Source of the DNA: a phage
Direction: 5' to 3' (one strand)
Length of the DNA: 37,440 bases
Assembly: GCA_025289735.1 (NCBI GenBank)
Contig: GCA_025289735.1_4764.1
Shown here: positions 1 to 37,440 of the stretch, piece by piece
Numbering within the stretch: the first letter of the stretch is position 1
Layout: each line of letters opens with the position of its first letter
Notes under the pieces: model-generated
What the model was told of the DNA's origin: nothing
The model's input: the letters and a program-made list of their open reading frames with translations, nothing else
The model's database searches: none
Position numbers and translations under genes: made by a program

Positions 1-982
1 GTACGGTGTTCTCTTTGATATATTCCATGATCTGGTCGCGTGTAGCTCCCTCGTCCTGAATCATGGCGTTAACGTCTTTAGAATGCCACGGACAACGATC
101 CCACAAAACAATCTTTTCCCCTGCATTGATAAACTTTTCCAGTCGGTGCATTGTATCGGCAGACCGTGGTTCCGCATCAAGTACAAACACTCGCTGGTCT
201 GGGAAAGGGATTTCATCTAATCCCAAAGTACCGCCAGTAATTGCACACCCGTTATCAATAAACAATGAATCGATCGGACCTTCTAAGAAATACACTGGTT
301 TACTCGGATCGGCGCGTTCAAGACCATAGACCTTACTCGCTAACTCATGAGTTTTAATCGTCATATATTTGGTCTTTCCGTAATCCTTTCTCAATGCTCG
401 CCCCTGAATGGATTCTATCTTGTTCTCGCGGTTAAAGATAGGAATCACTAAACGCGGTTCAGGTTGTGGATTCTTGAAAGTATCAGCCTTAATGTGATTT
501 GCTACCTTTTGCCATTCTCTCGTGAAATACAGAAGATCCCATTTATCGTTGGGAATACAGCGATCACTGACATACTTTATTATAGGATGATTCGCCGGAA
601 GAGTATCTAATCTCTCGCAGAAAGGCAATGTTTGCACTTTCTTAATCTCCGGCTTTTCTACCTTTTTCAGTGGCTTGAACGTGGTGTTCTTGTGGTCGCC
701 TTGTTCCTTCCGTCGTTCCATAAGCCATTCCCTGAATAGGTCCGGCTTATACTGTTTGAGAAATTCACCTAACGGCTGATTGTAGTTACAGTTGAAACAA
801 CCACAACGCAAACTATCCTTATAGGTATAGATACGGAATCGCGCCATTGTGCTATTCTTTTTGGAATCTCCGCAGATCGGACAACTTGCTACCAACGTAA
901 ATGAGTTAGTATGTAACCGCTTGAAATTTCGTTCGCCGTATAATGCTTTTTCGGCTATTTCATAATCTGCGTAGTAAATCAT
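1..982 (-). CDS. 61: DNA primase (T4 gp61-like); 3' end truncated by window start
   Basis: Absent from ORF track because no stop codon lies inside the window. ATG at 982..980 preceded by AAGAGG. Hand translation MIYYADYEIAEKALYG..CPICGDSKKN..CGCFNCNYNQ..EPRLVIPIFN..GPIDSLFIDNG..VLDAEPR..KDVNAMIQDEGATRDQIMEYIKEN is colinear with T4 gp61 (zinc ribbon plus primase core motifs). Confidence 0.85.
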   Translation of the reverse strand, partial: MIYYADYEIAEKALYGERNFKRLHTNSFTLVASCPICGDSKKNSTMARFRIYTYKDSLRCGCFNCNYNQPLGEFLKQYKPDLFREWLMERRKEQGDHKNTTFKPLKKVEKPEIKKVQTLPFCERLDTLPANHPIIKYVSDRCIPNDKWDLLYFTREWQKVANHIKADTFKNPQPEPRLVIPIFNRENKIESIQGRALRKDYGKTKYMTIKTHELASKVYGLERADPSKPVYFLEGPIDSLFIDNGCAITGGTLGLDEIPFPDQRVFVLDAEPRSADTMHRLEKFINAGEKIVLWDRCPWHSKDVNAMIQDEGATRDQIMEYIKENTV

Positions 983-991
983 AATAACCTC

Positions 992-1195
992 TTATAGCTC
1001 AAATTTCATGAAAGTTCCTACACTTTCATTTTCATTCTCTCCGTTCTCATCTAAGCCAAATTTGTAGACACTACCATCTGGCGATGTGTAAGAGAATACA
1101 CGAAAACGGCCTACCGGGTCAAGTTCTGTAAATTCATATTCTTTTCCGGCTTCAAAAAGTGCATATGTGCTTTTAAGACATTTCATCGTAATCAT
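992..1195 (-). CDS. hypothetical protein (67 aa)
   Basis: ORF track; ATG 1195..1193 overlaps stop of upstream micro-ORF (ATGA coupling); ends 10 nt before primase start. No recognisable motif. Confidence 0.5.
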   Translation of the reverse strand: MITMKCLKSTYALFEAGKEYEFTELDPVGRFRVFSYTSPDGSVYKFGLDENGENENESVGTFMKFEL

Positions 1196-1335
1196 TTAAG
1201 CGCCACCGACAACAGGATGAGAACTACACCAACATACATTGTGATCTCGGATAACTTTTCTGTTTTTGTTTTGTGTCCAGATAATCCGAAAACAACAACA
1301 CCGACAATAGCGGACAGCAAGCCAACGATAAACAT
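1192..1335 (-). CDS. hypothetical small hydrophobic protein (47 aa, two predicted TM segments)
   Basis: Below ORF-track size cutoff. Hand translation MFIVGLLSAIVGVVVFGLSGHKTKTEKLSEITMYVGVVLILLSVALK; stop overlaps next ATG (ATGA). Weak SD. Confidence 0.35.
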   Translation of the reverse strand: MFIVGLLSAIVGVVVFGLSGHKTKTEKLSEITMYVGVVLILLSVALK

Positions 1336-1342
1336 GATGATA

Positions 1343-1519
1343 CTAAGCACCGTCTTTCTCCTTTTTGCGTTTTTCTTTACCCGCTACGCTAGGTCCACGA
1401 TTGGTAATAGATCCGCTCGTTTCACCTGCTGCGATCTTCTCAGGATTGCCGCCAGCATCGCCAGCGGTCATGTCTTCTTTGAGTTTATTTTCTTCAACAA
1501 ACTGTTTAAATCCAATCAT
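1343..1519 (-). CDS. hypothetical small protein (58 aa)
   Basis: Below ORF-track cutoff. ATG 1519..1517 overlaps stop of upstream 125-aa ORF (ATGA). Hand translation MIGFKQFVEENKLKEDMTAGDAGGNPEKIAAGETSGSITNRGPSVAGKEKRKKEKDGA. Antisense to track ORF 1217..1573(+), which I reject. Confidence 0.3.
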   Translation of the reverse strand: MIGFKQFVEENKLKEDMTAGDAGGNPEKIAAGETSGSITNRGPSVAGKEKRKKEKDGA

Positions 1520-1893
1520 AGAATAATCTCTTTCAGTAAGTCAACAATCTGGTCTTTCGTCAGTTTATCCTGATTCTCTACAATCTTGATAACACAAGCA
1601 TTAACATCTTTTCGAGTAACGCGGGAGATCGTTTTAATACGATGAAACGGTTCGTAGAAATATACTGCTTCATTATAGAGCGCAGCAATTTTTCGACGCA
1701 TTTGATCTTTATCTGACAAGAAAACAAGTGCTGTTTTATGACCTTCTACACCCGCCACGTTATATAGTTCAGCAACACCCCAGCGACCTTCCGGTTCAAT
1801 CATTCCGGCGTGTTTACCGTCGATAAAAATAAGAATATCTCCGTTGAATGCGGTTTTAAATGCTACATCTTCCGGCGTAATCATATTTTTCAT
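1516..1893 (-). CDS. hypothetical protein (125 aa)
   Basis: ORF track; ATG 1893 preceded by AAGGAG SD. Confidence 0.55.
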   Translation of the reverse strand: MKNMITPEDVAFKTAFNGDILIFIDGKHAGMIEPEGRWGVAELYNVAGVEGHKTALVFLSDKDQMRRKIAALYNEAVYFYEPFHRIKTISRVTRKDVNACVIKIVENQDKLTKDQIVDLLKEIIL

Positions 1894-1923
1894 AATATAG
1901 TCTCCTTAGAGTTTCATTATAGA

Positions 1924-2559
1924 TCAAGCGAATGTAGAAAGCAAATGTTTTGTTTCTTTCAGTTGTCTTTCAAGATCTTTGCGTTTCTCTTTAAGTTGCA
2001 TTTTAGCATTATTTCGCTGTTTTTCAACATCTTTATCAATATGCTTAGTCCAATTATCAATATCAGAATAAGTTGGCATACCCAATTCTAGACCTAATGC
2101 GGTTGGATACAGGGTAACGGTCCATAAACCGCTAATCTTCTTAAATAGGTCTGGGTGTAGTGTACTATCTACATCTTCCGGTGTCAACTCTTTTTCTTCT
2201 TTCAGTGGTGGGATCTCGTCATATGGTTCCAGTGCATTTACTTTAATATCAGATACTTCATCAAAGAATCCGCGTACATCCGCAGGAAATACACAAGCAA
2301 TTTCCCAACCGTGATCACGCAGAGAAGTAATATTTTTCACTCCCCCACCATGTGTGATGATTGATGTGACATTACCATCAAGGTCCACCGAATTTACGAG
2401 AAATGGCTTATCGTCTGTCAGATCATTATAAAACTGTGCTTCGGCTGTAGTCATCTCCAGAAACAGATCTCGGATCGGACGACCATCCGGTGCGTTACCT
2501 TCCTTGAGAGTATAAAAGCGACTTACGATCCATTTTGGCGGTAAAGCATTAGCGATCAT
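1924..2559 (-). CDS. hypothetical protein (211 aa), charged coiled-coil C-terminus
   Basis: ORF track; ATG 2559 preceded by AGGAGA SD. No confident family assignment. Confidence 0.6.
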   Translation of the reverse strand: MIANALPPKWIVSRFYTLKEGNAPDGRPIRDLFLEMTTAEAQFYNDLTDDKPFLVNSVDLDGNVTSIITHGGGVKNITSLRDHGWEIACVFPADVRGFFDEVSDIKVNALEPYDEIPPLKEEKELTPEDVDSTLHPDLFKKISGLWTVTLYPTALGLELGMPTYSDIDNWTKHIDKDVEKQRNNAKMQLKEKRKDLERQLKETKHLLSTFA

Positions 2560-2609
2560 GTTATATCTCCTATCAAATCATTCACCAGCGCCCCGCAGGG
2601 CGCATTTTA

Positions 2610-4022
2610 TTAGAAAGTCATGTTATTTGCTAGCTCGTCGAGTTTTTCTCGTTTCTCGGCTTGCTGTGCGCTTTGTGGTTTAACTTGTGCATTCTCCTGA
2701 TCTGCGATCTGGTTTGGTACTTCATACCAACGCTGATTGCCTTTCTTCACACCAACGTTAAACCGTGAATAATAGTTCTTATCACCGTAACGAGACTTGA
2801 TCTGCTTCATGAGTTGGACGCCCATTTTAGCCAGGTCTTCGGTTTCGATAACACCCAACATAAAGTCGGCAGTAGCCGGAAGACCTGCTGATTCAGCGGT
2901 ATCACTCATGTTAAGGTCTGACGCATCCCAACCCGCGCGGGTAGTCTGTGCCGCAGTCCAACCAACAACATCCCACTTAACAAAAAATCCTCGCAGTTCT
3001 TCCGCAATCGCCTTAACTAGTGTGTAACTATTTTCAGAGTATACACGCAAGCGAGACGATGCGCAAATCCCCAGATAGTCAACAATCACAACATCAGGTT
3101 TAAACTGTTTCTTGAGTCGCAATTCATTCATTAACGCCTCAAAGTGATTGGAGTTCGCGCCACCAGTCGGATACTGCTTGATCATCAATTTTCCAACCGG
3201 ACGATCTCCGATCTTCTTATTCTTAACACGCTTCATGCGTGCGGAATATTCCGCAAAAGAAACATTACCATTATCCAATTCATCTAATGTAATGTCAAGC
3301 AAGTTTGCGTCGATACGTTTTGCTACTACATGTTCTGCCATCTCCATTGAGATATACAATACATCATAACCACATTCCATATAATCCGCAGCAAGAGAAC
3401 ACAAGCCAAGCGATTTACCAACGTTTACACCAGCAAGCAACACATTTAGCGTTTTTCTTTCCGCCCCTCCTTTCGTGATTTTATTCAACATCGGCAGCTT
3501 AAACGGGATCTTATTCGCCTTAGTCTGATATAGCAAGAATCGTTTTTCAAAGTCATTAAACCAGTCATGACCTACATCAGAATCAAACGTAATGGATAGT
3601 GCTTCCTGCATGATCTCAGGAATAGCACCCTCACTCGGCAATTTCTTATTCTGTTTCTCTTTTGGTAGTTGTGCGTTCGCCTGAATCTCTAGCGCCCGTG
3701 ACATTGCATTATACATGGCACGGTCACGAATAAATTTTTCGGTTTCCTTCATTAACCAATCAAGGTCTTCCGGTGTATTCTCAAGCGAATCAAGAAGAGT
3801 TTTAGCCCCTTCATATGTTGTCTGATTGCCTCTCTCCTTGTCTAAAGCAATCTGTAATGCAGTTGGCGTAGGAATATTGGAATATTCGTCTACGTGCTTT
3901 TTAATCAGCTTATAAATCAGTTTTTCTTCGTCTTCGGTGAAGTAGTCCGCTTTAAGGTGAGGCCATACATTCGTAAAGAATGCGCCATTGTAAATCAACT
4001 GTGAAAAGATAGTTTTAATCAT
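2610..4022 (-). CDS. 41: replicative DNA helicase, DnaB-like (T4 gp41)
   Basis: 470 aa; Walker A GVNVGKS; long colinear identity to remembered T4 gp41 (e.g. LYISMEMAE, KQYPTGGA, VVIVDYLGIC, AESAGLPATADFMLGVIETE, KQIKSRYGDKN). Confidence 0.95.
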   Translation of the reverse strand: MIKTIFSQLIYNGAFFTNVWPHLKADYFTEDEEKLIYKLIKKHVDEYSNIPTPTALQIALDKERGNQTTYEGAKTLLDSLENTPEDLDWLMKETEKFIRDRAMYNAMSRALEIQANAQLPKEKQNKKLPSEGAIPEIMQEALSITFDSDVGHDWFNDFEKRFLLYQTKANKIPFKLPMLNKITKGGAERKTLNVLLAGVNVGKSLGLCSLAADYMECGYDVLYISMEMAEHVVAKRIDANLLDITLDELDNGNVSFAEYSARMKRVKNKKIGDRPVGKLMIKQYPTGGANSNHFEALMNELRLKKQFKPDVVIVDYLGICASSRLRVYSENSYTLVKAIAEELRGFFVKWDVVGWTAAQTTRAGWDASDLNMSDTAESAGLPATADFMLGVIETEDLAKMGVQLMKQIKSRYGDKNYYSRFNVGVKKGNQRWYEVPNQIADQENAQVKPQSAQQAEKREKLDELANNMTF

Positions 4023-4336
4023 ACATAGCCCCCAACTACACGCATAACAAAGGTCTTGAGTTTATACCAGAAAGTTTCTTTTTTCAACTTTTCTTCTGCT
4101 TCTTTGATCTGCGCGGTTAACGCCTTAATGACGTGTGGATATACCACATCACGATCTGACGGCGTGGAGTAGTCGACCACAATACCTTTAGTGTCTGGAT
4201 CGTATTCAACATTATGAATATAGACAATATGATGTTCTCCCTCTTCATCAACAATTATCAATTCCTGAATAACTGTCTTCATTGCTTCTTGAATCAAGCC
4301 GTGTGCTTCTTCTAAACTTGTTGGTTTCTTATCCAT
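4019..4336 (-). CDS. hypothetical protein (105 aa), positional equivalent of T4 gene 40
   Basis: ORF track; stop overlaps gp41 ATG (ATGA); SD GAGAGGA. Assignment is positional only. Confidence 0.55.
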   Translation of the reverse strand: MDKKPTSLEEAHGLIQEAMKTVIQELIIVDEEGEHHIVYIHNVEYDPDTKGIVVDYSTPSDRDVVYPHVIKALTAQIKEAEEKLKKETFWYKLKTFVMRVVGGYV

Positions 4337-4391
4337 AATATAATCCTCTCTAGATATGAAAAAGGGGCACGTAGCCCCTTTACTACCATTG

Positions 4392-5462
4392 TTATGCTAA
4401 CATATCTTCGATTTCTTTGTCAACTGCTTCGTCGCTGATCACTTGCCCCAGCTTATAATGATCGTTGATTGCTTCGTTAAACTTATCGTTTGTCAGAAGT
4501 GGTTTCCAGAACTCAATGCTATTGGTTTCTTTAGCACGGAACTTGCGTTCTTCGGTTTCCATCTCTCCGGTCTCGGTATTTAGGATTGAACGAGAATACC
4601 AGCCGTTTGACGGTTTCACTACCCAGCCTAACTCTACAGCCAATTCCAGCAAGCCGGAATAAGGATCGATGCCACCGCTAAATGTTACGCTAATCGGGAA
4701 CTTCGATTTTTCTTTAACGGTTCGTGATTTTTCCGCATTCAGGATAAAATCATAACCAGTAATTTCGGTTCCTTCTTTCTGCTGACGACGACCAATAATG
4801 AAAACTTCATTGGCTGAATACATCGCGCCCGTACCGCCGGACATAACGGTCTTACTAAACATTTCTTGCGTTTCGTAAGTGTGGTTAATAGCGATGCACG
4901 GGATATCATTCATAGTCAGATACGGCGTAACCATACGGAACAAGCCTTTAAGTGCTTTCGCTCGCGTCATATCCTGTGCGGATTTCTCATTAATCGCGTC
5001 TTCAACTTCTTTTTTACTTGCCAAGTTACCGATTGAGTCAATAAAGATGATCACTTTATCTTCACGGGTAATTTGCTCAAGCTGGTTCATGATTTCAAAT
5101 TTAAGTTCTTCGATGTTCTTGATTGGAACATGCACTACGCGATCAGGATCTACGCCCATAGATTCCAGATAAGCGGGCGTGATACCGAACTCAGAATCAA
5201 AGAACAAACAAGCCGCATCGGGATTCTGTTTCATGTATGCACTAACACAAGTTAATCCCATGTTTGATTTAAAGTGCTTAGACGGACCAGCAAAGAAAAT
5301 CAGACCAGATTGAAAGCCTTTTTTAAGATCACCGGAAAACGCAATATTCAGCATCGGGATCTTAGTGCGAGTATTTGTTTTTTCGTTAAAGAAGCTGGAT
5401 TTAGACAGTACCGCAGTAGTTTTCAGGGTAGAGTTCTTTTTCAGTTTTTCCAGTACAGACAT
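4392..5462 (-). CDS. uvsX: UvsX recombinase (RecA-like)
   Basis: 356 aa; extensive identity to T4 UvsX (KIPMLNIAFSG, GPSKHFKSN, FDSEFGITPAYL, DSIGNLASKKE, IPCIAINHTYETQEMFSKTVM, SRTVKEKSKF). Confidence 0.95.
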   Translation of the reverse strand: MSVLEKLKKNSTLKTTAVLSKSSFFNEKTNTRTKIPMLNIAFSGDLKKGFQSGLIFFAGPSKHFKSNMGLTCVSAYMKQNPDAACLFFDSEFGITPAYLESMGVDPDRVVHVPIKNIEELKFEIMNQLEQITREDKVIIFIDSIGNLASKKEVEDAINEKSAQDMTRAKALKGLFRMVTPYLTMNDIPCIAINHTYETQEMFSKTVMSGGTGAMYSANEVFIIGRRQQKEGTEITGYDFILNAEKSRTVKEKSKFPISVTFSGGIDPYSGLLELAVELGWVVKPSNGWYSRSILNTETGEMETEERKFRAKETNSIEFWKPLLTNDKFNEAINDHYKLGQVISDEAVDKEIEDMLA

Positions 5463-5473
5463 TATTAATACCT

Positions 5474-5662
5474 CTATTCAGTTAATCCGTAATACTTTAA
5501 TTGCTTCATTGTTATTCGATCTTTGTAGTGCTCTTGAATTAACTTTTTCATCGCATCAACATCGATCGTCACAAATACTTCGTTGCTGTGATTTCCGTGA
5601 ACTTTCTTGAAATGCTCTATGCCTTCCTCACGTTCACGTTTAATCTTTTCAATGTCTCTCAT
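5474..5662 (-). CDS. hypothetical small protein (62 aa)
   Basis: Track ORF 5474..5701 starts at a GTG that lies at or upstream of the transcription start predicted from promoter 5707..5734; first ATG downstream is 5662. Sits where T4 has beta-gt/42/imm. Confidence 0.4.
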   Translation of the reverse strand: MRDIEKIKREREEGIEHFKKVHGNHSNEVFVTIDVDAMKKLIQEHYKDRITMKQLKYYGLTE

Positions 5663-5706
5663 AATATATTTCTCACGTTGGCGGGTATCGTCACCCAACA
5701 CCCGCC

Positions 5707-5734
5707 ATTATACACACTTTATCTTAAATGTCAA
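5707..5734 (-). promoter_or_regulatory. sigma70-type early promoter (-35 TTGACA, 16-bp spacer, -10 TATAAT)
   Basis: Plus strand reads attata(5707-5712) and tgtcaa(5729-5734); perfect hexamers on minus strand directly after the gp43 stop. Confidence 0.6.
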
Positions 5735-8402
5735 ACAGGTCTGTAAGAGATGCCACTTTTTCATATTGCAGCTTTGCAGCCGTGGTAATGTTCTCCAGTG
5801 GTTTGACGAAAGTCTTATTAAACAACAAAGGCCAGTCTAACCACTTTAACACCTCTGATTCAATTTCTGGCGGAATACGAGTACCAGACAACCAACCAAA
5901 ACAGATTTCTCCAAACGGATTTCGATCTTTCAGCGGTACAATCATAACCTTCTCGCCCTCACGAATCGGATCTAGTCCGAATTTTCGAGCATTACGATTA
6001 TAACACAATACACTCTTAACCGCATACGGACAACCCTTAATCGGATACCCGTTTGAATCGCTGTATTTCTGTAGGTTGTTTGCAGATGATACCGCAGCAA
6101 CATCAAGATAGTCAAGTTTTCTAAATTCTTGCTCAAAAATACCGTAGTATTCCTGCAATGAATCTTCACCTTCCTGCAACATACGGCGAATACATTCTTT
6201 CAGTGATTTCTGACATGCTTTAGGGGTGGAGCTACGTTGCGTTTCCAAGCCCATGATTTTTAGCTTAGGTTCAGCAAAGCGCGTTCCTTCCATATCCCAA
6301 ACATTAAGAGCATAACGCTTTTTACCAGTCCAGAATCCACCGATACCCGCAGATTTCAACGGAGGACCAGCAATTGCCTCTCGGTCCATAAACATCAAGT
6401 GCTCATAGTTGTTCATGTACTCGCATAACTCGCGATATCCCTTGTCGATAATAGGTTCCATTCGATGTTTACCGAAATTATCAAGGAAGTCAACAAGTTT
6501 TTCGGTATCGTCGAAACGGTCTTCCCCGCCAACCTTATCAATAACATTGTTAACCAGCACATAAACGGAGTCAGTATCACAATAACGAACATATGCAAAA
6601 TCAGTCGTTCCGCAAAGCTCGTTTAAGTATTCGTTAATCTTACGCTCAATCCACTGAATTGCAAGCTGACCGAACAGTGTGATCGCACTAGCGTTACGGA
6701 GATCATAAAAACGGAATTTAGGATTCCCCAACGCACCATAAAGGGAGTTGATCAAAACTTTTCGAGAAAGCTGGTTTGTATTGCACAAGATCGACTCGTC
6801 TTTACATTCTTCCAGCAATTTCTCTAAGGCATCTTTACTTAATTCAGAAAGCATCGATTTAAACGCTTCATCGAAGTCGTGACGCACTTCAACGCTATAG
6901 CTAATGGTTCCCCCATAAACATGATTTTCATCGTGTAGAATCGCTTTACATAGTTCAGCATTGCGATCACATGCCAACATCATGTTTTTGTACTGCTTAC
7001 GCTGATCGAATACCTTTTTAATCTCAATCGGTACGATACCATGAATATCTTTTCTATACATCCACCCGTTAGGCGAGCAAGAATACTCATCACTCGGACG
7101 TGGTGCAGTTTTATTGATATACTCGTGCATCGGTGCAGCATCAAAAGATCCGGCGATTGTTTCCGGCGAAATATTAACCTGTCGAATAATAGATGGATAC
7201 AGACTGGTTAAGTCAAAGCTCATCATCCAACGGTAAGCATTCGGCACAGGTTCTTTTACGAATGCGCCTGGATACGTCTGCTTAGGCTGTATCTTGTTCT
7301 CTGGTACTACTTTACCCTCAGCTTTCAGAGATCCGAAGATAATAGCATCCCATACTTTCATCGGGTTATAAACATGGTTAAATTTAATCTTTGCATAGAA
7401 ACATAGACTATACACAAGATCGATAAATCCACGCTTTTTATCAATCGCCAGCACACGATCAACGTCGCCGATGTTATAATCGATGTAAAGTTGATGGTTG
7501 TCATCACGCAATTTCTTTAACGGACCATCATAATCAACCTTACCGATTCCTGTCTCATATTCAGCAACATAATCTAACGCATATGTTGGTTGAGTCGTAA
7601 AGCTAAATTTCTTGTACAGGTCAATATAATCAAGGCTTTCGATCCCCATGATCGTAAATGCTTCACGCTCGTTTCCAAAATCATCCTGTGAGATTCTGGA
7701 TTTAATCTTACCGCACGGGCTTAGACGGTTAGCGGTTCTACTTCCGAACTTATTACTGATACGTTTAATGATATATGGAATATCGAATGTTTCTGTGTTC
7801 CAGCCAGTGAAACCAACGGGTCGGTTTTCCTCAAAGAATCGGATGTATTCTAACAGCAATTCATCTTCTGTGTCATAGACGTTATAAACAACGCGCTCTA
7901 CGATATCAGGTCGAAGAATAGACTTGCTTGCTTCCCATGATTCACCGTTTTTTCCTTTCAAATCAAATACAAAGAAACGGTCATGTACGGAATCATAATG
8001 CGTAATTGCATCGATAGGATATTTCGCTTCTTCTGGTTTAGGAAATTCTGGGGCAGTGACCTCAATATCAACCCATGCTACACGGATTTTATTTCGGTCA
8101 TATCGAATCTCTCCTTTATACGTATCGGACAGATAGGAGATGATAAAATCATCCATCCCTAGTGCCTCTTGCCCCATCTCCCCCATCTTTTTACGCCATT
8201 TGTTGGCCTCGTTCATAGAGGGGAATTTTTTAGCAATGCAAGGCTTGCCATAGATATCTTTATAATTTGTAACCATACCAGGCGCGGCATGATGAAATAA
8301 AGTTGGCGTATATTCAACGTAACGCTCTTGTTCTTGTCCAGCATCATCAATATAACGCTCGTAGATCTTATCACCTACTCGCTCACATGACAGAAAATAC
8401 AT
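5724..8402 (-). CDS. 43: DNA polymerase (T4 gp43, family B)
   Basis: Long colinear identity to T4 gp43 (ERYID, DIYGK, KFPSM, DAITHYD, SFDLTSLYPSIIRQVNISPETIAG, INSLYGALGN, YCDTDS, FMDREAIAGPP, GGFWTGKKRYALNVWDMEG, KIMGLETQ). Track start 8432 is a GTG upstream of the promoter; I place the start at ATG 8402 with GAAGGAG SD. Confidence 0.95.
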   Translation of the reverse strand: MYFLSCERVGDKIYERYIDDAGQEQERYVEYTPTLFHHAAPGMVTNYKDIYGKPCIAKKFPSMNEANKWRKKMGEMGQEALGMDDFIISYLSDTYKGEIRYDRNKIRVAWVDIEVTAPEFPKPEEAKYPIDAITHYDSVHDRFFVFDLKGKNGESWEASKSILRPDIVERVVYNVYDTEDELLLEYIRFFEENRPVGFTGWNTETFDIPYIIKRISNKFGSRTANRLSPCGKIKSRISQDDFGNEREAFTIMGIESLDYIDLYKKFSFTTQPTYALDYVAEYETGIGKVDYDGPLKKLRDDNHQLYIDYNIGDVDRVLAIDKKRGFIDLVYSLCFYAKIKFNHVYNPMKVWDAIIFGSLKAEGKVVPENKIQPKQTYPGAFVKEPVPNAYRWMMSFDLTSLYPSIIRQVNISPETIAGSFDAAPMHEYINKTAPRPSDEYSCSPNGWMYRKDIHGIVPIEIKKVFDQRKQYKNMMLACDRNAELCKAILHDENHVYGGTISYSVEVRHDFDEAFKSMLSELSKDALEKLLEECKDESILCNTNQLSRKVLINSLYGALGNPKFRFYDLRNASAITLFGQLAIQWIERKINEYLNELCGTTDFAYVRYCDTDSVYVLVNNVIDKVGGEDRFDDTEKLVDFLDNFGKHRMEPIIDKGYRELCEYMNNYEHLMFMDREAIAGPPLKSAGIGGFWTGKKRYALNVWDMEGTRFAEPKLKIMGLETQRSSTPKACQKSLKECIRRMLQEGEDSLQEYYGIFEQEFRKLDYLDVAAVSSANNLQKYSDSNGYPIKGCPYAVKSVLCYNRNARKFGLDPIREGEKVMIVPLKDRNPFGEICFGWLSGTRIPPEIESEVLKWLDWPLLFNKTFVKPLENITTAAKLQYEKVASLTDLFDI

Positions 8403-8434
8403 AATATAAACTCCTTCACTTACGAAAGACACTC

Positions 8435-8463
8435 ATTATAGGGGAATCGACCTAGTTTGTCAA
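8435..8463 (-). promoter_or_regulatory. sigma70-type promoter upstream of gene 43 (-35 TTGACA, 17 bp, -10 TATAAT)
   Basis: Plus strand attata(8435-8440) and tgtcaa(8458-8463), between regA stop and gp43 start. Confidence 0.6.
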
Positions 8464-8484
8464 TACCCCTATCCCATCAGTATC

Positions 8485-8847
8485 TTATCGCCCGATCTGA
8501 TATTTCTCGATCAGTGTCCATTCTTCTTTCTGTTTGAAAGACAATACACGGAAATTATTAACTTCGGTAGTTTCAAAATCACTATCAATCAGGGTACACA
8601 GATTCCACTGCGCAAGAAGTTTTGCAATGTTATTACGGCGTAATTCATCTTCCCACGTCATTTTAACACTACGACCATCTAATTTCAACAACTCCTTGAA
8701 ATGAACGATGTAATAGCGCCCCTTCTTCTGGAGAATATGACAAGACTGATACAGTGTCTTGTCTCGATTGTTGGCAATGCCGCAGCGGGTTAAAGTTTCC
8801 TTAATTTTAAGGAAGTTTTCAGGACTAATCAAATTAATTTCAATCAT
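8485..8847 (-). CDS. regA: translational repressor RegA
   Basis: 120 aa; near-identity blocks to T4 RegA (FLKIKETLTRCGIANN, LYQSCHILQKKG, YYIVHFKE, NNFRVLSFKQK). Confidence 0.9.
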   Translation of the reverse strand: MIEINLISPENFLKIKETLTRCGIANNRDKTLYQSCHILQKKGRYYIVHFKELLKLDGRSVKMTWEDELRRNNIAKLLAQWNLCTLIDSDFETTEVNNFRVLSFKQKEEWTLIEKYQIGR

Positions 8848-8848
8848 T

Positions 8849-9427
8849 TTACCACCTTTCTATAATCTTTTTAAGTCGTTTCCTTTCTGTCTGATTCTTA
8901 GTAACACCCGCCAAAAGTTCATCGGTCGCATACGGTTTAATGTGCTTCAATAACTTGTCCATATATCCCTTTTCATTAGCCAAATCGAGATAAAACCGGG
9001 CGTCATCCATATTTACACAATATGCTTTCGCCACTGCCATTAAAACCAATTTTTGGTCCAATTCTTCTGTTAGTTTAGCCCATTTACCGTATCGTTTCCC
9101 CTTAGAAATACTCTGTAAGAGATAATCAAAATGCATTTGATCTGGGAGGCCATGACCGATTAAATTCATCACATACGCGCTATATAGGCAATCTGCGTGC
9201 TGGGAAAGAGCGGTGTTAATCCATCTCTGGTTATATGCAGAATTGTTTCCCACATTAACGCGCTGTTTATCTAAGGTGATATGATCCATCAGAGCAAATA
9301 ATGCATTGTCGGTTTTCTCGGTGAATGTGTCAGCTAATTCAGACACCTTTTCCCAATCACGAGAGCGCCATGCAATTTCATGCTCGTTTAATTGTGTATC
9401 ATCTTCACCGAAAAATTGACCTAACAT
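8849..9427 (-). CDS. 62: clamp loader small subunit (T4 gp62)
   Basis: 192 aa; matches T4 gp62 (QLNEHEIAW, AYVMNLIGHGL, KGKRYGKWAKL); start overlaps gp44 stop. Confidence 0.85.
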   Translation of the reverse strand: MLGQFFGEDDTQLNEHEIAWRSRDWEKVSELADTFTEKTDNALFALMDHITLDKQRVNVGNNSAYNQRWINTALSQHADCLYSAYVMNLIGHGLPDQMHFDYLLQSISKGKRYGKWAKLTEELDQKLVLMAVAKAYCVNMDDARFYLDLANEKGYMDKLLKHIKPYATDELLAGVTKNQTERKRLKKIIERW

Positions 9428-10401
9428 TATACGAACTCCAATTCAACCATTAATTGCATTAACAAAAAGACAATGTGAATCTCTTTATCAGCCGCGTGCG
9501 CAAACATCTGATTATTTTCACCGATAATCTCAGTGAGACGAATAATAGAAGCTGGCTTAACTTGAGTATACAACTCATTATAAAGTTTCTTGACAAATTG
9601 AGCGTATGTATTGGTATAGCGCGGTGCGAGTTTACGCACATTAGCAAACTGTTTAGTTTTAAGTGCTTCCACCACATCGGTTACTTCGGTATTGCTACTT
9701 TCGATAACCATACTCAATACGCCAGCATCAATTTTACCATGTTTAGCGTAGCGGTCCAAAAGTTTCATTACGCGCCGGAAGTCTGGGAAGTTCTGCTTAA
9801 CCAATTCCGCTAATACGCGCATTTCTTCTACTGGTACACCTTCTTTATCAAGAATTGCCTTACACCGGACGATCATTTCTTTCATCATGCGAAGCTGATC
9901 ATCTTTAGTCGGAGATCCAAACGTGATGGGATCAAATCGAGATCGTAACGCTGGGATAATACCTTCTAGATCGTTTGCTGTGATAATGAATGTCACGTTG
10001 TTTGAGTATGCCTCAGAGAAACTACGCAAGTGTCTTTGAGCATCAGCCAACCCCGCTCGGTCATACTCATCGATAATAACAACTTTGCCTTTTTCTCGTT
10101 TTTCTTCATCGAGTGATACACTCTGCGCAAAGCGTGTAATCTCATCGCGGATAAAATCAATCTTACAATCTGCGCCGTTAACAAACAGATAATCAACACC
10201 CACATCTTCGCAAAGCGCCTTAGCAACGGTTGTTTTACCAGTACCCGGCGATGGGCTATGCAGAATCATTGAAGGGATTCGTCCTTGCTTAACAATCTGC
10301 GCGAAGATCTTTTTATCTGCTTCCGGCAGAATACATTCAGAAATTGATTTCGGACGGTATTTCTGTTCCCACTGAAACTCGTTTTCATTAACACTCAGCA
10401 T
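9427..10401 (-). CDS. 44: clamp loader large subunit, AAA+ ATPase (T4 gp44)
   Basis: Walker A HSPSPGTGKTTVAKALC, Walker B VIIDEYDR, SRF sensor; strong identity to T4 gp44. Track start is GTG at 10416; ATG at 10401 has GAGAGGTGA SD and aligns with the T4 N-terminus. Confidence 0.95.
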   Translation of the reverse strand: MLSVNENEFQWEQKYRPKSISECILPEADKKIFAQIVKQGRIPSMILHSPSPGTGKTTVAKALCEDVGVDYLFVNGADCKIDFIRDEITRFAQSVSLDEEKREKGKVVIIDEYDRAGLADAQRHLRSFSEAYSNNVTFIITANDLEGIIPALRSRFDPITFGSPTKDDQLRMMKEMIVRCKAILDKEGVPVEEMRVLAELVKQNFPDFRRVMKLLDRYAKHGKIDAGVLSMVIESSNTEVTDVVEALKTKQFANVRKLAPRYTNTYAQFVKKLYNELYTQVKPASIIRLTEIIGENNQMFAHAADKEIHIVFLLMQLMVELEFV

Positions 10402-10439
10402 ATAATCACCTCTCACAAATTACATCATTAAAAAGGGGA

Positions 10440-10464
10440 GTATTTACACTCCCCACAAACATTA
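10440..10464 (-). terminator. intrinsic terminator-like hairpin between gene 45 and gene 44
   Basis: Minus strand GGGGAGTgtaaatACTCCCC followed by TTTTT, 3 nt after the gp45 stop. Confidence 0.45.
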
Positions 10465-10466
10465 TA

Positions 10467-11153
10467 TTAGTCGGTGTAGCTGGAGTCAAGGTCACACGCG
10501 ATCATATAAGATACGGTTTCACTTGCCAGCCATACAGCCTTACGGCGAGTGAAGCTCAGTTTGTAATCGCCGAAGTCAGTAGCAACCAGTTTCATGTTAT
10601 CTTTACGAATAAAGAAATGGAAGTCTGCGGTTCCGGTATATTCGCCCATATCAAGACAAAACATCTCATTAGGATTATTTTTGTCAATCTCTTCCCAGCC
10701 TTTGATCATCAGACGACCATCAATCGGAAGAAATTCAAGGCGATCCACTTTAAGCTGATTGCTCATTTTCATAAGCTGTTTCAGATCGTCGTTGCTCAGT
10801 TCGTAATCTACATCGCTTGCAGGTGGAGTAACTCGGCCTTTCGGTGATACGATAGCGGCAGCACTAGCACCAGGGTAATTAATTTTCAGACGATCATTAG
10901 ACACACGAATGTTTCCGGTGCGGTCATCAACCGTAATATCTGCTTCATCGCCTACCAGATTCAGAATACCCAAGAAAGAGTTAAGATCATAGATCCCAAT
11001 TTCGTGTTCCAGTTCTTGATTCAGAGTCGCTTCACCATATACAACGTTTGTCATGTTTTTGGTGATCAGGACGTTTCCTTTTTTCAGGATGATACCTGGG
11101 TTAATAGCGGAAAAGTTTTTCAGGGTAGCAATGGTTTCTTTAGTCAGTTTCAT
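10467..11153 (-). CDS. 45: sliding clamp (T4 gp45)
   Basis: 228 aa from ATG 11153 (AAGGTGA SD); identity to T4 gp45 (MKL.K.T.A.LKNF, IYDLN.FLGIL.LV). Confidence 0.9.
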   Translation of the reverse strand: MKLTKETIATLKNFSAINPGIILKKGNVLITKNMTNVVYGEATLNQELEHEIGIYDLNSFLGILNLVGDEADITVDDRTGNIRVSNDRLKINYPGASAAAIVSPKGRVTPPASDVDYELSNDDLKQLMKMSNQLKVDRLEFLPIDGRLMIKGWEEIDKNNPNEMFCLDMGEYTGTADFHFFIRKDNMKLVATDFGDYKLSFTRRKAVWLASETVSYMIACDLDSSYTD

Positions 11154-11183
11154 CAAATCACCTTTATCATGTTAATCAATTAA

Positions 11184-11576
11184 TTACGGGTTTACTTCGT
11201 GCTCATTTTGAATCTTTAGCATTCTTTCGATAAATTTTTTCTCGGCTTCCTTATCGGATGAGTGAGTATACTTCAATCCAATGTAAGCTGTCAAGTATTG
11301 TTGTAGAGCATAGACAGTAACCGGATTCTTTGCGGTCTTTTTGCCGTCGAGATATACCAGATCACCACGAACATCAAACGCAAGTTTACGACGAATTACA
11401 TCATCAACAAATTTATCTAGGACAAAATACCACTCAATACATTCTATCCCGTGACGGTAGTTCATTACATCATTATCTTTGATATAGTCAAACGGAATAT
11501 GACATAATTTACGATTTTGTAGGATGAATAGCATTTGTTCTTTTAAGCTCATACGTTTCATTCTATCACTTCCCAT
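11184..11576 (-). CDS. hypothetical protein, positional equivalent of T4 rpbA
   Basis: ORF track (132 aa with TTG start); internal ATGs at 11576 and 11561, so start is uncertain. No motif-level assignment. Confidence 0.45.
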   Translation of the reverse strand: MGSDRMKRMSLKEQMLFILQNRKLCHIPFDYIKDNDVMNYRHGIECIEWYFVLDKFVDDVIRRKLAFDVRGDLVYLDGKKTAKNPVTVYALQQYLTAYIGLKYTHSSDKEAEKKFIERMLKIQNEHEVNP

Positions 11577-11943
11577 CAGCAATTGCGATCAGACGAGTTA
11601 CTACTACGCTAGCGGCTTCAATCAGAAGTTCATCAGTGTCAATCTGATAACCCTTTTCGAGAATATCTTTACCTCGAATAGTTTTAGCGCCTTTAGCAAT
11701 TGAATCATCGTAATACTTGCGCATTGCCGCGATCCATTCTTTTTGCACCATATCATCAATATGCGCGTACAGTTCAAAGCGTGCTTGCTGCGGGATAACC
11801 TTCATTTTAGCTTTCTCGCTTTCCGGCATTTGTAGCACCCACGCTTTACGGATCTTGTTCATTGCTCGGTCAAATTCGAGACTGGTTTTCTTGTTCTGAA
11901 TGTCTGCTACAGTAATTTTAGCCAGGTTTGCGGAAGTAGTCAT
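11566..11943 (-). CDS. hypothetical protein (125 aa)
   Basis: ATG 11943 with GGAGA SD (track start further upstream is an alternative codon). Confidence 0.5.
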   Translation of the reverse strand: MTTSANLAKITVADIQNKKTSLEFDRAMNKIRKAWVLQMPESEKAKMKVIPQQARFELYAHIDDMVQKEWIAAMRKYYDDSIAKGAKTIRGKDILEKGYQIDTDELLIEAASVVVTRLIAIADGK

Positions 11944-11967
11944 AATATTAATCTCCAAAATAAAATC

Positions 11968-11996
11968 AGTATATCACGTTCTAAAGTTTGTTGCAA
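11968..11996 (-). promoter_or_regulatory. candidate sigma70 promoter (-35 TTGCAA, 17 bp, -10 TATACT)
   Basis: Plus strand agtata(11968-11973) and ttgcaa(11991-11996); weaker -35 than the other promoters. Confidence 0.35.
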
Positions 11997-12204
11997 CCCC
12001 AGCATCAGGGTAATCAAGTTTATCAAAGTTGGGGACCAGCATAAACTCATGATGACGACAAGACAACATTTTTGTTATGTCTGCATCGCTGTATATGCTG
12101 TTTTTCATATCCCCCATACTAACTACATATTCTTCACCGGAATATAGATTGATTAAGGTATACAATTCTAACTCCGGCTGCGTCACTCTGTCAAATGTTA
12201 ACAT
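11974..12204 (-). CDS. hypothetical protein (76 aa)
   Basis: ORF track; ATG 12204; overlaps gp46 stop by 14 nt. Confidence 0.45.
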   Translation of the reverse strand: MLTFDRVTQPELELYTLINLYSGEEYVVSMGDMKNSIYSDADITKMLSCRHHEFMLVPNFDKLDYPDAGVATNFRT

Positions 12205-13873
12205 TCATTTCAGTGAATCGCCCACGTTTAACCATCTTGAGATGACGGCTAAAATCATCAGGGTTATGGTCACGATGGCTGATAATATACACGTTATCAT
12301 CTAACTTGTCAATGATGGAATCAAGTGCTTTTACGCCTTGAACGTCCGTAGCCCCATCATAAATTTCGTCGAGTACCAACAAAGAAATATTAGTACCAGA
12401 TACTTTACCAGCAACATCACGCCATGTAAAGAGCATCGCAAGGTCAATACGTGCTTTTTCGCCTTGACTGAATGATGTATACGAAAACGATTCACGCCCC
12501 CGTGATTTGATTGTTTCGTTAAACTCTTCATCTAGCGTAAAGATATAATCCGCTTCCATGATATCAAGATAATATGCAATCCGATCATTGAAATATGGAA
12601 TATATTTCTTGACGATAGACGCCTTAACACCGGAATCCTTCAACATTTCTGTTACAAATCCACGGTGATATTTTTCAAGAACTAGCTTTGATTTTTCATT
12701 AGTGATCTCTACCAGTTCGTGTTCCAGTTTAGCAAGTTCTTCGGAATTGTCAACCCTTTCTTTTTGCAATTCTTGCATTGCTTTCTGGATCTGTTTAGCC
12801 CGACCTACAGATGCCGTTAAATTCGCTCTCTGTGACTCTATAGCGCGTTTAATTTCCAAGACCTTAGTTTGTGCTGTCTGAAAAGAATTGGCCTTCTCTG
12901 CGTATTCTACGCGTTTCTCGTCAATCAGAGACAGTTTATGTTCTGCTTGTGCTTTTTGTTCGCGTACAGCCTGATCATTACCCTGAATGATCGGTTGTGT
13001 GCACGTAGGACAGATCCCGCCTTTCTCGTGCATATGGATAACACGATCAAAGTTCTGGATCTGTGCACCAATCTGTGCGATAGCAGTATTAATTTTAGCC
13101 AATGCCGCGCTAGGATCTTCCGGCATAACAACAGCCAATAGCTCATCGGTCAAGCGCGTTTCTTCGGCTTTAAATGCTTTAGCCGATTCTACCTCTTTGT
13201 CATACATATTCTGTAAACGCTGGAGATTCTCGGCACTCGCCTTGCTAGCGTCTTCTATGTACTTTTTATGAGTGTTGATTTGTTGCTGAACGTGATTAGC
13301 TTTCATTTCCTGCATTTGGATATTCTGGGTAATCTCGCGCACATACGCTTTATTCAGTTTATCCATTTCGCCTAGCGTAGCAATATCAAGCAAATCCTCG
13401 ACCAGTTTACGGCGACCCGCTGCCGGAAGACTCATAAACGGAACATAACCAGCAGTGCCTAAAACAACGATCTGTTTAAAGCTGGCTAGGTTCATTCCTA
13501 TGATACCTTCAAAATATTCCTGAAAGTCTTTGGTGCTTGCGCTCTCGTCGATCTTTTGACCGTCGCGATGCACTTCGAATACTTCCGGCTTTTGACCACG
13601 TTTGATATAAAACTCTTTCCCGTCCAGTTCAAACCAGACTTCGACTAACAGTTTCTTTTTGTTGACGCTGTTAATCAATTGGCCTTTCTTGATACTACGA
13701 AACGGTTTACCGAACAACACAAAGCAAAGCGCCTCGATCATGGTCGATTTACCAGCACCGTTAACACCAGTGATTAGTGTCTTTTTGAATCCGTCTAGCT
13801 GAATCTCAACAGGTTCAGCACCCACGCTCATTATATTTTGATAGCGCAAGGTTTTAAAATTTAACTTTGCCAT
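12191..13873 (-). CDS. 46: recombination exonuclease subunit, SbcC/Rad50-like (T4 gp46)
   Basis: Walker A GVNGAGKST; long identity to T4 gp46 (FELDGKEFYIKRGQKP, FKQIVVLGTAGY, KYIPYFN, MEADYIFTLDEEFNETIKSRGRE, LLVLDE). Start set to ATG 13873 (GGAGTGG SD), not the track's TTG at 13888. Confidence 0.9.
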   Translation of the reverse strand: MAKLNFKTLRYQNIMSVGAEPVEIQLDGFKKTLITGVNGAGKSTMIEALCFVLFGKPFRSIKKGQLINSVNKKKLLVEVWFELDGKEFYIKRGQKPEVFEVHRDGQKIDESASTKDFQEYFEGIIGMNLASFKQIVVLGTAGYVPFMSLPAAGRRKLVEDLLDIATLGEMDKLNKAYVREITQNIQMQEMKANHVQQQINTHKKYIEDASKASAENLQRLQNMYDKEVESAKAFKAEETRLTDELLAVVMPEDPSAALAKINTAIAQIGAQIQNFDRVIHMHEKGGICPTCTQPIIQGNDQAVREQKAQAEHKLSLIDEKRVEYAEKANSFQTAQTKVLEIKRAIESQRANLTASVGRAKQIQKAMQELQKERVDNSEELAKLEHELVEITNEKSKLVLEKYHRGFVTEMLKDSGVKASIVKKYIPYFNDRIAYYLDIMEADYIFTLDEEFNETIKSRGRESFSYTSFSQGEKARIDLAMLFTWRDVAGKVSGTNISLLVLDEIYDGATDVQGVKALDSIIDKLDDNVYIISHRDHNPDDFSRHLKMVKRGRFTEMNVNI

Positions 13874-14117
13874 TAAGCCACTCCGCAATCACACATTCCA
13901 TAATATTAAATGCTAACACATCTTCATCAATGTTGTAAACACTTGCCGCCTTCACTTTAACTAATGTGTCTCTGCGATCTGGCAACATGATCACATAATC
14001 CAGTGTCGCCGGATCATATGTCATAAAGGGATCAACATAAATCCCTTTATTCAATGCCAGATATTCGCGAAGACCTTCTATAACCCTGTGTCTAAGGTAG
14101 GTCATCGATAGAATCAT
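13854..14117 (-). CDS. hypothetical protein (87 aa)
   Basis: ORF track; ATG 14117 overlaps stop of upstream ORF (ATGA). Confidence 0.5.
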   Translation of the reverse strand: MILSMTYLRHRVIEGLREYLALNKGIYVDPFMTYDPATLDYVIMLPDRRDTLVKVKAASVYNIDEDVLAFNIMECVIAEWLNGKVKF

Positions 14118-14686
14118 TTTAGTTTATGTTCCTCTAAAAATTCATCAATTTCACCTTGCAGGTCTTCCGCTTGTTGTTCCAGAATATCGCGAAATTCACC
14201 TACCGTCAAGCGGTGATCACATTTCACCAGTCGATGTGGGAGAATATACCCTTTATACATCGTCTCTGACGCTTCCAGGAATACCCCACTATGCATAACA
14301 GAGATCCAACCTGTTAGCGTCAATGGAGTATTCGGAAAATAATATTTGCTGGATTGTTTCCACTGGACGAAAGCACCATATACAATCGGATTATATTCAC
14401 CAACCACACTCTTAATAATGGATTCTACTTTGTCTTTTACAAAGTCGCCAATGCCCATAGTCACCATCAATTCTTGTGGGTGAATCACTTTAAGGTAACG
14501 ACGGTAGCCGTCATCATACCACATCTTAACAACTGGCCGACCCCACATTTTAGCAATACGCGCTTTCAGATAACCATAGATCGGATTCTTGTAATATGAT
14601 TGTTTTTGTGTGTATGCGTGCACCAATTCAATAAAATATTCCATTGCTATCGAATCAGGATCAGCCGCGACCATAGTCGTATTCAT
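14114..14686 (-). CDS. hypothetical protein (~190 aa)
   Basis: Track ORF 14114..14710; I prefer ATG 14686 because of its GAGGAA SD. Start is uncertain. Confidence 0.5.
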   Translation of the reverse strand: MNTTMVAADPDSIAMEYFIELVHAYTQKQSYYKNPIYGYLKARIAKMWGRPVVKMWYDDGYRRYLKVIHPQELMVTMGIGDFVKDKVESIIKSVVGEYNPIVYGAFVQWKQSSKYYFPNTPLTLTGWISVMHSGVFLEASETMYKGYILPHRLVKCDHRLTVGEFRDILEQQAEDLQGEIDEFLEEHKLK

Positions 14687-14978
14687 AATATGTTCCTCGT
14701 TCAATTTCATATTGTTTCAGGTCTTCTAAAAGTTCATCCACTGCTTGTTTCAGCACATGACGCAGCGTAAAGTAATAGCTTTCATCAAATTCTATTTCCG
14801 CGCGAGGAATAGAACGAAACTTACACTTAACAGTAGTATCGGTGAGTCGCTTTTCGACCATCATCCGAACTTCTTCATGCTCTTTGGAATACCATACATC
14901 AACGGAGATCCCCTTGCGTCGAGCAAACATAGGCAATGCCGCATTAAATTCCATTACTTTTTGTGCAAGTGTTTTCAT
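14661..14978 (-). CDS. hypothetical protein (105 aa)
   Basis: ORF track; overlaps the downstream gene by about 26 nt. Confidence 0.45.
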   Translation of the reverse strand: MKTLAQKVMEFNAALPMFARRKGISVDVWYSKEHEEVRMMVEKRLTDTTVKCKFRSIPRAEIEFDESYYFTLRHVLKQAVDELLEDLKQYEIERGTYYEYDYGRG

Positions 14979-15226
14979 CGTACAGACCCCATAGATCCAC
15001 GCGCAATAACATTCTGGGTAATATCAGCAACCTTACGGGATACGATGTTTGTTAGCCCCTCTTTGGTGATATTTTCACGATCAAATGGGATTTCGTCATG
15101 AGTCCACAAACCATAGTTAGATCGAAATGATAGCATATACTGACCATCTCGCACAACCTCAAATACATGGATCTTAGTGAATTTCGACAAACCTTCGTTG
15201 ATTTCTTTCAGTGCATTAGTAATCAT
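14975..15226 (-). CDS. hypothetical protein (83 aa)
   Basis: Track start 15238 is TTG; ATG 15226 has GGAGG SD and lies downstream of promoter 15253..15281. Confidence 0.5.
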   Translation of the reverse strand: MITNALKEINEGLSKFTKIHVFEVVRDGQYMLSFRSNYGLWTHDEIPFDRENITKEGLTNIVSRKVADITQNVIARGSMGSVR

Positions 15227-15252
15227 AACAACCTCCAATCAATTTTTTAGAG

Positions 15253-15281
15253 AGTATAACGGGGATTTCTCCCCGCGTCAA
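15253..15281 (-). promoter_or_regulatory. PeSL-like early promoter (-35 TTGACG, 17 bp with palindrome CGGGGAGAAATCCCCG, -10 TATACT)
   Basis: Plus strand agtata(15253-15258) and cgtcaa(15276-15281), immediately after the gp47 stop. Confidence 0.55.
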
Positions 15282-16307
15282 CTAACTTTTTGCGTTATTT
15301 ACTTCGGCTAAAAGTTCATCAGAAATACGCTTGACCGCCGCAAGTTCTTCCGGTTCTAAGTTTTGTTCTTCCAGATATTCATAGACCATCTGAATAGTGC
15401 TTTTAACTTCAATAACACCTGTTTCCTGTGATGCGCTACTCTCCAACTTATGGACCACTTTTAGCTTGTGTACAACGGCCTCTAACGCGCTTTCTAACTT
15501 AGTTAACCCATTATCAGCGACCGTTGCGATAAGACGCACACTAAGCCCCTTAAAGCGTTCTACATCGATTTTATCATCTGACGGGTAAGTGATACGCACA
15601 TGATAAGTTTTGTCATTCTGGATAAACTCCTTTTTGTGTGTATCTGTATCGAATACCCAAAAACCACGCGGATCATTTTCGTCACCCGCCGTTAGTGTGT
15701 ATGGTGTACCAATATACGTTACGTTGCCGCCATCACTGATAGTATGAAAGTGACCGGAAAACACTTCACGGTATTTCTTGAGGAAGTCCGCGCTATAACC
15801 TTCGGATTTTAACCCTTTATAGAAATAGTAGCCAGACAATTCCCAATGGCCTACACAATATTCGCTGAATGAATTTTGAATAAACTCTAAAACCTCTGAT
15901 TTATTATCATCACAAAACCACGGGAACAGATCGAACGATACCCCATCAAAGGTAACTGTTTCCGGCTTATCAATGACCTTAATGCAATCATACTGGCTTA
16001 ACACTTCACGCGGCGCGTTAGGCTGGATCTTATTGCGCTTAAACATATCATGATTCCCGACCGTGATATAACAAGTAATGCCAGCCTCTTCCAGTAATGG
16101 GATGACCTTAGTACGGTTAAATTTCATGGTTTCATGGGTAATTGCTTTTCGGCAATCAAACCAATCCCCTGTTTGAATCCATGTCTTAATATTATGCTCT
16201 TTGGAGTATTCAACCGCTTTCTTGATGGTATCAAGAATATACTCATGCACCCACGGATCATCGCCACCGATACCAGTATGCAGATCACCTAAAAGCAAAA
16301 TTTTCAT
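15282..16307 (-). CDS. 47: recombination endonuclease subunit, SbcD/Mre11-like (T4 gp47)
   Basis: 341 aa; phosphoesterase motifs (LGDLH, GNHD, GHWE, GHFH) and strong identity to T4 gp47; ATG 16307 with GAGAGGAAGAG SD. Confidence 0.9.
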   Translation of the reverse strand: MKILLLGDLHTGIGGDDPWVHEYILDTIKKAVEYSKEHNIKTWIQTGDWFDCRKAITHETMKFNRTKVIPLLEEAGITCYITVGNHDMFKRNKIQPNAPREVLSQYDCIKVIDKPETVTFDGVSFDLFPWFCDDNKSEVLEFIQNSFSEYCVGHWELSGYYFYKGLKSEGYSADFLKKYREVFSGHFHTISDGGNVTYIGTPYTLTAGDENDPRGFWVFDTDTHKKEFIQNDKTYHVRITYPSDDKIDVERFKGLSVRLIATVADNGLTKLESALEAVVHKLKVVHKLESSASQETGVIEVKSTIQMVYEYLEEQNLEPEELAAVKRISDELLAEVNNAKS

Positions 16308-16351
16308 AGTCTCTTCCTCTCTTCGTTTTCGATGCTCTCACTATATCACAG

Positions 16352-16375
16352 AAAAATAAAAAGGGAAACCCTTTT
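16352..16375 (-). terminator. terminator-like hairpin upstream of gene 47
   Basis: Minus strand AAGGGtttCCCTT followed by a T-rich run (TTTTATTTTT), between ORF 16398..16685 and gp47. Confidence 0.35.
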
Positions 16376-16397
16376 CAGAGTCTCCCTTATAAAGCCA

Positions 16398-16685
16398 TTA
16401 CAGCATACTTAATACCGTTTGCCGTGTACTAATCCACATAGCAGAAAGCAGTTCTGGCGTGTGTGGCTGTTTGTAGATATCACGTAATTTTCCGATAGCG
16501 TAGATATACGCATCACGATTATCATCGATGATAGCTTGTTCAGCCCACCGCTTAAGGCGTGCAATCTCTCGCGAGTTCTTACGCAAGATCTTTTCCGCTT
16601 TCTTAGCGGCTTTAGCCTCTAGTTCTGCTTGTACTTTGTCTACTTCATTCACTGCAATCTGGTCATGCTGTTCATCGTAAGTCAT
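16398..16685 (-). CDS. hypothetical protein (95 aa)
   Basis: ORF track; ATG 16685 with GAAGGA SD; lies where T4 has alpha-gt/47.1. Confidence 0.5.
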   Translation of the reverse strand: MTYDEQHDQIAVNEVDKVQAELEAKAAKKAEKILRKNSREIARLKRWAEQAIIDDNRDAYIYAIGKLRDIYKQPHTPELLSAMWISTRQTVLSML

Positions 16686-16686
16686 G

Positions 16687-16920
16687 TTATTTTCCTTCTG
16701 GGATATAGTCGATGATTAAAGAAAATTCATCTTCTGATACATTATAGCTATGTGAGATTGTACCCGTAAAGACCTCAAGATCCGGTGATTTGATATTGCA
16801 CGGATCGATAATCACCGGAACGCCGCAATCTCTCAAAAATAATTTGGCGAAATACGGCACAAGGTCAGTTTCAAACTCTGCTTCTTCCAGCAAACGGGAA
16901 ATGTTAATTTTCAATCTCAT
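16687..16920 (-). CDS. hypothetical protein (77 aa)
   Basis: ORF track; ATG 16920; overlaps gp55 3' end by 17 nt; weak SD. Confidence 0.4.
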
Positions 16921-17437
16921 AAAATTGGTCCAGGCTAGGCAATTCCTCGGTCAATACATCTTCAACCTTTGGCGCTTTCGGTTTATTGACCGATTCCTCG
17001 TAGTTGTTGATTTTATCGTAAATGTCCTGTATGAATGCCTCATCCGCAATCTGGCACATATCAGCGTCGCGTTCGTCATATACATGATGCACAAAATATT
17101 TGTATTTTGCGGCTGTCGCTGTTCTCTCTTTTTTAATGCGCTGTACAAAAGCATTAAAGCACGCTTGCGTGATGTAAGCATGAGGATTTTTATACTTTGT
17201 CTCGTCAAAATTAATCAAACCCTTGACCGCCGCTTCGATTCCATCGTCGATCATTTCTTCGCGCCATGTTTGACTATAGCCAGAAAAGTTAAAACGACGT
17301 GATAGATTTTTAGAGATTTGCATAATTGCTAGGCCGATTTGATCGCTCATTGGAACTTGCCGACCTTCTGCTGCAATTTGTTGTTTCCAACGGCAAATTT
17401 CTTCGTAAAGCTCTTTATTGTTTACATAATCAGACAC
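16904..17437 (-). CDS. 55: late-transcription sigma factor (T4 gp55)
   Basis: Strong identity to T4 gp55 ([63 protein letters not shown]). Appears to start with GTG 17437 (GAGGGTG SD 7 nt upstream); no in-frame ATG before residue 30. Confidence 0.88.
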
Positions 17438-17465
17438 TTCGCACCCTCGCTATTATTTAGGAAAT

Positions 17466-17482
17466 AACCCTTTCGGGCTATT
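17466..17482 (-). other. small GAAA-loop hairpin overlapping stop of the 489-aa ORF
   Basis: Minus strand AGCCCgaaaGGGTT; weak element, role unclear. Confidence 0.25.
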
Positions 17483-18947
17483 CCCCATTACCATTATACT
17501 TTCTTTGCTTAGTTATCCACACTCTAACCATCTCTACAGATTCACCGTCAGACGGATCAAGAGTTTTTCCTTTTTTCTTCATGCGATACTTAAATCCGTT
17601 AAATCTTGCATTCTCTTGCTCGTTAAAGTCGAACATCTTTTTAAATGATTTTCGCCCTTTACGCTCACCGCATTCTAGCGGAATCATTCGGTCTGTTATT
17701 ACATTGGCATTAGGCAGAAACGTTTTTAGATAATCTACCAACGCCCAATCAGGAACATATAGATTAACATTCTCCTTGCTCTCGTTGTCTCTCAGGTTAC
17801 AACGCAAACATAATTGAAATGCTGGTTCCAGATAATCAGACACATGACGCGCTTTCAAAAACTCATTTGTCGGGAGATCGCAACTATTAGCAAGACCTTT
17901 TAAAATATCAATCTCCCATCGTTGAGGGTTAAAGCTGAACATCACAGCAACATTTTTATGATGAATGTAAGAGTTAAGACCATAAGATCCGTAAGGTATC
18001 CGCTCACCAATACCATTTGTGCACGCTTCTCGGTCCCGATTCACGGTATAAATGAAGTCATCACCACATTCATTTTTAACCATATCAACAAGACGTTCAA
18101 AGGTATTGTTTGTTTCTGACTGGTGACGCGACCATCGTTCAGAGTCCGTCATAAGGATGATATTAACTCTATCTGTATTTTTATACTCTTTGAAATATAG
18201 TCTGGATTCTAGCGCACTCGGAACAAAATCGCAATTTGCATAGTATCGTAGATACTTCCCACTATATGTATCAAAGAGATTTGCACATGCTATTGTAACC
18301 TTTTTAAAGTCTCCCCACGTACCGTGTTTGTTATCGTTCAAGAAAACAATTTTCGACCCATTCTTCCGGTGTCCTTCGTTATGTTTTACCATAACGTTGA
18401 TTTTCTTCTCTAATAACGCCTCATAAAGCCCTCTAAGAGAAGAATCGATCATATCAGTACCATCCTTTGCACTTTCTATCTTTTCTTTGATAGCGGCCTT
18501 CTCAGAGTCTTTTAGAACTAAGTTCTGTAGGCATTCCGATTCGTCGGCGATTGGTTCGCAATGCTTCGTGATAAGTTCAAGATTAGACTTAAACGGATAC
18601 TCATTAAATTCAACCAGTTGAGGAACTTCATCAATGTAAAGGGCATATTCACCAAACATTTTTGAACGTTCCATATTAGATAACGCTGTATGTGTAATGA
18701 ATATCACATCAGCACCATCTTTAACTGATTGCATTATCGACGCTTGCACTGTCTTAAGGCTTCTTAGTCTTGTGCTATCAATCAAGACAGCACGACCGCC
18801 CATTCTTTTAAACTTATTGTAAGATTGTTCACTTAAAACACGAGATGGCGAAGCAATAACCGCTTTTTCTTTTGTCTCTAGGACGTGGGAAAGTATAGCA
18901 TCAGTTTTCCCCGCCGCTGGCAATGCGATTAATGTTTCAATCTTCAT
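17478..18947 (-). CDS. P-loop NTPase, possibly helicase-like (489 aa); function unknown
   Basis: Walker A LPAAGKTD at residues 9-16, Walker B-like LYIDEVP about 95 residues later; ATG 18947 overlaps stop of upstream 95-aa ORF. Not matched to any T4 protein I remember at this locus. Confidence 0.6.
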   Translation of the reverse strand: MKIETLIALPAAGKTDAILSHVLETKEKAVIASPSRVLSEQSYNKFKRMGGRAVLIDSTRLRSLKTVQASIMQSVKDGADVIFITHTALSNMERSKMFGEYALYIDEVPQLVEFNEYPFKSNLELITKHCEPIADESECLQNLVLKDSEKAAIKEKIESAKDGTDMIDSSLRGLYEALLEKKINVMVKHNEGHRKNGSKIVFLNDNKHGTWGDFKKVTIACANLFDTYSGKYLRYYANCDFVPSALESRLYFKEYKNTDRVNIILMTDSERWSRHQSETNNTFERLVDMVKNECGDDFIYTVNRDREACTNGIGERIPYGSYGLNSYIHHKNVAVMFSFNPQRWEIDILKGLANSCDLPTNEFLKARHVSDYLEPAFQLCLRCNLRDNESKENVNLYVPDWALVDYLKTFLPNANVITDRMIPLECGERKGRKSFKKMFDFNEQENARFNGFKYRMKKKGKTLDPSDGESVEMVRVWITKQRKYNGNGE

Positions 18948-19234
18948 TAGAAACCCTTACGTCGTGCTTTCTGGCATTTCTTGATCATTTTATCAGAAAT
19001 TTCGCGCTTCGGTGCAATCTCTTTCACACCGAAAGCACTAATGCCAAATTCAGAGAGAATATATTCAACTAACAATTCACGCACACGCGCTTTACCGATA
19101 TTCACGCCGTTATTTTTCAGATATGTCTGGCCTTCGACTTGCATCAGATCTAAATCTGCGTCGGTAATATTGATTTCTTCCATGCGCCCAAATCGAGAAT
19201 AAACCATGTGTGCGATTGCATTGTGTACTAACAT
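18947..19234 (-). CDS. hypothetical protein (95 aa), possible helix-turn-helix
   Basis: Track start 19252 is TTG; ATG 19234 has GAGGAA SD. Translationally coupled to the NTPase downstream. Confidence 0.5.
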   Translation of the reverse strand: MLVHNAIAHMVYSRFGRMEEINITDADLDLMQVEGQTYLKNNGVNIGKARVRELLVEYILSEFGISAFGVKEIAPKREISDKMIKKCQKARRKGF

Positions 19235-19255
19235 AATATATTCCTCACTCAAGAA

Positions 19256-19414
19256 TTACTTAATGATACTTACTTTACCAGATCCGTGACAATGAGCGCA
19301 ACACCCATCACCACGCAATCCTGTTCCGTTACAGTGTTTACACTTCTTCAACGGTAAAGCCATTATAGCAAATAAAGCAATAATGAATACCGAAACTAAA
19401 TTCTCAATAATCAT
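19256..19414 (-). CDS. small membrane-anchored zinc-ribbon protein (52 aa; two CxxCxGxG motifs)
   Basis: Not in ORF track (<60 aa). Hand translation MIIENLVSVFIIALFAIMALPLKKCKHCNGTGLRGDGCCAHCHGSGKVSIIK; GAGGGTGA SD 5 nt upstream of ATG 19414; fills an otherwise empty 150-nt gap. Confidence 0.5.
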   Translation of the reverse strand: MIIENLVSVFIIALFAIMALPLKKCKHCNGTGLRGDGCCAHCHGSGKVSIIK

Positions 19415-19673
19415 AAATCACCCTCAGTTCTTTATAGCCTCCAATGTGCTCGTTGTCAATGAATATCTGGGGGTATACAAACCGGAGGCTCTTTGAGTTC
19501 AGCCTCCCCGCCAGTTCTTCAATCATATCACGGTCGGGAATAATGTCAACCCCGACCTGCTTGAATACTGGTTTAAGTGTATACGGAATACCCAGGTCAT
19601 CCAGTAGCTTCATTGCACTAATACAACCATAACAATGATAAGCCTCTTTCGGTATACCGTATATCTCGATCAT
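19404..19673 (-). CDS. nrdH: glutaredoxin-like protein (NrdH/Grx family)
   Basis: 89 aa; CxxC (CYGC) near N-terminus and C-terminal YPQIFIDNEHIGGY, the glutaredoxin signature also in T4 grx-like proteins. Confidence 0.65.
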   Translation of the reverse strand: MIEIYGIPKEAYHCYGCISAMKLLDDLGIPYTLKPVFKQVGVDIIPDRDMIEELAGRLNSKSLRFVYPQIFIDNEHIGGYKELRVIYDY

Positions 19674-20146
19674 TTCTCAGCCTTTAATCTTTCTAGTTCT
19701 TCTTCCAGTTCCTTGATCCGTTGGTCACGTTCAAAGTCACGCTGTATCTTAGTGGCAAATACTCGCTTAAACTGATTGTAATCATCGATTTTAAACACTT
19801 CTTCTTCGCCATAGCGACGCACAGAAACTTCGTAGTTATTGAAGAATTGTTGCATCATTGCTTCGGATGATAGTTCTGCTGATACTACTTTAAAATATTG
19901 ATCTTCTGTAGGCGAAAACCAATTACAAGCATAAAGATAAACCTTTTCATTGTCTGGACACTGGTAAGCCTTACCATCGATTTCAATCACAGAAACATAT
20001 TCAGGTATAGTAGATGAATCAATAGCTAAGACTTTAAACGCACGGTCCCCGATAAACTCGGAGATCACACGATTCGCATCACTGGTTGCAAATGCTTTAC
20101 GCGCTTGTTCGTTTTTCCACTGATAGGTCATACCAACAACAAACAT
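19670..20146 (-). CDS. paralog family member P1 (~158 aa), repeat domain plus coiled-coil tail
   Basis: N-terminus MFVVGMTYQWKNEQARKAF matches 28190..28462 (MFKAGVAYVFKSEQARKDF) and the WExGKTYxWKD paralogs; ATG 20146 with GAGGT SD. Confidence 0.6.
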   Translation of the reverse strand: MFVVGMTYQWKNEQARKAFATSDANRVISEFIGDRAFKVLAIDSSTIPEYVSVIEIDGKAYQCPDNEKVYLYACNWFSPTEDQYFKVVSAELSSEAMMQQFFNNYEVSVRRYGEEEVFKIDDYNQFKRVFATKIQRDFERDQRIKELEEELERLKAEK

Positions 20147-20147
20147 A

Positions 20148-20972
20148 TTACCAACCTCGCTCTTTACCAATCAAAAATTCAACTTCACGACGTTTAATAT
20201 CTTCTTGAAGGTCTTTAATCTTCTGGCGATCTTGCATGATTTCATCCATCTTGTCAAGTGCCGCAATGAAATCATCGAAACGTTCAAAGGTTTTACCTTC
20301 ATTCGCTTCGCCAAATTTAACCATTGTCAGGCCGTAACGACTACTAAACAGACGTTTCAACTGTCCAACGATTTTAGAATCAGTGGTTATAACTTCCAAT
20401 TCTTCTATTTCACGAAAGAATTTTCTATCAGAATCAATAAACCAGCTAGTTCCTTTATGGTTGCTATCTTCGGTTGCACTCATTAGAGTATGGTCTTTAC
20501 CATCAATTTCAATTACATCAATTTGCCCACATGGACGAACATTTTTAACAGTAAAAGGTCTATAATTTATTGCTCGTGCAATAACATAATTAAGATTAGA
20601 TACGTTTTCAGCATAATGGCAGAAGTCGGTCATAGCATTCGCATCTTTCCAAGTATAAGTTTTACCAACTTCCCATTTCTGGGGAACTTCTTCAACTTCA
20701 CGAAAGAATTTTCGATCGAATGGACTAAAGAAATATGTTGCAGTCCAAATGTCTTTTCCTGTAGCAGTTTTCGCCGTATGATAAACACCGTCTAGCTCTA
20801 TTGCATCAATCCAACCGTTACCCTCGATCTCGATGATGGTAAATGGCTTGTCACCAATAGCTGCACTAATATCGCTGTTAAGTGGAGAAAGAACACCTTC
20901 TCCGTTAGTAATAAATTCAGTTTTAGCGTTTTCGTCTTTCCAGGTGTAAGTTTTACCAATTTCCCATTTCAT
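20148..20972 (-). CDS. paralog family member P2 (274 aa), two tandem repeat domains plus coiled-coil tail
   Basis: Internal duplication: MKWEIGKTYTWKDENAKTEF..DRKFFREVEE and QKWEVGKTYTWKDANAMTDF..DRKFFREIEE; ATG 20972 with AAGGGGAA SD. Confidence 0.65.
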   Translation of the reverse strand: MKWEIGKTYTWKDENAKTEFITNGEGVLSPLNSDISAAIGDKPFTIIEIEGNGWIDAIELDGVYHTAKTATGKDIWTATYFFSPFDRKFFREVEEVPQKWEVGKTYTWKDANAMTDFCHYAENVSNLNYVIARAINYRPFTVKNVRPCGQIDVIEIDGKDHTLMSATEDSNHKGTSWFIDSDRKFFREIEELEVITTDSKIVGQLKRLFSSRYGLTMVKFGEANEGKTFERFDDFIAALDKMDEIMQDRQKIKDLQEDIKRREVEFLIGKERGW

Positions 20973-20984
20973 AATATATTCCCC

Positions 20985-21449
20985 TTAACCGATTTTATCA
21001 AGTTCGTTTAATGCTTTCTCTGCTTCCTGTATAGCTTGCACCCTTTCCGGCATTTTGTCAAGAAAATCTTTCAACTCTTCAAAACTGGAGATATGACGCA
21101 AGGCGTTAGCACCGATAGCCGCATGTGATTTGCATTCAAAGCGGATTTTATAATTATCCATCGCCAACTTGAGAAGATCAATTAATTTAGATTCTTCTGG
21201 AATAATAATTTCTTCAAATCGGCTACGGTCATGATCCAGAAACCAACAAGATAGACCTACATCGGTTGAACTCATATAAGTTCCATCATGAAGATAAACA
21301 GACCGCACGTATCCTTTTTTCGCATCAACCGACGCAACTTTAAACGGCAATCGCAGATATTTCAAATAATCAACATCATACCATTTAAAAAATTGGTTTG
21401 CATCTTTTACATCTTTCCACGCATAGGTCTTACCAGCTTCCCATTTCAT
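20985..21449 (-). CDS. paralog family member P3 (~154 aa)
   Basis: MKWEAGKTYAWKD..RPF-like core..HDRSRFEEII; ATG 21449 has GAGAGA SD (track ATG 21464 has none). Confidence 0.6.
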   Translation of the reverse strand: MKWEAGKTYAWKDVKDANQFFKWYDVDYLKYLRLPFKVASVDAKKGYVRSVYLHDGTYMSSTDVGLSCWFLDHDRSRFEEIIIPEESKLIDLLKLAMDNYKIRFECKSHAAIGANALRHISSFEELKDFLDKMPERVQAIQEAEKALNELDKIG

Positions 21450-21453
21450 AATA

Positions 21454-21981
21454 TCATCTCTCATTTTTGATACGTGATTCTAATTGGATCATACGGTCGC
21501 GCGTTTGTTTGTATTCTCGGATAGCACCGATCCGGCTAGGCATACCACCCAGTACGCTCTTAATACCTTCTAGGGTAGTAATTTTGGCAATGCTATTATG
21601 TAACCCCATCTTATCGATCAACTGAATGTCGTAGGCTTCCATAAGCAGACCCAAGCGTTCTAAAGTTAGGTCTTCTTCTTTTTCTTCCGAATCTGGAATC
21701 TTAGGTTCAATAGTAACTTCGGTAAAGAAACGACGCTCACCCGACCAAAACCACACACCAGAACAGCCAATAGGGGATTCTTTTAACGTCATAGAGTCGA
21801 AATTACTACCAATAATAGTAATTTCTCTAACATCACCATCATCGTCAAGGTCTTCTACCCTAAACGGGCGACCAGCCAACAAGTCAACAATACATCTGTT
21901 AATAGACGACGAAAATTTAGTCAGTTCGGCTTTCGACGCTTCGCATTCAATCTTGTAAGTTTTACCAACTTCCCATTCCAT
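21454..21981 (-). CDS. paralog family member P4 (~175 aa)
   Basis: MEWEVGKTYKIE..GRPFRVEDL..GERRFFTEVT; ATG 21981 with GAGGTGA SD (track GTG 21990). Confidence 0.6.
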   Translation of the reverse strand: MEWEVGKTYKIECEASKAELTKFSSSINRCIVDLLAGRPFRVEDLDDDGDVREITIIGSNFDSMTLKESPIGCSGVWFWSGERRFFTEVTIEPKIPDSEEKEEDLTLERLGLLMEAYDIQLIDKMGLHNSIAKITTLEGIKSVLGGMPSRIGAIREYKQTRDRMIQLESRIKNER

Positions 21982-21991
21982 AATAATCACC

Positions 21992-22495
21992 TCAAATAAT
22001 TTTCACTGGAATACTATTAACAATCTTGTATTGTACTTGATTGTCAGACCCCCGCCACGGCTTTTTCGTTGGCATATCTTTAATATAACGCCCATCGATG
22101 AACATGTCAACTGATTCTACAATTTTTCTTTGCTCATCATTCAATTGGTCAAGGGTATAACCAGACCATAGCCAAATATCTTTATTTGGCATCCATGATT
22201 TTACTTCATCGATGATCCGCTGTACACCCTTTAAATTGCGTTTATACAGTGGATCACCTCCTAAGAATGTTAGCCCCTGAATAAAATCAGGTCTAAGCAG
22301 ATCCAGAATCAATCCCATTGTATCATCGGTGAATGGTTCCCCGTTCTTAGGATTGAGTATGCTAGCATTAAAGCAACCATCACATGCGTGTGAACATCCG
22401 GTAACGTAAAGGGAGACTCTCACTCCCTCACCGTTAACCATATCACAATCTTTAATATCGGCATAGCGTAGTTTGCCGTATGTATCAGAACTCAT
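21992..22495 (-). CDS. nrdG: anaerobic ribonucleotide reductase activating protein (radical SAM), NrdG
   Basis: CxxxCxxC cluster (GCSHACDGC), GGDPLY, KDIWLW.GY, PTKK.WRGSDNQ; colinear with T4 NrdG. ATG at 22495 preferred over the track start. Confidence 0.85.
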   Translation of the reverse strand: MSSDTYGKLRYADIKDCDMVNGEGVRVSLYVTGCSHACDGCFNASILNPKNGEPFTDDTMGLILDLLRPDFIQGLTFLGGDPLYKRNLKGVQRIIDEVKSWMPNKDIWLWSGYTLDQLNDEQRKIVESVDMFIDGRYIKDMPTKKPWRGSDNQVQYKIVNSIPVKII

Positions 22496-22637
22496 ATTCA
22501 ATTACCCCGAACTCGTTTACAATCTGCGCTTTATAGTAACCACCGCGAGATGCTAATAGATAAGCTGGGCTTAGGTATTCGTATTCACGGATTTCTACTT
22601 GTGCGTTTTCAGTTTCCCAAATCAGTAAAGTCCACAT
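22485..22637 (-). CDS. hypothetical small protein (50 aa)
   Basis: Track ORF 22485..22712 begins upstream of the -35 of promoter 22680..22708; the first ATG downstream (22637) has a strong AGGAGA SD. Confidence 0.4.
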   Translation of the reverse strand: MWTLLIWETENAQVEIREYEYLSPAYLLASRGGYYKAQIVNEFGVIEYEF

Positions 22638-22679
22638 ATTTGATTCTCCTGTAAAGTTGTATCTCGTCTTGATGAATAT

Positions 22680-22708
22680 AGTATAGGGGATCTCGCGATC
22701 CCCGTCAA
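22680..22708 (-). promoter_or_regulatory. PeSL-like early promoter (-35 TTGACG, 17 bp with palindrome GGGGATCGCGAGATCCCC, -10 TATACT)
   Basis: Plus strand agtata(22680-22685) and cgtcaa(22703-22708); spacer palindrome contains two GATC sites. Confidence 0.55.
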
Positions 22709-22712
22709 GCAT

Positions 22713-23258
22713 TTATTTAAATTTTTCGAGAGATTTCAACCACAGGCGGCCTGGTAGGTACTCTCCGGCAAACATGAAATTGTCATCTGGATAAGAACGC
22801 AGCATATTCAAAATAAACTTCCGACACTCTTCGTAATCTTTACGTTTAAGATAAATCACATTCTCGCCAGTACCGATCACACCTTTGCTGTATCCATGCT
22901 CTTTACGCACAGACCATTGTACAGTATCCTTTTTAACCCGAATCACAACAGGTTCCCAATACCCAGCGCATCCGGCTACACCACACGAACAGGTGAGGAA
23001 GTATTGACCTTTTGCTTTGTTTTCCTCCCACCCGATATTAACCGGATGCCATTCGTGAAACAAGGCTAAAGCATCGTGTGTCTCTTCGATCTGTTTATTG
23101 TCAATTCTTACCGTAACCATCCATACAGGGATCTTATTTGTTGGTTCATCATCATAACATGAATCATCATCAATATGTTTTAATGTCATATCAATATTGA
23201 TTGATTTTGCCGCGTCAATATGTCGTTGTGCTTTACGTTTACGGTTTAATGATTTCAT
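22713..23258 (-). CDS. hypothetical protein (~181 aa)
   Basis: ORF track; ATG 23258 with GAGGTGA SD (track start is GTG 23264). Confidence 0.55.
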   Translation of the reverse strand: MKSLNRKRKAQRHIDAAKSINIDMTLKHIDDDSCYDDEPTNKIPVWMVTVRIDNKQIEETHDALALFHEWHPVNIGWEENKAKGQYFLTCSCGVAGCAGYWEPVVIRVKKDTVQWSVRKEHGYSKGVIGTGENVIYLKRKDYEECRKFILNMLRSYPDDNFMFAGEYLPGRLWLKSLEKFK

Positions 23259-23275
23259 AGTCACCTCACATTATT

Positions 23276-23815
23276 TCAAAGATCGCGATATTGTACATTA
23301 TGAAAATGAGAACTTGCATTACCAATATTGTAGATAACAAATTCTTCATCCGGCGCTTGCGCTACAAATTGAGTATGAGCAACCGCCACAACCTTAAAAA
23401 TACGATCCGTGATCTTGTGTTTAATTTCTGCCCCTACTTCCATAGGAACATATTCATTTGTTTCTGTTTCAGTCGCAAAACAGCCATCTTCTTCATAAGC
23501 ACGAACAAATCGATCGCAATCAGTACGCTTAACAAATTCAAGAGTATACAATTCTCGTGAATTGTCGGTATAGACCAATACAGAATTATTATGATAGCGA
23601 ATAACATACAGGTTATTATCATCGTCAATTACGCAAAAGCTACGGATTCCTTCGCCTTGACTCCAGCAGATATTAACCACCGTTCCTCTAATAAAAAAAC
23701 TTTCCTTTAAATTAAAACTAGTCAATGTGCTAGCGTGCATTTTAACAACAACACCATCACCAATTTCCAATTTACGAAGTTTAACTTCTTTGCTCAGTAC
23801 ACAAAACATCATCAT
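23276..23815 (-). CDS. hypothetical protein (179 aa)
   Basis: ORF track; conserved leader AACAACGAGAGGA..ATG downstream of promoter 23845..23872. Confidence 0.55.
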   Translation of the reverse strand: MMMFCVLSKEVKLRKLEIGDGVVVKMHASTLTSFNLKESFFIRGTVVNICWSQGEGIRSFCVIDDDNNLYVIRYHNNSVLVYTDNSRELYTLEFVKRTDCDRFVRAYEEDGCFATETETNEYVPMEVGAEIKHKITDRIFKVVAVAHTQFVAQAPDEEFVIYNIGNASSHFHNVQYRDL

Positions 23816-23844
23816 GTTGTCCTCTCGTTGTTTTCGATGTGAGC

Positions 23845-23872
23845 ATTATACATTAGCTAATCCGGTTGTCAA
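23845..23872 (-). promoter_or_regulatory. sigma70-type early promoter (-35 TTGACA, 16 bp, -10 TATAAT)
   Basis: Plus strand attata(23845-23850) and tgtcaa(23867-23872); part of a ~100-bp module repeated at 36428..36530. Confidence 0.65.
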
Positions 23873-23883
23873 CACCCCAAAAC

Positions 23884-23910
23884 GAAAAAGCCGACCCTTT
23901 CGGATCGGCT
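23884..23910 (-). terminator. intrinsic terminator after nrdD (GAAA tetraloop hairpin plus T-run)
   Basis: Minus strand AGCCGATCCgaaaGGGTCGGCT followed by TTTTT, 6 nt after the nrdD stop. Confidence 0.6.
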
Positions 23911-23915
23911 GAAAA

Positions 23916-25778
23916 TTACATGTGCTTAACGCGGTTTACCATCTCGGAGTGTTTCCCGTGGTTAAATGGACGCAGATCAACAGATCCAAGATATCCACTA
24001 ACGCGACGGATAACATTCATCTTTTCCAGATTGTCATTGCCGCAATCAGGGCAAACAAAACCAGACTCGGTCGCTCTCATTTCCTTATTAGATCCACATA
24101 CATGACATACATCAGAAGGAGTGTTAACACCGAAGTAGTGCAATTTATCCATTGCATAGTCTACTACAGTTTCAAGACCTTTCAGGTTGTTTTTCATGTC
24201 TGGGAACTCAACATAAGAGATCATGCCACCGGACGCCAGCCAGTGATAATCTTTCTCAAAGTCGATTTTCTCAAATGGTGTGACTTTCCGGTCTACGTCA
24301 AGGTGGAATGAGTTGGTGTACCAGTCTTTATCGGTAGCACCCTTAACAATACCAAATTGCTCTCTGTCCAGTCGATTAAATCGATAGCAAAGGCTCTCGG
24401 CTGGCGTACCGTAAAGACTAAACCCAAGTCCGGTTTCGTCCTTCCATTTTTCAGTATAATGACGCAAGATCTTAAGAATATGTTTACCGTATCGCTGCGC
24501 ATCTTCCGAATCAAACGGATGAACATCAAACAGGACGCTCAATACCTCATGTAAACCAATATATCCAAGAGAGATACTAGCGCGACCATCTTTCAGCACT
24601 TCCAAAATTTCATCGTTTTGATGAATACGGAAAAATGCACCTTCGGTATACAGTACAGGAGCAACATTGGCTTTAGCCCCTTTTAAAGCGTCTACGCGAC
24701 TCATAAGCGCATCAAAACAAATAGGCATACGATTAGCTAGCTCTTGTTCGAATAGCTCAATTCTGCGCATTACAGACGCTTTACCAGCACGACGAGCGGC
24801 AATAAGGGCAATACGCGGAAGATTCAGAGTCACAACACCTAAGTTATTACGTCCGTCTAATACTTCCTCGCCTTTATCATTATGCCACACACCCAGGAAG
24901 CTACGACAACCCATCGGGCTAACCGGAACACTAGATCCAGTGATGCTACGGTTATTCTTCGCAGAGATATAATCAGGGTAAAGACGCTTACTAGAACATT
25001 CCAATGCAAGTTGCTTAATGTCGTAGTTCGGATCTTCCGGGTTAAGGTTTAATCCTTCTTCTAAGAACATCACCAGCTTAGGAAACACCGGAGTGATACC
25101 ATCTTTACCTAAACCTTTAGTTCGAACTTTCAGGATCGCTTTCTGAATCAGTTTTTCTTCCCAGCTCGTACCCATACCAAAGGTTAAAGTCACAAAAGGC
25201 GTTTGACCATTGGTAGAGAACAAAGTGTTGATCTCATATTCCAACGCCTGATATCCGTCTAACGTTTCTTTTTCTGTCTTCTCTTGTGCATAGAGAGTAT
25301 CAGCTTTGATTCCGTAGGTTTCGGCATCAGCAAGGTGTTTATGATATGTTTTCTCAACGTATGGCGCTAAAACCTGATCGATGTTTGCAATTGTGGTCCC
25401 GCCATATTGATGACTTGCCACCTGTGCGATAATTTGAGCGGTTACAGCACAAGCAACGCCGATCGATTTCGGACTTTCGATTTGTGCGCTACCCAATTTA
25501 AAACCATTCTCTAACATGTCTTTGAGATTAACAAGACAGCAGTTAGTAAACGGCATAGCTGGTGCATAATCCATATCATGATAATGAATATCACCGTCTA
25601 CATGCGCTTTATAGATGTGCTCAGGTAACACGGTTTTAGCAATCTGTTTAGACACAGCGCCAGCAATCAGATCTCGACGTGTCGGGAATGTTCGCGCGTC
25701 TTTGTTCGCGTTCTCTTTGCTTACTTCGTTTTCTTTACCCGTTGCGATCTCTGTAATGTCTTTGATTAGTTTTTCCAT
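23916..25778 (-). CDS. nrdD: anaerobic ribonucleoside-triphosphate reductase NrdD (glycyl-radical enzyme)
   Basis: 620 aa; C-terminal zinc-ribbon cysteines (CHVCG..CPDCG) and glycyl-radical motif RVSGYLG; uninterrupted reading frame (no intron); ATG 25778 with AGGTGA SD. Confidence 0.95.
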   Translation of the reverse strand: MEKLIKDITEIATGKENEVSKENANKDARTFPTRRDLIAGAVSKQIAKTVLPEHIYKAHVDGDIHYHDMDYAPAMPFTNCCLVNLKDMLENGFKLGSAQIESPKSIGVACAVTAQIIAQVASHQYGGTTIANIDQVLAPYVEKTYHKHLADAETYGIKADTLYAQEKTEKETLDGYQALEYEINTLFSTNGQTPFVTLTFGMGTSWEEKLIQKAILKVRTKGLGKDGITPVFPKLVMFLEEGLNLNPEDPNYDIKQLALECSSKRLYPDYISAKNNRSITGSSVPVSPMGCRSFLGVWHNDKGEEVLDGRNNLGVVTLNLPRIALIAARRAGKASVMRRIELFEQELANRMPICFDALMSRVDALKGAKANVAPVLYTEGAFFRIHQNDEILEVLKDGRASISLGYIGLHEVLSVLFDVHPFDSEDAQRYGKHILKILRHYTEKWKDETGLGFSLYGTPAESLCYRFNRLDREQFGIVKGATDKDWYTNSFHLDVDRKVTPFEKIDFEKDYHWLASGGMISYVEFPDMKNNLKGLETVVDYAMDKLHYFGVNTPSDVCHVCGSNKEMRATESGFVCPDCGNDNLEKMNVIRRVSGYLGSVDLRPFNHGKHSEMVNRVKHM

Positions 25779-25796
25779 TGTATCACCTATGAAAAA

Positions 25797-25813
25797 GCGG
25801 GATTTTCTCCCGC
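25797..25813 (-). terminator. hairpin plus T-run abutting the nrdD ribosome-binding site
   Basis: Minus strand GCGGGAgaaaaTCCCGC followed by TTTTTCAT then AGGTGA SD; terminator or attenuator for transcripts from upstream genes. Confidence 0.4.
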
Positions 25814-25824
25814 TCGTTGATAGT

Positions 25825-26319
25825 TTATTTTACCAGTTCTGCCAATTCTTTTTCTTTAGCTTCCAGTTCAGCCTTAAGCTGTTTAATCTCTTGTCGCTTC
25901 TTATTAGCGGCTTCCTGCTTACTATTTCGGATAACCTGATCTAGATACAACTCCCAATCCTGAATATTTTTGATAATGTAGCCGTCAACATTAATTGGTC
26001 GGAGATTCAGTACAGCTTCCAGTTTAGTTGCAAAAACTTTAATTGCTGGTGTGAAGTATTCATACTCGTTATCTTCAAACCAATAACCTAGACTTGCATT
26101 ATCAATACGAAGACGAAGTTTAAGATCAAGGTCTTTATCGTCGGTGTAAAGATCTTTCACCTGCCCCATCGAGCTAACAACAACTTTAAAACGAATTTTA
26201 TCTACACCACCAAACACATCTTCAAGAATATCAGCAATTGAGCTATTAGCGCAAGATTGGTCGCTGAATGCGTCAAGGTTTTCTTTAGTTACAGTATACC
26301 AAACATCTTGTACCCACAT
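25825..26319 (-). CDS. paralog family member Q4 (164 aa), coiled-coil C-terminus
   Basis: ATG 26319 with conserved leader GAGAGGATTATATT; C-terminal coiled coil (KQLKAELEAKEKELAELVK) like other family members. Confidence 0.55.
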   Translation of the reverse strand: MWVQDVWYTVTKENLDAFSDQSCANSSIADILEDVFGGVDKIRFKVVVSSMGQVKDLYTDDKDLDLKLRLRIDNASLGYWFEDNEYEYFTPAIKVFATKLEAVLNLRPINVDGYIIKNIQDWELYLDQVIRNSKQEAANKKRQEIKQLKAELEAKEKELAELVK

Positions 26320-26349
26320 AATATAATCCTCTCGTTGTTAAGTGGGAGT

Positions 26350-26377
26350 ATTATAGCATACTCCCTTCGCATGTCAA
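26350..26377 (-). promoter_or_regulatory. PeSL-like early promoter (-35 TTGACA, 16 bp, -10 TATAAT; hairpin GGGAGTATgctataATACTCCC over the -10)
   Basis: Plus strand attata(26350-26355) and tgtcaa(26372-26377). Confidence 0.65.
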
Positions 26378-27552
26378 GCGCTAACTTTTTTCTTTACTGC
26401 TTTCACCTTCTGGCGAATTGCTCGAATCTCTTCGATCTCTTTTTCAGTATCTTTAACAATTTCTTTGCGATTCTGAATATCTTTATCGAGATTATCATCA
26501 AGTTTAGGCAGCATGTCAATCAAGAACTTTTTAAGGTCTTTCAGGTTTCGGATAACAGCACCTTCACCCATTACCGCCACCCCTACACCATCCGGCAGAT
26601 CACCAAACAGTTTAACCAGTTCAGACAGATGATCATGATCTTCTAGTGCTTCTTCCGGTTCAGATGGCAGTTCCACAAAGTAATAACGTTCATCATTGCT
26701 GATCAAGTGATACCAGCAAAGCCCAAAAGATTTAGGAGTATATTCTACACCATCAATTTCAACCGCGTCAACACTTCCATAATCATCTACTTTAGTTACC
26801 TTAAATCCTTGGCCCAGCTTTTGAACAATTTCAACAACATGACTTGATACAGTTTCAGCGGTAAACCAATATGGCAAATTATGTTGATTTGGCTTGTAGC
26901 GTTCACCTACTTTAAATCTCTGACCAGCCGCTTGCATAGAATGAAATTGTTGTTTCGTGATTTCCGCGAAGTATTCAAATTCGCCACCATCAAACACACA
27001 AGCCCATTGATCACAAAAACGTTCTGCCTTAACAGTTTCACCTTTCGCGGTGATCATGGTAGCTGATCCGTGCAATTCTTCTTCAACTAAAAAGCCATAT
27101 TCGACAAAATCAGCAAGTTTCATAGCTTCTTTGTGATCTGGATCATGCTCTCCCCAGAATCGCTTAAATTCTTGCAAACCTTCTGGGGTAAACGAATAAC
27201 ATTTACCTTTTTCAAAGTAAGTCGGCATTGCATCCTCTTTCTTGTTCATCGCTTCGTATGCCTCTTTTGAGATACGTTTAAAGTATTTACGCTCATTGTT
27301 CATAATCATAGTAGCCCAATAATCCACAATATCATTAGCGGAATAAACTACATCACCAGCTTCAATAGTAATAACATGACCGTGGTCATCTTTTTCTAAT
27401 ACTTTAAAGCCCTTTTCTACGATTTCAGCAACCCGAATATGACCACGGCGCGAAGCATCGGTCAGAATAATTGAATAGCGAGAAAAGTCTAGAAACTCAT
27501 CTTTACCGCCTTCACGGAATGCATAGTAATGACCTTCAAAGAATTTAGCCAT
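26374..27552 (-). CDS. paralog family member Q3 (392 aa), three repeat domains plus coiled-coil tail
   Basis: Three copies of the GF(K/L)V..(I/V)EIDG..(E/D)R(K/Y)(Y/F)F module (GFKVLEKDDHGHVITIEAG, GFLVEEELHGSATMITAKG, GFKVTKVDDYGSVDAVEIDG); ATG 27552 with conserved leader. Confidence 0.65.
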   Translation of the reverse strand: MAKFFEGHYYAFREGGKDEFLDFSRYSIILTDASRRGHIRVAEIVEKGFKVLEKDDHGHVITIEAGDVVYSANDIVDYWATMIMNNERKYFKRISKEAYEAMNKKEDAMPTYFEKGKCYSFTPEGLQEFKRFWGEHDPDHKEAMKLADFVEYGFLVEEELHGSATMITAKGETVKAERFCDQWACVFDGGEFEYFAEITKQQFHSMQAAGQRFKVGERYKPNQHNLPYWFTAETVSSHVVEIVQKLGQGFKVTKVDDYGSVDAVEIDGVEYTPKSFGLCWYHLISNDERYYFVELPSEPEEALEDHDHLSELVKLFGDLPDGVGVAVMGEGAVIRNLKDLKKFLIDMLPKLDDNLDKDIQNRKEIVKDTEKEIEEIRAIRQKVKAVKKKVSA

Positions 27553-27583
27553 AATATAATCCTCTCGTTGTTTAGATGGGAGT

Positions 27584-27612
27584 ATCTTACTACTCCAGTT
27601 TCATCATGTCAA
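27584..27612 (-). promoter_or_regulatory. PeSL-like early promoter (-35 TTGACA, 17 bp, -10 TAAGAT)
   Basis: Plus strand atctta(27584-27589) and tgtcaa(27607-27612); spacer holds palindrome GGAGTAgtaagaTACTCC. Confidence 0.55.
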
Positions 27613-28175
27613 GCGTTAAATGACTTTTGGATCTCTTTCAGTTCAGCTACTTTATCGGCGCTATATTTTGCTTGATGTTCCATGCGCTTAATCTCACCTT
27701 TGATATAGGTTTCTAGCTTAGGTTTATTCTCAATCAGAAAATCTTTCAAGTCATCGGCATTTTTAAAGTATAGCTGATTGTCAAAGCTAAAATCTTCCAG
27801 CGTCAATGATACCAAAGAAGACTTCGCAAACAAGTTAATCAGACCTTCCAGAGATTCTTCTTTCTTAACTGGTTTCATTTCTTCAAACTGCTTTTTAGTG
27901 ATGCGTTTAAAGTATTTGCGCTCGCTTGCATCAATCAGAATCGATGCACCCTCATAATCATGAGTTTCTACCAAATACACATTACCCATAACATTAACGG
28001 TCAGAACTTTAAAGCCATTGCGAAGCACATCATGCAGGAATTTGTTATGTTGTGGGTATAGTTTAACAAATTCAACAGCAGCATTAACACTACGGAAAGT
28101 ATAGTAACGGCCTCGTTCAAAAACGGCATCATTTGAAGACTTAGCCAGATACACTTTATACGTTTTCTGTACCAT
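27609..28175 (-). CDS. paralog family member Q2 (~188 aa)
   Basis: NGFKVLTVNVMGNVYLVE..SERKYFKRIT core; ATG 28175 with AGAGGA SD. Confidence 0.6.
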   Translation of the reverse strand: MVQKTYKVYLAKSSNDAVFERGRYYTFRSVNAAVEFVKLYPQHNKFLHDVLRNGFKVLTVNVMGNVYLVETHDYEGASILIDASERKYFKRITKKQFEEMKPVKKEESLEGLINLFAKSSLVSLTLEDFSFDNQLYFKNADDLKDFLIENKPKLETYIKGEIKRMEHQAKYSADKVAELKEIQKSFNA

Positions 28176-28189
28176 AATACAATCCTCTA

Positions 28190-28462
28190 TCATTTCACTA
28201 ATTGAACAGCACGAAACAGAATGCGGTCACACGGAAGAAGCATAAATTCCCAACGCGGATCAAAGTCTTTAGCGGTGTATGTTTTCCCATCAACCGAGAT
28301 TTCACTTACATAACCAATAGGTGACACTTTAAGAACAGTAAACCCATTCTTGATGACTTCGTAGGTATCTTTCAAACCTTCGTAGTCATCCTCTAAGAAG
28401 TCTTTACGTGCTTGCTCAGATTTAAAAACATAGGCAACACCAGCTTTAAACATCTTACGCAT
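28190..28462 (-). CDS. paralog family member Q1 (~90 aa, single repeat domain)
   Basis: Track start lies inside the promoter -35; ATG 28462 has AAGGAG SD. MFKAGVAYVFKSEQARKDF..NGFTVLKV..VDGKTYTAKDF. Confidence 0.55.
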   Translation of the reverse strand: MRKMFKAGVAYVFKSEQARKDFLEDDYEGLKDTYEVIKNGFTVLKVSPIGYVSEISVDGKTYTAKDFDPRWEFMLLPCDRILFRAVQLVK

Positions 28463-28493
28463 TGTTGATTCTCCTTCTTGATTAGATGGGAGT

Positions 28494-28522
28494 ATTTTAC
28501 TACTCCCATTTCTTATTGTCAA
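28494..28522 (-). promoter_or_regulatory. PeSL-like early promoter (-35 TTGACA, 17 bp, -10 TAAAAT)
   Basis: Plus strand atttta(28494-28499) and tgtcaa(28517-28522); spacer palindrome GGGAGTAgtaaaaTACTCCC. Confidence 0.55.
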
Positions 28523-28525
28523 CTA

Positions 28526-28999
28526 CTATCTTAATCTTTGTATGAATTGTTTCTTATACTTCTTCGTGATTTCTTCTCGTGTATCAGCGTCGCAGTAATC
28601 GAAACCTTCTGCGTCCATAATAGCAACCATCTCCGCACGTGTCAAGCGTGAAAATCGTTTTACTTTATCAACAGCATATTGAGGATGTAAATGATTGTTG
28701 GTGTAGTCTCCTTTGATGTAATTAACATAGTTTGTAGCCCAAACAACGAAGTCAGCACCTAAAGCACCAACACCAAACCGTTTAAAGTCTCCGGTCAACG
28801 ATCCTTCTAGGCGGTTGCAACACGAATGAAGCAATCCCCTTACGCGGCCTTGCCCTTCCCCATCTAGATCGTGGTCGTGGTCAAGATGGTTTTTGCTCAT
28901 ATCCTCAAAAAGTGGCAATTGACAAAGGGGGCAAATGCCCCCCTGTTTTTCGAATAGTTCTTGTTTGTACTCTTTAGCACTCTTAGCAGTCAGTAACAT
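28526..28999 (-). CDS. 49: endonuclease VII, Holliday-junction resolvase (T4 gp49)
   Basis: MLLT.K..KE..F..Q.G.C.LCQ, NHLDHDHDL.G...G.VRGLL...CN..EG, DYT.N..HP; 157 aa from ATG 28999 (GGAGG SD), matching T4 gp49 length. Confidence 0.9.
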   Translation of the reverse strand: MLLTAKSAKEYKQELFEKQGGICPLCQLPLFEDMSKNHLDHDHDLDGEGQGRVRGLLHSCCNRLEGSLTGDFKRFGVGALGADFVVWATNYVNYIKGDYTNNHLHPQYAVDKVKRFSRLTRAEMVAIMDAEGFDYCDADTREEITKKYKKQFIQRLR

Positions 29000-29023
29000 A
29001 AATTCACCCTCCAAAGAAGGTAT

Positions 29024-29305
29024 TTAACCATTAATCTTGTTTTTGACTACAAAGGATCGGAACTCATCAAAACCACCGATATAATCACCATCATAGAAAA
29101 TCTGCGGCATGGTGGCAATAACTTCTACCCCTGCGCGATCCTGAATGTCGGCAATGATAGAATCAATCTTTACCGGACGACCGTTTTCGTCTACACCATC
29201 ATTAACCGGAATGTAGATGTAAGGGATCTTACGCGATTCACAAAGGCGCTTTGCATTCTGGCAATACTTACAGTTGTAACCTTCAAAACCAAAAATTTCT
29301 ACCAT
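29024..29305 (-). CDS. nrdC: thioredoxin NrdC
   Basis: CKYCQNAKRL (T4 CVYCDNAKRL) and TMPQIFYDGDYIGGFDEF (T4 TMPQVFAPDGSHIGGFDQL); ATG 29305 with GAGGT SD (track start is TTG). Confidence 0.85.
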   Translation of the reverse strand: MVEIFGFEGYNCKYCQNAKRLCESRKIPYIYIPVNDGVDENGRPVKIDSIIADIQDRAGVEVIATMPQIFYDGDYIGGFDEFRSFVVKNKING

Positions 29306-29313
29306 GTTATACC

Positions 29314-30126
29314 TCAATCTACGTTAGTTACATAAACTTCTTGCGTATCAGAAGACTTACCACCTGAACGATCTAGGCAATAGGTCTTATTCAACAGGAC
29401 GCAGTTTAGATCATTCCGCTTGATAAAGTCAAGAAGATGATCATTCACCTTTCCCTTATGATGCGTGACATTACTGATACCAAACTGAAAACCACGCGCC
29501 ATAATAGATTCTACCCACTGATAGAATTTAATCTCTTCCTCGTCACTCCAGAACTTATTATATTCCGCAGAAGTGATAAGGTACGGCGGGTCCAAATAAA
29601 CGAAATCACCTGGCAAGATCTCGATCTCGTCATATCGTCCAGAAGTAAAATTGATTCGACCGTCTTTGTTTTCTTCCTTAAAATTCAGGACACGCTCTAC
29701 CGCGTTTTCGTTAAAAGTCCGGCGACCAAAATTAGCATTAAATTCGCCCTTCCGGTTATGGCGGTTAATGTTGCTAAAACTATGCTGAATCAACACAAAC
29801 AGCGATAGCGGATCTGGATTCTCGTTATACTTCTTACGGAATGTCATGTAAGCGTCTTTATCTTCGCGAGACAAACCATTTTCGACAATAATCCGCTTGA
29901 TCATAAAAACCGGATCAGGACACTCATCAATCGCTTTGTACGCGTCAATTAAGCGGTGATCATAGTCATTAGCCAACACATCCCCTTCGACGTACAGAGA
30001 CACGCTCAAGCCGCCACAAAAGGCATCAACAAAGCGGTTATAGTGCTTAGGGAAATACTTACTAACATCTGGCAATAACTTTTCCTTATTGCCAGTATAG
30101 GGAATTAAACCTAATGCTTTCTTCAT
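29314..30126 (-). CDS. dam: DNA adenine methyltransferase (Dam, GATC N6-A)
   Basis: 270 aa; motifs YTGNK, RFVD.FCGGLSVSL, FVYLDPPYLIT, YNKFWS.EEE, SNV; colinear with T4 Dam. Confidence 0.9.
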   Translation of the reverse strand: MKKALGLIPYTGNKEKLLPDVSKYFPKHYNRFVDAFCGGLSVSLYVEGDVLANDYDHRLIDAYKAIDECPDPVFMIKRIIVENGLSREDKDAYMTFRKKYNENPDPLSLFVLIQHSFSNINRHNRKGEFNANFGRRTFNENAVERVLNFKEENKDGRINFTSGRYDEIEILPGDFVYLDPPYLITSAEYNKFWSDEEEIKFYQWVESIMARGFQFGISNVTHHKGKVNDHLLDFIKRNDLNCVLLNKTYCLDRSGGKSSDTQEVYVTNVD

Positions 30127-30557
30127 TATCCCTTCCTCAAATAAGTTCTCTCAATCTCTACCAGTTCGAAAAATTCTTGCCAGCCGCAAGGAAAATTGCA
30201 GTTTCCAAAATGATCCTCTTTGTAAAGTTCTTTACCGGATGGCAACTTAATATCTGTTACGCTGTAGTATCCGCAACAATCGCAATCACCCTCTGTATAT
30301 TCTGTTTTAGTCGGAATATCCATCATTGCCAGATACAAAGGTACATCGTCTTGCTCAAAGTTCATGTAACCTTCATGGTCGAATGAAACAAAGTTATCAT
30401 CGCCACCGAAAGGGATATAATGGTCATAATCGGTTACAGGTTGACCGTGTAATTCCCATTCTACAATTTTAACATTACCGCTAAACTTGATACCCATAAT
30501 TTCAACAAGAAAATGAGTATCGTCAATGTAAATCTTACTAGGGGTTGGATAAACCAT
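30126..30557 (-). CDS. hypothetical protein (143 aa), Cys-rich C-terminal half
   Basis: ORF track; ATG 30557; contains GDCDCCGYY..GNCNFPCGW. Confidence 0.55.
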   Translation of the reverse strand: MVYPTPSKIYIDDTHFLVEIMGIKFSGNVKIVEWELHGQPVTDYDHYIPFGGDDNFVSFDHEGYMNFEQDDVPLYLAMMDIPTKTEYTEGDCDCCGYYSVTDIKLPSGKELYKEDHFGNCNFPCGWQEFFELVEIERTYLRKG

Positions 30558-30567
30558 TATATAATCC

Positions 30568-30861
30568 TCATATCTCAGAGAATAGAATCTCTGTTAGCTT
30601 AACTGACTGCTCTCTGAATGTTAGCGTATACTCGAAAGGAAAGTCAACACCCAACTTCAAAAGAGAATAGCCTACAGCCTCTTTATGCTTATCGGTTAGG
30701 GCGATCCTAACCAATTCCCGTTGAATCTCTTTAGGCGGTGAATGGATAGTAACACGGGTATCATGTAATGTCCAGTCACCATTTCGAATTAAGATTAACG
30801 GTTTATCATCATTGAAGATCACCGACCCCTTTCCGGTCGGTGAATGTTTTATATTAATCAT
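30568..30861 (-). CDS. hypothetical protein (~97 aa)
   Basis: ORF track (TTG at 30864; ATG at 30861). Confidence 0.45.
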   Translation of the reverse strand: MINIKHSPTGKGSVIFNDDKPLILIRNGDWTLHDTRVTIHSPPKEIQRELVRIALTDKHKEAVGYSLLKLGVDFPFEYTLTFREQSVKLTEILFSEI

Positions 30862-31075
30862 CAAATTCTAAGAAATATTCTGGAACGATATAACCGTTAA
30901 AGTCATTGCACTTATAAAAATGTGGTGCATTCAATGCTGGATGAGCATTAGTAAAGAGTTTACCCTCTAGAAACAGAATGTAATTAATAGGTCTAATACC
31001 GACAGAATCAGGGTCTAAACCTTTTTCTTTCAGTTCAGCCAGCGTTAAAACTCGTCCAGATCGTAACTTAGCCAT
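30854..31075 (-). CDS. hypothetical protein (73 aa)
   Basis: ORF track; ATG 31075 with GGGGGT SD. Confidence 0.5.
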   Translation of the reverse strand: MAKLRSGRVLTLAELKEKGLDPDSVGIRPINYILFLEGKLFTNAHPALNAPHFYKCNDFNGYIVPEYFLEFDD

Positions 31076-31361
31076 GATTTACCCCCAATTCATCAAGATT
31101 ATGTCGCAGCATTTCAGAGTATTTTTCTACTTCCTTGATCTTAGTGTGGATCTCCACGATCTCATCTTCACTATCAGAAAGTTTAATGGCAATTGCTAGC
31201 GTGCTTTTACCAGCTTTCATAGTCTCTTTACGTTCAACCAATAGATCCGCGTGTTTCAGTAGCAGTTCTTCACGTCGAACATAAGCGACGGTCAAAGCCT
31301 CATCAGCGATTTCTAAAGCATTTTCAGCGACACCAACAACCATTTTACGAGTAGACAGCAT
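31068..31361 (-). CDS. hypothetical protein (97 aa)
   Basis: ORF track; ATG 31361 with GAGGTGA SD. Confidence 0.5.
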   Translation of the reverse strand: MLSTRKMVVGVAENALEIADEALTVAYVRREELLLKHADLLVERKETMKAGKSTLAIAIKLSDSEDEIVEIHTKIKEVEKYSEMLRHNLDELGVNHG

Positions 31362-31375
31362 AAATTCACCTCACA

Positions 31376-31684
31376 TTATTTCACGTTAACGCCGTCATCA
31401 ATCCAGCCGACGCTATTTTGTTTAACAGTTTTACCATAGGATGCATACTTAATCAAGCATGGTTTAACATCATTATCAAATCTTCCTAAACGTACTCCCA
31501 AATCAGGAATATCCATGTATGCGGCTTTATATCCCCATGTGCCGTATTCAGAATCAATCTCAACCGGACGGCCTTTAAAAGCATACACTACACCGTGACG
31601 GTCAACGATAACATAGCGATAGCCAGCCGGAAGATACACAGTTTCGCCGTAAACTTTAACTGGAGTAGCAGAAGAGATAAACAT
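31376..31684 (-). CDS. hypothetical protein (102 aa)
   Basis: ORF track; ATG 31684 with GAGGA SD, downstream of promoter 31719..31747. Confidence 0.55.
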   Translation of the reverse strand: MFISSATPVKVYGETVYLPAGYRYVIVDRHGVVYAFKGRPVEIDSEYGTWGYKAAYMDIPDLGVRLGRFDNDVKPCLIKYASYGKTVKQNSVGWIDDGVNVK

Positions 31685-31718
31685 AATATAATCCTCACAT
31701 CGTTCATTTGATGCGGTT

Positions 31719-31747
31719 ATTATAGGATAACCGCATTTTCATGTCAA
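31719..31747 (-). promoter_or_regulatory. PeSL-like early promoter (-35 TTGACA, 17 bp, -10 TATAAT; hairpin GCGGTTATcctataATAACCGC)
   Basis: Plus strand attata(31719-31724) and tgtcaa(31742-31747). Confidence 0.65.
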
Positions 31748-31754
31748 CAGTTTT

Positions 31755-32063
31755 TTAAAAATCTTCTTCCGGTTTATATCGACCGTCATCGACTGGTTTT
31801 GGAGTAAATCCTTTATGCGTGCGCGGCTTCGCTTCCGGTTTACCAGCAATCATCAAACCAAAACATTTCAGCCCCTTATAACACATAACAATATCAACCA
31901 CGGTCCACGTTATAGGCCATACGATTGCAGCAATACAAAATGCTCCTGTATCGACCTCTTTGGTGTCCTTGTCGAATCTGGCGTACAAGCAGAATACTAG
32001 ATACGAGATCATTGCACCAGCAGCCCAGATATAAAGCACATTAACAATATCTTGTGTTGTCAC
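31755..32063 (-). CDS. hypothetical membrane protein (~102 aa, two predicted TM segments)
   Basis: Track ORF 31755..32129 has a TTG start overlapping the upstream gene; an in-frame GTG at 32063 sits 5 nt after a perfect AAGGAGG SD. Hydrophobic stretches IWAAGAMISYLVFCL and AFCIAAIVWPITWTVVDIVM. Confidence 0.45.
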   Translation of the reverse strand: MTTQDIVNVLYIWAAGAMISYLVFCLYARFDKDTKEVDTGAFCIAAIVWPITWTVVDIVMCYKGLKCFGLMIAGKPEAKPRTHKGFTPKPVDDGRYKPEEDF

Positions 32064-32073
32064 ATTATCCTCC

Positions 32074-32352
32074 TTACATGTCTTGCAGTGCATAAAAGCA
32101 TTTTTCTTCGTAGTCATAGAAAATGTCAAAGTATGCCTTTTCTACATACTCACCATTGATCCAAGCGGCAGTTACAATCAGAGTGGTCCAGTTAGATCCG
32201 CTCTCAACGGTAAAGGTTTTAATACCCAGCTTCACAGCAAGGTCACGCGCAAACTGGTCGCAACCACGGCAGGAAGTGATATTGGAAGTTTTGATTTTAA
32301 AGCCACCGCGAGTTTTAGAAATTTCTACTTTAGCGAAAGACAGGTTGCTCAT
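32074..32352 (-). CDS. hypothetical protein (92 aa)
   Basis: Track start 32409 lies inside the promoter; ATG 32352 has AAGGAG SD. Leader sequence resembles that of gene 34954..35175. Confidence 0.5.
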   Translation of the reverse strand: MSNLSFAKVEISKTRGGFKIKTSNITSCRGCDQFARDLAVKLGIKTFTVESGSNWTTLIVTAAWINGEYVEKAYFDIFYDYEEKCFYALQDM

Positions 32353-32394
32353 TTTGATTCTCCTTAAGAAAGTGTGTTTCGTTTTGATGTGTGT

Positions 32395-32423
32395 AGTATA
32401 GGGGATCACCGATCCCCTGTCAA
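32395..32423 (-). promoter_or_regulatory. PeSL-like early promoter (-35 TTGACA, 17 bp with palindrome GGGGATCGGTGATCCCC, -10 TATACT)
   Basis: Plus strand agtata(32395-32400) and tgtcaa(32418-32423); spacer palindrome has two GATC sites. Confidence 0.6.
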
Positions 32424-32440
32424 CAACTTTTTTTATGATT

Positions 32441-32695
32441 TTAGTGAATTAACTCTACACCAAAATGAGGCACAGAGAACGCCTTACGAAACACATATTC
32501 ATCATGTTTAGGAATCGCGCCTAACCTCTCTATTTCGCTCGCTAACACGATAAACTGTTTATCCGGTGCATTTACCTTATATGCTTCAACAACGCACGGA
32601 AAACGCGTTTTAGAGAGTTCAGGATAGTTTTCTGACTCCATCAGGACAATGAATACTCTGTTACATTGATTGTAGAATCCTGTTTTTGATTTCAT
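32441..32695 (-). CDS. hypothetical protein (start uncertain)
   Basis: Track ORF 32441..32761 overlaps the paralog at 32661..32999 in another frame; shortest version starts at ATG 32695. No strong SD. Confidence 0.35.
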   Translation of the reverse strand: MKSKTGFYNQCNRVFIVLMESENYPELSKTRFPCVVEAYKVNAPDKQFIVLASEIERLGAIPKHDEYVFRKAFSVPHFGVELIH

Positions 32696-32999
32696 CAAGT
32701 TTTCTTCTCTGTACAATTCGTGCAATCTTCCTTTCATGATTTCGTTGGTTCTTGTCTTCACAGTTTACCCACTCAACAAGATCTTTACCTAACTCGAAAG
32801 CCCATTCTCGGTCTTGCTTTACGTTTTGTAGGTATGGACTTTCCGACACTCTACGAAGTGATGTTGTCGTAACAAGAATGACCCCAGGAATGGTCGGATG
32901 TTCCTTGCCATAAACAATAGGACGCGAGTCACTATCAATACCTTGTAAGAAGGTGTATCCTGAATCATTTAGAATCATATACATTTTCATTTCACACAT
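32661..32999 (-). CDS. small-protein family member ('GYTF' family), longest copy
   Basis: N-terminus MKMYMILNDSGYTFLQG resembles MKIEIIDRAGYTFMEK (32999..33256) and MKIKIEIFDDGGYSFMKG (33275..33478); ATG 32999 with GAGGAAA SD, overlapping upstream stop. Confidence 0.5.
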   Translation of the reverse strand: MCEMKMYMILNDSGYTFLQGIDSDSRPIVYGKEHPTIPGVILVTTTSLRRVSESPYLQNVKQDREWAFELGKDLVEWVNCEDKNQRNHERKIARIVQRRKLDEIKNRILQSM

Positions 33000-33256
33000 C
33001 ACAGTTTCCTCAACCAGTTATTAAAGCGAGTAAACCATGATGCTTTTCGTGCTTCTTTTACTTTATATGCACGCAAACCACTGAAACACCATTCATAATC
33101 ATCACTGAAACATGATTCAACAGGAACACCCGCATTTCGTAGTTCTCTGGTCTTTATCATGAATCCTTGACATAAGGGGCGACCTTCAACAATGATAGGA
33201 AGTTTAACTTTTTCCATGAAAGTATACCCAGCACGGTCAATAATTTCAATCTTCAT
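32999..33256 (-). CDS. small-protein family member ('GYTF' family, 85 aa)
   Basis: GYTFMEKVKLPIIVEGRP core; ATG 33256 with conserved leader GAGGATTATATT. Confidence 0.55.
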   Translation of the reverse strand: MKIEIIDRAGYTFMEKVKLPIIVEGRPLCQGFMIKTRELRNAGVPVESCFSDDYEWCFSGLRAYKVKEARKASWFTRFNNWLRKL

Positions 33257-33274
33257 AATATAATCCTCAATTGA

Positions 33275-33478
33275 TTACACTTCCCAGGCTTCTTTGCTAA
33301 GAAAACACCATTTATACTCAGGAGAATAACCTTTAATCGGTACTCCGGCTTTTTGTAATTCCTGCGTTTCAACAACATAATCATGCCCATACGGTCGGCC
33401 TTCCACGATGATAGGAAGTTTAACACCTTTCATGAAAGAATATCCACCATCGTCAAAAATTTCAATTTTAATTTTCAT
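33275..33478 (-). CDS. small-protein family member ('GYTF' family, 67 aa)
   Basis: GYSFMKGVKLPIIVEGRP core, matching the copy at 32999..33256; GGAGA SD. Confidence 0.55.
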   Translation of the reverse strand: MKIKIEIFDDGGYSFMKGVKLPIIVEGRPYGHDYVVETQELQKAGVPIKGYSPEYKWCFLSKEAWEV

Positions 33479-33501
33479 TTTACATTATCTCCATAGTTCT
33501 T

Positions 33502-33723
33502 TCAATCAATATCAATTTCACCAGCACGAACATCTAGGATAAGATGCGGTAGGTGTATGCAATTTTCCCAACCAATGCGCTTCATTTCTTCTACGGTAAC
33601 GTAAGCCCACCCGTTCGCTGTAATAAAGTCTACTTCAACCTTGAGAGGAAAGCAAGACTTTTCTATGTTTTCAAATCCGATAATGTGTTTTGTCGTTGAA
33701 TATGGAATATATCCGGTGATCAT
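33502..33723 (-). CDS. hypothetical protein (73 aa)
   Basis: ORF track; ATG 33723 overlaps stop of upstream gene (ATGA). Confidence 0.5.
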   Translation of the reverse strand: MITGYIPYSTTKHIIGFENIEKSCFPLKVEVDFITANGWAYVTVEEMKRIGWENCIHLPHLILDVRAGEIDID

Positions 33724-34154
33724 TTTGTGATCTCCTTATACTCAACACACCATAAGCGGGTAGCCCATGATAAACGCTCATAACGCTGGCAGAAATCGGA
33801 CCATAGATATTGTGCACCGTTCGGCATAGTTGAAATATGCGTTTTCTCTCCAACTTTCACGAAAGAAGTATTCGATTTTGTGATCTCGACCGGAGTATAT
33901 CCGAAAGCTGGTTCCAAGTCAACATCTGAACTAAATGCCAATTTAACAGAATTTGTTTTTCTGACCGCTGTCCGGTTTCCTTCTGGGTATAGCACAGCAG
34001 GTTTAGCGCCTAAGCGGATAAACTCAGTGTTTTTAATAAACAGAATATCATGATAACCGTCATATTCCGACACTTCCATAGTAACAGGAAAATCGACATG
34101 TGCTAAACCTGGTAGATCTCGCATATCATGAAAGGTCGCCATCAACTTTTTCAT
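33720..34154 (-). CDS. hypothetical protein (144 aa); C-terminal domain paralogous to 34165..34383
   Basis: C-terminal VEITKSNTSFVKVGEKTHISTM..YLWSDFCQRYERLSWATRLWCVEYKEITK matches IVITKSNMSFVEVGEHTHITTM..YIWSSFCKSYELLSWAIDVWKIEYEVITEE; GAGGAA SD. Confidence 0.55.
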   Translation of the reverse strand: MKKLMATFHDMRDLPGLAHVDFPVTMEVSEYDGYHDILFIKNTEFIRLGAKPAVLYPEGNRTAVRKTNSVKLAFSSDVDLEPAFGYTPVEITKSNTSFVKVGEKTHISTMPNGAQYLWSDFCQRYERLSWATRLWCVEYKEITK

Positions 34155-34176
34155 TCTATATTCCTCACTCTTCTGT
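34151..34176. repeat. 26-bp perfect direct repeat, copy 1 (tcattctatattcctcactcttctgt)
   Basis: Identical to 34380..34405; covers start codon and SD of two paralogous genes, marking a tandem duplication. Confidence 0.8.
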
Positions 34177-34383
34177 AATTACTTCATATTCAATTTTCCA
34201 TACATCAATCGCCCAGCTTAAAAGCTCATACGATTTACAGAAAGATGACCAAATATACTGTTTTCCGTGCATCGTTGTTATGTGTGTATGCTCACCAACT
34301 TCAACGAAAGACATATTTGACTTTGTGATAACTATAGGAATGCGACCGAAAGGTGGCGGTATTACTGATTCGTTGGTCTTCAT
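34165..34383 (-). CDS. hypothetical protein (~72 aa), paralog of the C-terminal domain of 33720..34154
   Basis: In-frame ATG 34383 carries the same SD/leader as its paralog (track ATG 34410 lacks an SD). Confidence 0.5.
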   Translation of the reverse strand: MKTNESVIPPPFGRIPIVITKSNMSFVEVGEHTHITTMHGKQYIWSSFCKSYELLSWAIDVWKIEYEVITEE

Positions 34384-34405
34384 TCTATATTCCTCACTCT
34401 TCTGT
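34380..34405. repeat. 26-bp perfect direct repeat, copy 2
   Basis: Identical to 34151..34176. Confidence 0.8.
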
Positions 34406-34591
34406 TTCATTTCTTTTATATGGTACTATAACAGGATTAATACAGCAAGCACCAATTACGTTATGAGCACCACAATTTAAGCATTTATAATCATGGAACT
34501 TATTAAGGAATCGCCCGAACTCATAACCGACTAACGCCGCGTGTACTTGAGTCTCGATCTCATCCATATCAGCCAATGTTTTAACCTTCAT
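34394..34591 (-). CDS. hypothetical Cys-rich small protein (~65 aa)
   Basis: ATG 34591 with conserved leader GAGGATTATATT (track ATG 34630 lacks it); contains CLNCGAHNVIGACC. Confidence 0.45.
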   Translation of the reverse strand: MKVKTLADMDEIETQVHAALVGYEFGRFLNKFHDYKCLNCGAHNVIGACCINPVIVPYKRNETEE

Positions 34592-34601
34592 AATATAATC
34601 C

Positions 34602-34892
34602 TCAAATACTGGTTTTGCGAAGATGGTCATTACATGCTTTTAATGCATCAGTCGAGGTGTCATAGCGAGTATTATCATAGCACCAATAACCATCTGTCAA
34701 CTGATAAATTAATCCATCCTTTTTAGCGTCGATGAAAGACAATTCTTTGAAAGTTTCTACTTTCTTTGCTGATACTCCACGGTCACGGCGTTTATAGAGT
34801 TTAGCTAAAACGCGTTCAGCTTGTTCCTCTTTATCGCCAGACAGATCCCAGATGACGTTTCTGATATGCTTGATTAATTGTTCAGTGGTCAT
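34602..34892 (-). CDS. hypothetical protein (96 aa)
   Basis: ORF track; ATG 34892 with AAGGAG SD downstream of promoter 34922..34949. Confidence 0.5.
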   Translation of the reverse strand: MTTEQLIKHIRNVIWDLSGDKEEQAERVLAKLYKRRDRGVSAKKVETFKELSFIDAKKDGLIYQLTDGYWCYDNTRYDTSTDALKACNDHLRKTSI

Positions 34893-34921
34893 ATTTGATT
34901 CTCCTTAGTTGGTATGGTTAT

Positions 34922-34949
34922 CATTATACGGGGATTTCTCCCCGTGTCA
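34922..34949 (-). promoter_or_regulatory. PeSL-like early promoter (-35 TTGACA, 16 bp with palindrome CGGGGAGAAATCCCCG, -10 TATAAT)
   Basis: Plus strand attata(34922-34927) and tgtcaa(34944-34949); spacer palindrome identical to that at 15259..15274. Confidence 0.65.
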
Positions 34950-34953
34950 ACAA

Positions 34954-35175
34954 TTAAATGATCTCTGCTTCACCGTTAAGGAAGAAGGACCAAGTTTTGT
35001 TAGGATAACGAAGCGCCCATGATTCAGCAGTTTTAACACCAGCTTCGAACAATTGACGGCTGGTTACTTTAGCCATACCATCTTCGATGGCAACGTTTTC
35101 AATAATCATCGGGTACTTAGCGCCACGCATGAAACCGAAGCCAGCGGAAGATTTGATGATTTTAACAGTTGCCAT
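34954..35175 (-). CDS. small-protein family member (73 aa), GYTF-like
   Basis: Track start lies upstream of the promoter; ATG 35175 with AGGAGA SD. MATVKIIKSSAGFGFMRGAKYPMIIEN resembles the GYTF/GYSF copies. Confidence 0.5.
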   Translation of the reverse strand: MATVKIIKSSAGFGFMRGAKYPMIIENVAIEDGMAKVTSRQLFEAGVKTAESWALRYPNKTWSFFLNGEAEII

Positions 35176-35214
35176 TTTTGATTCTCCTAGAAAGTGTCGT
35201 GTTTCGATGGGTGT

Positions 35215-35243
35215 ATTATGCAATAACACCGGATCGCTGTCAA
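35215..35243 (-). promoter_or_regulatory. sigma70-type early promoter (-35 TTGACA, 17 bp, -10 CATAAT)
   Basis: Plus strand attatg(35215-35220) and tgtcaa(35238-35243). Confidence 0.55.
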
Positions 35244-35261
35244 CACTTTCTAAGAAAAATT

Positions 35262-35546
35262 TTAAATTAATCGAATATAACCAAGAATTTCAGCGCCTTT
35301 AGCCAGTCCTAAAACTTCCCATTCAAGGTCGCCGTAGTCATAATTTGCAACCATCAACTGACCATTTTTCATGCAGCAATCATGAGAGAAAATTTGCCCC
35401 GCATAAACTACGATAGTAATAAACTTTCCTGATTCTGGCGGTGTGGAAGACAAAGCGACCATATGACCATTCAGCTTAGTAACCAGTGATGGAACAATAA
35501 AATTCGGGCTTACCTTAATACCGTTAAATTCGTTTGTGTCTTTCAT
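35262..35546 (-). CDS. hypothetical protein (94 aa)
   Basis: ORF track; ATGA overlap with upstream gene. Confidence 0.5.
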   Translation of the reverse strand: MKDTNEFNGIKVSPNFIVPSLVTKLNGHMVALSSTPPESGKFITIVVYAGQIFSHDCCMKNGQLMVANYDYGDLEWEVLGLAKGAEILGYIRLI

Positions 35547-35893
35547 GCCAGACCTCGCAAAACACTAATAGCATAATCATGCTGGTTATTCATAATATCA
35601 ATTGCATTGTGATAACGAGCTAAACCATCAAGGATAAATTCTTGTTTATCCTGTTTCAGTTTGGTATCACGCGCAGCCATAAGAGCATCAAGAACAGGTC
35701 CAAAGTGATTATCTAATTCATCTTCGGTTGCAATGTTTCCTATTGCCTCGTCGATCCGTGATTCTAATGCTTGCTTTTCGTTGATCACTTGCTGGGTATA
35801 TTCCAACACATCAAGAATATCGCGGGTAACGTCGCCATGATAAGGTATTCCCGCATGAAGATGATCAATTAATCGCTGAATATCAATGTTCAT
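35543..35893 (-). CDS. hypothetical protein (116 aa)
   Basis: ORF track; GAGGAGGG SD; ATGA overlap with upstream gene. Confidence 0.5.
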   Translation of the reverse strand: MNIDIQRLIDHLHAGIPYHGDVTRDILDVLEYTQQVINEKQALESRIDEAIGNIATEDELDNHFGPVLDALMAARDTKLKQDKQEFILDGLARYHNAIDIMNNQHDYAISVLRGLA

Positions 35894-36228
35894 TTGTAAC
35901 CCTCCTCTGAAAGCACATCCCAGATCGTTGAGTCAAGGTGCATTAAATTCCACATAATAGAGTCATAACTACCGAAGCCAGAAGTAAAAATTACATCACA
36001 CTGGCGATATGTCTTATGAAAATCGGTGGCTGTCTCTGCATCAATCGGCATATCGTCACCTGAAAGCACCAGACATTTAAGAATCATAACTCTGTTAGCC
36101 GTTGGCGCTTGCTTAGTCTTTTCAGCATATTTTTCGATGATCCGTTTTGCCTTTTCTTCTTTGATACGTCCAGACCAAATCCGGTTTCGGTATTGATTCA
36201 TAATAATTTCAATCACATCATTTTGCAT
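35890..36228 (-). CDS. hypothetical protein (112 aa)
   Basis: ORF track; ATG 36228. Confidence 0.5.
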   Translation of the reverse strand: MQNDVIEIIMNQYRNRIWSGRIKEEKAKRIIEKYAEKTKQAPTANRVMILKCLVLSGDDMPIDAETATDFHKTYRQCDVIFTSGFGSYDSIMWNLMHLDSTIWDVLSEEGYK

Positions 36229-36427
36229 TCTTCACGGTCTCCATAATTGTTTTGTAAGCCAGCTTAAGATGATCACCGAAAAACTTTGCAGTGTTACCCT
36301 TCGGATCGCGGAGCATGGTTTCTACGATCTCATCGGCAGTAACAATTTCTCCTTTCTTTGCTGCATGTTCTACCATATACTTCAAAGTTTCTTCGGAAGC
36401 AAGTGCTGCGGCTACTGGATTAATCAT
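36218..36427 (-). CDS. hypothetical protein (69 aa)
   Basis: ORF track; AAGGAGAA SD; first gene after promoter 36457..36485. Confidence 0.5.
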   Translation of the reverse strand: MINPVAAALASEETLKYMVEHAAKKGEIVTADEIVETMLRDPKGNTAKFFGDHLKLAYKTIMETVKNAK

Positions 36428-36456
36428 TTTGGTTCTCCTTTGTTGTCGATGTGTGC

Positions 36457-36485
36457 ATTATGCTATACCATATTCCGGTTGTCAA
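36457..36485 (-). promoter_or_regulatory. sigma70-type early promoter (-35 TTGACA, 17 bp, -10 CATAAT)
   Basis: Plus strand attatg(36457-36462) and tgtcaa(36480-36485); part of the module also present at 23816..23915. Confidence 0.6.
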
Positions 36486-36490
36486 CACCT

Positions 36491-36526
36491 AAAAACGAAA
36501 AAGCCACCCTTTCGGATGGCTTTTTG
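36491..36526. terminator. bidirectional intrinsic terminator (GAAA-tetraloop hairpin flanked by A and T runs)
   Basis: AAAAAGCCACCCtttcGGATGGCTTTTT on plus strand; on minus strand GCCATCCgaaaGGGTGGC followed by TTTTTCGTTTTT. Confidence 0.6.
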
Positions 36527-36755
36527 ATTATATTTTATTCACGTCCATTTGTATAGTAGTGTTTGAATCGACCTTTGCTAAACTCGTTAAACATAGTAAC
36601 CAATTCACCATACCTTTCCAATGATAAACCTTCCTCGTCTTAGACGGGTCTTCCGATTAGGTAGTAATTGAACACGCGAAAGTATGAGGAAGCCAAATAG
36701 TTGTGTTAATGCTAGTATTCTTTTACTTCTGGTATGCATCCCACAGTGACTAACA

Positions 36756-37154
36756 TTAAGCCAGTCGAGTGAGTTTATAAATTGTTTTAAAGCATAGAGC
36801 TTTGATATCGTCTAAAACGCTCTGTAACGAGCTATCAACATCATTATAAATCTCACTAGCCATTTGCGTTAACTCTTGCAAATAGGCAATTTCGCTAATC
36901 TCCTTGCGGACGACCAACTTTGGCTGATAACGACCAGTGATCCCAATATTGGTTTCAGTGAAATTATCAACCAATTCTTGCATTTCAAGATAGAACTCTT
37001 CTAGAGCCTTATGTTTTGCATAAGATCCAGGACCAGTTACCCCAAAATGCGCAGAATGCATATAAGTAACACTCATCAGACATTCACCGATAAAGCGGTC
37101 AACTTTATTAGCCTTTCCCTCTTCGGACGTCTTTAGAAAATCACTGAATTTCAT
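36756..37154 (-). CDS. hypothetical protein (132 aa)
   Basis: ORF track; ATG 37154 with GGAGAA SD. A faint ferritin/Dps-like stretch (HFGVTGPG..LEEFY..ELVD) is too weak to call. Confidence 0.5.
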   Translation of the reverse strand: MKFSDFLKTSEEGKANKVDRFIGECLMSVTYMHSAHFGVTGPGSYAKHKALEEFYLEMQELVDNFTETNIGITGRYQPKLVVRKEISEIAYLQELTQMASEIYNDVDSSLQSVLDDIKALCFKTIYKLTRLA

Positions 37155-37440
37155 GTTCTCGATTCTCCATATTATTCAACAGAACAAATTGTTGTGCGGC
37201 ATATCCCCCCATAATAAAACACTGCCTAGAATCCATACATTTACTACGAGCATACATCTTCATAATATGGGCATGAAATTTCTGGCTGGTTTCAATGGAA
37301 GGAGATATTTTGTTTACATATACTATCATTGCGCCGTCGAAATAATCAGTAAAGTCACCAGTTGGATCATATTGATCAGCACTGACACTTCCGACCGCAG
37401 TCAAGCATATTGCCGCTGTTAGAGTTTTACGAATAAATGA
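37141..37440 (-). CDS. rI: RI-like lysis-inhibition regulator (antiholin) candidate with signal peptide; 5' end beyond window
   Basis: Frame is open to the window end (no stop upstream of the track's TTG). Extended translation ..SFIRKTLTAAICLTAVGSVSA|DQYD.. looks like a signal peptide; C-terminal C-x5-C..G..AQ..N pattern resembles T4 RI (CSSDFECIERGAEMAQSYARIMN). Confidence 0.45.
   Translation of the reverse strand, partial: SFIRKTLTAAICLTAVGSVSADQYDPTGDFTDYFDGAMIVYVNKISPSIETSQKFHAHIMKMYARSKCMDSRQCFIMGGYAAQQFVLLNNMENREHEIQ

Follow-up and report, generated by a model that had tools for sequence, protein, structure and literature searches.

The window, a 37,440-bp (37-kb) stretch of the isolate's genome, carries the genes listed in Table 1 between uvsX and gene 55, all of them on the minus strand. 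In T4, uvsX and 43 are separated by segA, b-gt, 42, imm and imm.1 (3,635 bp), whereas the two genes are 261 bp apart here; the T4 slot between 47 and 55, with 47.1, a-gt, mobB and a-gt.2 to a-gt.5, takes up 3,152 bp as against 596 bp in the window. A preliminary description of this DNA had placed the T4 modification genes correctly (the full T4 order is uvsX-segA-b-gt-42-imm-imm.1-43 and 47-47.1-a-gt-mobB-a-gt.2-a-gt.3-a-gt.4-a-gt.5-55), and its picture of the window also holds: the gap that it put at ~260 bp with one 62-aa ORF is as described, and the two small ORFs (95 and 77 aa) that it saw between 47 and 55 are homologues of a-gt.4 and a-gt.5. These two genes are thus conserved from T4, as are the flanking core genes uvsX, 43, 47 and 55 (55–64% identity), and the a-gt.5 homologue overlaps gene 55 in both phages; its Pfam match (DUF5491, 3.3e-4) falls under the gathering score.

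The 62-aa ORF occupies the same slot as T4 imm, but an Imm analogue is ruled out, since the predicted protein is highly charged and hydrophilic and has no membrane or hydrophobic segment. The promoter upstream of it corresponds to minus_35 and minus_10 signals annotated beneath the junction match in the RB49 record, and the sequence around the adjoining hairpin (5660–5740) folds at −26.5 kcal/mol (z = −3.95). The open frame of gene 43 extends to 8432; its start is more likely the ATG at 8402, as also suggested by the 892-aa SAP annotation. The rest of positions 5463–16903 is fully tiled by 43, regA, 62, 44, 45, rpbA, 46, 47 and eight small ORFs, and no glycosyltransferase or thymidylate-synthase domain was found in the small ORFs of this region with Pfam or PHROGs. 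The 76-aa ORF is annotated 'hypothetical protein' in JSE. At the place where T4 has 46.1 and 46.2 lie four ORFs with neither a Pfam match nor similarity to either T4 gene.

Table 1 Features of the region and its flanks, and the dam homologue elsewhere in the window
Feature	Position	Strand	Evidence
uvsX recombinase	4392..5462	-	Pfam T4_UVSX_C 4.7e-35 and RecA; 64% identity to T4 UvsX
uvsX-43 junction, 261 bp	5463..5723	.	Collinear single 900-901-bp piece in 59/59 Krischvirus records
62-aa ORF, Krischvirus-specific, function unassigned	5474..5662	-	phrog_12120 E 7e-42; no Pfam match
12-bp G+C-rich hairpin	5679..5707	-	Directly after -10 box, upstream of 62-aa ORF
Perfect sigma-70 early promoter, TTGACA-16-TATAAT	5707..5734	-	12/12 match; overlaps gene 43 stop codon
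Gene 43 DNA polymerase, uninterrupted	5724..8402	-	Pfam DNA_pol_B and exo domain; 55% identical to T4 gp43 over 903 aa
regA, 62, 44, 45 (translational repressor, clamp loader, sliding clamp)	8485..11156	-	Pfam Translat_reg, Phage_clamp_A, Gp44_lid/Gp44_C, gp45-slide_C
Unassigned ORF (phrog_16137), rpbA, 76-aa ORF (phrog_1045)	11184..12204	-	Pfam Phage_RpbA 7.7e-42; PHROGs
Gene 46 (Rad50/SbcC-like)	12191..13888	-	JSE annotation, collinear gene
Four Krischvirus-specific ORFs (87, 198, 105, 87 aa as ORFs)	13854..15238	-	phrog_14972, 16328, 15856, 15867
Gene 47 (Mre11/SbcD-like)	15282..16307	-	56% identity to T4 gp47
47-55 junction, 596 bp	16308..16903	.	Collinear in 53/59 Krischvirus records
Terminator-like hairpin with T run	16361..16388	-	Between a-gt.4 and gene 47; annotated terminator in several relatives
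a-gt.4 homologue, 95 aa	16398..16685	-	Pfam DUF2654 1.3e-22; T4 a-gt.4 tblastn 6e-12, 44% identity
a-gt.5 homologue, 77 aa	16687..16920	-	phrog_1169 2.7e-29; T4 a-gt.5 tblastn 4e-7, 32% identity
Gene 55, late sigma factor	16904..17437	-	61% identical to T4 gp55
dam homologue	29314..30126	-	Pfam MethyltransfD12 7e-30; 47% identical to T4 Dam

Relationship to Krischvirus genomes

Positions 5000–17500 match 59 Krischvirus records, including RB49, JSE, Phi1, SAP and TB34, at 95–99% nucleotide identity over at least 80% of their length (97.8–98.3% for region 5463–16903 in the best 25 of the 59), and positions 17500–37440 match 54 records at 90–99% identity with at least 80% coverage. Judged by this ~98% identity, the window can be assigned to an RB49-like (Krischvirus) coliphage, as the preliminary description had guessed in calling it an RB49-like 'pseudo-T-even' phage. 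Gene order and both compact junctions are identical in RB49, Phi1, JSE, GEC-3S, TB34 and others. RB49-type phages also share with the window the consensus early promoters and the absence of tRNA genes (none found in a tRNA search of the window); seven perfect TTGACA-N15-18-TAWAAT promoters occur in the window against 0.15 expected, and near-perfect sigma-70 early promoters of this kind (PeSL) have been described for RB49-type phages (PMC4122927).

Differences between the window and these phages are at the level of isolates. Genes 43 and nrdD are unbroken in the window, whereas in JSE they are split by an intron or homing-endonuclease remnants, and the window lacks the HNH endonuclease that lies between 47 and a-gt.4 in RB49 (NC_005066), JK32, phiS and MIZ4/5. 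The six records in which the 47–55 junction is not collinear have a homing endonuclease adjoining gene 47 (annotated HNH in three). Each of the 59 records has two compact junctions; for the genus Krischvirus, empty T4 slots are the norm.

Cytosine-modification genes in complete relatives

The window is only part of the isolate's genome, and the gene content of the remainder is taken from relatives. The tblastn search that the preliminary description had proposed was run with T4 and T6-type proteins on three complete Krischvirus genomes: LF73P4, a re-sequenced RB49 (OZ035808) and SAP. None of the three has a match to b-gt, a-gt, ba-gt, imm, alc, denB, ndd, arn or ipI. For the DNA glucosyltransferases (alpha-gt, beta-gt and the beta-alpha-gt of T2/T6), nothing better than E 0.5 was obtained in the window or the three genomes, and alc, denB, arn and ipI are likewise without a match in the window. 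With gp42 as query, the window gave no match, and in the relatives td was the sole match, at a best E of 4e-4 to 0.03. The same distribution of presence and absence is given by the gene inventories of RB49, Phi1 and JSE (Petrov 2010, Table 4) and by PMC8056088: RB49-type phages lack 42, a-gt, b-gt, alc and denB, and keep 56 and denA. The absence of the T4 cytosine-modification genes from RB49-like phages is thus already known, having been described in 2010 and earlier.

Two places where a modification gene might be hidden were examined. The td gene, which adjoins frd in Krischvirus, is the only thymidylate-synthase relative found; a disguised dCMP hydroxymethylase is ruled out here, since the protein is 38–43% identical to T4 td and combines the catalytic Cys with the dUMP-type Asn (PFNVASY) at the specificity position, where gp42 has Asp (the E. 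coli ThyA row of this alignment serves as a guide only). Pfam was scanned with the 71 LF73P4 ORFs that reach 100 aa and have no T-even homologue; in the 25 best of 35 families, down to E 0.0015, nothing pointed to a hidden glycosyltransferase, a TET/JBP gene or another gene of the thymidylate-synthase type.

Several genes of T4 nucleotide metabolism and DNA handling are retained. Homologues of cd, td, frd, 1 and 56 occur in the Krischvirus relatives, as do denA and dam; gp56 (dCTPase/dUTPase) is 42–51% identical to its T4 counterpart and gp1 (dNMP kinase) 36% identical, and gene 56 of JSE lies just left of the window's edge. At face value, gp56 and denA act against cytosine DNA, and their retention counts against the reading that these phages have plain-cytosine DNA. 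The preliminary description had put gene 56 among the queries of its proposed search; the gene is not a marker of hmC DNA, a homologue being kept in Krischviruses that lack the hmC genes. The dam homologue is the only recognizable DNA-modification gene in the window, where it adjoins nrdC and 49, whereas in T4 dam lies between 56 and 61.

DNA chemistry and restriction-site content

Published digests show that HpaII and NheI cleave the DNA of RB49, and TB34 yielded canonical nucleosides by LC-MS with no modified base detected (PMC13390438). Together with the three complete relatives and the 2010 inventories, these data support the earlier suggestion that the phage does not make glucosyl-hmC DNA. 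The base sequence itself points the same way. Six-bp palindromes occur at 0.64 of expectation in the window (24 absent) and at 0.68 in LF73P4, from which 17 of 64 are absent (TCCGGA, 0 observed versus 65.6 expected; GAATTC, 1 versus 45; AAGCTT, 0 versus 37). By contrast, T-even genomes show almost no avoidance of Type II sites (0.91–0.93), and CCWGG stands at 0.42 in Krischvirus versus 1.02 in a T-even. A literature search, which did not extend to Desplats 2002 (PMC135041), found no relevant earlier account of RB49 or Krischvirus genomes avoiding restriction sites. Site avoidance offers a test for unmodified DNA that needs only the genome sequence and may serve specialists.

Ordinary bulk cytosine would be compatible with methylation of specific cytosine sites by an enzyme whose phage gene lies outside the window, which we regard as possible but rather unlikely. 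A candidate exists in Krischvirus: a 238-aa protein (LF73P4 L005:31336-32052, minus strand; TRBSAP_055 in SAP, annotated hypothetical) in which motifs resembling those of C5-methyltransferases (FDGSG, FPPC, ENP, RSLTPRG) can be read by eye. It matches phrog_757 'DNA methyltransferase' at 8e-90, relatives of it are named C-5 cytosine DNA methylase in the sources, and DNMT3B, MET1 and DNMT1 are among the best PDB matches of its confidently predicted model (pLDDT 89). However, the TM-scores of this fold search are modest (0.41–0.47), with general SAM methyltransferases scoring nearly as well; the Pfam family PF00145 is reached only at E 0.058, and sequence searches of NCBIfam and the PDB gave no match. 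Each of the 14 substitutions that separate TB34 from SAP affects the middle base of a CCSGG site and could be a methylation-induced miscall. The LC-MS of TB34 showed no modified base, but ~30 sites per genome would escape detection. If such methylation did occur, 'no cytosine modification' would be too strong a statement, whereas 'no glucosyl-hmC' would stand.

A conflicting report concerns SAP, which is 98% identical to the window and for which 5-hmdC, alpha-gentiobiosyl-mdC and BrxU sensitivity were reported in 2026 with no known genes to explain them (PMC13390438). Taken literally, this report would mean that Krischviruses have a route to hypermodified cytosines that is not related to gp42 or any known glucosyltransferase, and that plain cytosine could not be predicted from missing T4 genes; we consider this very improbable. 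Such a pathway, itself an equally slim prospect, would have its genes in the genus-specific ORFs or be supplied by a co-infecting phage or the host: T-even homologues are lacking for ~70 Krischvirus ORFs of at least 100 aa, most of these ORFs have no assigned function, and tblastn and Pfam are blind to a modification enzyme of an unfamiliar family. Against this, the SAP nucleoside profile matches that of seven Tequatroviruses of the same collection (PMC13390438), and neither gp42 nor any glucosyltransferase is present in the SAP record. The record also lacks 24 of 64 six-bp palindromes, and in glucosylated DNA there would be no selection for such a loss.

Comparison of SAP with TB34, made from the authors' variant table and directly over the last 15 kb, bears on the same point. 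The 63 differences between the two assemblies comprise ~47 single-base indels, 14 substitutions and 2 complex variants, and the indels would frameshift the essential TB34 genes 43, 45, uvsX, 47, nrdB and 39. They look like sequencing error in one of the genomes, and there is then no genetic difference to explain the difference in modification. The SAP sequence comes from a Nextera library, and a library of this type might enrich unmodified DNA when the lysate is mixed. In our opinion, the re-read variant table suggests that the 2026 report reflects a mixed stock rather than new chemistry, a stock problem that may interest specialists.

That the isolate has genes for hmC and glucosylation somewhere outside the window is scarcely credible: only the window can be read for this isolate and genes do change places between T4 and Krischvirus (dam lies by nrdC in the window and by gene 56 in T4), but three complete relatives, at 98% identity over the window, have none of these genes, the published inventories of RB49, Phi1 and JSE agree, the genomes of the 59 relatives are of similar size, and the strong site avoidance inside the window argues for DNA exposed to Type II enzymes.

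Interpretation and related systems

From the gene content, the synteny, the absence of the genes from complete relatives and the site avoidance observed, the region is very probably the replication and recombination core (uvsX, 43, regA, 62, 44, 45, rpbA, 46, 47 and 55) of a Krischvirus phage that has no T-even hmC network. T4 and other T-even phages have gp42, alpha-gt and beta-gt or beta-alpha-gt together with alc, denB, arn and ipI. These four accessory genes make sense only alongside modified DNA. The window represents a genome type with no dCMP hydroxymethylase, DNA glucosyltransferases or these accessory genes; one of its T4 slots is filled by a single small early gene with a consensus promoter in front of it, the other by the a-gt.4/a-gt.5 pair. 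Such a phage would most likely replicate with ordinary dCTP and package ordinary-cytosine DNA, with at most site-specific methylation added by the Dam homologue in the window and by methyltransferase-like genes elsewhere in the relatives. Unmodified DNA is known from the literature for RB49 and TB34, and the present isolate probably behaves alike. Site avoidance would be the phage's anti-restriction strategy, restriction apparently being escaped mainly by purging Type II recognition sites from the sequence.

Other T4 relatives without hmC genes, for example RB43 of a different genus (Pseudotevenvirus), are described in the literature as lacking the genes for HmC transferase and denB, as having homologues of denA and dCTPase-dUTPase, and as carrying out generalized transduction of plasmids; RB43 differs in having ndd and a clear Pfam C5-cytosine methylase. 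For annotation, the window can be assigned to a cytosine-DNA relative of T4. Ordinary restriction enzymes cut such phages wherever their genomes retain a site, type IV enzymes (GmrSD or McrBC, for instance) do not target them, and they can transduce plasmids at measurable frequency, which is relevant to phage therapy.

Junction architecture and its conservation

The preliminary description had proposed that the T4 cytosine-modification genes are missing from their T4 positions, and this is confirmed in the window, where all genes of the region are encoded on the minus strand, their order established by Pfam and PHROGs matches and by tblastn of T4 proteins. As had been noted, uvsX and 43 lie about 260 bp apart (261 bp as measured) with a single 62-aa ORF between them, and 47 and 55 are separated by two small ORFs in a gap of 596 bp; this pair adjoining gene 55 is the conserved a-gt.4/a-gt.5, not novel genes. 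By contrast, the T4 record, with which the T4 layout given in the preliminary description agrees at both slots, holds 3,635 bp in the first (uvsX-segA-b-gt-42-imm-imm.1-43) and 3,152 bp in the second (47-47.1-a-gt-mobB-a-gt.2-a-gt.3-a-gt.4-a-gt.5-55).

Megablast places positions 5000-17500 at 95-99% identity to all 59 Krischvirus records covering them (including LF73P4, W115, JSE, SAP, TB34 and RB49; 97.8-98.3% for the best genomes), and the right-hand 20 kb of the window at 90-99% to the same records. Probed with 901 bp spanning uvsX-43, 59/59 records gave a single unbroken match; with 1,001 bp spanning 47-55 the match was unbroken in 53, and in none of the Krischvirus records matched does the 47-55 junction hold a glucosyltransferase. 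A homing endonuclease (annotated as HNH in RB49, MIZ4 and MIZ5) lies between 47 and a-gt.4 in RB49 (AY343333, NC_005066), JK32, phiS, MIZ4 and MIZ5, at the equivalent of window positions 16308-16397; in T4, mobB occupies the matching slot. The re-sequenced genome OZ035808 ('Krischvirus RB49') lacks this endonuclease and thus differs from the original RB49 sequence.

Genes 43 and nrdD are uninterrupted in the window, whereas in JSE both are split, 43 by an intron-like insertion and nrdD by a homing endonuclease; several other relatives carry ~0.5-1.1 kb of additional DNA within the gene 43 region. The four ORFs that stand in for T4 46.1 and 46.2 between 46 and 47 occur only in Krischviruses and contain no Pfam domain. 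The 489-aa protein downstream of 55 weakly matches DEAD/DEAH helicases (E 3e-6) and has no T-even homologue. The gene for a homologue of T4 Dam (47% identity) adjoins nrdC and gene 49; T4 dam sits between 56 and 61. The window has no tRNA genes. Perfect TTGACA-N15-18-TAWAAT promoters, the RB49-type early promoter reported along with PeSL elements (PMC4122927), number seven on the coding strand, where chance would give 0.15. One overlaps the gene 43 stop codon; after it, immediately before the 62-aa ORF, comes a stable hairpin. A second hairpin, which resembles a terminator, separates a-gt.4 from 47.

Coordinates of features in the window and in its relatives
Feature	Sequence	Position	Strand	Remarks
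41	window	2610-4022	-	Pfam/PHROGs/tblastn
40	window	4019-4336	-	Pfam/PHROGs/tblastn
uvsX	window	4392-5462	-	Pfam/PHROGs/tblastn
62-aa ORF	window	5474-5662	-	between uvsX and 43
43	window	5724-8402	-	start chosen partly from 892-aa SAP annotation
regA, 62, 44, 45	window		-	after 43, in this order
unknown ORF, rpbA, 76-aa ORF	window		-	between 45 and 46; 76-aa ORF 'hypothetical protein' in JSE
46	window	12191-13888	-	
four unknown ORFs	window	13854-15238	-	phrog_14972, 16328, 15856, 15867
47	window	15282-16307	-	
a-gt.4	window	16398-16685	-	
a-gt.5	window	16687-16920	-	
55	window	16904-17437	-	
489-aa protein	window	17478-18947		directly downstream of 55
nrdD	window	23916-25778		
Dam homologue	window	29314-30126		
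seven perfect sigma-70 promoters	window	5707-5734, 8435-8463, 23845-23872, 26350-26377, 28494-28522, 31719-31747, 34923-34950	-	
gene 56 homologue	JSE (L001)	10762-11280		just left of window position 1
thymidylate synthase	LF73P4 (L006)	20261-21484		
thymidylate synthase	RB49 re-sequence (L010)	4260-5492	-	
three-gene cluster	LF73P4 (L005)	30487-32052		
three-gene cluster	SAP	39772-41337		
279-aa methyltransferase	LF73P4 (L008)	12091-12930		
279-aa methyltransferase	SAP	162388-163227		

Modification genes elsewhere in the genome

Complete genomes of LF73P4, re-sequenced RB49 (OZ035808) and SAP were assembled and queried locally with proteins of T4 plus the beta-alpha-glucosyltransferase (ba-gt) of the T6-like phage CM8. 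None of the three contained a match to b-gt, a-gt, ba-gt, imm, imm.1, alc, denB, ndd, arn or ipI, and the sole gp42 match was weak (best E 4e-4 to 0.03) and fell in a gene adjoining frd. As a dCMP hydroxymethylase this candidate was rejected: it is td (38-43% identical to T4 td), with the catalytic Cys kept and, in place of the Asp of gp42, the Asn of 'PFNVASY'. Homologues of gp56 (42-51% identity), cd, denA, gene 1, frd and dam are retained; this pattern of presence and absence agrees with Petrov et al. 2010 (Table 4) and PMC8056088. A more sensitive check, a Pfam scan covering every LF73P4 ORF that has 100 aa or more and no homologue in a complete T-even genome (71 ORFs), returned no glycosyltransferase, thymidylate-synthase or TET/JBP family among the 25 best families of 35, down to E 0.0015. 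The check suggested earlier, a search for gp42, both glucosyltransferases and dCTPase (56), held for the first three, which are absent from the complete relatives, but not for gp56, whose homologue is present; gene 56 would mislead as a marker of hmC DNA because it is retained.

Gene 56 (dCTPase/dUTPase) is kept in these cytosine-DNA phages with varying identity to T4 gp56 (42% in JSE, 49-51% in others), and the 3' end of the JSE copy is overlapped by a gene for a homing endonuclease. Thymidylate synthase in Krischvirus reaches ~407-410 aa owing to a ~135-aa insertion after 'MYGMAWRR', which is absent from T4 td and E. coli ThyA.

Restriction-site avoidance and cytosine state

That the phage makes no glucosyl-hmC DNA, as in RB49-like phages, is supported by these searches in relatives, by the literature and by site avoidance. 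The lack of hmC and glucosylation genes is a textbook RB49-type property, on record since at least 2010. HpaII and NheI digest RB49 DNA but not T4 DNA (PMC4041780), TB34 DNA yielded canonical nucleosides only by HPLC-MS (PMC13390438), and plasmid transduction by Krischvirus and RB43-like phages has been attributed to missing hmC-dependent nucleases.

Site counts compared with maximal-order Markov expectation revealed very strong Type II site avoidance in Krischvirus and the window, whereas T-even genomes display almost none. Purging of this kind is expected for phage DNA exposed to Type II enzymes, not for glucosylated DNA; among the papers searched, none describes it for Krischvirus.

Observed/expected Type II sites
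Sequence	6-bp palindromes	Palindromes absent	CCWGG
LF73P4 (163 kb)	0.68	17/64	0.42
SAP	0.69	24/64	0.42
window	0.64	24/64	
HEMP5, complete T-even genome	0.91	1/64	1.02
T4, 93 kb	0.93	5/64	1.08

In LF73P4, TCCGGA (0 observed versus 65.6 expected), AAGCTT (0 versus 37), CCGCGG (0 versus 26), GAATTC (1 versus 45) and GGATCC (2 versus 35.5) are depleted, and some ten more palindromes occur just once or twice; in the T4 sample AAGCTT (52 versus 55.7) and GAATTC (51 versus 46.9) are not. CCWGG, CCSGG and GGCC stand at ~0.4 of expectation in Krischvirus (GGCC in LF73P4, 77 versus 180). GATC, by contrast, is avoided in T4 (102 versus 301) but not in the window or Krischvirus.

The SAP and TB34 records and putative methyltransferases

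SAP was reported to contain 5-hmdC and alpha-gentiobiosyl-mdC, and TB34, 99.96% identical, was not, for which the authors offered no explanation; seven Tequatroviruses from the same collection share the profile reported for SAP, and the published variant table (OZ034687.1 versus OX001802.1) lists 63 differences (PMC13390438). About 47 of these insert or delete one base and would put essential TB34 genes out of frame, among them 43, 45, uvsX, 47, nrdB and 39. All 14 substitutions fall on the central base of a SAP CCSGG, of which SAP has only 32 in total, with TB34 reading CCWGG and other Krischviruses mostly sharing the SAP base; the remaining two are complex variants. When the last 15 kb were compared directly (L021, SAP, versus L022, TB34), the same pattern emerged. 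From their sequences, the two records appear to represent a single genome determined on two occasions, one of them by an error-prone method, with TB34 seeming to carry systematic errors that may be due to methylation at CCSGG. The SAP record holds neither gp42 nor a glucosyltransferase; we infer that its nucleoside data probably reflect a stock that was mixed or mislabelled, in which the Nextera library used for SAP could have favoured unmodified DNA. That SAP instead modifies cytosine by a new pathway strikes us as highly improbable.

Since Krischviruses carry methyltransferase-like genes, site-specific methylation is possible, perhaps at the CCSGG sites miscalled in TB34; if real, it would refine the absence of glucosyl-hmC without overturning it. 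Outside the window, a three-gene cluster encodes a 238-aa protein with C5-cytosine-methyltransferase-like motifs (phrog_757, 8e-90), a zinc-ribbon protein of 109 aa, and one of 184 aa whose match to GmrSD-type restriction enzymes is confined to their N-terminal half (DUF262, DGKQR motif). Relatives of the 238-aa protein are called C-5 cytosine methylase by their sources, and the best PDB hits to its confident structural model include DNMT3B, MET1 and DNMT1, with TM-scores that are modest; SAP annotates its gene as 'hypothetical protein' and the others as 'phage protein'. A 279-aa protein with an NPPF motif (phrog_3820; Pfam MTS and Eco57I) brings the putative DNA methyltransferases of Krischvirus to three.

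Follow-up and report, generated by a model that had tools for sequence, protein, structure and literature searches.

Arbiol et al. 2010 (PMC2839356) defined promoter-early stem-loops (PeSLs) in phages RB49 and phi1, and Comeau et al. 2014 (PMC4122927) built on that description. In the PeSL paper, g43 is flanked by these elements on both sides and nrdD is PeSL-associated. Promoter activity was measured for RB49 PeSL206/205 and terminator activity for the stem-loop of RB49 PeSL211/210, the sole such stem-loop tested; a spacer-type stem-loop lowered the expression of downstream lacZ to an extent similar to that of the rrnB T1 terminator (PMC2839356), in a reporter assay that cannot entirely tell termination from destabilisation. 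Experiments in RB49 and phi1 also detected mini-circles, and less than 50 bp of homology is cited in the PeSL paper as enough for T4-type recombination. A search of the accessible literature turned up no 5'-end mapping for phages of the RB49 type.

The window analyzed here, a stretch of 37,440 nucleotides from GCA_025289735.1, belongs to Krischvirus, i.e., the RB49/Phi1/JSE-like T4-type coliphages, with which it shares 96–98% nucleotide identity. All its genes lie on the minus strand, its intergenic share is 4.6% (1,729 bases), and in the variable region neighbouring genes mostly overlap or are at most 14 nt apart. The promoter/stem-loop cassettes of the window are positional orthologues of those in RB49, Phi1 and JSE, and its arrangement at g43 and nrdD is that of the PeSL paper. 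The cassette at 32395–32423 is near-identical to RB49 PeSL211/210 (4 gaps and 1 mismatch over 85 columns) and contains the first 34 bases of PeSL206/205 (AAAGTTGTTGACA...CCCCTATA) unchanged. Further, the RefSeq records of RB49 and GEC-3S annotate promoters and terminators at junctions matching the window's cassettes. The preliminary description had pointed to PeSLs of T4-type phages; the citation is real and concerns the window's own phage group (PMC2839356, PMC4122927). We are highly confident that the window's motifs are these very cassettes, published for the group to which it belongs; the finding is therefore correct and not new.

A strict pattern, TTGACR-N16/17-TAWAMT, has 11 matches in the window, all on the minus strand, against 0.11 expected by chance; none of 100 shuffles of the sequence reached 11. 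At a threshold of at least 11/12 hexamer matches, the minus strand has 21 sites and the plus strand none. The -10 box is intergenic in 11 of the 21, each with a start codon 27–60 nt downstream. Equal density inside coding sequence had been named beforehand as grounds for rejecting the finding; at this threshold the density is ~6.4/kb in intergenic and 0.28/kb in coding DNA, a ~23-fold excess, and the density test therefore does not refute it. However, the intragenic promoter-like copies are themselves ~20-fold above chance and conserved; besides the cassettes, ~10 conserved sites of this kind, without a hairpin, lie within genes.

The preliminary description had listed 14 minus-strand promoter sites, and a sigma70-like motif is present at all 14 coordinates. 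Its pattern, TTGAC(A/G)-N16/17-TA(T/A)A(A/C)T, fits ten of them; three are one base off in the -10 box (TAAGAT at 27584, CATAAT at 35215 and 36457) and 11968 is weak. The site listed at 34922 exists, its true coordinate being 34923, and the list omitted both the eleventh strict match, at 12726 within gene 46, and a good intergenic site at 10461–10489. An AT-rich upstream element is clear only at the variable-region cassettes, and core-region sites differ. A stereotyped Shine-Dalgarno sequence and start codon follow 27–45 nt after the promoter; at the g44 cassette the distance is 60 nt.

Hairpins of -8 kcal/mol or stronger accompany 71% of 17 intergenic promoter-like sites, as against 9% in each of two controls, 1,000 random coding windows and the intragenic promoter-like sites (association with intergenic sites, Mann-Whitney P = 2.6e-7). 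When folds were compared with dinucleotide shuffles, 13 of 14 regions gave z-scores between -1.8 and -5.6, the exception being 35215 (z = -0.7). Thus, the motifs are non-random, strand-specific, intergenic, hairpin-associated and orthologous to published PeSLs. All the palindromes quoted earlier were recovered: CGGGGAGAAATCCCCG at two places (15259–15276 and 34928–34945), GGGGATCGGTGATCCCC at 32400–32418 and GGGAGTATGCTATAATACTCCC at 26344–26365. The hairpin is found within the spacer at four sites and across the -10 box at five (one of the latter weak).

The hairpin occupies the spacer interior in four minus-strand cassettes: upstream of ORF038 (15253–15281, TTGACG-17-TATACT, z = -3.4; hairpin CGGGGA-GAAA-TCCCCG at 15259–15276), upstream of ORF053 (22680–22708, TTGACG-17-TATACT, z = -2.9; hairpin GGGGATC-GCGA-GATCCCC at 22686–22703), upstream of ORF070 (32395–32423, TTGACA-17-TATACT; hairpin GGGGATC-GGT-GATCCCC at 32400–32418) and between ORF080 and ORF078 (34923–34950, TTGACA-16-TATAAT; again CGGGGA-GAAA-TCCCCG, at 34928–34945). 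GEC-3S has a promoter annotated at the orthologue of the ORF053 cassette, and divergence between ORF054 alleles stops at the AT-rich region just upstream of it.

Hairpins lie across the -10 box in the minus-strand cassettes upstream of ORF057 (26344–26377, TTGACA-16-TATAAT, z = -3.1; 8-bp stem GGGAGTAT/ATACTCCC at 26344–26365), frd.2 (27579–27612, TTGACA-17-TAAGAT, z = -2.9; GGAGTA/TACTCC at 27579–27596), ORF060 (28486–28522, TTGACA-17-TAAAAT, z = -3.2; 9-bp stem at 28486–28509), ORF068 (31711–31747, TTGACA-17-TATAAT, z = -5.6; 10-bp stem ATGCGGTTAT/ATAACCGCAT at 31711–31736) and ORF080 (35210–35243, TTGACA-17-CATAAT). In the last the promoter is conserved and the sole hairpin, at 35210–35230, is weak, bulged and not significant. 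This makes it a poor member of the list, as is the weak candidate upstream of rpbA (11968–11996, minus strand, TTGCAA-17-TATACT, 9/12), whose place among the cassettes is doubtful and for which we found neither a convincing hairpin nor an AT-rich upstream region. The ORF060 and frd.2 cassettes are paralogues (family D4, 72% identity over 79 nt).

At two sites a canonical terminator stands upstream of the -35 box. The minus-strand cassette between nrdD and ORF055 (23845–23910) combines the promoter TTGACA-16-TATAAT (23845–23872) with an intrinsic terminator, AGCCGATCC-GAAA-GGGTCGGCT plus a T-run, at 23889–23910, and G2494 and GEC-3S carry terminator and promoter annotations there. That upstream of ORF084 (36457–36525, minus strand, z = -3.9) has TTGACA-17-CATAAT at 36457–36485 and an intrinsic terminator with a 12-bp stem and T-run at 36498–36525; the two cassettes are ~83% identical over 100 nt. 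Two further hairpins lie downstream of the -10 box. One is the 12-bp hairpin at 5679–5707 (z = -4.0), directly downstream of the -10 box of TTGACA-16-TATAAT (5707–5734), in the minus-strand cassette downstream of g43 and upstream of ORF025 (5679–5734), which coincides with a "hypothetical early promoter" in the RB49 RefSeq record. The other belongs to the omitted site, the minus-strand cassette between g45 and g44 (10435–10489, TTGACT-17-TATAAT), where GGGGAGTGTAAATACTCCCC at 10435–10454 is followed by TTTTT. Finally, upstream of g43 (8435–8472, minus strand, TTGACA-17-TATAAT at 8435–8463, z = -4.1), a two-tier hairpin at 8438–8472, with ATAGGGG...CCCCTAT around ATTGAC...GTCGAT, spans the region from -35 to -10. 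RB49 has early promoters annotated at both of the latter cassettes.

We propose that each cassette would be a strong host sigma70-type early promoter (near-consensus TTGACA, 16–17 nt, TATAAT), usually preceded in the variable region by an AT-rich stretch, fused to a G/C-rich stem-loop. Unmodified host RNA polymerase would start ~7 nt downstream of the -10 box immediately after infection and drive a short early-gene block of one to ~10 genes, while the stem-loop, folding in the RNA from the upstream block, would terminate or attenuate readthrough; consecutive gene blocks would therefore be partly insulated. That the same hairpin can terminate upstream transcripts, as suggested earlier, is supported by the PeSL211/210 terminator test in RB49 (PMC2839356), and by analogy with the tested elements we infer promoter and terminator activity for each cassette of the window, including those with hairpins across the -10 box that lack a U-tract. 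The earlier picture, one cassette for each small gene, is not borne out: ~41 genes are shared among the 10 variable-region cassettes, the units comprising 4, 1, 9, 2, 8, 2, 1, 2, 2 and 10 or more genes, and only two of the ten are single-gene units.

Most hairpins within the spacer or across the -10 box have no U-tract following them, and are therefore not canonical intrinsic terminators. This would also fit stem-loops whose main effect is on RNA stability or processing rather than termination: they would guard upstream messages against exonucleases at the 3' end and, where they lie downstream of the -10 box, shield the 5' end of the new message, or they would mark processing sites. GNRA-type tetraloops (GAAA, GCGA), frequent among the hairpins, are in line with such a role, as is the position of the hairpins at 5679–5707 and 10435–10454 at the extreme 5' end of their own promoter's predicted transcript. 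We consider this unlikely, given the canonical terminators with T-runs in three cassettes (23889–23910, 36498–36525 and 10435–10454) and the rrnB T1-like effect of the spacer-type stem-loop on lacZ (PMC2839356), even if that assay distinguishes the two incompletely.

Counting differences per aligned cell over 12 related genomes shows both parts of the cassette to be under purifying selection. The hexamers hardly vary, with 3 changes in 1,332 cells (1/666 in the -10 and 2/666 in the -35 box). Stems, at 0.017 differences per cell, change ~5-fold less than loops (0.108), non-stem spacer (0.092) or third codon positions (0.086). Among orthologues we found no double compensatory change in the stems, as against 12 one-sided wobble changes and 13 breaks; hence, selection on structure and on sequence are not separated at this level. 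An A-to-G change in the ORF068 stem in seven relatives retains the pair as a G.U wobble, and the frd.2 stem has lost one pair in the window copy that is kept in 12/12 relatives. Conservation without covariation also fits palindromes read as DNA, either as a repressor operator that shuts off the early promoters, or as a cruciform or hairpin recognized by a phage nuclease or recombinase, with the cassettes as active recombination sites. The recurrence of one 16-nt palindrome at two unrelated loci (15259–15276 and 34928–34945) and the PeSL authors' speculation on a GGGG...CCCC-binding protein point the same way. Nevertheless, this reading is very improbable: at least five unrelated stems occur, the place of the hairpin with respect to the hexamers ranges over ~80 nt, the GATC sites that some stems contain show no intergenic enrichment (6 observed vs 10.3 expected), and the PeSL literature knows of no recombinase in RB49-type phages. 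Among paralogous cassettes, stems that share their placement with respect to the -10 box differ in sequence, e.g., TGCGGTTAT vs GGGAGTAT; the cassettes keep structure rather than one sequence.

The promoter/stem-loop model further holds that homologous recombination of the phage may occasionally cross over at cassettes, so that blocks are added, removed or relocated; the 60–100 nt of similarity among paralogous cassettes would make them occasional crossover points. The role in modular gene shuffling suggested earlier is weakly borne out. Nine structural differences separate the window from its 12 relatives, and one or two are cassette-linked: the g38 indel, by both breakpoints, and one other with a breakpoint near a cassette. 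The remainder comprise homing-endonuclease insertions (two of the nine), recombination at tandem paralogues or short ribosome-binding-site repeats, and within-gene replacements; two events used promoter-free repeats, of 80 nt (paralogues ORF073/074) and of 27 nt (a ribosome-binding-site repeat). Breakpoint enrichment at cassettes is not significant for these nine events (P = 0.05–0.2). Such a record accords with compaction as the reason for co-location: promoters and stem-loops, each functional, would overlap because 4.6% intergenic DNA leaves no other place, with no mobile cassette or special shuffling role, and shuffling would be driven by homing endonucleases, paralogue recombination or any short repeat. 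The ~10 conserved intragenic promoters without a hairpin and five hairpins without a promoter, which show the two parts to be separable, fit this too, as does the phyletic range of the family of the 36457–36525 cassette, which is confined to 59 Krischvirus records (3–5 copies per genome) and was not found outside the genus.

We regard compaction alone as possible and rather less probable than not, since the gain or loss of the g38 adhesin gene maps clearly to a cassette. The 34923–34950 cassette lies between the two breakpoints, 34916 and 34954; this allele replaces the terminator-g38-terminator-promoter block of most relatives and leaves a g38-less junction found in 14/58 Krischvirus records. 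Homology resumes between the -10 box and the Shine-Dalgarno sequence, the very crossover zone of the mini-circles in the PeSL literature; at this locus it is present at the right-hand junction only. Near-identical paralogues, up to ~85 nt and thus well above the cited <50 bp, sit in different variable regions, and the mini-circles detected in RB49 and phi1 likewise favor crossover at cassettes. At the ORF080/078 junction a hairpin adjoins the promoter in both alleles, the hairpins being unrelated, which suggests that the alleles are functionally equivalent.

Separated parts of the cassette also occur on the minus strand. Between a-gt.4 and g47 lies a degraded "half" cassette (16308–16397), in which a strong terminator (16361–16388) is followed by TGATATAGT, which resembles an extended -10 and lacks a -35 consensus; in RB49 the edge of the gap holds an inserted HNH endonuclease gene. 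A 13-bp stem-loop with a GAAA loop upstream of g55 (17458–17487), overlapping the end of ORF044, has neither promoter consensus nor T-run. An intergenic stem-loop with a T-run and no promoter lies between ORF057 and nrdD (25795–25815), where G2494, GEC-3S and Makalu_003 have a terminator annotated. Lone stem-loops are also seen between uvsX and g40 (4361–4381, terminator-like, with a T-run) and between g41 and dc2 (2588–2603, the GC hairpin GCGCCC-TGCG-GGGCGC).

The window matched 59-65 records of the phage collection by megablast, and the close matches were all Krischvirus, i.e., RB49-like T4-type coliphages, at 98% identity for window 1-20000 and 94-97% for 20000-37440 (96-98% for RB49, Phi1 and JSE). 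The annotation of these last three was transferred to obtain a gene model of 71 genes, all on the minus strand. Window 1-20 kb constitutes the replication core (g61, g41, uvsX, g43, regA, g62, g44, g45, g46, g47 and g55), and 20-37.4 kb a hyperplastic region with nrdG, nrdD, frd.2, g49, dam, rI.-1 and rI together with about 30 small genes of unknown function. Within the latter, four consecutive genes, from the ORF048 region through ORF051 (20618-21986), have a common conserved 5' end formed by a 69-nt direct-repeat family (68-75% identical) that codes for the first ~20 residues; this indicates a tandem paralogous gene family, and frd.2 and ORF059 are likewise paralogues. The tetranucleotide GATC occurs 223 times in the whole window versus 132 expected from base composition, and the phage has its own Dam methylase gene at 29314-30126.

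The preliminary description had listed 14 minus-strand sites as cassettes of a sigma70-like promoter, in most cases with a hairpin, and such a promoter is present at all 14 coordinates, with the one listed at 34922 truly positioned at 34923. The strict pattern proposed for them, TTGACR-N16/17-TAWAMT, has 11 matches in the window, all on the minus strand, versus 0.11 expected. Ten of the listed sites follow it, whereas 27584, 35215 and 36457 (one -10 base off) and 11968 do not, the last of these having been correctly called weaker, with only 9/12 matches over both hexamers. The sole strict match absent from the list, at 12726, lies within gene 46, and a good site at 10461-10489 was likewise absent. 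Hexamer scoring at >=11/12 yielded 21 minus-strand and 0 plus-strand sites, six with 12/12 matches and 15 more with 11/12, all on the coding strand. The -10 is intergenic in 11 of these 21, giving a density of ~6.4 per kb in intergenic versus 0.28 per kb in coding sequence; the equal coding density that had been named as a refutation of the idea is therefore not seen, the coding density being lower. Shuffles, codon shuffles and the strand asymmetry rule out a chance origin of the motif.

Ten cassettes are situated in the 17.4-kb variable region and five in the 20-kb replication core, where the sites flank g43 and g44. The -10 of each cassette is wholly intergenic and ends 27-60 nt before the start codon, and a GGAG or GAGG precedes the downstream start codons. 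For the 14 listed sites, the Shine-Dalgarno sequence and start codon follow at a distance of 27-45 nt. Mean AT content is 66% in the 20 nt upstream of the -35, versus 60% window-wide (P = 0.03). This AT-rich stretch is clear in 8 of the ten variable-region cassettes (65-85% AT) and absent at two cassettes with an upstream terminator, as well as at four of the five core-region sites (45-55% AT), the exception being 15253-15281 (75%).

All the palindromes quoted in the preliminary description were found in the window. With a simple hairpin search, a hairpin of -8 kcal/mol or stronger was recovered at 71% of 17 intergenic promoter-like sites, as against 9% of 1,000 random coding windows, 9% of 32 intragenic promoter-like sites and 4% of shuffled cassette regions (hairpin strength at intergenic promoter-like sites versus random coding windows, Mann-Whitney P = 2.6e-7). 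Folding with ViennaRNA against dinucleotide shuffles gave z of -1.8 to -5.6 in 13 of 14 regions, with an unremarkable fold for the 35215 region (z = -0.7). Thirteen of the 15 cassettes, all except 35215 and 11968, possess a hairpin of -7 kcal/mol or stronger in a position known from PeSLs (promoter-early stem-loops; see below). The hairpin is in the spacer at 15253, 22680, 32395 and 34923, across the -10 at 26350, 27584, 28494 and 31719 (weakly also at 35215), a canonical terminator upstream of the -35 at 23845 and 36457, just downstream of the -10 at 5707 and 10461, and spans the -35 to the -10 at 8435. A canonical U-tract follows the stem in only three cassettes (23889-23910, 36498-36525 and 10435-10454); lone hairpins with a U-tract are found at 25795-25815, 16361-16388 and 4361-4381. 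The nine spacer or across-the--10 hairpins lack a U-tract, the next sequence being, e.g., ATAATGATAA or ACTTAACAAC. Against known RNA families (Rfam at gathering thresholds), the window gave no match. We also considered Dam-methylation control via the GATC in GGGGATC stems and dropped it, since intergenic GATC is not enriched (6 observed versus 10.3 expected).

To assess conservation, 12 related genomes were projected onto the window coordinates of the variable region and differences were counted per aligned cell. The cassettes could be aligned position by position across as many as 12 genomes, with 1 difference in 666 cells in the -10 hexamers and 2 in 666 in the -35 hexamers. Stems show 0.017 differences per cell versus 0.108 for loops and 0.092 for the non-stem spacer, with 0.086 at codon position 3 and 0.027 at codon position 2. 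Thus, the hexamers are far more constrained than second codon positions, and the constraint on stems is ~5 times that on loops or neutral-like sites. This establishes clear purifying selection on both promoter hexamers and stems, on the basis of 12 genomes as against 2 previously. Among the 25 changed stem cells, pairing is kept via G.U wobble in 12 and broken in 13, eight of the latter going back to one event that affects the loop-closing pair in a single stem. The 12 relatives show no double compensatory stem changes because these orthologous genomes are too similar. Two further sequence comparisons speak for structure as opposed to a single given sequence: stems placed alike relative to the -10 are unrelated between paralogous cassettes, and the junction of ORF080 and ORF078 occurs as two alleles with unrelated hairpins, each kept beside the promoter.

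PeSLs were defined in the coliphages RB49 and phi1 (Arbiol, Comeau, Kutateladze, Adamia & Krisch 2010, PMC2839356) as a repeated motif comprising a promoter identical to the sigma70 consensus, an AT-rich region upstream of it, and a stable, frequently polyG...polyC stem-loop in one of five positional subclasses, namely upstream of the -35, over the -35, in the spacer, over the -10 or downstream of the -10, with the spacer and over-the--10 positions the most frequent. Each element lies between the stop codon of the gene upstream and the Shine-Dalgarno sequence plus start codon of the gene downstream. A genome has ~51-52 of them, for the most part ahead of ORFans in hyperplastic regions; g43 has PeSLs on both sides and nrdD is PeSL-associated (PMC2839356). 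The window agrees with this description, with the AT-rich region clear mainly in its variable part. Its cassettes come from the same genus and share the TTGACA-N17-TATAAT consensus, the GGGG...CCCC stem type, the stem-loop positional classes (spacer, across the -10, upstream and downstream), the intergenic placement from stop codon to Shine-Dalgarno/ATG and the enrichment in the hyperplastic region. They are positional orthologues of the RB49/phi1 elements and near-identical paralogues of the experimentally tested ones, without a difference in kind. For instance, over 85 alignment columns cassette 32395-32423 differs from RB49 PeSL211/210 by 1 mismatch and 4 gap positions, and its first 34 bases, including the -35 and the whole spacer hairpin, are identical to PeSL206/205. 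The latter had a promoter activity of about 13,000 Miller units, and the PeSL211/210 stem-loop cut downstream lacZ expression about as much as rrnB T1 (PMC2839356). Differences in detail are that cassette 34923-34950 is an allele lacking g38 and is absent from RB49, phi1 and JSE, and that the stem at 27579-27596 is one pair shorter than in 12/12 relatives.

We therefore identify the cassettes, with high confidence, as the published PeSLs of RB49/phi1. The citation offered for them in the preliminary description is borne out, in that two papers (PMC2839356 and PMC4122927) describe such cassettes; its observation is confirmed and its interpretation is essentially right for elements that are already known and partly annotated in public records. 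The RB49 RefSeq record has a "hypothetical early promoter" at 5707-5734, 8435-8463, 10461-10489 and two intragenic sites, whereas the GEC-3S record annotates promoters, and terminators where present, at 9 of the 10 variable-region junctions. The 91-nt terminator-plus-promoter family represented by 36440-36530 occurs in 3-5 copies in each of 59 Krischvirus records, which were its only matches. The literature searched contained no published transcription-start mapping for RB49-type phages. Since the 2010 and 2014 papers already name and describe the elements for this phage group and propose both a dual function and a role in gene shuffling, current understanding is unchanged, and the additions made here are modest, confirmatory detail.

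The consensus, position, extreme conservation and tested near-identical paralogue together indicate that the cassettes very probably function as promoters. The hairpins had also been proposed to terminate upstream transcripts, a claim that stands in part: one stem-loop of the spacer type, the class covered by the published test, blocked downstream expression experimentally, but nine hairpins have no U-tract. Given one tested paralogue, three canonical terminators and the lack of a U-tract in the others, a terminator or attenuator function is likely, if by a limited measure. Less probably, the stem-loops might have a role in RNA stability or processing. In the published model, which we take as the best explanation, host RNA polymerase would start at the cassette promoters immediately after infection, the stem-loop would fold in the RNA arriving from upstream and terminate or attenuate readthrough, and the similarity between paralogous cassettes might occasionally supply a crossover site.

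Promoter and stem-loop also occur apart from each other. Ten intragenic sense-strand sites score >=11/12 versus 0.5 expected from 200 codon shuffles, with 0 on the antisense strand, and at >=10/12 there are 30 versus 8.5 expected, with 4 antisense. The ten sites are at 3270-3298, 11265-11294, 12165-12194, 12284-12312, 19431-19459, 19522-19549, 22082-22110, 26491-26519, 28617-28645 and 34671-34700 (all minus). In the variable region the hexamers of such sites have 36 differences versus 83 expected from the codon-position background, and the next start codon is <=225 nt downstream for 9 of the ten (P = 0.0015). The hairpin search found no hairpin at any of them, and two are annotated as early promoters in RB49. 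These sites are probably simple early promoters situated within the 3' ends of the genes upstream. There are, moreover, five intergenic hairpins without a promoter, and the two kinds of solitary element together indicate that promoter and stem-loop are separable modules that are fused in many cases but not in all. The possibility of late promoters next to the lone hairpins was considered and rejected, as the T4 late-promoter motif TATAAATA is found nowhere in the window (0 versus 3.1 expected).

The claim that each small gene sits in its own cassette does not hold: the ten variable-region cassettes head units of 4, 1, 9, 2, 8, 2, 1, 2, 2 and at least 10 genes, and neighbouring genes in this region mostly overlap or are <=14 nt apart. 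Intergenic DNA amounts to only 1,729 bases (4.6% of the window), and compaction might by itself have forced promoter and stem-loop together, without any special mobility of the cassettes. Bearing on such mobility are the structural events that we delineated in the region 20000-37440 by chaining BLAST alignments against 12 relatives, which resolved into nine distinct events. Three are replacements inside genes (ORF049, ORF050 and ORF054): the sequences at 20382-20642, 21279-21423 and 23030-23221 are unalignable and of similar length in some relatives, pointing to mosaic alleles, and the ORF054 replacement has its second boundary in the AT-rich stretch directly upstream of cassette 22680-22708. 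Two are homing-endonuclease insertions, at 24908/9 in nrdD and at 29319-29321 between nrdC and dam. The window has empty homing-endonuclease sites at 16304-16308, 24908-24909 and 29319-29321; among its relatives, an HNH gene (ORF040) lies upstream of g47 in RB49, JSE has one that splits nrdD, and GEC-3S, PHB13 and Sf20 carry the nrdC-dam endonuclease gene.

The sixth event (33256-33393/33405) is the loss of ORF074. ORF073 and ORF074 (32999-33478) are tandem paralogues whose 5' ends share 80% identity over 80 nt (repeats 33177-33256 and 33393-33472), and ORF074 is missing in JSE, G2494, FL15, JK32 and G2248 with alignment overlaps of 68-80 nt, which indicate deletion by recombination between the paralogues. 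The seventh (34176-34379) is the presence or absence of a 72-aa ORF (region 34165-34383), found in the window, G2494, Makalu_003 and PHB13, and absent from RB49, Phi1, JSE, FL15 and others. On either side it has a copy of the 27-nt direct repeat ACAGAAGAGTGAGGAATATAGAATGAA (about 34151-34177 and about 34380-34406), a ribosome-binding-site/start-codon junction with no promoter inside; the event resembles a cassette indel brought about by a short promoter-less repeat. The eighth event is the g38 block at 34916-34954. The ninth (36530/36573-36645) involves a gene of ~2.1 kb (~712 aa). G2248, Brandy and JK32 have this gene intact, and in the window and RB49 only the last ~20 codons and a second weak fragment are left of it as a scar (36538-36636); a small ORF at 36605-36739 ("084.1") overlaps this scar. 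Its homology boundary coincides with the terminator hairpin in JK32 only, and we rejected the event at 36573 as cassette-associated, for it is rather the scar of the deleted gene, 48 nt upstream of the hairpin.

Thus, one of the nine events (g38) is clearly inside a cassette, one is adjacent, with a breakpoint in a cassette-bearing gap, and seven are elsewhere. Such gaps make up 4.8% of the region, giving a binomial P of 0.05-0.2 depending on the mode of event counting (n = 9). Within this 17-kb region the evidence that cassettes drive gene shuffling, 1-2 of nine events, is thin. Given one clear case, the published mini-circles and the other explanations available for most events, a substantial role of the cassettes in shuffling is possible, though we lean slightly against it.

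The clearest cassette-linked event concerns g38, a host-range gene. Of 58 Krischvirus records, 44 have g38 between ORF080 and ORF078, with a terminator on its ORF080 side and a terminator plus promoter on its ORF078 side, whereas the other 14, as well as the window, have a g38-less junction with a single promoter containing a spacer hairpin. The block absent from window 34916-34954 is 908-916 nt long and comprises a tail-fibre adhesin gene with its own terminators. Common to both alleles are TTGTTGACA, TATAATG and the whole sequence from CATACCAACTAAGGAG on; the right-hand junction thus falls between the -10 and the Shine-Dalgarno sequence, i.e., the crossover zone reported for the mini-circles of RB49/phi1. 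The left-hand junction, at the ORF080 stop codon, shows no visible homology. A 2025 paper reports that FL04, FL15 and FL20 carry gp38 near the holin gene instead, and that FL37 and FL38 do not; the former three have the g38-less junction as in the window. Hence, within the genus this host-range gene can occupy either of two places. Many other Escherichia/Shigella phage records of the collection encode a gp38 with 75-90% identity to that of RB49.

Similar composite elements are known from other systems. The PeSLs and PmSLs of T4/PST and KVP40/nt-1 (Comeau, Arbiol & Krisch 2014, PMC4122927) likewise combine a terminator with a promoter, have been assigned the same proposed role near indels of hyperplastic regions, and include "half" or degraded elements with a window counterpart at 16308-16397. 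However, their promoters read TTTACW...TAYWAT and TTGYVH...TAWWAT as opposed to the near-perfect sigma70 of the window, their stems are different with the stem-loop mostly upstream of the promoter, and some are built on MotA-dependent middle promoters. In the lambdoid morons (Hendrix et al. 2000), as summarized in PMC2839356, a gene or block likewise carries its own promoter and terminator, but the flanking signals are not thought to mediate mobility and the genes are often transcribed against their surroundings; in the window all units run in the same direction, and crossover is proposed to take place in the conserved flanks. The PeSL authors themselves drew the analogy with integrons (PMC2839356), whose attC-bounded cassettes are also small and promoter-associated, with circular intermediates and imperfect boundary palindromes. 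Yet integrons need a dedicated integrase recognizing folded single-stranded attC and their cassettes usually lack a promoter, whereas those of the window each have one and no integrase is known in these phages.

A related, improbable alternative is that the palindromes are recognized in DNA form. In its strongest version, the stem-loops would be recognized as folded DNA (cruciform or single-stranded hairpin) by a phage enzyme, which might be the junction-resolving endonuclease VII encoded in the same variable region, and would constitute an active integron-like site-specific system moving blocks such as the g38 adhesin between its two alternative locations. The conservation of stems without covariation and an identical 16-nt palindrome at two unrelated loci are compatible with such a system but do not favour it, and we regard it as very improbable.

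Two stereotyped translation-initiation modules, GAGGATTATATTATG and AGGAGAATCAAA(A)ATG, recur in the window; one set is at 4329-4350, 26317-26342, 27545-27575, 31677-31707, 33251-33279 and 34586-34607, and a contrasting set at 32344-32364, 35168-35188 and 36419-36439. The GGAG-type module is mostly found at the first gene after a cassette. In T4, GGAG within early Shine-Dalgarno sequences is the target of the RegB endoribonuclease, and we infer that the GGAG-type modules of the window may be linked to RegB targeting. Finally, the g43 leader (8406-8436, minus) has a second hairpin downstream of the promoter that pairs the Shine-Dalgarno region (GAAGGAG), which we take to be a possible translational operator for self-repression of the T4-type DNA polymerase.

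Follow-up and report, generated by a model that had tools for sequence, protein, structure and literature searches.

A predicted SF2 helicase-like ATPase of DinG/XPD-like build beside gene 55 and the gene 55.2 orthologue of an RB49-like phage

T4-type phages are a reference for the enzymology of replication and recombination, and their helicase set of gp41, Dda, and UvsW is usually deemed complete. XPD/Rad3 and the DinG proteins of E. coli and F. magna are Fe-S-containing DNA helicases with 5'-to-3' polarity. The Arch domain of XPD and DinG is defined as an insertion in motor domain 1 (PMC11981726). T4 also encodes the small protein gp55.2, which binds DNA and inhibits topoisomerase I of E. 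coli (PMC4396842).

The window analysed here is the whole stretch of 37,440 nucleotides from a Krischvirus, an RB49-like coliphage. The original prediction described a 489-aa Walker A/B NTPase and a 95-aa partner, together inserted as a lineage-specific module between gene 55 and the glutaredoxin gene. The location holds (Table 1), with an extra 52-aa ORF between nrdH and the smaller gene. In T4, where small 55.x ORFs alone had been expected, a single gene, the 71-aa 55.1, separates 55.2 from 55 at the equivalent locus. The longest frame of the small ORF spans 18947..19252 on the minus strand, starts with TTG, and corresponds to 101 aa. An internal ATG at 19234, with GAGG ahead of it, yields the 95-aa product that is annotated in RB49, where it is named gp55.2. 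The stop codon of this ORF and the ATG of the 489-aa ORF do overlap, with one base in common (TAATG at 18947), but the overlap is ordinary T4-type packing. In Aeromonas phages, the helicase start has the same kind of overlap with another gene, phrog_768 (annotated as a "DprA-like recombination mediator"). No terminator is annotated in the leftward block before the end of a-gt.4, and no late promoter motif was found within the window.

Table 1. Positions of the two genes, their flanking genes, and the motifs of the 489-aa protein within the window.
Feature	Residues	Coordinates	Strand	Remarks
RB49p044 / RB49ORF044c, predicted SF2 helicase-like ATPase, DinG/XPD-like architecture		17478..18947	minus	489 aa, ATG start, phrog_2467
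Motif I / Walker A, LPAAGKTD	9-16	18900..18923	minus	K14 100/100, G13 97/100, T/S15 100/100 distant relatives
Motif Ia, IASPSRVLSEQS	31-42	18822..18857	minus	family consensus IAxPTxxLxxQ
Motif II / Walker B, LYIDEVP	103-109	18621..18641	minus	D106 and E107 100/100, P109 87/100
Insertion of ~105 aa in motor domain 1, between motifs II and III	110-215	18303..18620	minus	position of the DinG/XPD Arch domain
Motif III-like, KVTIACANL	216-224	18276..18302	minus	consensus VTxxGANF; A222 96/100, N223 64/100
Motif V-like, PYGSYGLNSY	318-327	17967..17996	minus	consensus HGLNxY; G323 and N325 100/100
Motif VI, FQLCLRCNLR, Q-x3-R-x3-R, putative arginine fingers	377-386	17790..17819	minus	Q378 and R382 100/100, R386 99/100
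Basic helical C-terminal tail	430-489	17481..17660	minus	T4-like subfamily only; W477 and E445 invariant
T4 gene 55.2 orthologue		18947..19234	minus	95 aa, Pfam DUF7570; profile match and T4 similarity
Gene 55, late sigma factor		16904..17437	minus	directly downstream of the 489-aa ORF; context only
nrdH glutaredoxin		19404..19673	minus	upstream boundary of the block; context only

The 489-aa protein begins M1-K-I-E-T-L-I-A-L9-P-A-A-G-K-T-D16. Its Walker A motif and the DExx-like motif about 95 residues downstream (DEVP at 106-109) stand as first read. Residues P10, G13, K14, T15, D106, E107, and P109 are invariant in 24 of 24 T4-like homologues. A set of 100 representative distant relatives, at 17-29% identity, keeps K14, D106, E107, G323, N325, Q378, and R382 without exception. 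The Walker A and B motifs are more than chance resemblances because they are conserved in both sets. The motif Ia stretch was aligned in a profile search with PTRELAxQ of DDX52 and XPB. In the C-terminal half, where helicase motifs had been proposed as a check, a motif V-like segment and motif VI could be located, the latter assigned by its position in the second domain of the predicted model. The only invariant cysteines in the T4-like members are C130 and C380.

An AlphaFold2 model of the 489-aa protein (pLDDT 87.1, pTM 0.75) contains two tandem RecA-like domains. XPD, DinG, and CasDinG hold the top Foldseek ranks (E 4e-11 to 1e-7), and structural alignments of 320-375 residues are found only with DinG/XPD-type chains. 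The match to UvsW is weak (E 2e-5, TM 0.21). The insertion between motifs II and III is 88-126 aa long in all 100 relatives and is alpha/beta in the model, with DSSP elements E113-119, H147-162, H166-179, E185-189, E198-204, and H206-213. Its predicted equivalence to the Arch domain is based on the position of the insertion and the aligned length in the model. The segment from motif Ia to motif II is only 50-75 aa long and holds 0-2 cysteines in 94 of the 100 relatives (0-1 in 24/24 T4-like members). By these figures, the 489-aa protein lacks the Fe-S domain, or full-length pseudo-FeS domain, that would lie between beta3 and beta4 of motor domain 1 with a Cys4 motif.

The protein thus combines, in sequence and model, the SF2 features of Walker A, Walker B, two RecA-like domains, and a motif VI with putative arginine finger(s). 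The model supports an SF2 two-RecA helicase or translocase-like P-loop NTPase with mappable motifs I-VI, and the original prediction of such an NTPase is borne out at this level. Within SF2, the predicted structure is built like DinG and XPD. The ATPase fold is present in the model, and the profile searches did not place the protein in a known T4 core family.

Pfam DEAD_2 (PF06733) and Helicase_C_2 (PF13307) gave no match, the limits being E <=1 for the 489-aa protein and E <=0.01 for 10 relatives. The ResIII threshold is passed by relatives. Alignment of the family with E. coli DinG by hhalign gave a probability of 0.5%, although a single-sequence target makes this a weak test. PDB sequence searches with the 489-aa protein and with a 24-sequence profile returned nothing relevant. 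The 100-sequence family profile matched SF2 helicases in the PDB (E 4e-7 to 1e-3) over motifs I-II only. The first families were DDX52, XPB, PriA, and reverse gyrase, with Mss116 also ranking high alongside DDX52, and no XPD or DinG chain was among the best 60 PDB sequence matches listed. NCBIfam has no match to the protein, and the two matching PHROGs, phrog_2467 and phrog_31024, are both annotated as "unknown function". Repeating the large protein search with a broad alignment added essentially nothing to the T4-like set. Among the records listed, all but one carry the name "hypothetical protein"; the exception is phage W115, with "putative helicase". Literature searches on the family found a single table entry of 2006, which flagged the gene as a weak DEAD/DEAH match, and no biochemical or genetic study of any member.

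The 95-aa ORF is, by its sequence, an orthologue of T4 gene 55.2 and not a new, lineage-specific partner. It matches DUF7570 at 99.2 bits (cut-off 27) and T4 gp55.2 at 42% identity over 96 residues (E 7e-20). Modulation of topoisomerase I by the RB49-type product is putative, as the activity has been shown for T4 gp55.2 only. The possible helix-turn-helix of the original prediction found no confirmation: a single-sequence model of the 95-aa protein is all-helical but of low confidence (pLDDT 68), and its family profile has no match in the PDB. Gene 55.2 occurs in 1,093 phage records and the helicase gene in 244, so 55.2 is independent of the helicase; most 55.2 records lack it. Among 29 T4-like loci, 55.2 is adjacent to the helicase gene in about 20, separated from it by other genes in 8, and undetected in 1. 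Strict co-occurrence with adjacency is not what these 29 loci show. Gene 55.2 is a syntenic neighbour of the helicase gene and not a dedicated subunit.

The T4-like homologues of the helicase are conserved over their full length (~475-490 aa) at 31-74% identity, and metagenomes contain 1,345 clusters at 50% identity. The order 55.2, helicase, gene 55 recurs in many Straboviridae genera. A fixed position upstream of gene 55 is found in at least five genera. The gene occupies the same slot in Krischvirus, Pseudotevenvirus, Angelvirus, Biquartavirus, and Roskildevirus and in phages of Proteus, Providencia, Serratia, and Cronobacter. In RB43-type phages, nrdH, 55.2, and the helicase gene are retained but gene 55 is not next to them, and the link between helicase and gene 55 is therefore not obligatory. 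The notion of a lineage-specific insertion probably had the direction reversed. The gene looks ancestral and was probably lost in T4, because it occupies the same slot across genera and its divergence runs in step with that of gp55 (r = 0.86). Recent horizontal insertion was considered and rejected on the same grounds of conserved position and gp55-like divergence, and also because the GC content resembles that of the surroundings (0.39 vs ~0.40).

T4-type gene neighbourhood is a weak guide to function. The gene contexts of distant relatives (Atu_ph07, PH357, and two metagenomic contigs) contain hypothetical proteins only. About 40% of the distant relatives have an extra domain of 330-400 aa in place of the C-terminal tail. 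This domain (alignment A3) shows a DxD...D pattern, and in the 800-aa relatives it has no Pfam or PDB sequence match. Its look is tentatively primase-like; were it truly a primase-polymerase, the family's ancestor would be a new kind of helicase-primase replicase of mobile elements.

On the strength of the model and of analogy with DinG and XPD, the 489-aa protein is probably an active ATP-driven SF2 motor that serves as an accessory helicase or translocase on phage DNA. Its predicted architecture consists of two RecA-like motor domains, a compact Arch-like insertion in the first, no Fe-S domain, and a short basic helical tail. The gene would be transcribed within an early/middle leftward block running from nrdH through 55.2, helicase, and 55 to a-gt.5 and a-gt.4. 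By analogy, on which the choice of DNA over RNA, the polarity, and the process all depend, the motor may load on single-stranded DNA and move 5'-to-3'. It may then unwind the duplexes, D-loops, or R-loops that arise as intermediates in replication, in recombination, or in conflicts between replication and transcription. In this role, it would supplement the core T4-type helicases gp41 and Dda. RB49 also encodes dda, gene 41, and uvsX, and the 489-aa gene is additional to the known helicases because the phage has its own dda. Replacement of Dda or gp41 was rejected as an explanation, both being present in RB49.

[quoted passage not shown] In such a pair, gp55.2 would block host topoisomerase I and thereby increase negative supercoiling and R-loops, which the DinG-like helicase would resolve or exploit, e.g., in origin firing or in clearing replication-transcription conflicts. 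The stop of 55.2 and the start of the helicase gene overlap or nearly touch in about 20 of the 29 loci, in several genera, and a 55.2 homologue lies <=1.5 kb upstream of the helicase gene in 28 of them. The biochemistry of T4 gp55.2, which binds DNA and inhibits topoisomerase I, is compatible with this (PMC4396842). E. coli DinG has been linked to replication through transcribed regions (PMC2770101), and CasDinG unwinds RNA/DNA hybrids (PMC10450177). The pairing is nevertheless unlikely. Most of the 1,093 records with 55.2 have no helicase, including T4, where 55.2 works alone. The two genes are not neighbours in Aeromonas 25/31/44RR-like, Cronus-like, and PS2-like phages, where others lie in between; 55.2 went undetected at one locus; and start/stop codon overlap is generic in T4-like genomes. 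More doubtful still is a co-evolved pair, in which the phage would deliberately raise its load of supercoiling and R-loops and a minimal, Fe-S-less DinG-like motor would process the products. If this were true, the outcome might be, e.g., that R-loop-dependent origins are fired or shut or that transcription-replication conflicts are cleared, and T4 would have replaced the helicase by other means.

Other readings concern the motor itself. In one, the protein would not unwind but would translocate along dsDNA or displace bound proteins in the manner of Mfd/Snf2-like remodelers, or would be a factor tied to transcription. It could remove host RNA polymerase or nucleoid proteins, or help in late transcription. 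The late sigma gene 55 lies directly downstream of the helicase gene in most genera, although not in RB43-type phages. There is also a weak match (E 0.0035) to Pfam AAA_34, a family related to Snf2/strawberry-notch proteins. However, the matches in question cover the generic RecA core only (~250 residues) and fall 4 Z units under DinG/XPD, and neither Snf2-specific insertions nor a Pfam SNF2 match is seen in the 489-aa protein or its relatives, which leaves this role improbable. Very unlikely is a DEAD-box-type RNA helicase whose substrate is RNA of the phage or its host and whose task lies in translation or mRNA turnover. The Pfam DEAD match (residues 11-130) barely passes its threshold, at 27.4 bits against a cut-off of 26. 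DDX52 and Mss116 are the best PDB sequence matches of the family profile, but only over motifs I-II, and DEAD-box structures rank well under DinG/XPD with one domain aligned (130-160 residues). Adjacent paralogous ORFs weakly match "goF mRNA metabolism modulator" PHROGs. The Q motif is absent, since Walker A begins at residue 9 and no sequence N-terminal to it could hold one. Moreover, the protein has DEVP and not DEAD, xAN and not SAT, and Q-x3-R-x3-R and not HRxGRxGR. A counter-defence role, as a decoy of host DinG-type defence helicases (CasDinG, Hna) or in protecting phage DNA ends, has the least to commend it. The gene is accessory and lies in a hyperplastic region, and CasDinG and Hna are among the structural neighbours. 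Yet the single PADLOC match is an insignificant DRT match to an unrelated model (E 0.009), and neither PADLOC nor the literature provided a link to defence systems. The invariant catalytic residues point to a working motor and not a decoy, and the gene appears to be inherited vertically with the backbone, unlike typical fast-turnover anti-defence genes.

An accessory motor of the DinG/XPD type would be a fourth, structurally distinct helicase at a fixed position in many non-T4 genera. The family has no Pfam entry of its own and no characterised member, and the class assignment improves on the near-universal "hypothetical protein" annotation. What the gene adds to known biology is modest and does not amount to a new kind of system, as the small neighbour is a copy of the known T4 55.2, the DEAD/DEAH likeness was already noted in 2006, and 55.2 has been characterised in T4. 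Nothing is overturned.

The 55.2 orthologue sits in the same place as T4 gp55.2, upstream of gene 55. The T4 protein has 108 aa and is followed by 55.1, whereas the window protein has 95 aa and is followed by the helicase gene. Dda (SF1B) and UvsW (SF2) are likewise non-replicative phage helicases expressed with replication and recombination genes, but the 489-aa protein belongs to another family, of which T4 has no orthologue. Compared with XPD/Rad3 and DinG, it lacks the Fe-S domain and a conserved Cys4, its Arch-like domain has ~105 aa and not ~200, its motif II is DEVP and not DEAH, and DEAD_2 and Helicase_C_2 are unmatched. The closest in build are CasDinG (type IV CRISPR), sDinG, and the helicase part of Hna, which are DinG-like and, as in the 489-aa protein, have no Fe-S cluster. 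Sequence homology to these is undetectable, and the 489-aa protein is much smaller. It is essentially without a pseudo-FeS domain (50-75 residues from motif Ia to II) and has no N-terminal or nuclease domain. Its gene is found in lytic T4-type phages and not in CRISPR or defence loci.

The large ORF of the window encodes a putative SF2 helicase. Its translation places LPAAGKTD at residues 9-16 and LYIDEVP, downstream of this Walker A sequence, at residues 103-109, as originally predicted. Judged by sequence conservation, these motifs are beyond chance, since P10, G13, K14, T15, D106, E107, and P109 are invariant in 24 homologues (32-74% identity), and K14, D106, and E107 also in 100 further relatives at 17-29% identity. 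Across those 100, G323, N325, Q378, and R382 are invariant too, with R386 at 99%. The family consensus is composed of AxxGxGKT, IAxPTxxLxxQ, THxxL, LIIDExP, VTxxGANF, HGLNxY, ALNPxP, and YQxxxRTSxR. This extends the mapping beyond Walker A/B and is, at the sequence level, the SF2 motif set I, Ia, Ib, II, III, V, and VI.

The only above-threshold Pfam match of the large ORF is the N-terminal DEAD model (residues 11-130, 27.4 bits, threshold 26). AAA_34 matches below threshold, and a dedicated Pfam model for the family was not found. The NCBIfam search gave no match and PADLOC only an insignificant one. In PHROGs, the protein belongs to phrog_2467 and weakly to phrog_31024, both of unknown function. 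A profile of the 100 relatives matches DDX52, XPB, Mss116, PriA, reverse gyrase, NS3, RecG, Mfd, and UvrB in the PDB (E 4e-7 to 4e-3), covering motifs I-II only. All close homologues are 473-493 aa long and come from T4-like phages, with Escherichia, Providencia, Proteus, Aeromonas, and Enterobacter among the hosts. When 1.8 billion representatives were searched exhaustively with a profile, 1,345 clusters reached E ≤1e-3 and 782 reached E ≤1e-10; named members among the inspected clusters are phage proteins or a marine-bacterium 'DEAD/DEAH box helicase'. No studied member of the family was found in the literature.

Approximately 40% of the distant relatives carry a C-terminal 330-400-aa domain where the large ORF has its tail (430-489). 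Domain-bearing members (P0063-P0165 in A3, the alignment of this extension) are 750-890 aa and share an invariant D..D.G ('WLDxDxGDLS'), 'NSxS...NRxRVFIP', 'GxDxxK', and 'FYxPC'. Pfam and PDB sequence searches with this domain gave no match, apart from PriCT_1 in a single member (E 0.2). By eye, its motifs resemble the metal-binding pattern of archaeo-eukaryotic primase-polymerases.

The 3.9 kb around the large ORF is 98.7-99.2% identical to 59 sequenced Krischvirus phages, including RB49, GEC-3S, JSE, and pEJ01. The RB49 counterpart, RB49p044, is annotated 'hypothetical protein', and the ORF upstream, RB49p045, 'gp55.2 conserved hypothetical protein'. A 52-aa ORF and nrdH precede them, and gene 55 lies downstream. 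One record (phage W115) already labels the large ORF 'putative helicase', and in the table of Nolan et al. 2006 the Pfam DEAD/DEAH match of RB49ORF044c is weak (E 0.069; PMC1524935).

Features of the helicase locus and of compared loci
Feature	Sequence	Coordinates	Strand	Details
Large ORF	window	17478-18947	(-)	489 aa
Small ORF	window	18947-19234	(-)	95 aa; start ATG with GAGG before it
RB49p046 orthologue	window	19256-19414	(-)	52 aa; between nrdH and 55.2
Four tandem paralogous ORFs	window	19670-21990	(-)	166, 274, 159, 178 aa; between nrdH and nrdG
HNH endonuclease gene	L001 (RB49)	2450-3004 (RB49 record 26380-26934)		AP2 domain; gene 47 / a-gt.4 interval
phrog_768 ORF	L004 (Aeromonas phage 31)	1941-2504		190 aa; also in L020-L022 and L038

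The small ORF is an orthologue of T4 gp55.2, a previously characterised DNA-binding protein that inhibits host topoisomerase I (PMC4396842). The Pfam DUF7570 score of the small ORF is 99 bits (cut-off 27), and its product shares 42% identity with T4 gp55.2 (E 7e-20). T4 55.2 occupies the equivalent position, two genes upstream of gene 55; the 71-aa gene 55.1 is the sole ORF between them, in agreement with the expectation that T4 has small 55.x ORFs alone here. The start of the large ORF does overlap the small-ORF stop, with one base in common (TAATG). An alternative 101-aa version of the small ORF starts at an upstream TTG. A low-confidence single-sequence model (pLDDT 68) is all-helical, with five helices, and no PDB sequence match to the gp55.2 family profile was found. 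The helix-turn-helix of the original prediction is thus a candidate feature.

Other small ORFs lie nearby. In RB49p046, a hydrophobic N-terminal helix comes first, and after it the DnaJ-type zinc-finger signature of two CxxCxGxG repeats (CKHCNGTG ... CAHCHGSG). PHROGs places this ORF in phrog_3931 (unknown function), and W115 labels it 'putative membrane protein'. The paralogues between nrdH and nrdG each start with a ~90-aa domain opening 'W(E/K)xGKTYxWKD', present in two copies in the 274-aa ORF. For the 166-aa ORF, the PHROGs matches are phrog_5347, of unknown function, and weak hits labelled 'goF mRNA metabolism modulator'. The HNH gene of RB49 is absent at the same place (window ~16308-16397) from the window, W115, and GEC-3S; Krischvirus genomes are thus polymorphic for the presence of this mobile element.

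The order nrdH ... 55.2 ... helicase → 55 → ... 47 recurs in 29 IMG/VR T4-like contigs and five annotated genomes. In the contigs, 55.2 adjoins or overlaps the helicase start in ~20/29 loci (Krischvirus, RB43-like, PX29/phiAS5-like, and Proteus/Providencia-like), lies 0.8-1.5 kb farther upstream in Cronus-like, PS2-like, and Aeromonas 25/31/44RR-like phages, and was not detected at 1/29. In the Aeromonas group, the phrog_768 ORF overlaps the helicase start, in the place of 55.2 in RB49; its label 'DprA-like DNA recombination-mediator protein' is annotation only, and Pfam and PDB sequence searches gave it no support. In RB43-like phages nrdH, 55.2, and the helicase are all retained, but gene 55 is not beside them. 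No T4 55.1 homologue occurs in the 29 contigs. Loci whose helicase is closer to the window protein also have a closer gp55 (Pearson r 0.86 between the identities, n=19 loci, not independent), and base composition at the large ORF is unremarkable. Taken together, these observations suggest an old accessory gene, vertically inherited and absent from T-even phages. They argue against the RB49 lineage having gained the gene by recent insertion. The lineage-specific two-gene module of the original prediction is not supported, the small ORF being a gp55.2 orthologue, with 55.2 standing apart in some loci and undetected in one.

Genes of the helicase block are closely packed along the minus strand, with no annotated terminator before the end of a-gt.4, and the T4 late-promoter motif TATAAATA is absent on both strands of the whole window (1-37440; ~3 expected by chance). 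Early/middle co-transcription is therefore likely. All large ORFs of the window are on the minus strand except one, a 170-aa plus-strand ORF antisense inside gene 55, and GC skew is negative throughout. The window is an unbroken early/middle replication-gene block (gene 41, uvsX, 43, 44/62/45, 46/47, 55, and nrd genes).

The AlphaFold2 model of the large ORF, made from the 24-sequence alignment, is confident (pLDDT 87.1, pTM 0.75). Foldseek ranks XPD first (E 4e-11), with DinG and CasDinG next; lower-ranked chains aligning over >320 residues include E. coli DinG, T. acidophilum XPD, CasDinG, and Hna. The model has an inserted domain between motif II (106-109) and motif III (216-224), an insertion of 88-126 aa in 100/100 relatives, and the extra aligned length with DinG/XPD chains fits this domain. 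The predicted fold and the motif set both support the helicase/translocase-like P-loop NTPase first proposed.

By conservation, ATP would be bound and hydrolyzed in the cleft between two RecA domains, where K14/T15 would contact phosphate and Mg, D106/E107 would be catalytic, and Q378/R382/R386 would sense the γ-phosphate. From the fold, single-stranded nucleic acid would bind along the upper surface of the two motor domains and thread beneath the Arch-like domain, and this DinG/XPD-like path predicts 5'→3' translocation. Genomic context and analogy point to phage DNA as the probable substrate (replication, recombination, D-loop or R-loop intermediates), and DNA or a partner protein may be the ligand of the basic helical tail (430-489). 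RB49 also encodes dda, gene 41, gene 61, and uvsX, so the new helicase would be supplementary.

Other roles are less probable. The second-tier structural matches would be consistent with a dsDNA translocase or remodeler, an unlikely, though not negligible, reading. Functional pairing with gp55.2 is attractive and about equally unlikely, yet the distribution of 55.2 does not demand it. The motifs contradict a DEAD-box RNA helicase, which is improbable, and a part in anti-defence, to which the PADLOC and literature searches gave no link, is slightly more so.

The DNA helicase reading is best compared with DinG/XPD, whose Arch domain is inserted between motifs II and III (PMC11981726). The modelled insertion lies at this position, but the large ORF lacks their Fe-S domain, which is located in motor domain 1 between β3 and β4. 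Motifs Ia and II are 50-75 aa apart, and 94/100 relatives have 0-2 cysteines there; the only invariant cysteines of the T4-like set are C130 and C380. Pfam DEAD_2 and Helicase_C_2 are unmatched in the large ORF and in 10 relatives, and hhalign of the family against E. coli DinG gives a probability of 0.5%, a weak test with a single-sequence target. The protein is therefore described as DinG/XPD-like by predicted architecture and is not classed as a canonical member. It resembles the Fe-S-less variants CasDinG, sDinG, and Hna, the last described by its authors as DinG-like, its Arch domain being reduced and the Fe-S cluster missing (PMC13381803). The gene had been flagged as helicase-like, its neighbor is a characterised T4 gene, and SF2 helicases built like DinG but lacking an Fe-S cluster are a kind of protein already known.

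Follow-up and report, generated by a model that had tools for sequence, protein, structure and literature searches.

Genes and features at the locus

The window, which is the whole stretch of 37,440 nucleotides that was analysed, comes from a Krischvirus, an RB49-like relative of T4. The preliminary description had placed an ORF on the minus strand in a gap between genes. A minus-strand ORF of 52 codons was indeed found there, far beyond chance expectation, and it encodes the microprotein MIIENLVSVFIIALFAIMALPLKKCKHCNGTGLRGDGCCAHCHGSGKVSIIK. The features of the locus are listed in Table 1.

Table 1. Features of the microprotein locus (positions in the window)
Feature	Position	Strand	Remarks
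52-aa microprotein CDS	19256..19414	minus	ATG start; orthologue of RB49p046 / NP_891617.1; PHROG 3931
N-terminal transmembrane helix, predicted, residues about 2-21	19352..19411	minus	Hydrophobicity, AF2 helix, conservation
Single DnaJ/anti-TRAP-type zinc knuckle pair, predicted, residues 25-47	19274..19342	minus	CKHCNGTG-x6-CAHCHGSG, then K47; extra Cys38
Shine-Dalgarno sequence GAGGGTGA	19418..19425	minus	Within the last nrdH codons, three nt upstream of the ATG
Sigma-70-like promoter, candidate early promoter	19522..19549	minus	TTGACA-16-TG-TATGAT; within nrdH, some 110 nt before the microprotein ATG
nrdH glutaredoxin gene, 89 aa	19404..19673	minus	Pfam Glutaredoxin; nrdH in RB49
gp55.2 homologue, downstream gene, 95 aa from ATG 19234	18947..19234	minus	Pfam DUF7570 E=1.4e-28; gp55.2 in RB49

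The assignment of nrdH is based on the Pfam family Glutaredoxin (23.4 bits vs the cutoff of 22.9); its match to NCBIfam GRX_bact (E=2.1e-7) is sub-threshold, with 31.1 bits vs a cutoff of 90. The microprotein gene had been called unlisted. It is absent from the ORF track because the cut-off of that track is 60 aa, but it is already annotated publicly, both as RB49p046/NP_891617.1 and in PHROG 3931. The RB49 reference record names it a "hypothetical protein", some records give "putative membrane protein", and four annotated Krischvirus records have no annotation of this gene. A reading of the gap as a structured RNA was unsupported: an Rfam scan of the whole window gave no match to any RNA family. 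In the literature searched, no functional work on the locus, no Krischvirus transcriptomes and no work on anti-TRAP-like phage proteins were found, and the locus appeared in one annotation table only.

Conservation of the gene and its family

All 59 cultured Krischvirus genomes carry the ORF intact, ungapped and with 96.9-100% nucleotide identity. When the window allele is compared with the 82%-identical allele of the relative L004, pN/pS is 0.21. In the finger half, these two alleles differ by one non-synonymous and three synonymous changes, and the L004 allele carries an in-frame insertion of three codons, which is located in the helix. This pattern indicates that the gene is under purifying selection. 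The frame, the Cys/Gly pattern and the Shine-Dalgarno sequence are kept across two phage genera, also in relatives whose identity is as low as about 35%. Judged from these comparisons, the 52-residue ORF is a real, conserved phage gene and is almost certainly translated. According to the preliminary description, breaks in the reading frame of relatives would speak against the gene. The frame was kept in every relative examined, and this check did not refute the gene. Three singleton Felix-type clusters have a frameshift in the finger, and the gene may therefore be dispensable in some backgrounds.

The microprotein belongs to PHROG 3931 (hmmscan E=4.3e-10, residues 7-48 of 52). Felix O1 ORF131 also matches this family (E=9.2e-34), as do P0011, P0013 and P0129 (about 1e-9). 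A search of 1.84 billion representatives yielded about a dozen relatives of full length, and all of them have a transmembrane helix and one CxxCxGxG pair. The family comparisons given below (alignment A3, hydrophobicity and Pfam) refer to 13 relatives. Scans of viral contigs with the single proteins P0011, P0013 and P0018 gave partial finger matches only (L006, L007) or none. Felix O1 ORF131 (NP_945023.1, "hypothetical membrane protein") is a true homologue over both helix and finger, with 42-44% identity in tblastn. It shares with the microprotein a conserved Glu, a GCC doublet and a GSGK ending.

The predicted zinc knuckle

The two CxxCxGxG motifs occupy residues 25-32 and 39-46. When the 37 kb window was translated in all six frames, no others without an internal stop were found, and the mean number per window in composition-preserving shuffles was 0.11. 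Both had been described beforehand as DnaJ-type motifs, and their eight defining positions (C25, C28, G30, G32, C39, C42, G44 and G46) are invariant in the 13 relatives. Cys38, which is beside the third ligand, is conserved in 10 of 13 members. His27, His41 and His43 are not conserved among the relatives, and even inside the family the residues on the surface between the ligands vary.

The same description had regarded the motifs as a double zinc ribbon. With four invariant cysteines, one frequent cysteine and no conserved histidine, the eight ligands of such an arrangement were not found. Only one zinc site is predicted, because there are five cysteines, and the knuckle appears to be a single Zn(Cys)4 centre like those of DnaJ and anti-TRAP. 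Binding of one Zn2+ through the four cysteines is suggested by the ligands, which are invariant, and by the structural model.

A profile search of the PDB supports the assignment of the C-terminal 28 residues to one unit of this type. The best match was the DnaJ cysteine-rich domain (1EXK, E=2.5e-12), in which the two stretches were separately significant (i-Evalues of 1e-5 and 5e-5), followed by 2CTT (E=2.8e-7) and anti-TRAP (3LCZ, E=7.4e-6). The AF2 model built from 13 diverse sequences had a pLDDT of 76.5, and in it two hairpins come after a helix that spans residues 2-19; an earlier model from six near-identical sequences was poor (pLDDT of 62). In Foldseek, the best matches to the model were anti-TRAP structures (3LD0 and 3LCZ), with rmsd values of 0.7-0.9 Å over 27-29 columns and probabilities of 0.97-0.99. 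A reading of the second motif as a CPYC/CPHC redox active site was rejected as uninformative, since C-P-x-C is common in ordinary DnaJ fingers.

Translation and transcription signals

Pairing of the Shine-Dalgarno sequence with the 3' end of 16S rRNA has a predicted energy of -10.2 kcal/mol. Of seven starts tested in the neighbourhood, this one pairs most strongly, and compared with random positions of the window it falls in the top 2%, so that the strong signal noted previously was borne out. All five relatives (43-87% identity) have a GAGG or GGAG core 7 nt upstream of the ATG, and in L009 this core is formed by different Grx codons. In the window, the sequence uses AGG, the rarest Arg codon (1.7% of Arg codons in the long ORFs). 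These observations indicate that the ribosome-binding site of the microprotein is selectively maintained.

The sigma-70-like sequence inside nrdH matches the consensus at 11 of 12 positions and has an extended -10 TG. An equivalent is present in the same place in other lineages: it is identical in L004 and L008, TTGACA-17-TATAAT in L009 and TTGACT-16-TACAAT in L010. Its position is kept in five lineages despite Grx protein identities of 59-66%, which is consistent with a function as a promoter.

Relation to the glutaredoxin gene

The ATG of the microprotein overlaps the last 11 nt of nrdH, as had been noted, and the gp55.2 homologue is located downstream of the microprotein also in L004, L008, L009 and L011. 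In every Krischvirus-like relative, down to microprotein identities of 43-50%, the gene overlaps a glutaredoxin gene of 89-91 aa by 8-11 nt. Such a constant arrangement might mean that the microprotein is a redox partner of NrdH and is translated together with it, namely as its client, its membrane tether or a zinc/thiol redox switch. The pair would then resemble GRXCR1/2, in which a glutaredoxin domain is fused to a Cys-rich tail. DnaJ-type fingers are known to have thiol-disulfide activity, and the presence of the extra Cys38 beside a zinc ligand in 10 of 13 members fits this reading. In addition, the top Pfam hint for the window protein is GRXCR1-2_C (E=0.0036). However, this family (PF23733) was hit by only one of the 13 members, over 12 residues and with 17.6 bits vs a cutoff of 26. 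The related idea of a Rosetta stone, that is, a GRXCR-type "glutaredoxin plus Cys-rich tail", was rejected: PF23733 is hit by the window protein only, and the Felix-type phages have no Grx neighbour. In the window, the two are separate genes.

The pairing with a thiol-redox protein, to which attention had been drawn at the outset, is conserved in the Krischvirus-like phages but is absent in the Felix O1-like phages. In the latter, the homologues lie between an overlapping upstream gene of 111 aa and rIIA. The context of ORF131 in Felix O1 differs accordingly from that in the window: it follows nadV/prs and the 111-aa gene, precedes rIIA/rIIB and has no glutaredoxin nearby. The upstream gene of the Felix type is PHROG 4262, which is unrelated to Grx (hhalign probability of 0.08%), and comparison of the Felix-type neighbours ORF130, rIIA and rIIB with the window by tblastn and blastp gave no significant match. 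Furthermore, the gene in L013 has its own promoter and Shine-Dalgarno sequence, and it has no upstream partner, so that a glutaredoxin adjoins it neither there nor in the Felix O1-type phages.

The allele of L008 also speaks against a redox partnership. The identity to the window is 94% for Grx and 99% for gp55.2 but 50% for the microprotein, and the divergent block of DNA coincides with the microprotein ORF. The allele has been exchanged independently of its neighbours, which is ill-suited to a co-adapted pair. Within the Felix group, identity is 52% for the microprotein vs 58-84% for its neighbours, and in a second comparison the values are 39% for the microprotein and 82% for the N-terminus of rIIA. 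By these values, the gene evolves more quickly than the genes around it, and it behaves like a cassette that can be exchanged. It should be mentioned that mosaic blocks are also present in neighbouring genes, in a paralogue at 19886-20119 (L008) and in the helicase (L004). Cassette-like divergence is therefore not unique to the microprotein and need not mean an arms race. On balance, a redox partnership with NrdH is unlikely.

The predicted membrane helix and its probable orientation

The most hydrophobic stretch of 19 residues is formed by residues 2-20, with a mean Kyte-Doolittle value of 2.49, and an equivalent segment is present in 13 of 13 relatives (GRAVY of 1.8-3.0 over 19 residues). 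The N-terminal hydrophobic helix of the preliminary description is well founded in this respect. Across the relatives, the helix shows conservative substitutions and in-frame indels, and by sequence it has the length of a single-pass transmembrane segment. Glu4 is near-invariant, being kept in at least 90% of alignment A3. In 12 of 13 members the N-terminal flank is acidic or carries no net charge, and in 10 of 13 the finger and the tail taken together have a net positive charge. This distribution of charges would place the C-terminal part in the cytoplasm. Some Felix-type members (P0012, P0032) show this bias weakly or show the opposite one, and the C-in topology is therefore not secure for the whole family.

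The opposite topology would make the microprotein an uncleaved signal-anchor with a periplasmic, disulfide-bonded Cys tail, and its role would be in the envelope, for example in superinfection exclusion or lysis timing. In T4, rIIA and rIIB are linked to membrane and lysis-inhibition phenotypes, and the Felix O1-type gene is located directly upstream of rIIA/rIIB. An acidic linker after the helix in some members points in the same direction, as do the distant matches P0086 and P0089, which resemble signal-peptide or lipoprotein versions. However, the microprotein has neither a basic n-region nor a lipobox. The near-invariant Glu at position 4 and the basic residues after the helix, which are found in the window protein and most relatives, are also contrary to a periplasmic tail. 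Moreover, CxxCxGxG with invariant Gly is characteristic of zinc-binding DnaJ-type knuckles, for which there are cytoplasmic precedents. A periplasmic orientation seems quite unlikely, and the cytoplasm-facing knuckle is preferred.

Similarity to known proteins

Anti-TRAP (RtpA) of Bacillus is the best structural match to the model of the microprotein. It is soluble and cytoplasmic, it oligomerises via a C-terminal helix into trimers and dodecamers, and it binds tryptophan-activated TRAP. The two proteins are almost the same size (53 vs 52 aa), both contain a single CxxCxGxG pair, and the family profile matches anti-TRAP with the E value given above. Anti-TRAP is a small protein-binding inhibitor, and the same mode of action may hold for the microprotein; this inhibitor role is taken from the descriptions of the PDB entries (2BX9, 3LCZ and 3LD0), according to which anti-TRAP is an antagonist of TRAP-RNA interactions and forms dodecameric particles. 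The microprotein differs from it in having an N-terminal membrane anchor and, in the model, a tail of 5-6 residues after the finger with no helix there. The NCBIfam RtpA cutoff was not reached (12.8 bits vs 65; PF15777 / NF058604), and only 2 of 13 relatives match Pfam Anti-TRAP. The hosts of these phages are enterobacteria, which are not known to have TRAP.

The strongest match of the sequence profile was to the cysteine-rich domain of DnaJ/Hsp40 (PF00684; 1EXK), which has the same motif and hairpin geometry. DnaJ has four motifs and two zinc centres within a J-domain chaperone of ~375 aa, whereas the microprotein has two motifs and one centre. The latter also has a transmembrane helix, and it has no J domain with an HPD motif. 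PF00684 (DnaJ_CXXCXGXG) is matched by 12 of 13 relatives, all sub-threshold with a best E value of 4.3e-4, and the microprotein scores 14.6 bits vs the gathering cutoff of 32.7; such scores are expected because half a domain is present.

This similarity might suggest a mimic of the chaperone, in which the zinc centre would imitate that of DnaJ, so that host DnaK, or the clients of DnaJ, would be recruited or diverted to the membrane. The membrane-anchored J-protein DjlA may be compared, although it uses a different module. In favour of such a mimic, the family profile is most similar to the cysteine-rich domain of E. coli DnaJ, with both centres matched separately. As a rough sign of a J domain, an HPD motif was sought in residues 1-90 of 137 proteins, mostly sensitive-search matches; 31 of them have it, and the three inspected (P0029, P0044 and P0104) are J-domain proteins. 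However, the likeness is confined to the generic CxxCxGxG scaffold, and the variable surface residues between the ligands argue against one conserved target such as DnaK. Mimicry of DnaJ is very unlikely.

A parallel in architecture is provided by the DnaJ-like zinc-finger proteins of the plant thylakoid, above all by FIP (At5g02160), which has a transmembrane anchor and two CxxCxGxG repeats and binds the membrane protease FtsH5 (PMC5915565). Mature FIP has the same arrangement as the microprotein, that is, a hydrophobic anchor followed by one C4 finger without a J domain. It differs in being eukaryotic and longer and in having a transit peptide, and the likeness is one of described architecture. 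The resemblance is probably convergent or very distant. Matches to zf-AtTam37 were seen in 4 of 13 members and were sub-threshold.

The zinc finger of the phage Q antiterminator (Q-lambda; 7UBJ/4MO1) has a similar CxxCxGxG-like knuckle, with weak profile matches (E about 1e-3). Q is soluble, binds DNA and RNAP and has 150-270 aa, and the likeness is limited to the finger. In an Aeromonas phage, tblastn matched an ORF that lies immediately before a holin gene. The same place is occupied by the Q genes of lambdoid phages.

Proposed function

We infer that the microprotein is a translated, membrane-tethered protein that is expressed early and acts on a variable partner through a protein-binding knuckle facing the cytoplasm. 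As a whole, this reading is tentative, and its chance of being correct is a little below even. The helix would insert with the N-terminus out and the C-terminus in, like the Pf3 coat protein: the short acidic N-tail would be translocated and the net-basic C-terminal part would be retained. The zinc knuckle would then be placed at the cytoplasmic face of the inner membrane. Early expression might be due to the sigma-70-type promoter inside nrdH, to translational coupling to nrdH, or to both. By analogy, the knuckle may serve as a small protein-binding module, which sequesters, inhibits or recruits its partner at the membrane. Possible analogues for such action of a stand-alone DnaJ-type finger are anti-TRAP, which blocks TRAP, and FIP, which binds FtsH5.

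The scaffold is fixed, the surface residues and the helix change fast, and whole alleles are exchanged independently of the flanking genes. This suggests that the partner is not the neighbouring glutaredoxin but a variable protein, be it a host, a defence or a competitor protein.

A more specific proposal is that PHROG 3931 consists of membrane-tethered inhibitors resembling anti-TRAP, with which myoviruses of enterobacteria (Krischvirus, Felixounavirus) would neutralise a variable host or defence protein of the inner membrane early in infection. In an arms race, their alleles would be exchanged as cassettes. This proposal is improbable at present. Under this proposal, candidate targets could be FtsH or a membrane-bound abortive-infection effector. 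PADLOC gave no match for the Krischvirus or Felix microproteins. Pfam matches to Gad1, seen with the window protein (E=0.16) and with one of 13 relatives (E=0.0064), were sub-threshold and were treated as noise.

Finally, although the ORF has only 52 codons and four annotated Krischvirus records omit it, the idea that it is no gene and arose by chance in a spacer separating nrdH from 55.2 is effectively refuted by the conservation of frame, Cys/Gly pattern and Shine-Dalgarno sequence in both genera, with a motif pair far above chance and no Rfam match in the window.

Significance

The type of fold is familiar and the gene is already annotated, and there is no pointer to a specific new mechanism. 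The practical gain is that "hypothetical protein" can be replaced with "membrane-anchored DnaJ/anti-TRAP-type zinc-finger protein". The locus also shows that an ORF cutoff of 60 aa hides real conserved genes. If the proposal of an inhibitor family were true, these proteins would form a new class of minimal factors for counter-defence or host takeover, made of half a DnaJ zinc-finger domain. Conserved copies of the gene are carried by two common groups of coliphages, which have applications in phage therapy and biocontrol. If the broader reading is true, the microprotein would be a tractable example, of 52 residues, among the many uncharacterised small zinc-finger proteins of phages, and it would represent a minimal phage design in which one membrane helix and one zinc knuckle bind a protein at the host membrane.

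Microprotein gene and its conservation

The 52-residue microprotein is almost certainly the product of a real conserved gene, with a transmembrane segment and one DnaJ-type zinc unit. The preliminary description placed two CxxCxGxG motifs in this ORF, and this was confirmed: when all 37 kb are translated in six frames, the motif without an internal stop occurs just twice, both times in the microprotein, against 0.11 per window in shuffled sequence. The ORF had also been called unlisted, which applies only to the ORF track. It is annotated in the RB49 reference record as RB49p046 / NP_891617.1 ("hypothetical protein"), between nrdH and gp55.2, and is labelled "putative membrane protein" in some records; it is left out of four annotated records, and its absence from the ORF track is due solely to the 60-aa cutoff.

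Features of the microprotein region (window coordinates)
Feature	Position	Strand	Remarks
Microprotein ORF	19256..19414	minus	ATG start, 52 codons; product MIIENLVSVFIIALFAIMALPLKKCKHCNGTGLRGDGCCAHCHGSGKVSIIK
Shine-Dalgarno sequence	19418..19425	minus	GAGGGTGA
Glutaredoxin gene (nrdH)	19404..19673	minus	89 aa; 3' end contains the microprotein ATG, 11 nt inside
Candidate sigma-70-like promoter, extended -10	19522..19549	minus	inside nrdH; TTGACA-16-TG-TATGAT, 11/12 match
Four tandem paralogues	19670..21990	minus	166, 274, 159 and 178 aa; between nrdG and nrdH
DEAD-like helicase gene	17478..18947	minus	489 aa; PHROG 2467; just downstream of 55.2

Around the ORF, an 801-nt region (18900..19700) shares 98.9-99.4% identity with the top matches listed, which are RB49-like phages (genus Krischvirus, Straboviridae); in none of the 59 matching records does identity over this region fall below 95%. 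The 159-nt ORF is ungapped in 59 of 59 cultured Krischvirus records (96.9-100% nucleotide and 96-100% protein identity). The allele of L004, a metagenomic relative, shows 82% amino acid identity and a pN/pS of 0.21; its finger half differs by one non-synonymous (D36N) and three synonymous changes, and its helix half by conservative hydrophobic substitutions and an in-frame insertion of three codons. Frame, helix and motif pair are all retained in four Krischvirus-like alleles of 43-50% identity (L008-L011). Thus, the reading frame and the four-Cys pattern, conservation of which had been proposed as a check, are intact in all these relatives.

The strong Shine-Dalgarno sequence claimed for the gene and the overlap of its ATG with the 3' end of the glutaredoxin gene were both borne out. 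The 20 nt 5' of the start are predicted to pair with the 16S rRNA 3' end at -10.2 kcal/mol; this is the strongest value when seven neighbouring starts are compared, and it ranks in the top 2% of random window positions. A GAGG or GGAG core is found at a fixed 7 nt before the ATG in L008-L011 as well, and in L009 it is encoded by other glutaredoxin codons (AAG-GAG vs CTG-AGG). The window sequence relies on an AGG arginine codon, which makes up only 1.7% of the arginine codons in the 24 long ORFs of the window; this suggests that selection acts on the ribosome-binding site and not on nrdH. An Rfam search of the whole window gave no match.

Genomic context and probable early expression

The window as a whole covers minus-strand genes for replication and nucleotide metabolism of a T4-like phage. 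The same region of the close relative vB_ESM-pEJ01 encodes RI, Dam, thioredoxin, the large and small subunits of ribonucleotide reductase, a Sigma70_r2 protein, the sliding clamp, clamp loader, DNA polymerase, RecA and helicase. The T4 equivalents of genes in this region are presumably nrdC, nrdD, nrdG, gp55, gp45, gp44/62, gp43, UvsX and gp41. The RB49 order is nrdG, four paralogous genes, nrdH, the microprotein ORF, 55.2, the DEAD-like helicase and gp55. Three of the tandem paralogues (274, 159 and 178 aa) start with a W-E-x-G-K-T-Y-x-W-K-D-like motif, the unit being present twice in the 274-aa one; the version in the 166-aa paralogue is weaker and shifted. Scans of two paralogues (166 and 274 aa) gave PHROG 5347 (unknown function) and, at a greater distance, 'goF mRNA metabolism modulator' PHROGs.

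The candidate promoter inside nrdH has a counterpart at the corresponding position in four relatives: L004 and L008 carry the identical sequence, L009 a perfect TTGACA-17-TATAAT and L010 TTGACT-16-TACAAT. Its position is kept although those glutaredoxins share only 59-66% protein identity, and this suggests that a candidate internal early promoter constrains the nrdH codons. A Felix-type allele (L013) has its own promoter-like site and Shine-Dalgarno sequence directly upstream. Judging from both arrangements, the microprotein gene is probably early. Translation could be coupled to that of nrdH, or the microprotein could be translated as the first complete ORF of an internal transcript.

Fold and predicted zinc site

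Among solved structures, the family profile matched the DnaJ cysteine-rich domain (1EXK; E=2.5e-12), separately covering each of its two zinc centres. It also matched DNAJA3 (2CTT; E=2.8e-7), anti-TRAP (E=7.4e-6 for 3LCZ and 7e-3 for 2BX9) and, weakly, Q-lambda. Pfam DnaJ_CXXCXGXG was matched by 12 of 13 members, every one below the cutoff, as expected because the members hold half a domain. The DnaJ-type spacing noticed earlier is supported.

The AlphaFold2 model from the 13-sequence alignment of full-length relatives (pLDDT 76.5, about 80 over the finger) consists of a helix of residues 2-19, followed by two β-hairpins. In the Foldseek search against the PDB, anti-TRAP ranked top (3LD0/3LCZ; rmsd 0.7-0.9 Å over 27-29 columns, probability 0.97-0.99), followed by DNAJA2, 1EXK, BSD2 and Q-lambda. 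Since the E-values are weak for such short matches, the fold search backs the sequence evidence and does not replace it. A BFVD search gave RB49's own uncharacterised protein (Q7Y3T0) and, from a range of phages, many small proteins that resemble DnaJ or anti-TRAP and are likewise uncharacterised. Taken together, profile, model and fold search identify the C-terminal half as one predicted Zn(Cys)4 unit of the DnaJ/anti-TRAP type. The "double zinc ribbon" was a misreading: the two knuckles would form one site.

Family members

A word-indexed search of 5.8 billion proteins gave near-identical clusters and the Felix O1 group, nothing else. With tblastn against cultured phages, matches came from 59 Krischvirus and about 48 Felixounavirus records (the latter at 40-44% identity); a more central query raised the Felixounavirus count to about 180. 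Felix O1 ORF131 (NP_945023.1, 58 aa), annotated as "hypothetical membrane protein", is built in the same way. Both groups fall into PHROG 3931 (function unknown), the window protein with E=4.3e-10 and ORF131 with E=9.2e-34. At E<=1e-3, the family profile hit 130 of 1.84 billion representatives. About 12 are full-length relatives; the remainder cover the finger half alone and include DnaJ and multi-repeat proteins, some with an N-terminal hydrophobic segment.

C25, C28, G30, G32, C39, C42, G44 and G46 are invariant in the 13-sequence alignment. Conservation reaches at least 90% for E4 and G37; C38 occurs in 10 of the 13 sequences, and the histidines are not conserved. R34C, a common natural variant carried by the Krischvirus allele P0002 (44 member sequences), puts a sixth cysteine into the loop that separates the knuckles. 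Three singleton clusters of Felixounavirus type (P0006, P0008 and P0009; 63 aa) have a frameshift within or just before the first CxxC and continue in the +1 frame (…VVALCVVVLVKCLISNLTVN), with loss of the zinc finger; these may be sequencing errors or genuine finger loss in a few phages. The sole non-enterobacterial tblastn match, in Aeromonas phage phiARM81mr (L003:1925-2725), is a 266-aa ORF carrying CPHCNGTG…CPKCHGTG. Its position directly upstream of the holin gene suggests a Q-like antiterminator having just the zinc-finger motif in common.

Association with glutaredoxin

The pairing with a thiol-redox protein holds in the Krischvirus-like loci, where all contigs that extend far enough show the gene order glutaredoxin, microprotein, DUF7570 (55.2), together with the overlap. 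It does not hold in the Felix O1 type: there, prs, nadV and a 111-aa gene (PHROG 4262) precede the microprotein gene, which overlaps the 111-aa gene by 19 nt, and rIIA/rIIB come next. The product of the 111-aa gene showed no relationship to glutaredoxin (hhalign probability 0.08%). The pairing is, by this gene order, lineage-specific.

Identity between L008 and the window is 94% for glutaredoxin and 99% for 55.2, against only 50% for the microprotein. The divergent DNA block (43-73% identity) coincides with the microprotein ORF, and the flanking DNA is 97-100% identical. In the Felix group, the microprotein is the fastest-diverging member of its neighbourhood (52% vs 58-84% for the neighbours; in a second comparison, 39% vs 82% for the adjacent rIIA N-terminus). 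A role as redox partner of NrdH, to which the Krischvirus-like gene order and a GRXCR1/2_C hint might lead, seems unlikely: the independent allele replacement in L008 counts against a co-adapted pair, the overlapping Felix O1-type neighbour is unrelated to glutaredoxin, and the hint is limited to the window protein among the 13 relatives. Allele replacement is compatible with a variable external target, a reading that is only suggestive because mosaic blocks also occur in other nearby genes.

L008 has such a block in one nrdG-nrdH paralogue (about 19886..20119). In L004, the 5' part of the helicase gene (18740..18947) shows about 87-100% DNA identity to the window, and from 18739 down to about 18440, the end of the aligned region, the identity is about 43-77%; another mosaic boundary thus lies inside this gene. 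For the entire helicase gene, pN and pS are 0.19 and 0.69; the adjacent 55.2 and nrdH have a pN of 0.01. It should be mentioned that a short Logan contig (L005:1735-1983) has an nrdH homologue frameshifted near codon 62, with an 82-aa product and loss of the microprotein overlap. This is probably an assembly error, since nrdH is intact (89 aa) in L004, which does not differ otherwise.

Predicted membrane anchor and topology

The N-terminal hydrophobic helix of the preliminary description corresponds to the AlphaFold2 helix, and every relative (13 of 13) has an equivalent 19-residue segment with a mean hydropathy of 1.8-3.0. Net charge is zero or negative in the N-flank of 12 of 13 members and positive over the finger and tail of 10 of 13. 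Neither a basic n-region nor a lipobox was found in the family. From the positive-inside rule and the analogy with Pf3 coat-type membrane insertion, we infer an N-out/C-in orientation with the zinc knuckle toward the cytoplasm; some Felix-type members have acidic linkers, so the orientation cannot safely be extended to all of the family. The opposite arrangement, a periplasmic, disulfide-bonded tail, seems rather improbable.

Possible function

No functional studies of the microprotein were found in the literature searched. The gene already has an annotation and the family a PHROG entry (3931), and the finger is of a classical type. Plant precedents for a membrane-anchored DnaJ-like finger also exist: plant FIP, with a TM anchor and two CxxCxGxG repeats, binds FtsH5 (PMC5915565). 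By analogy with FIP and with anti-TRAP, which blocks TRAP, the best-supported reading, at slightly below even odds, is that the microprotein is a membrane-tethered, cytoplasm-facing protein-binding module with a single zinc centre. The zinc knuckle at the membrane would bind protein, as an inhibitor or an adaptor. A DnaJ mimic recruiting DnaK is highly improbable, and the probability of a chance ORF is negligible. What is added here is the fold assignment, with its correction to a single predicted zinc site, and the finding that the glutaredoxin pairing is lineage-specific and that the gene evolves in a fast, cassette-like manner.

Follow-up and report, generated by a model that had tools for sequence, protein, structure and literature searches.

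The closest described relatives of the genes considered here are those of bacteriophage T4, in which GoF (comC-alpha), an abundant early protein, is the founding member of a family that also takes in Frd.2 and MotB.1 and is named for an 'LSm-like fold' (Kim et al., 2025; PMC12152347). The variant GoF(D25Y) stabilises a reporter mRNA post-transcriptionally, lengthening its half-life independently of Hfq, and either of the changes D25Y and G84R lets T4 grow in rho-mutant hosts that otherwise block it (PMC12152347). In that reporter assay the wild-type forms of GoF and MotB.1 did little, and deleting the genes produces no phenotype in the laboratory; with AlphaFold3, neither protein yielded a confidently predicted homo-oligomer, and most of the complexes modelled with RNA fell below threshold (PMC12152347). 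Dimer formation, dispensability and the effect on mRNA stability have been reported for the T4 proteins only (PMC12152347). A second point of reference is provided by the promoter-early stem-loop (PeSL) cassettes of phages phi1 and RB49 (Arbiol et al., 2010, PMC2839356; Comeau et al., 2014, PMC4122927), for which promoter activity was demonstrated experimentally in phi1 and which are described as being excised as mini-circles when PeSLs recombine with one another (PMC2839356).

The window analysed here, a stretch of phage DNA of 37,440 nucleotides, comes from a Krischvirus genome of the RB49/phi1/JSE type (identity 95–98%), and carries nine genes belonging to this GoF/Frd.2 family of T4-type early proteins, itself described in 2025 (Table 1). 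Four of them (A1–A4) are packed closely together between nrdG and nrdH, and four (B1–B4) lie beyond nrdD. The ninth, directly downstream of the helicase gene 41, is outside the range first reported; HMMs built without it recognised it at 20–31 bits (E 3e-8 to 1e-4), and the Dc2 protein of phage ECD7 matched the A4 model in a BFVD fold search (E 6e-7).

Table 1. Family genes and transcription signals of the window (E values are from leave-one-protein-out HMMs)
Feature	Position	Strand	Length	Modules	Tail	Counterpart and details
Ninth member	1924..2559	(-)	211 aa	2245-2541	present	RB49 Dc2 orthologue
A1	19670..20146	(-)	158 aa	about 19871-20146 (one, GoF-type)	19670-19870	RB49ORF048c orthologue; from ATG 20146; E 5e-13; phrog_5347
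A2	20148..20972	(-)	274 aa	a 20682-20972; b 20388-20681	20148-20387	RB49ORF049c
A3	20985..21449	(-)	154 aa	21180-21449	20985-21179	RB49ORF050c; E 2e-11
A4	21454..21981	(-)	175 aa	21691-21981	21454-21690	RB49ORF051c
Terminator-like hairpin + U5	25792..25815	(-)				intrinsic type, between B1 and nrdD; -16.9 kcal/mol, z -5.6
B1	25825..26319	(-)	164 aa	26026-26319 (one, divergent)	charged, helical (predicted)	RB49ORF057c
PeSL upstream of B1	26343..26377	(-)				TTGACA-16-TATAAT (12/12); hairpin, -16.3 kcal/mol, z -4.5
B2	26374..27552	(-)	392 aa	a 27241-27552; b 26929-27231; c 26644-26928	26374-26643	frd.2 in RB49; phrog_8944, E 1.6e-212 (PHROG match)
PeSL upstream of B2	27577..27612	(-)				TTGACA-17-TAAGAT; hairpin, -9.9 kcal/mol
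B3	27609..28193	(-)	188-194 aa	27858-28130	27609-27857	RB49ORF059c; E 2e-11
B4	28190..28462	(-)	90 aa	one	none	RB49ORF060c; from ATG 28462; E 3e-15; phrog_16115
PeSL upstream of B4	28487..28522	(-)				TTGACA-17-TAAAAT; hairpin GGGAGTA/TACTCCC enclosing the -10 hexamer, -13.8 kcal/mol, z -4.5

A reading of the sequence alone (the sequence-only reading) had failed to recognise the family, which is in fact that of the GoF/Frd.2 N-terminal domain. A profile made solely from window modules found T4 GoF at 36.5 bits (residues 4–91) and T4 Frd.2 at 15.9 bits (hmmsearch), and hhalign matched the module to the N-terminal domains of GoF (96.2%, E 2e-9, 88 columns) and Frd.2 (93.0%, E 3.5e-7). PHROG cross-matches of the module proteins lead to families annotated as 'goF mRNA metabolism modulator', a label already carried by B2 and B3 in PHROGs and RefSeq, and the RB49 counterpart of B2 has been called frd.2 since 2003; B1, the weakest member, cross-matches phrog_3710 and phrog_622, both of which are also matched by A proteins. 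MotB.1 gave a full-length but marginal alignment with the window profile (8 bits), and its similarity to the module by hhalign was not significant (26.6%, over 43 columns, half of the module). The window proteins group with the GoF/Frd.2 branch, a membership for which similarity to MotB.1 is unnecessary. On the Pfam model PF03197 (FRD2), on which T4 Frd.2 scores 133.3 bits, B2 reached 20.2 bits against a cut-off of 29, and this with its third module only; it is therefore a distant triple-module relative of Frd.2, not an orthologue. The remaining window proteins gave zero PF03197 matches in the same search.

The GoF-type family is confined to T4-type phages. Among 1.84 billion representative proteins it forms 83 clusters at 50% identity (a count that includes a few spurious matches to large repeat proteins), tblastn matches are nearly all to Krischvirus, and the best 50 of 68 matches in BFVD (E ≤ 1e-3) are uncharacterised phage proteins, mostly of T4-type phages. 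What is new here is the expansion to nine genes and twelve modules, compared with the three single-module proteins reported for T4, together with the occurrence of two- and three-module proteins and a module-level mosaicism between strains.

The sequence-only reading had described two paralogue clusters around nrdG–nrdD, made up of eight minus-strand ORFs sharing a module of about 90 amino acids, and in this it was correct as to the ORFs, their coordinates and the module. HMMs built without any module of the protein being tested detected 11 copies across the eight ORFs, nine of them with E values between 2.7e-18 and 2e-8, that of B1 with 1.6e-4 (19.2 bits, the best shuffle scoring 10.3 bits) and B2 module b with 6.7e-3; the best of 2,200 shuffled modules reached about 0.05–0.3. 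The repeat is real. The motifs noticed earlier are visible in the 11-module alignment, as W/F-x-x-G-x-x-Y, (P/G)F-x-V ... G-x-V ... I-E-x-D-G and (D/E)R-x-(F/Y)F, and HMM domain calls and AlphaFold secondary structure bear out the counts of one, two (20148–20972) and three (26374–27552) modules per protein. The size of the family needs to be raised, from eight members to nine. The tails, which had been called variable, are indeed not significantly alike as a group among the paralogues, but B4 has none, and A3 and A4, like B2 and B3, can be aligned through theirs.

In the AlphaFold model of A4, the module has the order b1-a-a-b2-b3-b4-short helix-b5 (strands at residues 8–11, 40–45, 51–57, 63–66 and 86–89; pLDDT 73–95 over most of the module), and the same order is predicted three times in B2, except that the fifth strand of module b was not called. 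The module is thus predicted to be a FeoA/SH3-like beta-barrel with a two-helix insert, its nearest solved fold being the FeoA-type SH3 topology. There was no Pfam match to FeoA (PF04023), and the locus, in a phage early region, has no feoB or metal-regulator context. The modelled topology is also not that of Sm proteins, b1 coming first and two helices being inserted between b1 and b2 in A4 and B2; Hfq/Sm structures were not among the closest, and there was no LSM profile match in Pfam. Linkers of low pLDDT are found at residues 97–104 of A4 and from residue 298 of B2, and all members but B4 are predicted to have a tail that combines a long charged helix (a terminal helix of about 55 residues in B2) with a short alpha/beta element. 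The pTM of the B2 model is 0.38, so the relative arrangement of its three modules is undefined. Most modules are acidic (pI 4.3–5.3), that of B3 being the only clearly basic one (pI 9.4) and B4 having a pI of 7.8; acidity fits protein binding better than RNA binding, and would equally suit functions unrelated to RNA.

The promoters of the B cluster are published PeSL elements, which the sequence-only reading had likewise not recognised. Those before B4, B2 and B1 all comprise the stop codon of an upstream gene, consensus -35 and -10 hexamers, a stem-loop, and a Shine-Dalgarno sequence with a start codon, and the pattern TTGACA-N16/17-TAnnAT gave three PeSL matches against none expected. The B3 stop codon sits within the -35 hexamer of the B2 element (GCTTGACA), and the B2 stop codon within that of the B1 element. 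The earlier attribution of a separate promoter to each nrdD-distal gene therefore holds for B4, B2 and B1, but not for B3, which begins either at ATG 28175, 14 nt past the B4 stop, or at ATG 28193, overlapping that stop as ATGA. A longer, TTG-started version of the B4 ORF extends into the promoter. No PeSL is present before B3 or before any of A1–A4; a consensus promoter at 23845–23872 precedes the A genes, and their spacing (A4 starting 10 nt past the nrdG stop, then gaps of 4, 12 and 1 nt, then an ATGA overlap of the A1 stop with the nrdH start) is compatible with the translational coupling that had been claimed, but does not prove it. The hairpin and U5 tract between B1 and nrdD ends the B transcription unit.

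The genomes examined retain all eight genes of the two clusters (80% or more of the locus is covered by 58 of 59 Krischvirus records), and whole-gene dN/dS values of 0.15–0.5 indicate that they are maintained. Their modules nevertheless vary to a quite different extent from their surroundings: between Krischvirus strains, modules are 36–65% identical (dS 0.9–1.6), tails 88–100% and flanking genes 98–99%, and the breakpoints are sharp and coincide with module borders. Compared with phage FL04, the tails of the window are 91–100% identical (dS 0.16–0.26), and flanking genes have dS of 0.04–0.09. Module b of A2 is only 36% identical in FL04 and is missing in E26, module a and the tail being 91–100% identical; the A3 module is 46% identical to those of FL04 and E26, on a tail that is 100% identical; and over 36 orthologue clusters of A4, mean identity is 77% in the module and 96.5% in the tail. 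NrdD and NrdG are 99% conserved, in contrast to these hypervariable modules. B3 behaves differently, the window allele being 72–75% identical to those of RB49, FL04 and E26, with a tail more variable than the module. The suspicion that expansion and shuffling marked this as a locus of host-interaction type thus gains real support in one respect, A-cluster barrel modules having been swapped between Krischvirus strains as ancient divergent cassettes on near-identical tails, but the expansion is not recent: the paralogues are old, 20–35% identical to one another, with no sign of a recent burst (the two modules of A2 share 53% identity).

Building on the family membership, fold class, architecture, promoter anatomy and module-level mosaicism established here, we tentatively propose, at a little under an even chance, that the nine genes represent an expansion, in Krischvirus, of GoF/Frd.2-family early accessory proteins acting on mRNA fate. 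More broadly, we regard the window proteins as probable early adaptors that affect host factors or the fate of mRNA. Each would consist of one to three barrels, to which all but B4 add a tail, the B genes being expressed from their sigma-70 PeSL promoters and the A genes as a packed run; early expression seems likely because such promoters precede B4, B2 and B1, PeSLs are active in phi1, and GoF is early. The barrel would be the unit that recognises a target, as suggested by divergent modules on near-constant tails, by breakpoints at module borders and by the replacement or loss of A2 module b, although the greater variability of the B3 tail counts against this. The tail would be the constant part, through which the proteins may dimerise or otherwise self-associate, or dock to a common partner, although the tail sequences, not being significantly alike, lend no support to dimerisation. 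During early host takeover the proteins might then influence termination or decay of mRNA, as GoF alleles do in T4, chiefly through contacts with host factors of RNA metabolism, or with certain transcripts, rather than by general chaperoning of the Hfq type. In favour of such a link to mRNA are the effects of D25Y and G84R in GoF and the suppressor-like residues of many window modules (described below); the small effect of the wild-type T4 proteins, the lack of a phenotype on deletion and the acidity of most modules weigh against it. Different paralogues and module alleles could address different targets, and alleles could pass between phages by homologous recombination, with the conserved tails and module-edge motifs as arms. 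A bolder extension, which we consider unlikely, is that GoF-type barrels serve as hypervariable domains that determine specificity, about a dozen being mounted on constant tails in each Krischvirus, and probably in many T4-type phages, with ancient alleles kept in the phage population and swapped as intragenic cassettes because every barrel would neutralise or evade its own strain-specific host factor. Such a factor could be a defence protein, a nuclease or a partner of Rho or RNase, and in that case GoF(D25Y) would have revealed one of these specificity switches in the laboratory.

Alternatively, the genes could serve counter-defence or immune evasion and have nothing to do with mRNA control, their barrels inhibiting strain-specific defence proteins or their divergent alleles escaping host sensors of abundant early proteins. 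The sharply bounded, ancient alleles between flanking genes of 98–99% identity, the gain, loss or replacement of a module in A2, the location in a hyperplastic, PeSL-rich region, the laboratory dispensability of the family and the acidic, protein-binding type of barrel all agree with this. We nevertheless think it somewhat unlikely: no known anti-defence protein appeared among sequence or fold matches, no PADLOC model was matched (PADLOC models represent defence genes, not anti-defence), such genetics as exists for the family implicates Rho and mRNA stability, and the retention of all eight genes is unlike the presence/absence pattern of anti-defence cargo. The working hypothesis of Kim et al. 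(2025), by which these would be phage Hfq/LSm-like chaperones binding RNA directly, with tandem modules and coiled-coil tails making pseudo-oligomeric RNA-binding surfaces, draws support from the Hfq-independent action of GoF(D25Y), from the same suppression being given by the unrelated RNA-binding protein Rop, from the frequency with which small bent five-stranded barrels bind RNA, and from the basic B3 and near-neutral B4; a dimer of the three-module protein would present six barrels. It is made quite improbable for the window proteins by the acidity of most modules, the missing N-terminal Sm helix and LSM match, the AlphaFold3 results with the T4 proteins, the lack of predicted packing between B2 modules (pTM as above) and the small effect of wild-type GoF on the RNA reporter.

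The neighbourhood of nrdD, nrdG, nrdH and nrdC might instead suggest a role in anaerobic ribonucleotide reduction and redoxin function, as accessory subunits or as regulators, the more so as, of two distant T4-like metagenomic loci, one (L008) has four or five multi-module family genes just upstream of gp49–nrdD and the other (L009) a two-module gene immediately upstream of nrdH, and as T4 frd.2 adjoins frd/td/nrdA. This is highly improbable, however: T4 goF and motB.1 sit among 39, cef, motB and dexA, the ninth window member adjoins gene 41, a terminator separates B1 from nrdD, B genes have PeSL promoters of their own, nrdD is a known PeSL-associated plastic locus, and the modules are hypervariable beside the constant NrdD and NrdG. 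As for the idea that unrelated small ORFs resemble each other through chance or composition, to which low pairwise identities within the family (17–40%) and the weakness of B1 and B2 module b might lend some colour, its likelihood is negligible, since it is refuted by the leave-one-out HMMs (E down to 3e-18, against at least 0.05 for shuffles), by the same predicted topology in every modelled module and by the hhalign match to GoF; the matches to T4 GoF and Frd.2 are independent, and all the genes are under purifying selection across the genus.

Of the known systems, T4 GoF has in common with the window proteins a homologous N-terminal barrel of about 90 amino acids followed by a linker and an unrelated C-terminal part, the same nearest solved fold (FeoA), a distribution restricted to T4-type phages and presumed early expression. 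It differs in having a single module and a short acidic tail, where the window proteins have up to three modules and in most cases a long helical tail; and in Krischvirus the site between 39 and dexA, which goF occupies in T4, lacks the gene. A further difference concerns the suppressor positions, where many window modules already have an aromatic, hydrophobic or basic residue: in an alignment that passes through the indel-rich helical insert, the column equivalent to D25 holds Y, W, F, F, F, L or M in seven of twelve modules, and that of G84 holds K or R in five of twelve, so that many Krischvirus paralogues would naturally carry the suppressor-allele state. Frd.2 (PF03197) resembles the window proteins in its N-terminal domain, which the module profile matches, and in the naming of RB49 B2, but B2 adjoins nrdD, not frd. 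MotB.1 was placed in the GoF family on structural grounds (Kim et al., PMC12152347). FeoA and the SH3-like C-terminal domains of DtxR, IdeR and MntR share a fold resemblance only, without sequence similarity. With Hfq and other Sm/LSm proteins the modules share a small, strongly bent, five-stranded antiparallel barrel and, through one family member, a genetic link to mRNA stability, but they have neither the N-terminal Sm helix nor Sm motifs, are mostly acidic, and give no indication of hexameric or heptameric rings. The elements before B4, B2 and B1 have every described part of the phi1/RB49 PeSL cassettes, including a stem-loop overlapping the -10, but exchange in the A cluster occurs inside genes, not between them, and is not PeSL-mediated, the cluster having no PeSL. 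A parallel to such intragenic exchange is offered by the T-even tail-fibre adhesins such as gp38, which contain hypervariable segments bounded by conserved motifs: there too, recombination at short conserved flanks exchanges divergent cassettes in otherwise near-identical genomes, but the adhesins are receptor-binding proteins of the virion, whereas those of the window are predicted to be cytoplasmic early proteins.

In its description of two clusters of four genes each (here A1-A4, proximal to nrdG, and B1-B4, distal to it), the sequence-only reading proposed a shared internal repeat, and the repeat is real: 11 modules of ~90 aa in the eight ORFs align and show the motifs that it quoted. In all-vs-all BLAST the eight proteins form a single network, to which B1 is joined weakly. 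HMMs from which every module of the tested protein had been removed regained each module, with E values of 2.7e-18 to 2e-8 for nine of them, 1.6e-4 for B1 and 6.7e-3 for B2b (the second of three modules in B2), while the best of 2,200 shuffled control modules reached only ~0.05; a merely fortuitous similarity among the ORFs is essentially excluded. The same HMMs also matched a ninth protein in another part of the window (20-31 bits), the orthologue of RB49 Dc2, which is encoded directly downstream of the helicase gene 41. A scan of RB49 that covered ~140 kb of its 164-kb genome (all but the late genes at 90-114 kb) gave clear matches only to the same nine proteins, with twelve modules. Identity between modules is 13-40%, except for the two modules of A2 (53%), which makes the expansion an old one, followed by a single later internal duplication. 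The C-terminal tails that follow the modules (B4 has none) are charged and of low complexity, which explains why leave-one-out HMMs of the tails performed no better than shuffles; a common tail domain is therefore not claimed. A crude heptad scan picked globular segments and had no informative outcome.

Two weaker resemblances may be mentioned here. ORF125c of RB49 (60237-60611 of the RB49 record, comparison locus L006, outside the window) aligns weakly with the full length of the module profile (positions 8-88, E 0.12), and may on this alignment be a tenth member, strongly diverged and resembling MotB.1. A 67-aa ORF of the window (phrog_9181), the N-terminus of which is weakly like the start of a module (FEAGKEYEF; E 0.28), is probably not a member of the family.

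To what family do these proteins belong? The sequence-only reading did not recognise one, but the family had already been published, as had the labels of two of the genes. A module profile made only from the window matches residues 4-91 of T4 GoF at 36.5 bits and T4 Frd.2 at 15.9 bits; with hhalign the values were 96.2% for GoF (E 2e-9, 88 columns), 93.0% for Frd.2 and a non-significant 26.6% for MotB.1. In PHROGs, B2 and B3 fall into a family annotated 'goF mRNA metabolism modulator', and the remaining proteins cross-match related PHROGs. Pfam has a model for Frd.2 (PF03197) and none for GoF; B2 stays, at 20 bits, below the cut-off of 29, and other Pfam matches were sub-threshold noise only. 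Searches of NCBIfam, PADLOC and PDB sequences gave no matches. We regard membership of the GoF/Frd.2 family as almost certain. Ordinary single-sequence and profile searches yielded, beyond close orthologues, only a few remoter relatives; an exhaustive search of 1.84 billion representatives gave only 83 clusters at 50% identity, a few of them spurious, and several of the genuine matches carry two or three modules. Large repeat proteins were rejected, P0059 (a 797-aa Gram-positive surface repeat protein of the Cna-B/SpaA type) as a sum of partial matches, and P0096, P0106 and P0122 by extension from it.

The GoF family was recognised from three single-domain T4 proteins, with FeoA-type SH3 domains as the nearest solved folds (Kim et al., 2025; PMC12152347). 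GoF is early, dispensable and abundant (~20,000 copies per cell), runs partly at the size of a dimer and, as the D25Y mutant but not as wild type, stabilises a reporter mRNA post-transcriptionally (PMC12152347). RB49, paralogue expansion and tandem modules are not mentioned in that paper, which was the only relevant one in literature on frd.2, motB.1 and goF crowded by 'gain-of-function' papers; a search on RB49 and anti-defence found nothing specific.

In the AlphaFold2 model of A4 (mean pLDDT 76.8, mostly 73-95 in the module), the module consists of a strand (b1, residues 8-11), two helices (14-35), strands b2-b4 (40-66), a short helix (80-85) and b5 (86-89), and is predicted to be followed by a disordered linker, then a helix, a hairpin, a helix and a 28-residue terminal helix. 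The B2 model repeats this order of strands and helices three times before a ~55-residue terminal helix; confidence is high for its first module (pLDDT ~90) and moderate for the others, and with a pTM of 0.38 no fixed packing of the modules is predicted. Hfq and Sm proteins were absent from the best 60 structural matches in either list (cellular structures being surveyed in the PDB), and the predicted module does not have the N-terminal Sm helix. We therefore use the label SH3-like, FeoA-type barrel, which is defensible on the models, 'LSm' being without specific support. In BFVD there were 68 fold matches at E <= 1e-3, and the 50 listed are all uncharacterised phage proteins, often several per phage, and with very few exceptions they come from T4-type phages (hosts: Escherichia, Aeromonas, Edwardsiella, Proteus, Pectobacterium, Klebsiella and others); Dc2 is among them.

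The window shares 95-98% identity with genomes of Krischvirus (RB49, phi1, JSE, LF73P4 and others), and 58 out of 59 records of the genus cover 80% or more of the 9.2-kb locus. Every gene of the region is on the minus strand, in the transcriptional order dam, nrdC, gene 49; B4, B3, B2, B1 (in RB49 ORF060c, ORF059c, frd.2 and ORF057c); nrdD, three small ORFs, nrdG; A4, A3, A2, A1 (ORF051c to ORF048c); and nrdH. In phage JSE a homing endonuclease inside the nrdD region leaves nrdD in two annotated pieces.

Features of the window discussed in the text
Feature	Position	Strand	Remark
67-aa ORF	992-1195	-	phrog_9181
Dc2 orthologue	1924-2559	-	ninth family member
GGAG in Shine-Dalgarno region of Dc2 orthologue	2560-2575	-	TAGGAGAT
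Hairpin in gene 41/Dc2 interval	~2588-2603		GC-rich, -14.2 kcal/mol, without U-run
A1-A4	19670-21981	-	nrdG-proximal cluster
183-aa ORF	22713-23264	-	phrog_8242, between nrdD and nrdG
Terminator hairpin, then at once promoter	23845-23910	-	downstream of nrdD; TTGACA-16-TATAAT (12/12 consensus)
nrdD	23916-25778	-	single, intact
Terminator-like hairpin with U-run	25792-25815	-	strong; between B1 and nrdD, directly upstream of nrdD
B1-B4	25825-28462	-	distal cluster
-35 hexamers containing the TGA stops of B3 and B2	27607-27612, 26372-26377	-	GCTTGACA
GGAG in Shine-Dalgarno region of B4	28463-28480	-	AAGGAGAA

Each distal gene had been thought to have its own promoter, and this holds for B4, B2 and B1 but not for B3, which has no such element and starts 14 nt past B4 or overlaps it. 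The three genes are preceded by one composite element: TTGACA, then after 16-17 nt TAAAAT, TAAGAT or TATAAT, the -10 hexamer lying inside a hairpin (GGGAGTA...TACTCCC, with TGGAGTA in the B2 copy; -9.9 to -16.3 kcal/mol), and finally a Shine-Dalgarno sequence and ATG. These are promoter-early stem-loop cassettes (PeSLs), described and functionally tested in phi1/RB49, where nrdD was named as a PeSL-associated plastic locus (PMC2839356). In B3 and B2 the stop codon forms part of the -35 hexamer of the PeSL that follows; the end of the gene is thus fused with the beginning of the promoter. Between the hairpin upstream of nrdD and nrdD itself no promoter was recognisable. The A genes follow nrdG with gaps of 10, 4, 12 and 1 nt, then an ATGA overlap with nrdH, and their nearest consensus promoter is that in the terminator-plus-promoter element downstream of nrdD. 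GGAG, as found upstream of B4 and the Dc2 orthologue, is the target motif of the RegB endoribonuclease, and RB49 encodes regB; the other family genes have GAGG-type sites.

The main new result is mosaicism at the level of the module. Between the window and RB49, FL04 and E26 (the last two being other Krischvirus strains), NrdD, NrdG, NrdH, gp49 and NrdC are 98-99% identical as proteins, whereas identity falls to 64-75% for A1-A4 in FL04 or E26 and to 72-75% for B3 in all three strains; whole-gene dS for A1-A4 and B3 is 0.35-0.75 (dN/dS 0.2-0.5), against 0.04-0.09 in neighbours. With the exception of B3, in which the tail is more variable than the module, the divergence is confined to the sequences of the predicted barrels. 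Against FL04, module and tail are respectively 48% and 93% identical in A4, 46% and 100% in A3, and 65% and 91% in A1, while in A2 module a is 100%, module b 36% and the tail ~99% identical; module b is entirely missing in E26. In a 60-nt sliding window, blocks of 27-77% identity alternate with blocks of 88-100%, the breaks falling at module borders, and among 36 public A4 orthologue clusters the mean pairwise identity is 77% for the module (minimum 42.5%) and 96.5% for the tail.

The nearest relative of each variant module in FL04 and E26 is its positional orthologue; they thus represent diverged alleles of one slot and not paralogue copies, which rules out gene conversion between paralogues as their source. 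Synonymous sites have reached saturation in the modules (divergence 0.9-1.6) but differ little in the tails (0.16-0.26), and we therefore conclude that old alleles have been moved by recombination; in-situ hypermutation like that of DGRs was rejected by inference from the same values. Replacement of alleles is not confined to the family: the 183-aa ORF between nrdD and nrdG, from which GoF-family membership is excluded, is only ~49% identical to its RB49, FL04 and E26 counterparts between neighbours that are 97-100% identical, and is another allelic replacement hotspot.

While family, fold class, architecture, promoters and mosaicism can be read from such comparisons, everything functional about the family members of the window we infer. 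Tentatively, we favour a model in which they are modular adaptors: the barrel would recognise a target and the tail would self-associate or dock to a constant partner, with an early effect of the proteins on the fate of mRNA or on host factors. A role in counter-defence or evasion, unrelated to mRNA, is somewhat doubtful in itself and yet nearly as likely as the adaptor mechanism; the pattern of alleles favours it, as does the acidity of the modules (pI 4.3-5.3 in eight of twelve). That the proteins are direct RNA chaperones resembling Hfq seems improbable, an idea weakened by the charge of the modules, their topology and the lack of Sm or Hfq structural matches.

The neighbourhood might also suggest that the family proteins are accessory to nrd function, since sites are shared beyond the genus. 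A distant T4-like metagenomic contig (L008, 5900-11600) has four or five adjacent two- or three-module family genes just upstream of a gp49-like GIY-YIG/EndoVII fusion gene and nrdD (there split by a homing endonuclease), and in a second metagenomic contig a two-module family gene lies immediately upstream of nrdH. In T4, however, the family genes have other neighbours: goF and motB.1 lie in the 39-dexA interval, and frd.2 adjoins frd. An nrd accessory role is essentially excluded, and we read the shared sites as hyperplastic slots of long standing that family genes have come to occupy, and see in them no functional tie to ribonucleotide reduction.

A possible lead concerns the sites at which GoF is altered in suppressor mutants. 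When GoF is aligned to the window profile, the D25 column contains Y, W, F, F, F, L or M in seven of the twelve modules, and the G84 column, within the (D/E)R(K/R)(F/Y)F motif, contains K or R in five; thus, D25Y and G84R, the substitutions behind the GoF phenotype, shift it towards residue types common in the paralogues of the window. Many natural barrels may therefore already have the kinds of residue with which GoF becomes active in the mRNA-stability assay, but the D25 alignment spans an indel-rich helical insert, so the match is a lead and not a result. The mRNA level of gene 41, which the Dc2 orthologue adjoins, is affected by T4 GoF(D25Y).

The finding of the sequence-only reading is thus genuine, though less novel than was thought, the family, two gene labels and the promoter elements having been published already. 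What is new is the extent to which the family has expanded, the proteins with modules in tandem, the ninth member, and the exchange of barrels as cassettes within genes whose tails stay constant. GoF has been puzzling since the 1970s: mutants rescue T4 on rho-mutant hosts, and the wild-type role is not known. The locus shows that barrels can be strung in tandem and that natural variation and exchange are in the barrel, not the tail, and it offers a ready-made allele series (RB49 type versus FL04 and E26 types), with multi-domain variants, for probing what barrels bind. It is not a new kind of system; it is the family of T4, three times larger in another genus, and its new parts together make the old question of what GoF-type proteins do more tractable.

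Follow-up and report, generated by a model that had tools for sequence, protein, structure and literature searches.

The window, a stretch of 37,440 nucleotides, comes from a Krischvirus, an RB49-like T4-type phage with 98% identity to phage FL20 and 92–95% to RB49 and its relatives. The genes considered here, all on the minus strand, pair one-to-one with RB49 ORF071c–080c in the interval between dam and rI, and the locus belongs to the hyperplastic region that this RB49-like coliphage transcribes early, as consensus promoters and published work on RB49 relatives suggest. Three sigma-70-type promoters were recognized, at 35243–35215 (upstream of gene I), 34950–34923 (12/12 match) and 32423–32395 (11/12). 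The second lies in a cassette at 34893–34953 in which TTGACA and TATAAT are separated by 16 nt that contain the stem CGGGGAG..CCCCG (-14.7 kcal/mol, z -3.8) and are followed by a Shine-Dalgarno (SD) sequence and the start of gene H, and the third in a cassette at 32390–32430 with TTGACA, the stem GGGGATC..GATCCCC (-13.8 kcal/mol) and TATACT. Both stems are positioned between -35 and -10, and the promoters and stems agree with the annotation of phage GEC-3S, which places a promoter at the site of the 32390–32430 cassette. The anatomy that defines a PeSL (PMC2839356), an intergenic sigma-70-like early promoter with a stem-loop and an SD/start in a hyperplastic region, is thus found at 34953–34893 and at about 32430–32390. 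Between the PeSL at 34950–34923 and the next one at about 32423 runs a nine-gene unit, H-G-X-F-E-D-C-B-A, preceded by gene I, which forms a unit of its own flanked by two early promoters. The PeSL site at 34950 is the place where RB49 carries gene 38, and in the phages that have no gene 38 there, the adhesin gene was not found by tblastn with RB49 gp38 as query.

The original prediction described an N-terminal signature shared by four small genes of this region, B (32661–32999; RB49 ORF072c, phrog_16316), C (32999–33256; ORF073c, PHROG 7345), D (33275–33478; ORF074c, PHROG 7345) and I (34954–35175; ORF080c, PHROG 7345). The similarity is real, but it extends over an entire domain of about 65 residues and is shared by seven genes rather than four, the additional members being A (32441–32695; ORF071c, phrog_17411), E (33502–33723; ORF075c, phrog_15979) and the N-terminus (residues ~13–66) of F (33720–34154; ORF076c, phrog_16117). 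Gene A was not named in that prediction, and its start at 32695 is taken from the PHROG alignment and the RB49 annotation. The domain occurs bare in A, D, E and I, with a C-terminal tail in B (charged, ~40 aa) and C (basic), and fused to a second small domain in F. A family HMM built solely from distant homologues was searched against 375 six-frame open reading frames of the window, and its seven best matches were D, C, A, I, F, B and E, with E-values from 5e-21 to 3.6e-4 (C 3e-19, A 1.5e-10, B 1.6e-5, E 3.6e-4); the eighth-ranked frame had an E-value of 1.3. By BLASTP within the region, C and D are 51.5% identical over 66 aa (E 9e-24) and C and I 31% (E 7e-6), while B reaches only 23–25% against C or D (E about 1e-3). 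Genes C, D and I clearly belong to PHROG 7345 (2e-38, 8e-31 and 5e-34, each covering positions 1–66 of the 66-position profile), a family of unannotated function to which PHROGs 13367 and 15322 are related. The PHROG 7345 HMM gave no direct match for A, B, E or F, and it is by the present profile analysis alone that their four separate PHROGs are joined to 7345. Alignment with hhalign to the distant-homologue profile supports A (96%, E 2e-9), B (95%, E 3.7e-8, 78 columns) and the N-terminus of F (94.5%, E 8e-8), with gene E at just 58% (E 1e-4).

Compositional bias, the condition under which the signature was to be given up, is excluded as the source of the similarity, because none of 1000 residue shuffles each of A, B, E, F and I attained the real HMM score. 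The best shuffled scores were 5–10 bits compared with 15–36 bits for the real proteins, including 9.3 against 19.5 bits for gene B and 8.0 against 15.2 bits for gene E, which is the weakest and, on these comparisons, a marginal though probable divergent member. Seven "hypothetical proteins" of RB49-like therapeutic coliphages thereby become one domain family. Two large proteins brought up by an exhaustive search, the surface-adhesin repeat proteins P0014 and P0021, were rejected since their weak repeat matches had summed spuriously.

The structure prediction that had been proposed as a check was carried out with AlphaFold, which models the family, with very high confidence (pLDDT 97.4), as an SH3-like small β-barrel. 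The five-strand barrel of the model can be superposed on SH3, KOW and integrase C-terminal structures, and the predicted fold can be likened to SH3, KOW, the retroviral integrase C-terminal domain and the PsaE/PetP small β-barrels. At E-values up to 1, Pfam returned no match for C, D, I, A, B or F, and hence no membership in the canonical SH3, KOW or Tudor families, and a sequence search of the PDB with the family profile returned nothing; PADLOC models (E up to 0.1) matched none of ten proteins. The BFVD structure matches were uncharacterised phage proteins throughout, and no named homologue of the domain was found. The model of gene F, for which the alignment was shallow, is of low confidence (pLDDT 50), and a Foldseek search with it against the PDB gave only noise (best E 1.4). 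Literature searches with the RB49 ORF names, the UniProt id and the PHROG id found no paper that mentions these ORFs, and a search combining RB49, paralog and hyperplastic gave nothing relevant apart from the PeSL paper.

Upstream of F lies X (34165–34383), which consists of a phrog_10407 domain on its own. The proposal that X is a paralog of the C-terminal domain of F holds well: the two are 58.5% identical over 65 aa (F residues 80–144, E 5e-26), and both match phrog_10407 (E 8e-26 for the F C-terminus). The direct repeats that had been noted here are indeed perfect, but each is 27 bp long rather than 26. The two copies of this repeat, R, at 34150–34176 and 34379–34405, are 100% identical, and a scan of the window allowing up to 3 mismatches found 2 matches against 0.00 expected from 100 shuffles. 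On the coding (minus) strand R reads ACA GAA GAG TGA GGAATATAGA ATG AA, in which the upstream gene ends (Thr-Glu-Glu-stop) and, after SD and spacer, the following gene begins with its start codon. As originally proposed, the copies span the two gene starts, the downstream one comprising the stop of X, an SD and the start of F and the upstream one the stop of G, an SD and the start of X. Sequence just beyond the 27 bp is unrelated between the copies. Neither copy has a stem-loop, and a promoter scan gave a weak 9/12 match overlapping the upstream copy (34410–34382) and nothing at the downstream one, so that the promoter and stem-loop of a PeSL are absent at both.

Comparison across the genus shows what R delimits. 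The array is found in essentially all of the 59 Krischvirus records, whereas X is present in 10 of them; about 44 have an empty site that is exactly 229 bp shorter and keeps one copy of R. R is a gene junction that bounds a 229-bp presence/absence cassette of which X is the body. Either a loss by recombination between the repeats or a gain by allelic exchange could have produced this pattern. Two further changes of gene content are resolved at the sequence level: phage G37-3 carries an X::F hybrid with its crossover at CCG.CA.CTTTCGG, and some phages without D, a gene variably present among the relatives, have a crossover between the 5' ends of D and C, whose first 20 nt are near-identical. 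Per-gene dS between the window and RB49 is a mosaic as well (0 for C, 0.49 for D). The C allele of G37-3 (P0007), considered as a possible D::C hybrid, fits neither parent in its middle part and was treated as a divergent allele. The claim of ongoing change thus stands as variation of copy number and alleles among close relatives, not as young duplication. The copy number now drifts as homologous recombination of the phage acts on short identical stretches: the two copies of R bracket X as a 229-bp cassette, a crossover of X with the paralogous part of F yields the hybrid, and one of D with C removes D. Recombination in T4-type phages is reported to need homology of under 50 bp (PMC2839356).

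Alternatively, the identity of the 27 bp may be kept by selection on a signal for translation initiation or coupling, with recombination irrelevant. R coincides exactly with a stop/SD/start junction, and a separate junction motif, TTGAGGATTATATTATGAAG, is repeated at three gene starts. The junction upstream of F, however, varies at 3–4 positions in RB49, Brandy and L010 (GGAATACAAG or GGCATACAAG), which argues that the exact sequence is not needed, and the end-points of the 229-bp indel fall exactly on R; we regard this explanation as rather improbable. Our preferred reading, to which we assign a probability of roughly 75%, is that an early Krischvirus region carries an old array of seven barrel genes, that its copy number drifts through repeats, and that the products would be accessory binders.

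The age of the array bears on a further possibility, favored by the original prediction, that the copies arose by recent local duplication followed by quick diversification and that R is the trace left by a young tandem duplication. Local tandem origin of both families and the diversification of their copies are borne out by the data, and the paralogs do adjoin one another, the 27-bp repeat is perfect, and C and D have an 80-nt stretch in common at 80% identity. Recency is not supported, since synonymous sites are saturated in all paralog pairs (C and D, pS 0.66, dS 1.57; the F C-domain and X, pS 0.72, dS 2.44; D and I, pS > 0.75). Each family member, moreover, has genus-wide orthologues at 85–100% identity, the sequence outside the 27 bp is unrelated, and the two R copies of L010 differ from each other at 3 positions. 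A distant metagenomic phage (contig L013/L014) has an array of its own, in which five genes hold seven copies of the domain, in a syntenic region upstream of Mom/QueC/Dam, and independent two-domain fusions exist. Paralog saturation, the genus-wide array and the distant array together imply that R is not a relic of a young gene duplication, and we consider recent duplication very unlikely. Paralog dN/dS values of about 0.13–0.24 indicate long-term purifying selection; the ortholog value is about 0.19, and gene I differs from its RB49 counterpart by 10 synonymous and 0 nonsynonymous changes. These substitution patterns indicate that the array is the product of an old tandem amplification held under purifying selection, and its multi-copy presence in the same early region of divergent phages suggests selection for multiplicity. 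For X there is no clear sign of such constraint in the alleles compared: it differs from that of ECD7 by 3 synonymous and 2 nonsynonymous changes and from that of L010 by 1 and 5, and in the FL20 record it is frameshifted.

As to function, the barrel proteins would be non-essential accessory binding modules made just after infection, each binding a host or competitor macromolecule, with the barrel as a common scaffold and specificity provided by loops, tails or fused domains. Small β-barrels frequently oligomerise, and the seven could instead form a hetero-oligomeric assembly, for instance an Sm/Hfq-like ring or a stacked adaptor. That the domain is present seven times in the distant contig as it is here, and that two-domain fusions recur, is compatible with such an assembly, to which we give little credence in comparison with independent binders.

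The gene-number changes seen here resemble the PeSL-mediated modular shuffling of ORFan cassettes described for T4-type hyperplastic regions (Arbiol et al. 2010, PMC2839356; Comeau et al. 2014, PMC4122927). The phage group (RB49/phi1) and the type of region are the same, small early ORFans likewise come and go between close relatives as short intergenic repeats undergo homologous recombination, and canonical PeSLs are present at 34950–34923 and 32423–32395, the former coinciding with the gene-38 indel. In contrast to PeSL cassettes, that of X is bounded by a promoter-less 27-bp stop/SD/start junction within an operon, and the two other indels rely on homology between paralogous coding sequences; the published PeSL papers do not describe these paralog families, the word "paralog" occurring in them 0 times. 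The locus therefore offers three sequence-resolved cases of PeSL-free change in gene number in T4-type hyperplastic regions. That X instead sits on a dedicated mobile element (a homing-endonuclease-associated cassette, an integron-like cassette or a miniature transposon), with R as target-site duplication or att-like sites, is suggested by a small insert with perfect direct repeats on both sides and a patchy distribution among relatives, but is highly improbable given that the space between the repeats is just 202 bp and wholly taken up by X, that neither a recombinase nor an endonuclease gene was found nearby, that terminal inverted repeats were not found, that T4-type recombination is reported to get by on short homology, that the two other indels of the operon rely on ordinary paralog homology, and that a scan of IMG/VR for the 27-mer returned the orthologous locus alone, on two contigs, so that R is not dispersed. 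Repeat-mediated change of copy number at this locus is a known kind of phage genome plasticity and not a new kind of system. It is tempting, and decidedly speculative, to go further and regard the promoter-less stop/SD/start repeats and the paralog 5' ends as a general intra-operon counterpart of PeSLs, through which single genes could leave, perhaps in the form of mini-circles, and return. On this view the seven SH3-like copies might make up an early "arsenal" locus, maintained from Krischvirus to a distant metagenomic lineage as a reshuffling battery of binders whose host or defence targets vary.

Beyond this genus, phrog_10407 is represented by small standalone ORFs in the Salmonella phages 9NA and SP069 and the Aeromonas phage Avpd1. 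X and the C-terminus of F are 46–54% identical to them and have in common with them the core ITKSN.(S/T)FV.VG...I...G...WS...YE.LSW...W.VE(Y/F). These three phages have the gene as an isolated ORF, which in SP069 and 9NA sits between tail genes on the opposite strand. The present region, by contrast, has two copies of the domain, one of them joined to the barrel domain.

A single barrel domain, predicted to be an SH3-like small β-barrel of ~65 residues, forms an old, selected, tandem array within an early operon of the 3-kb region located between dam and rI.-1/rI/tk. The minus strand holds every gene of this region: A (32441-32695), B (32661-32999), C (32999-33256), D (33275-33478), E (33502-33723), F (33720-34154), X (34165-34383), G (34394-34594), H (34602-34892) and I (34954-35175). 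All are annotated as 'hypothetical protein' throughout the records examined, and the window genes correspond one-for-one to RB49 ORF071c-ORF080c. The region is 98% identical to that of Escherichia phage FL20 and 92–95% identical to those of RB49, Phi1, GEC-3S, ECD7 and ~55 other Krischvirus records. The RB49 counterpart of F, ORF076c (L001 3815-4249), has its annotated start at an internal Met, which gives a product of 119 aa; an intact 144-aa ORF with its SD is present there, with 5 synonymous and 2 nonsynonymous changes relative to F. Gene E stops 10 codons before RB49 ORF075c, with GAT TGA where RB49 has GCT GGA (33502-33530), so that E and D are separated by a 23-nt spacer in the window but overlap by 4 nt (ATGA) in RB49.

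Pairwise BLASTP relates C to D (51.5% over 66 aa, E 9e-24) and I to both (31% with C, E 7e-6; 34% with D, E 6e-5), all three being members of PHROG 7345; B reaches only 23–25% with C or D (E about 1e-3). Pfam yielded no match for the region's proteins, and an exhaustive HMMER search with a C/D/I profile across 1.84 billion representative proteins matched only 26 clusters, several of them 136–156-aa proteins with two tandem domain copies. An HMM made from these distant homologues alone, with no window sequences, was run on the 375 six-frame window ORFs of at least 40 aa. The top seven were D (E 5e-21), C (3e-19), A (1.5e-10), I (1.7e-8), F (residues about 24-62, 5.6e-6), B (1.6e-5) and E (3.6e-4), the eighth ORF lying at E 1.3. 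Profile-profile comparison recovered A (96%, E 2e-9), B (95%, E 3.7e-8), the N-terminus of F (94.5%, E 8e-8) and, marginally, gene E (58%, E 1e-4). The real sequences of A, B, E, F and I scored 15–36 bits, whereas the top score among 1000 shuffles per gene was 5–10 bits. Taken together, these analyses place the barrel domain in six adjacent genes, F to A, and in I; a broader HMM added no further member in the window. The N-terminal signature that the original prediction saw in four genes therefore reflects genuine similarity beyond compositional bias, but the family extends to seven genes.

An AlphaFold2 model of D, based on a 32-sequence alignment, consists of five strands and a short helix, with a mean pLDDT of 97.4 and all residues above 90. 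Using tblastn, single or double copies of the domain, all unannotated, were detected in scattered phages of Proteobacteria (Proteus, Pantoea, Iodobacter, Vibrio VpV262, Henu7 and Citrobacter Moon phages), the Moon copy being sited between gp32 and frd. A second array was found on a pair of Logan metagenomic contigs, SRR8048117 and SRR8048111 (L013 268-1569 and L014 117-308), from a phage with no close relatives within the phage collection. Five genes (63, 68, 142, 145 and 70 aa), two of them two-domain fusions, hold its seven copies of the domain, and it sits upstream of Mom-like, QueC-like and Dam (D12-class methylase) genes, beside homologues of the window genes K, M and 31376-31684.

Paralog comparisons are saturated at synonymous sites (C versus D, dS 1.57, dN 0.37; F C-terminal domain versus X, dS 2.44, dN 0.31; C versus I, dS 1.33; D versus I, pS >0.75). 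Given this saturation and the distant seven-domain array, the amplification is old and persistent, contrary to the recent local duplication originally proposed. Between the window and RB49 or Brandy, the overall orthologue dN/dS is 0.17–0.19, and gene I carries 9–10 synonymous and no nonsynonymous changes. Against RB49, dS varies gene by gene (C 0.00, D 0.49), a mosaic that points to gene-scale allelic exchange.

Gene X is, as had been proposed, a paralog of the C-terminal domain of F (residues 80-144; 58.5% over 65 aa, BLASTP E 5e-26), both matching phrog_10407. X is flanked by a perfect direct repeat (minus strand, 34150-34176 and 34379-34405), one nucleotide longer, at 27 nt, than the 26 bp first reported; window shuffles gave an expectation of 0.00 matches even at three mismatches. 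On the coding strand it reads ACA GAA GAG TGA GGAATATAGA ATG AA, which covers the end of the preceding gene, G or X (three codons plus stop), an SD with spacer and the beginning of the gene that follows, X or F; the sequences directly beyond it are unrelated. The junction sequence is not invariant: the upstream copy in ECD7 has one mismatch, the F-proximal copy in the relative L010 is a 3-mismatch variant, GGAATACAAG, also present in Brandy, and the RB49 junction, GGCATACAAG, is one change beyond that variant (4 mismatches). A second translation-initiation cassette, TTGAGGATTATATTATGAAG, recurs where C, G and the 31376-31684 gene begin (coding strand; 33244-33270, 34579-34605 and 31679-31700), with 93% identity over 27 nt between the C and G copies and 82% over a 22-nt core for the third.

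Among 59 Krischvirus records, X plus F occurs in 10, and in about 44 the X site is empty, shorter by exactly 229 bp, and has a single copy of the repeat; G37-3, phiS and G5211 are arranged otherwise. The presence of X is patchy with respect to overall similarity, MIZ4/5 (97.7%) lacking it and ECD7 and the Makalu phages (~95%) having it. In G37-3, a crossover within the short homologous CCG.CA.CTTTCGG gives a hybrid gene that begins with X codons 1-9 and continues with F residues about 83-144, a 445-bp deletion that removes the F barrel domain. D is absent from ECD7, L010 and G37-3, where the E/D junction is fused to the body of C through a crossover inside the common ATGAA[A/G]ATTGAAATTATTGA. 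Copy number and alleles thus keep changing through homologous recombination where short sequences are identical: in the junction repeat, at the 5' ends of paralogs and within the paralog bodies. As to the direction of the X event, X plus F would be the simplest common ancestor of the F-only and hybrid arrangements, but X can also be re-introduced via allelic exchange in co-infection. The 86-aa metagenomic protein P0020 joins the N-terminal 54 residues of a 36218-36427 homologue to the last 32 of D, which implies that some phage has lost about 3 kb of this region in frame. Isolated small X-type ORFs occur in Salmonella phages 9NA and SP069 and Aeromonas phage Avpd1. In FL20, the closest relative, gene X (L003 3255-3490) has a 1-nt deletion in an A-run, with a frameshift past residue 40, and is thus a pseudogene unless the deletion is a sequencing error.

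Strong σ70-type promoters lie on the minus strand at 36485-36457, 35243-35215, 34950-34923 (12/12), 32423-32395 and 31747-31719 (12/12). G/C-rich stems occupy the -35 to -10 interval at 34950 (-14.7 kcal/mol) and 32423 (-13.8 kcal/mol), and the GEC-3S record has promoters annotated at the matching places; these sites share the anatomy published for PeSLs, the promoter and stem-loop cassettes of T4-type phages, in which an early promoter with a stem-loop mostly between -35 and -10 is followed by an SD and start (PMC2839356). This layout predicts a single early unit for H-G-X-F-E-D-C-B-A and a separate, PeSL-flanked unit consisting of I alone. The tail-fibre adhesin gene 38 (~780 bp; L001 4860-5636) lies between I and the 34950 PeSL in RB49, GEC-3S, ECD7 and most of their relatives. 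The window has only a 61-nt PeSL spacer there (34893-34953), and gene 38 is also missing from the I/H site in FL20 and G37-3, according to their annotations, and in MIZ4/5, G2494 and KMB43, judged from match length; tblastn with RB49 gp38 did not reveal an adhesin gene at another place in the phages without it here.

The shuffling of ORFans within hyperplastic regions through recombination at short repeats is already known for exactly the RB49-type phage group, and the C/D/I paralogy was implicit in PHROG 7345; new are the reach of the family to seven members, its confidently predicted fold, the recurrence of the array in a distant lineage and three promoter-less recombination junctions. The barrel proteins may be non-essential binding modules that act, soon after infection begins, on targets of the host or of a competitor; the barrel would then be the constant scaffold, with variability supplied by the tails in B and C or by the fused domain in F.

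Gene G (RB49 ORF077c) has a weak phrog_7517 match, and its cysteines follow a CxxC...CC pattern that suggests a small zinc-binding protein. H and L (35890-36228) have in common an N-terminal motif of ~47 aa, IRN.IW..SG..KEE.A.R...K, whose Smith-Waterman score of 57 was equalled in 0 of 2000 shuffles, which suggests a further paralog pair in the same region.
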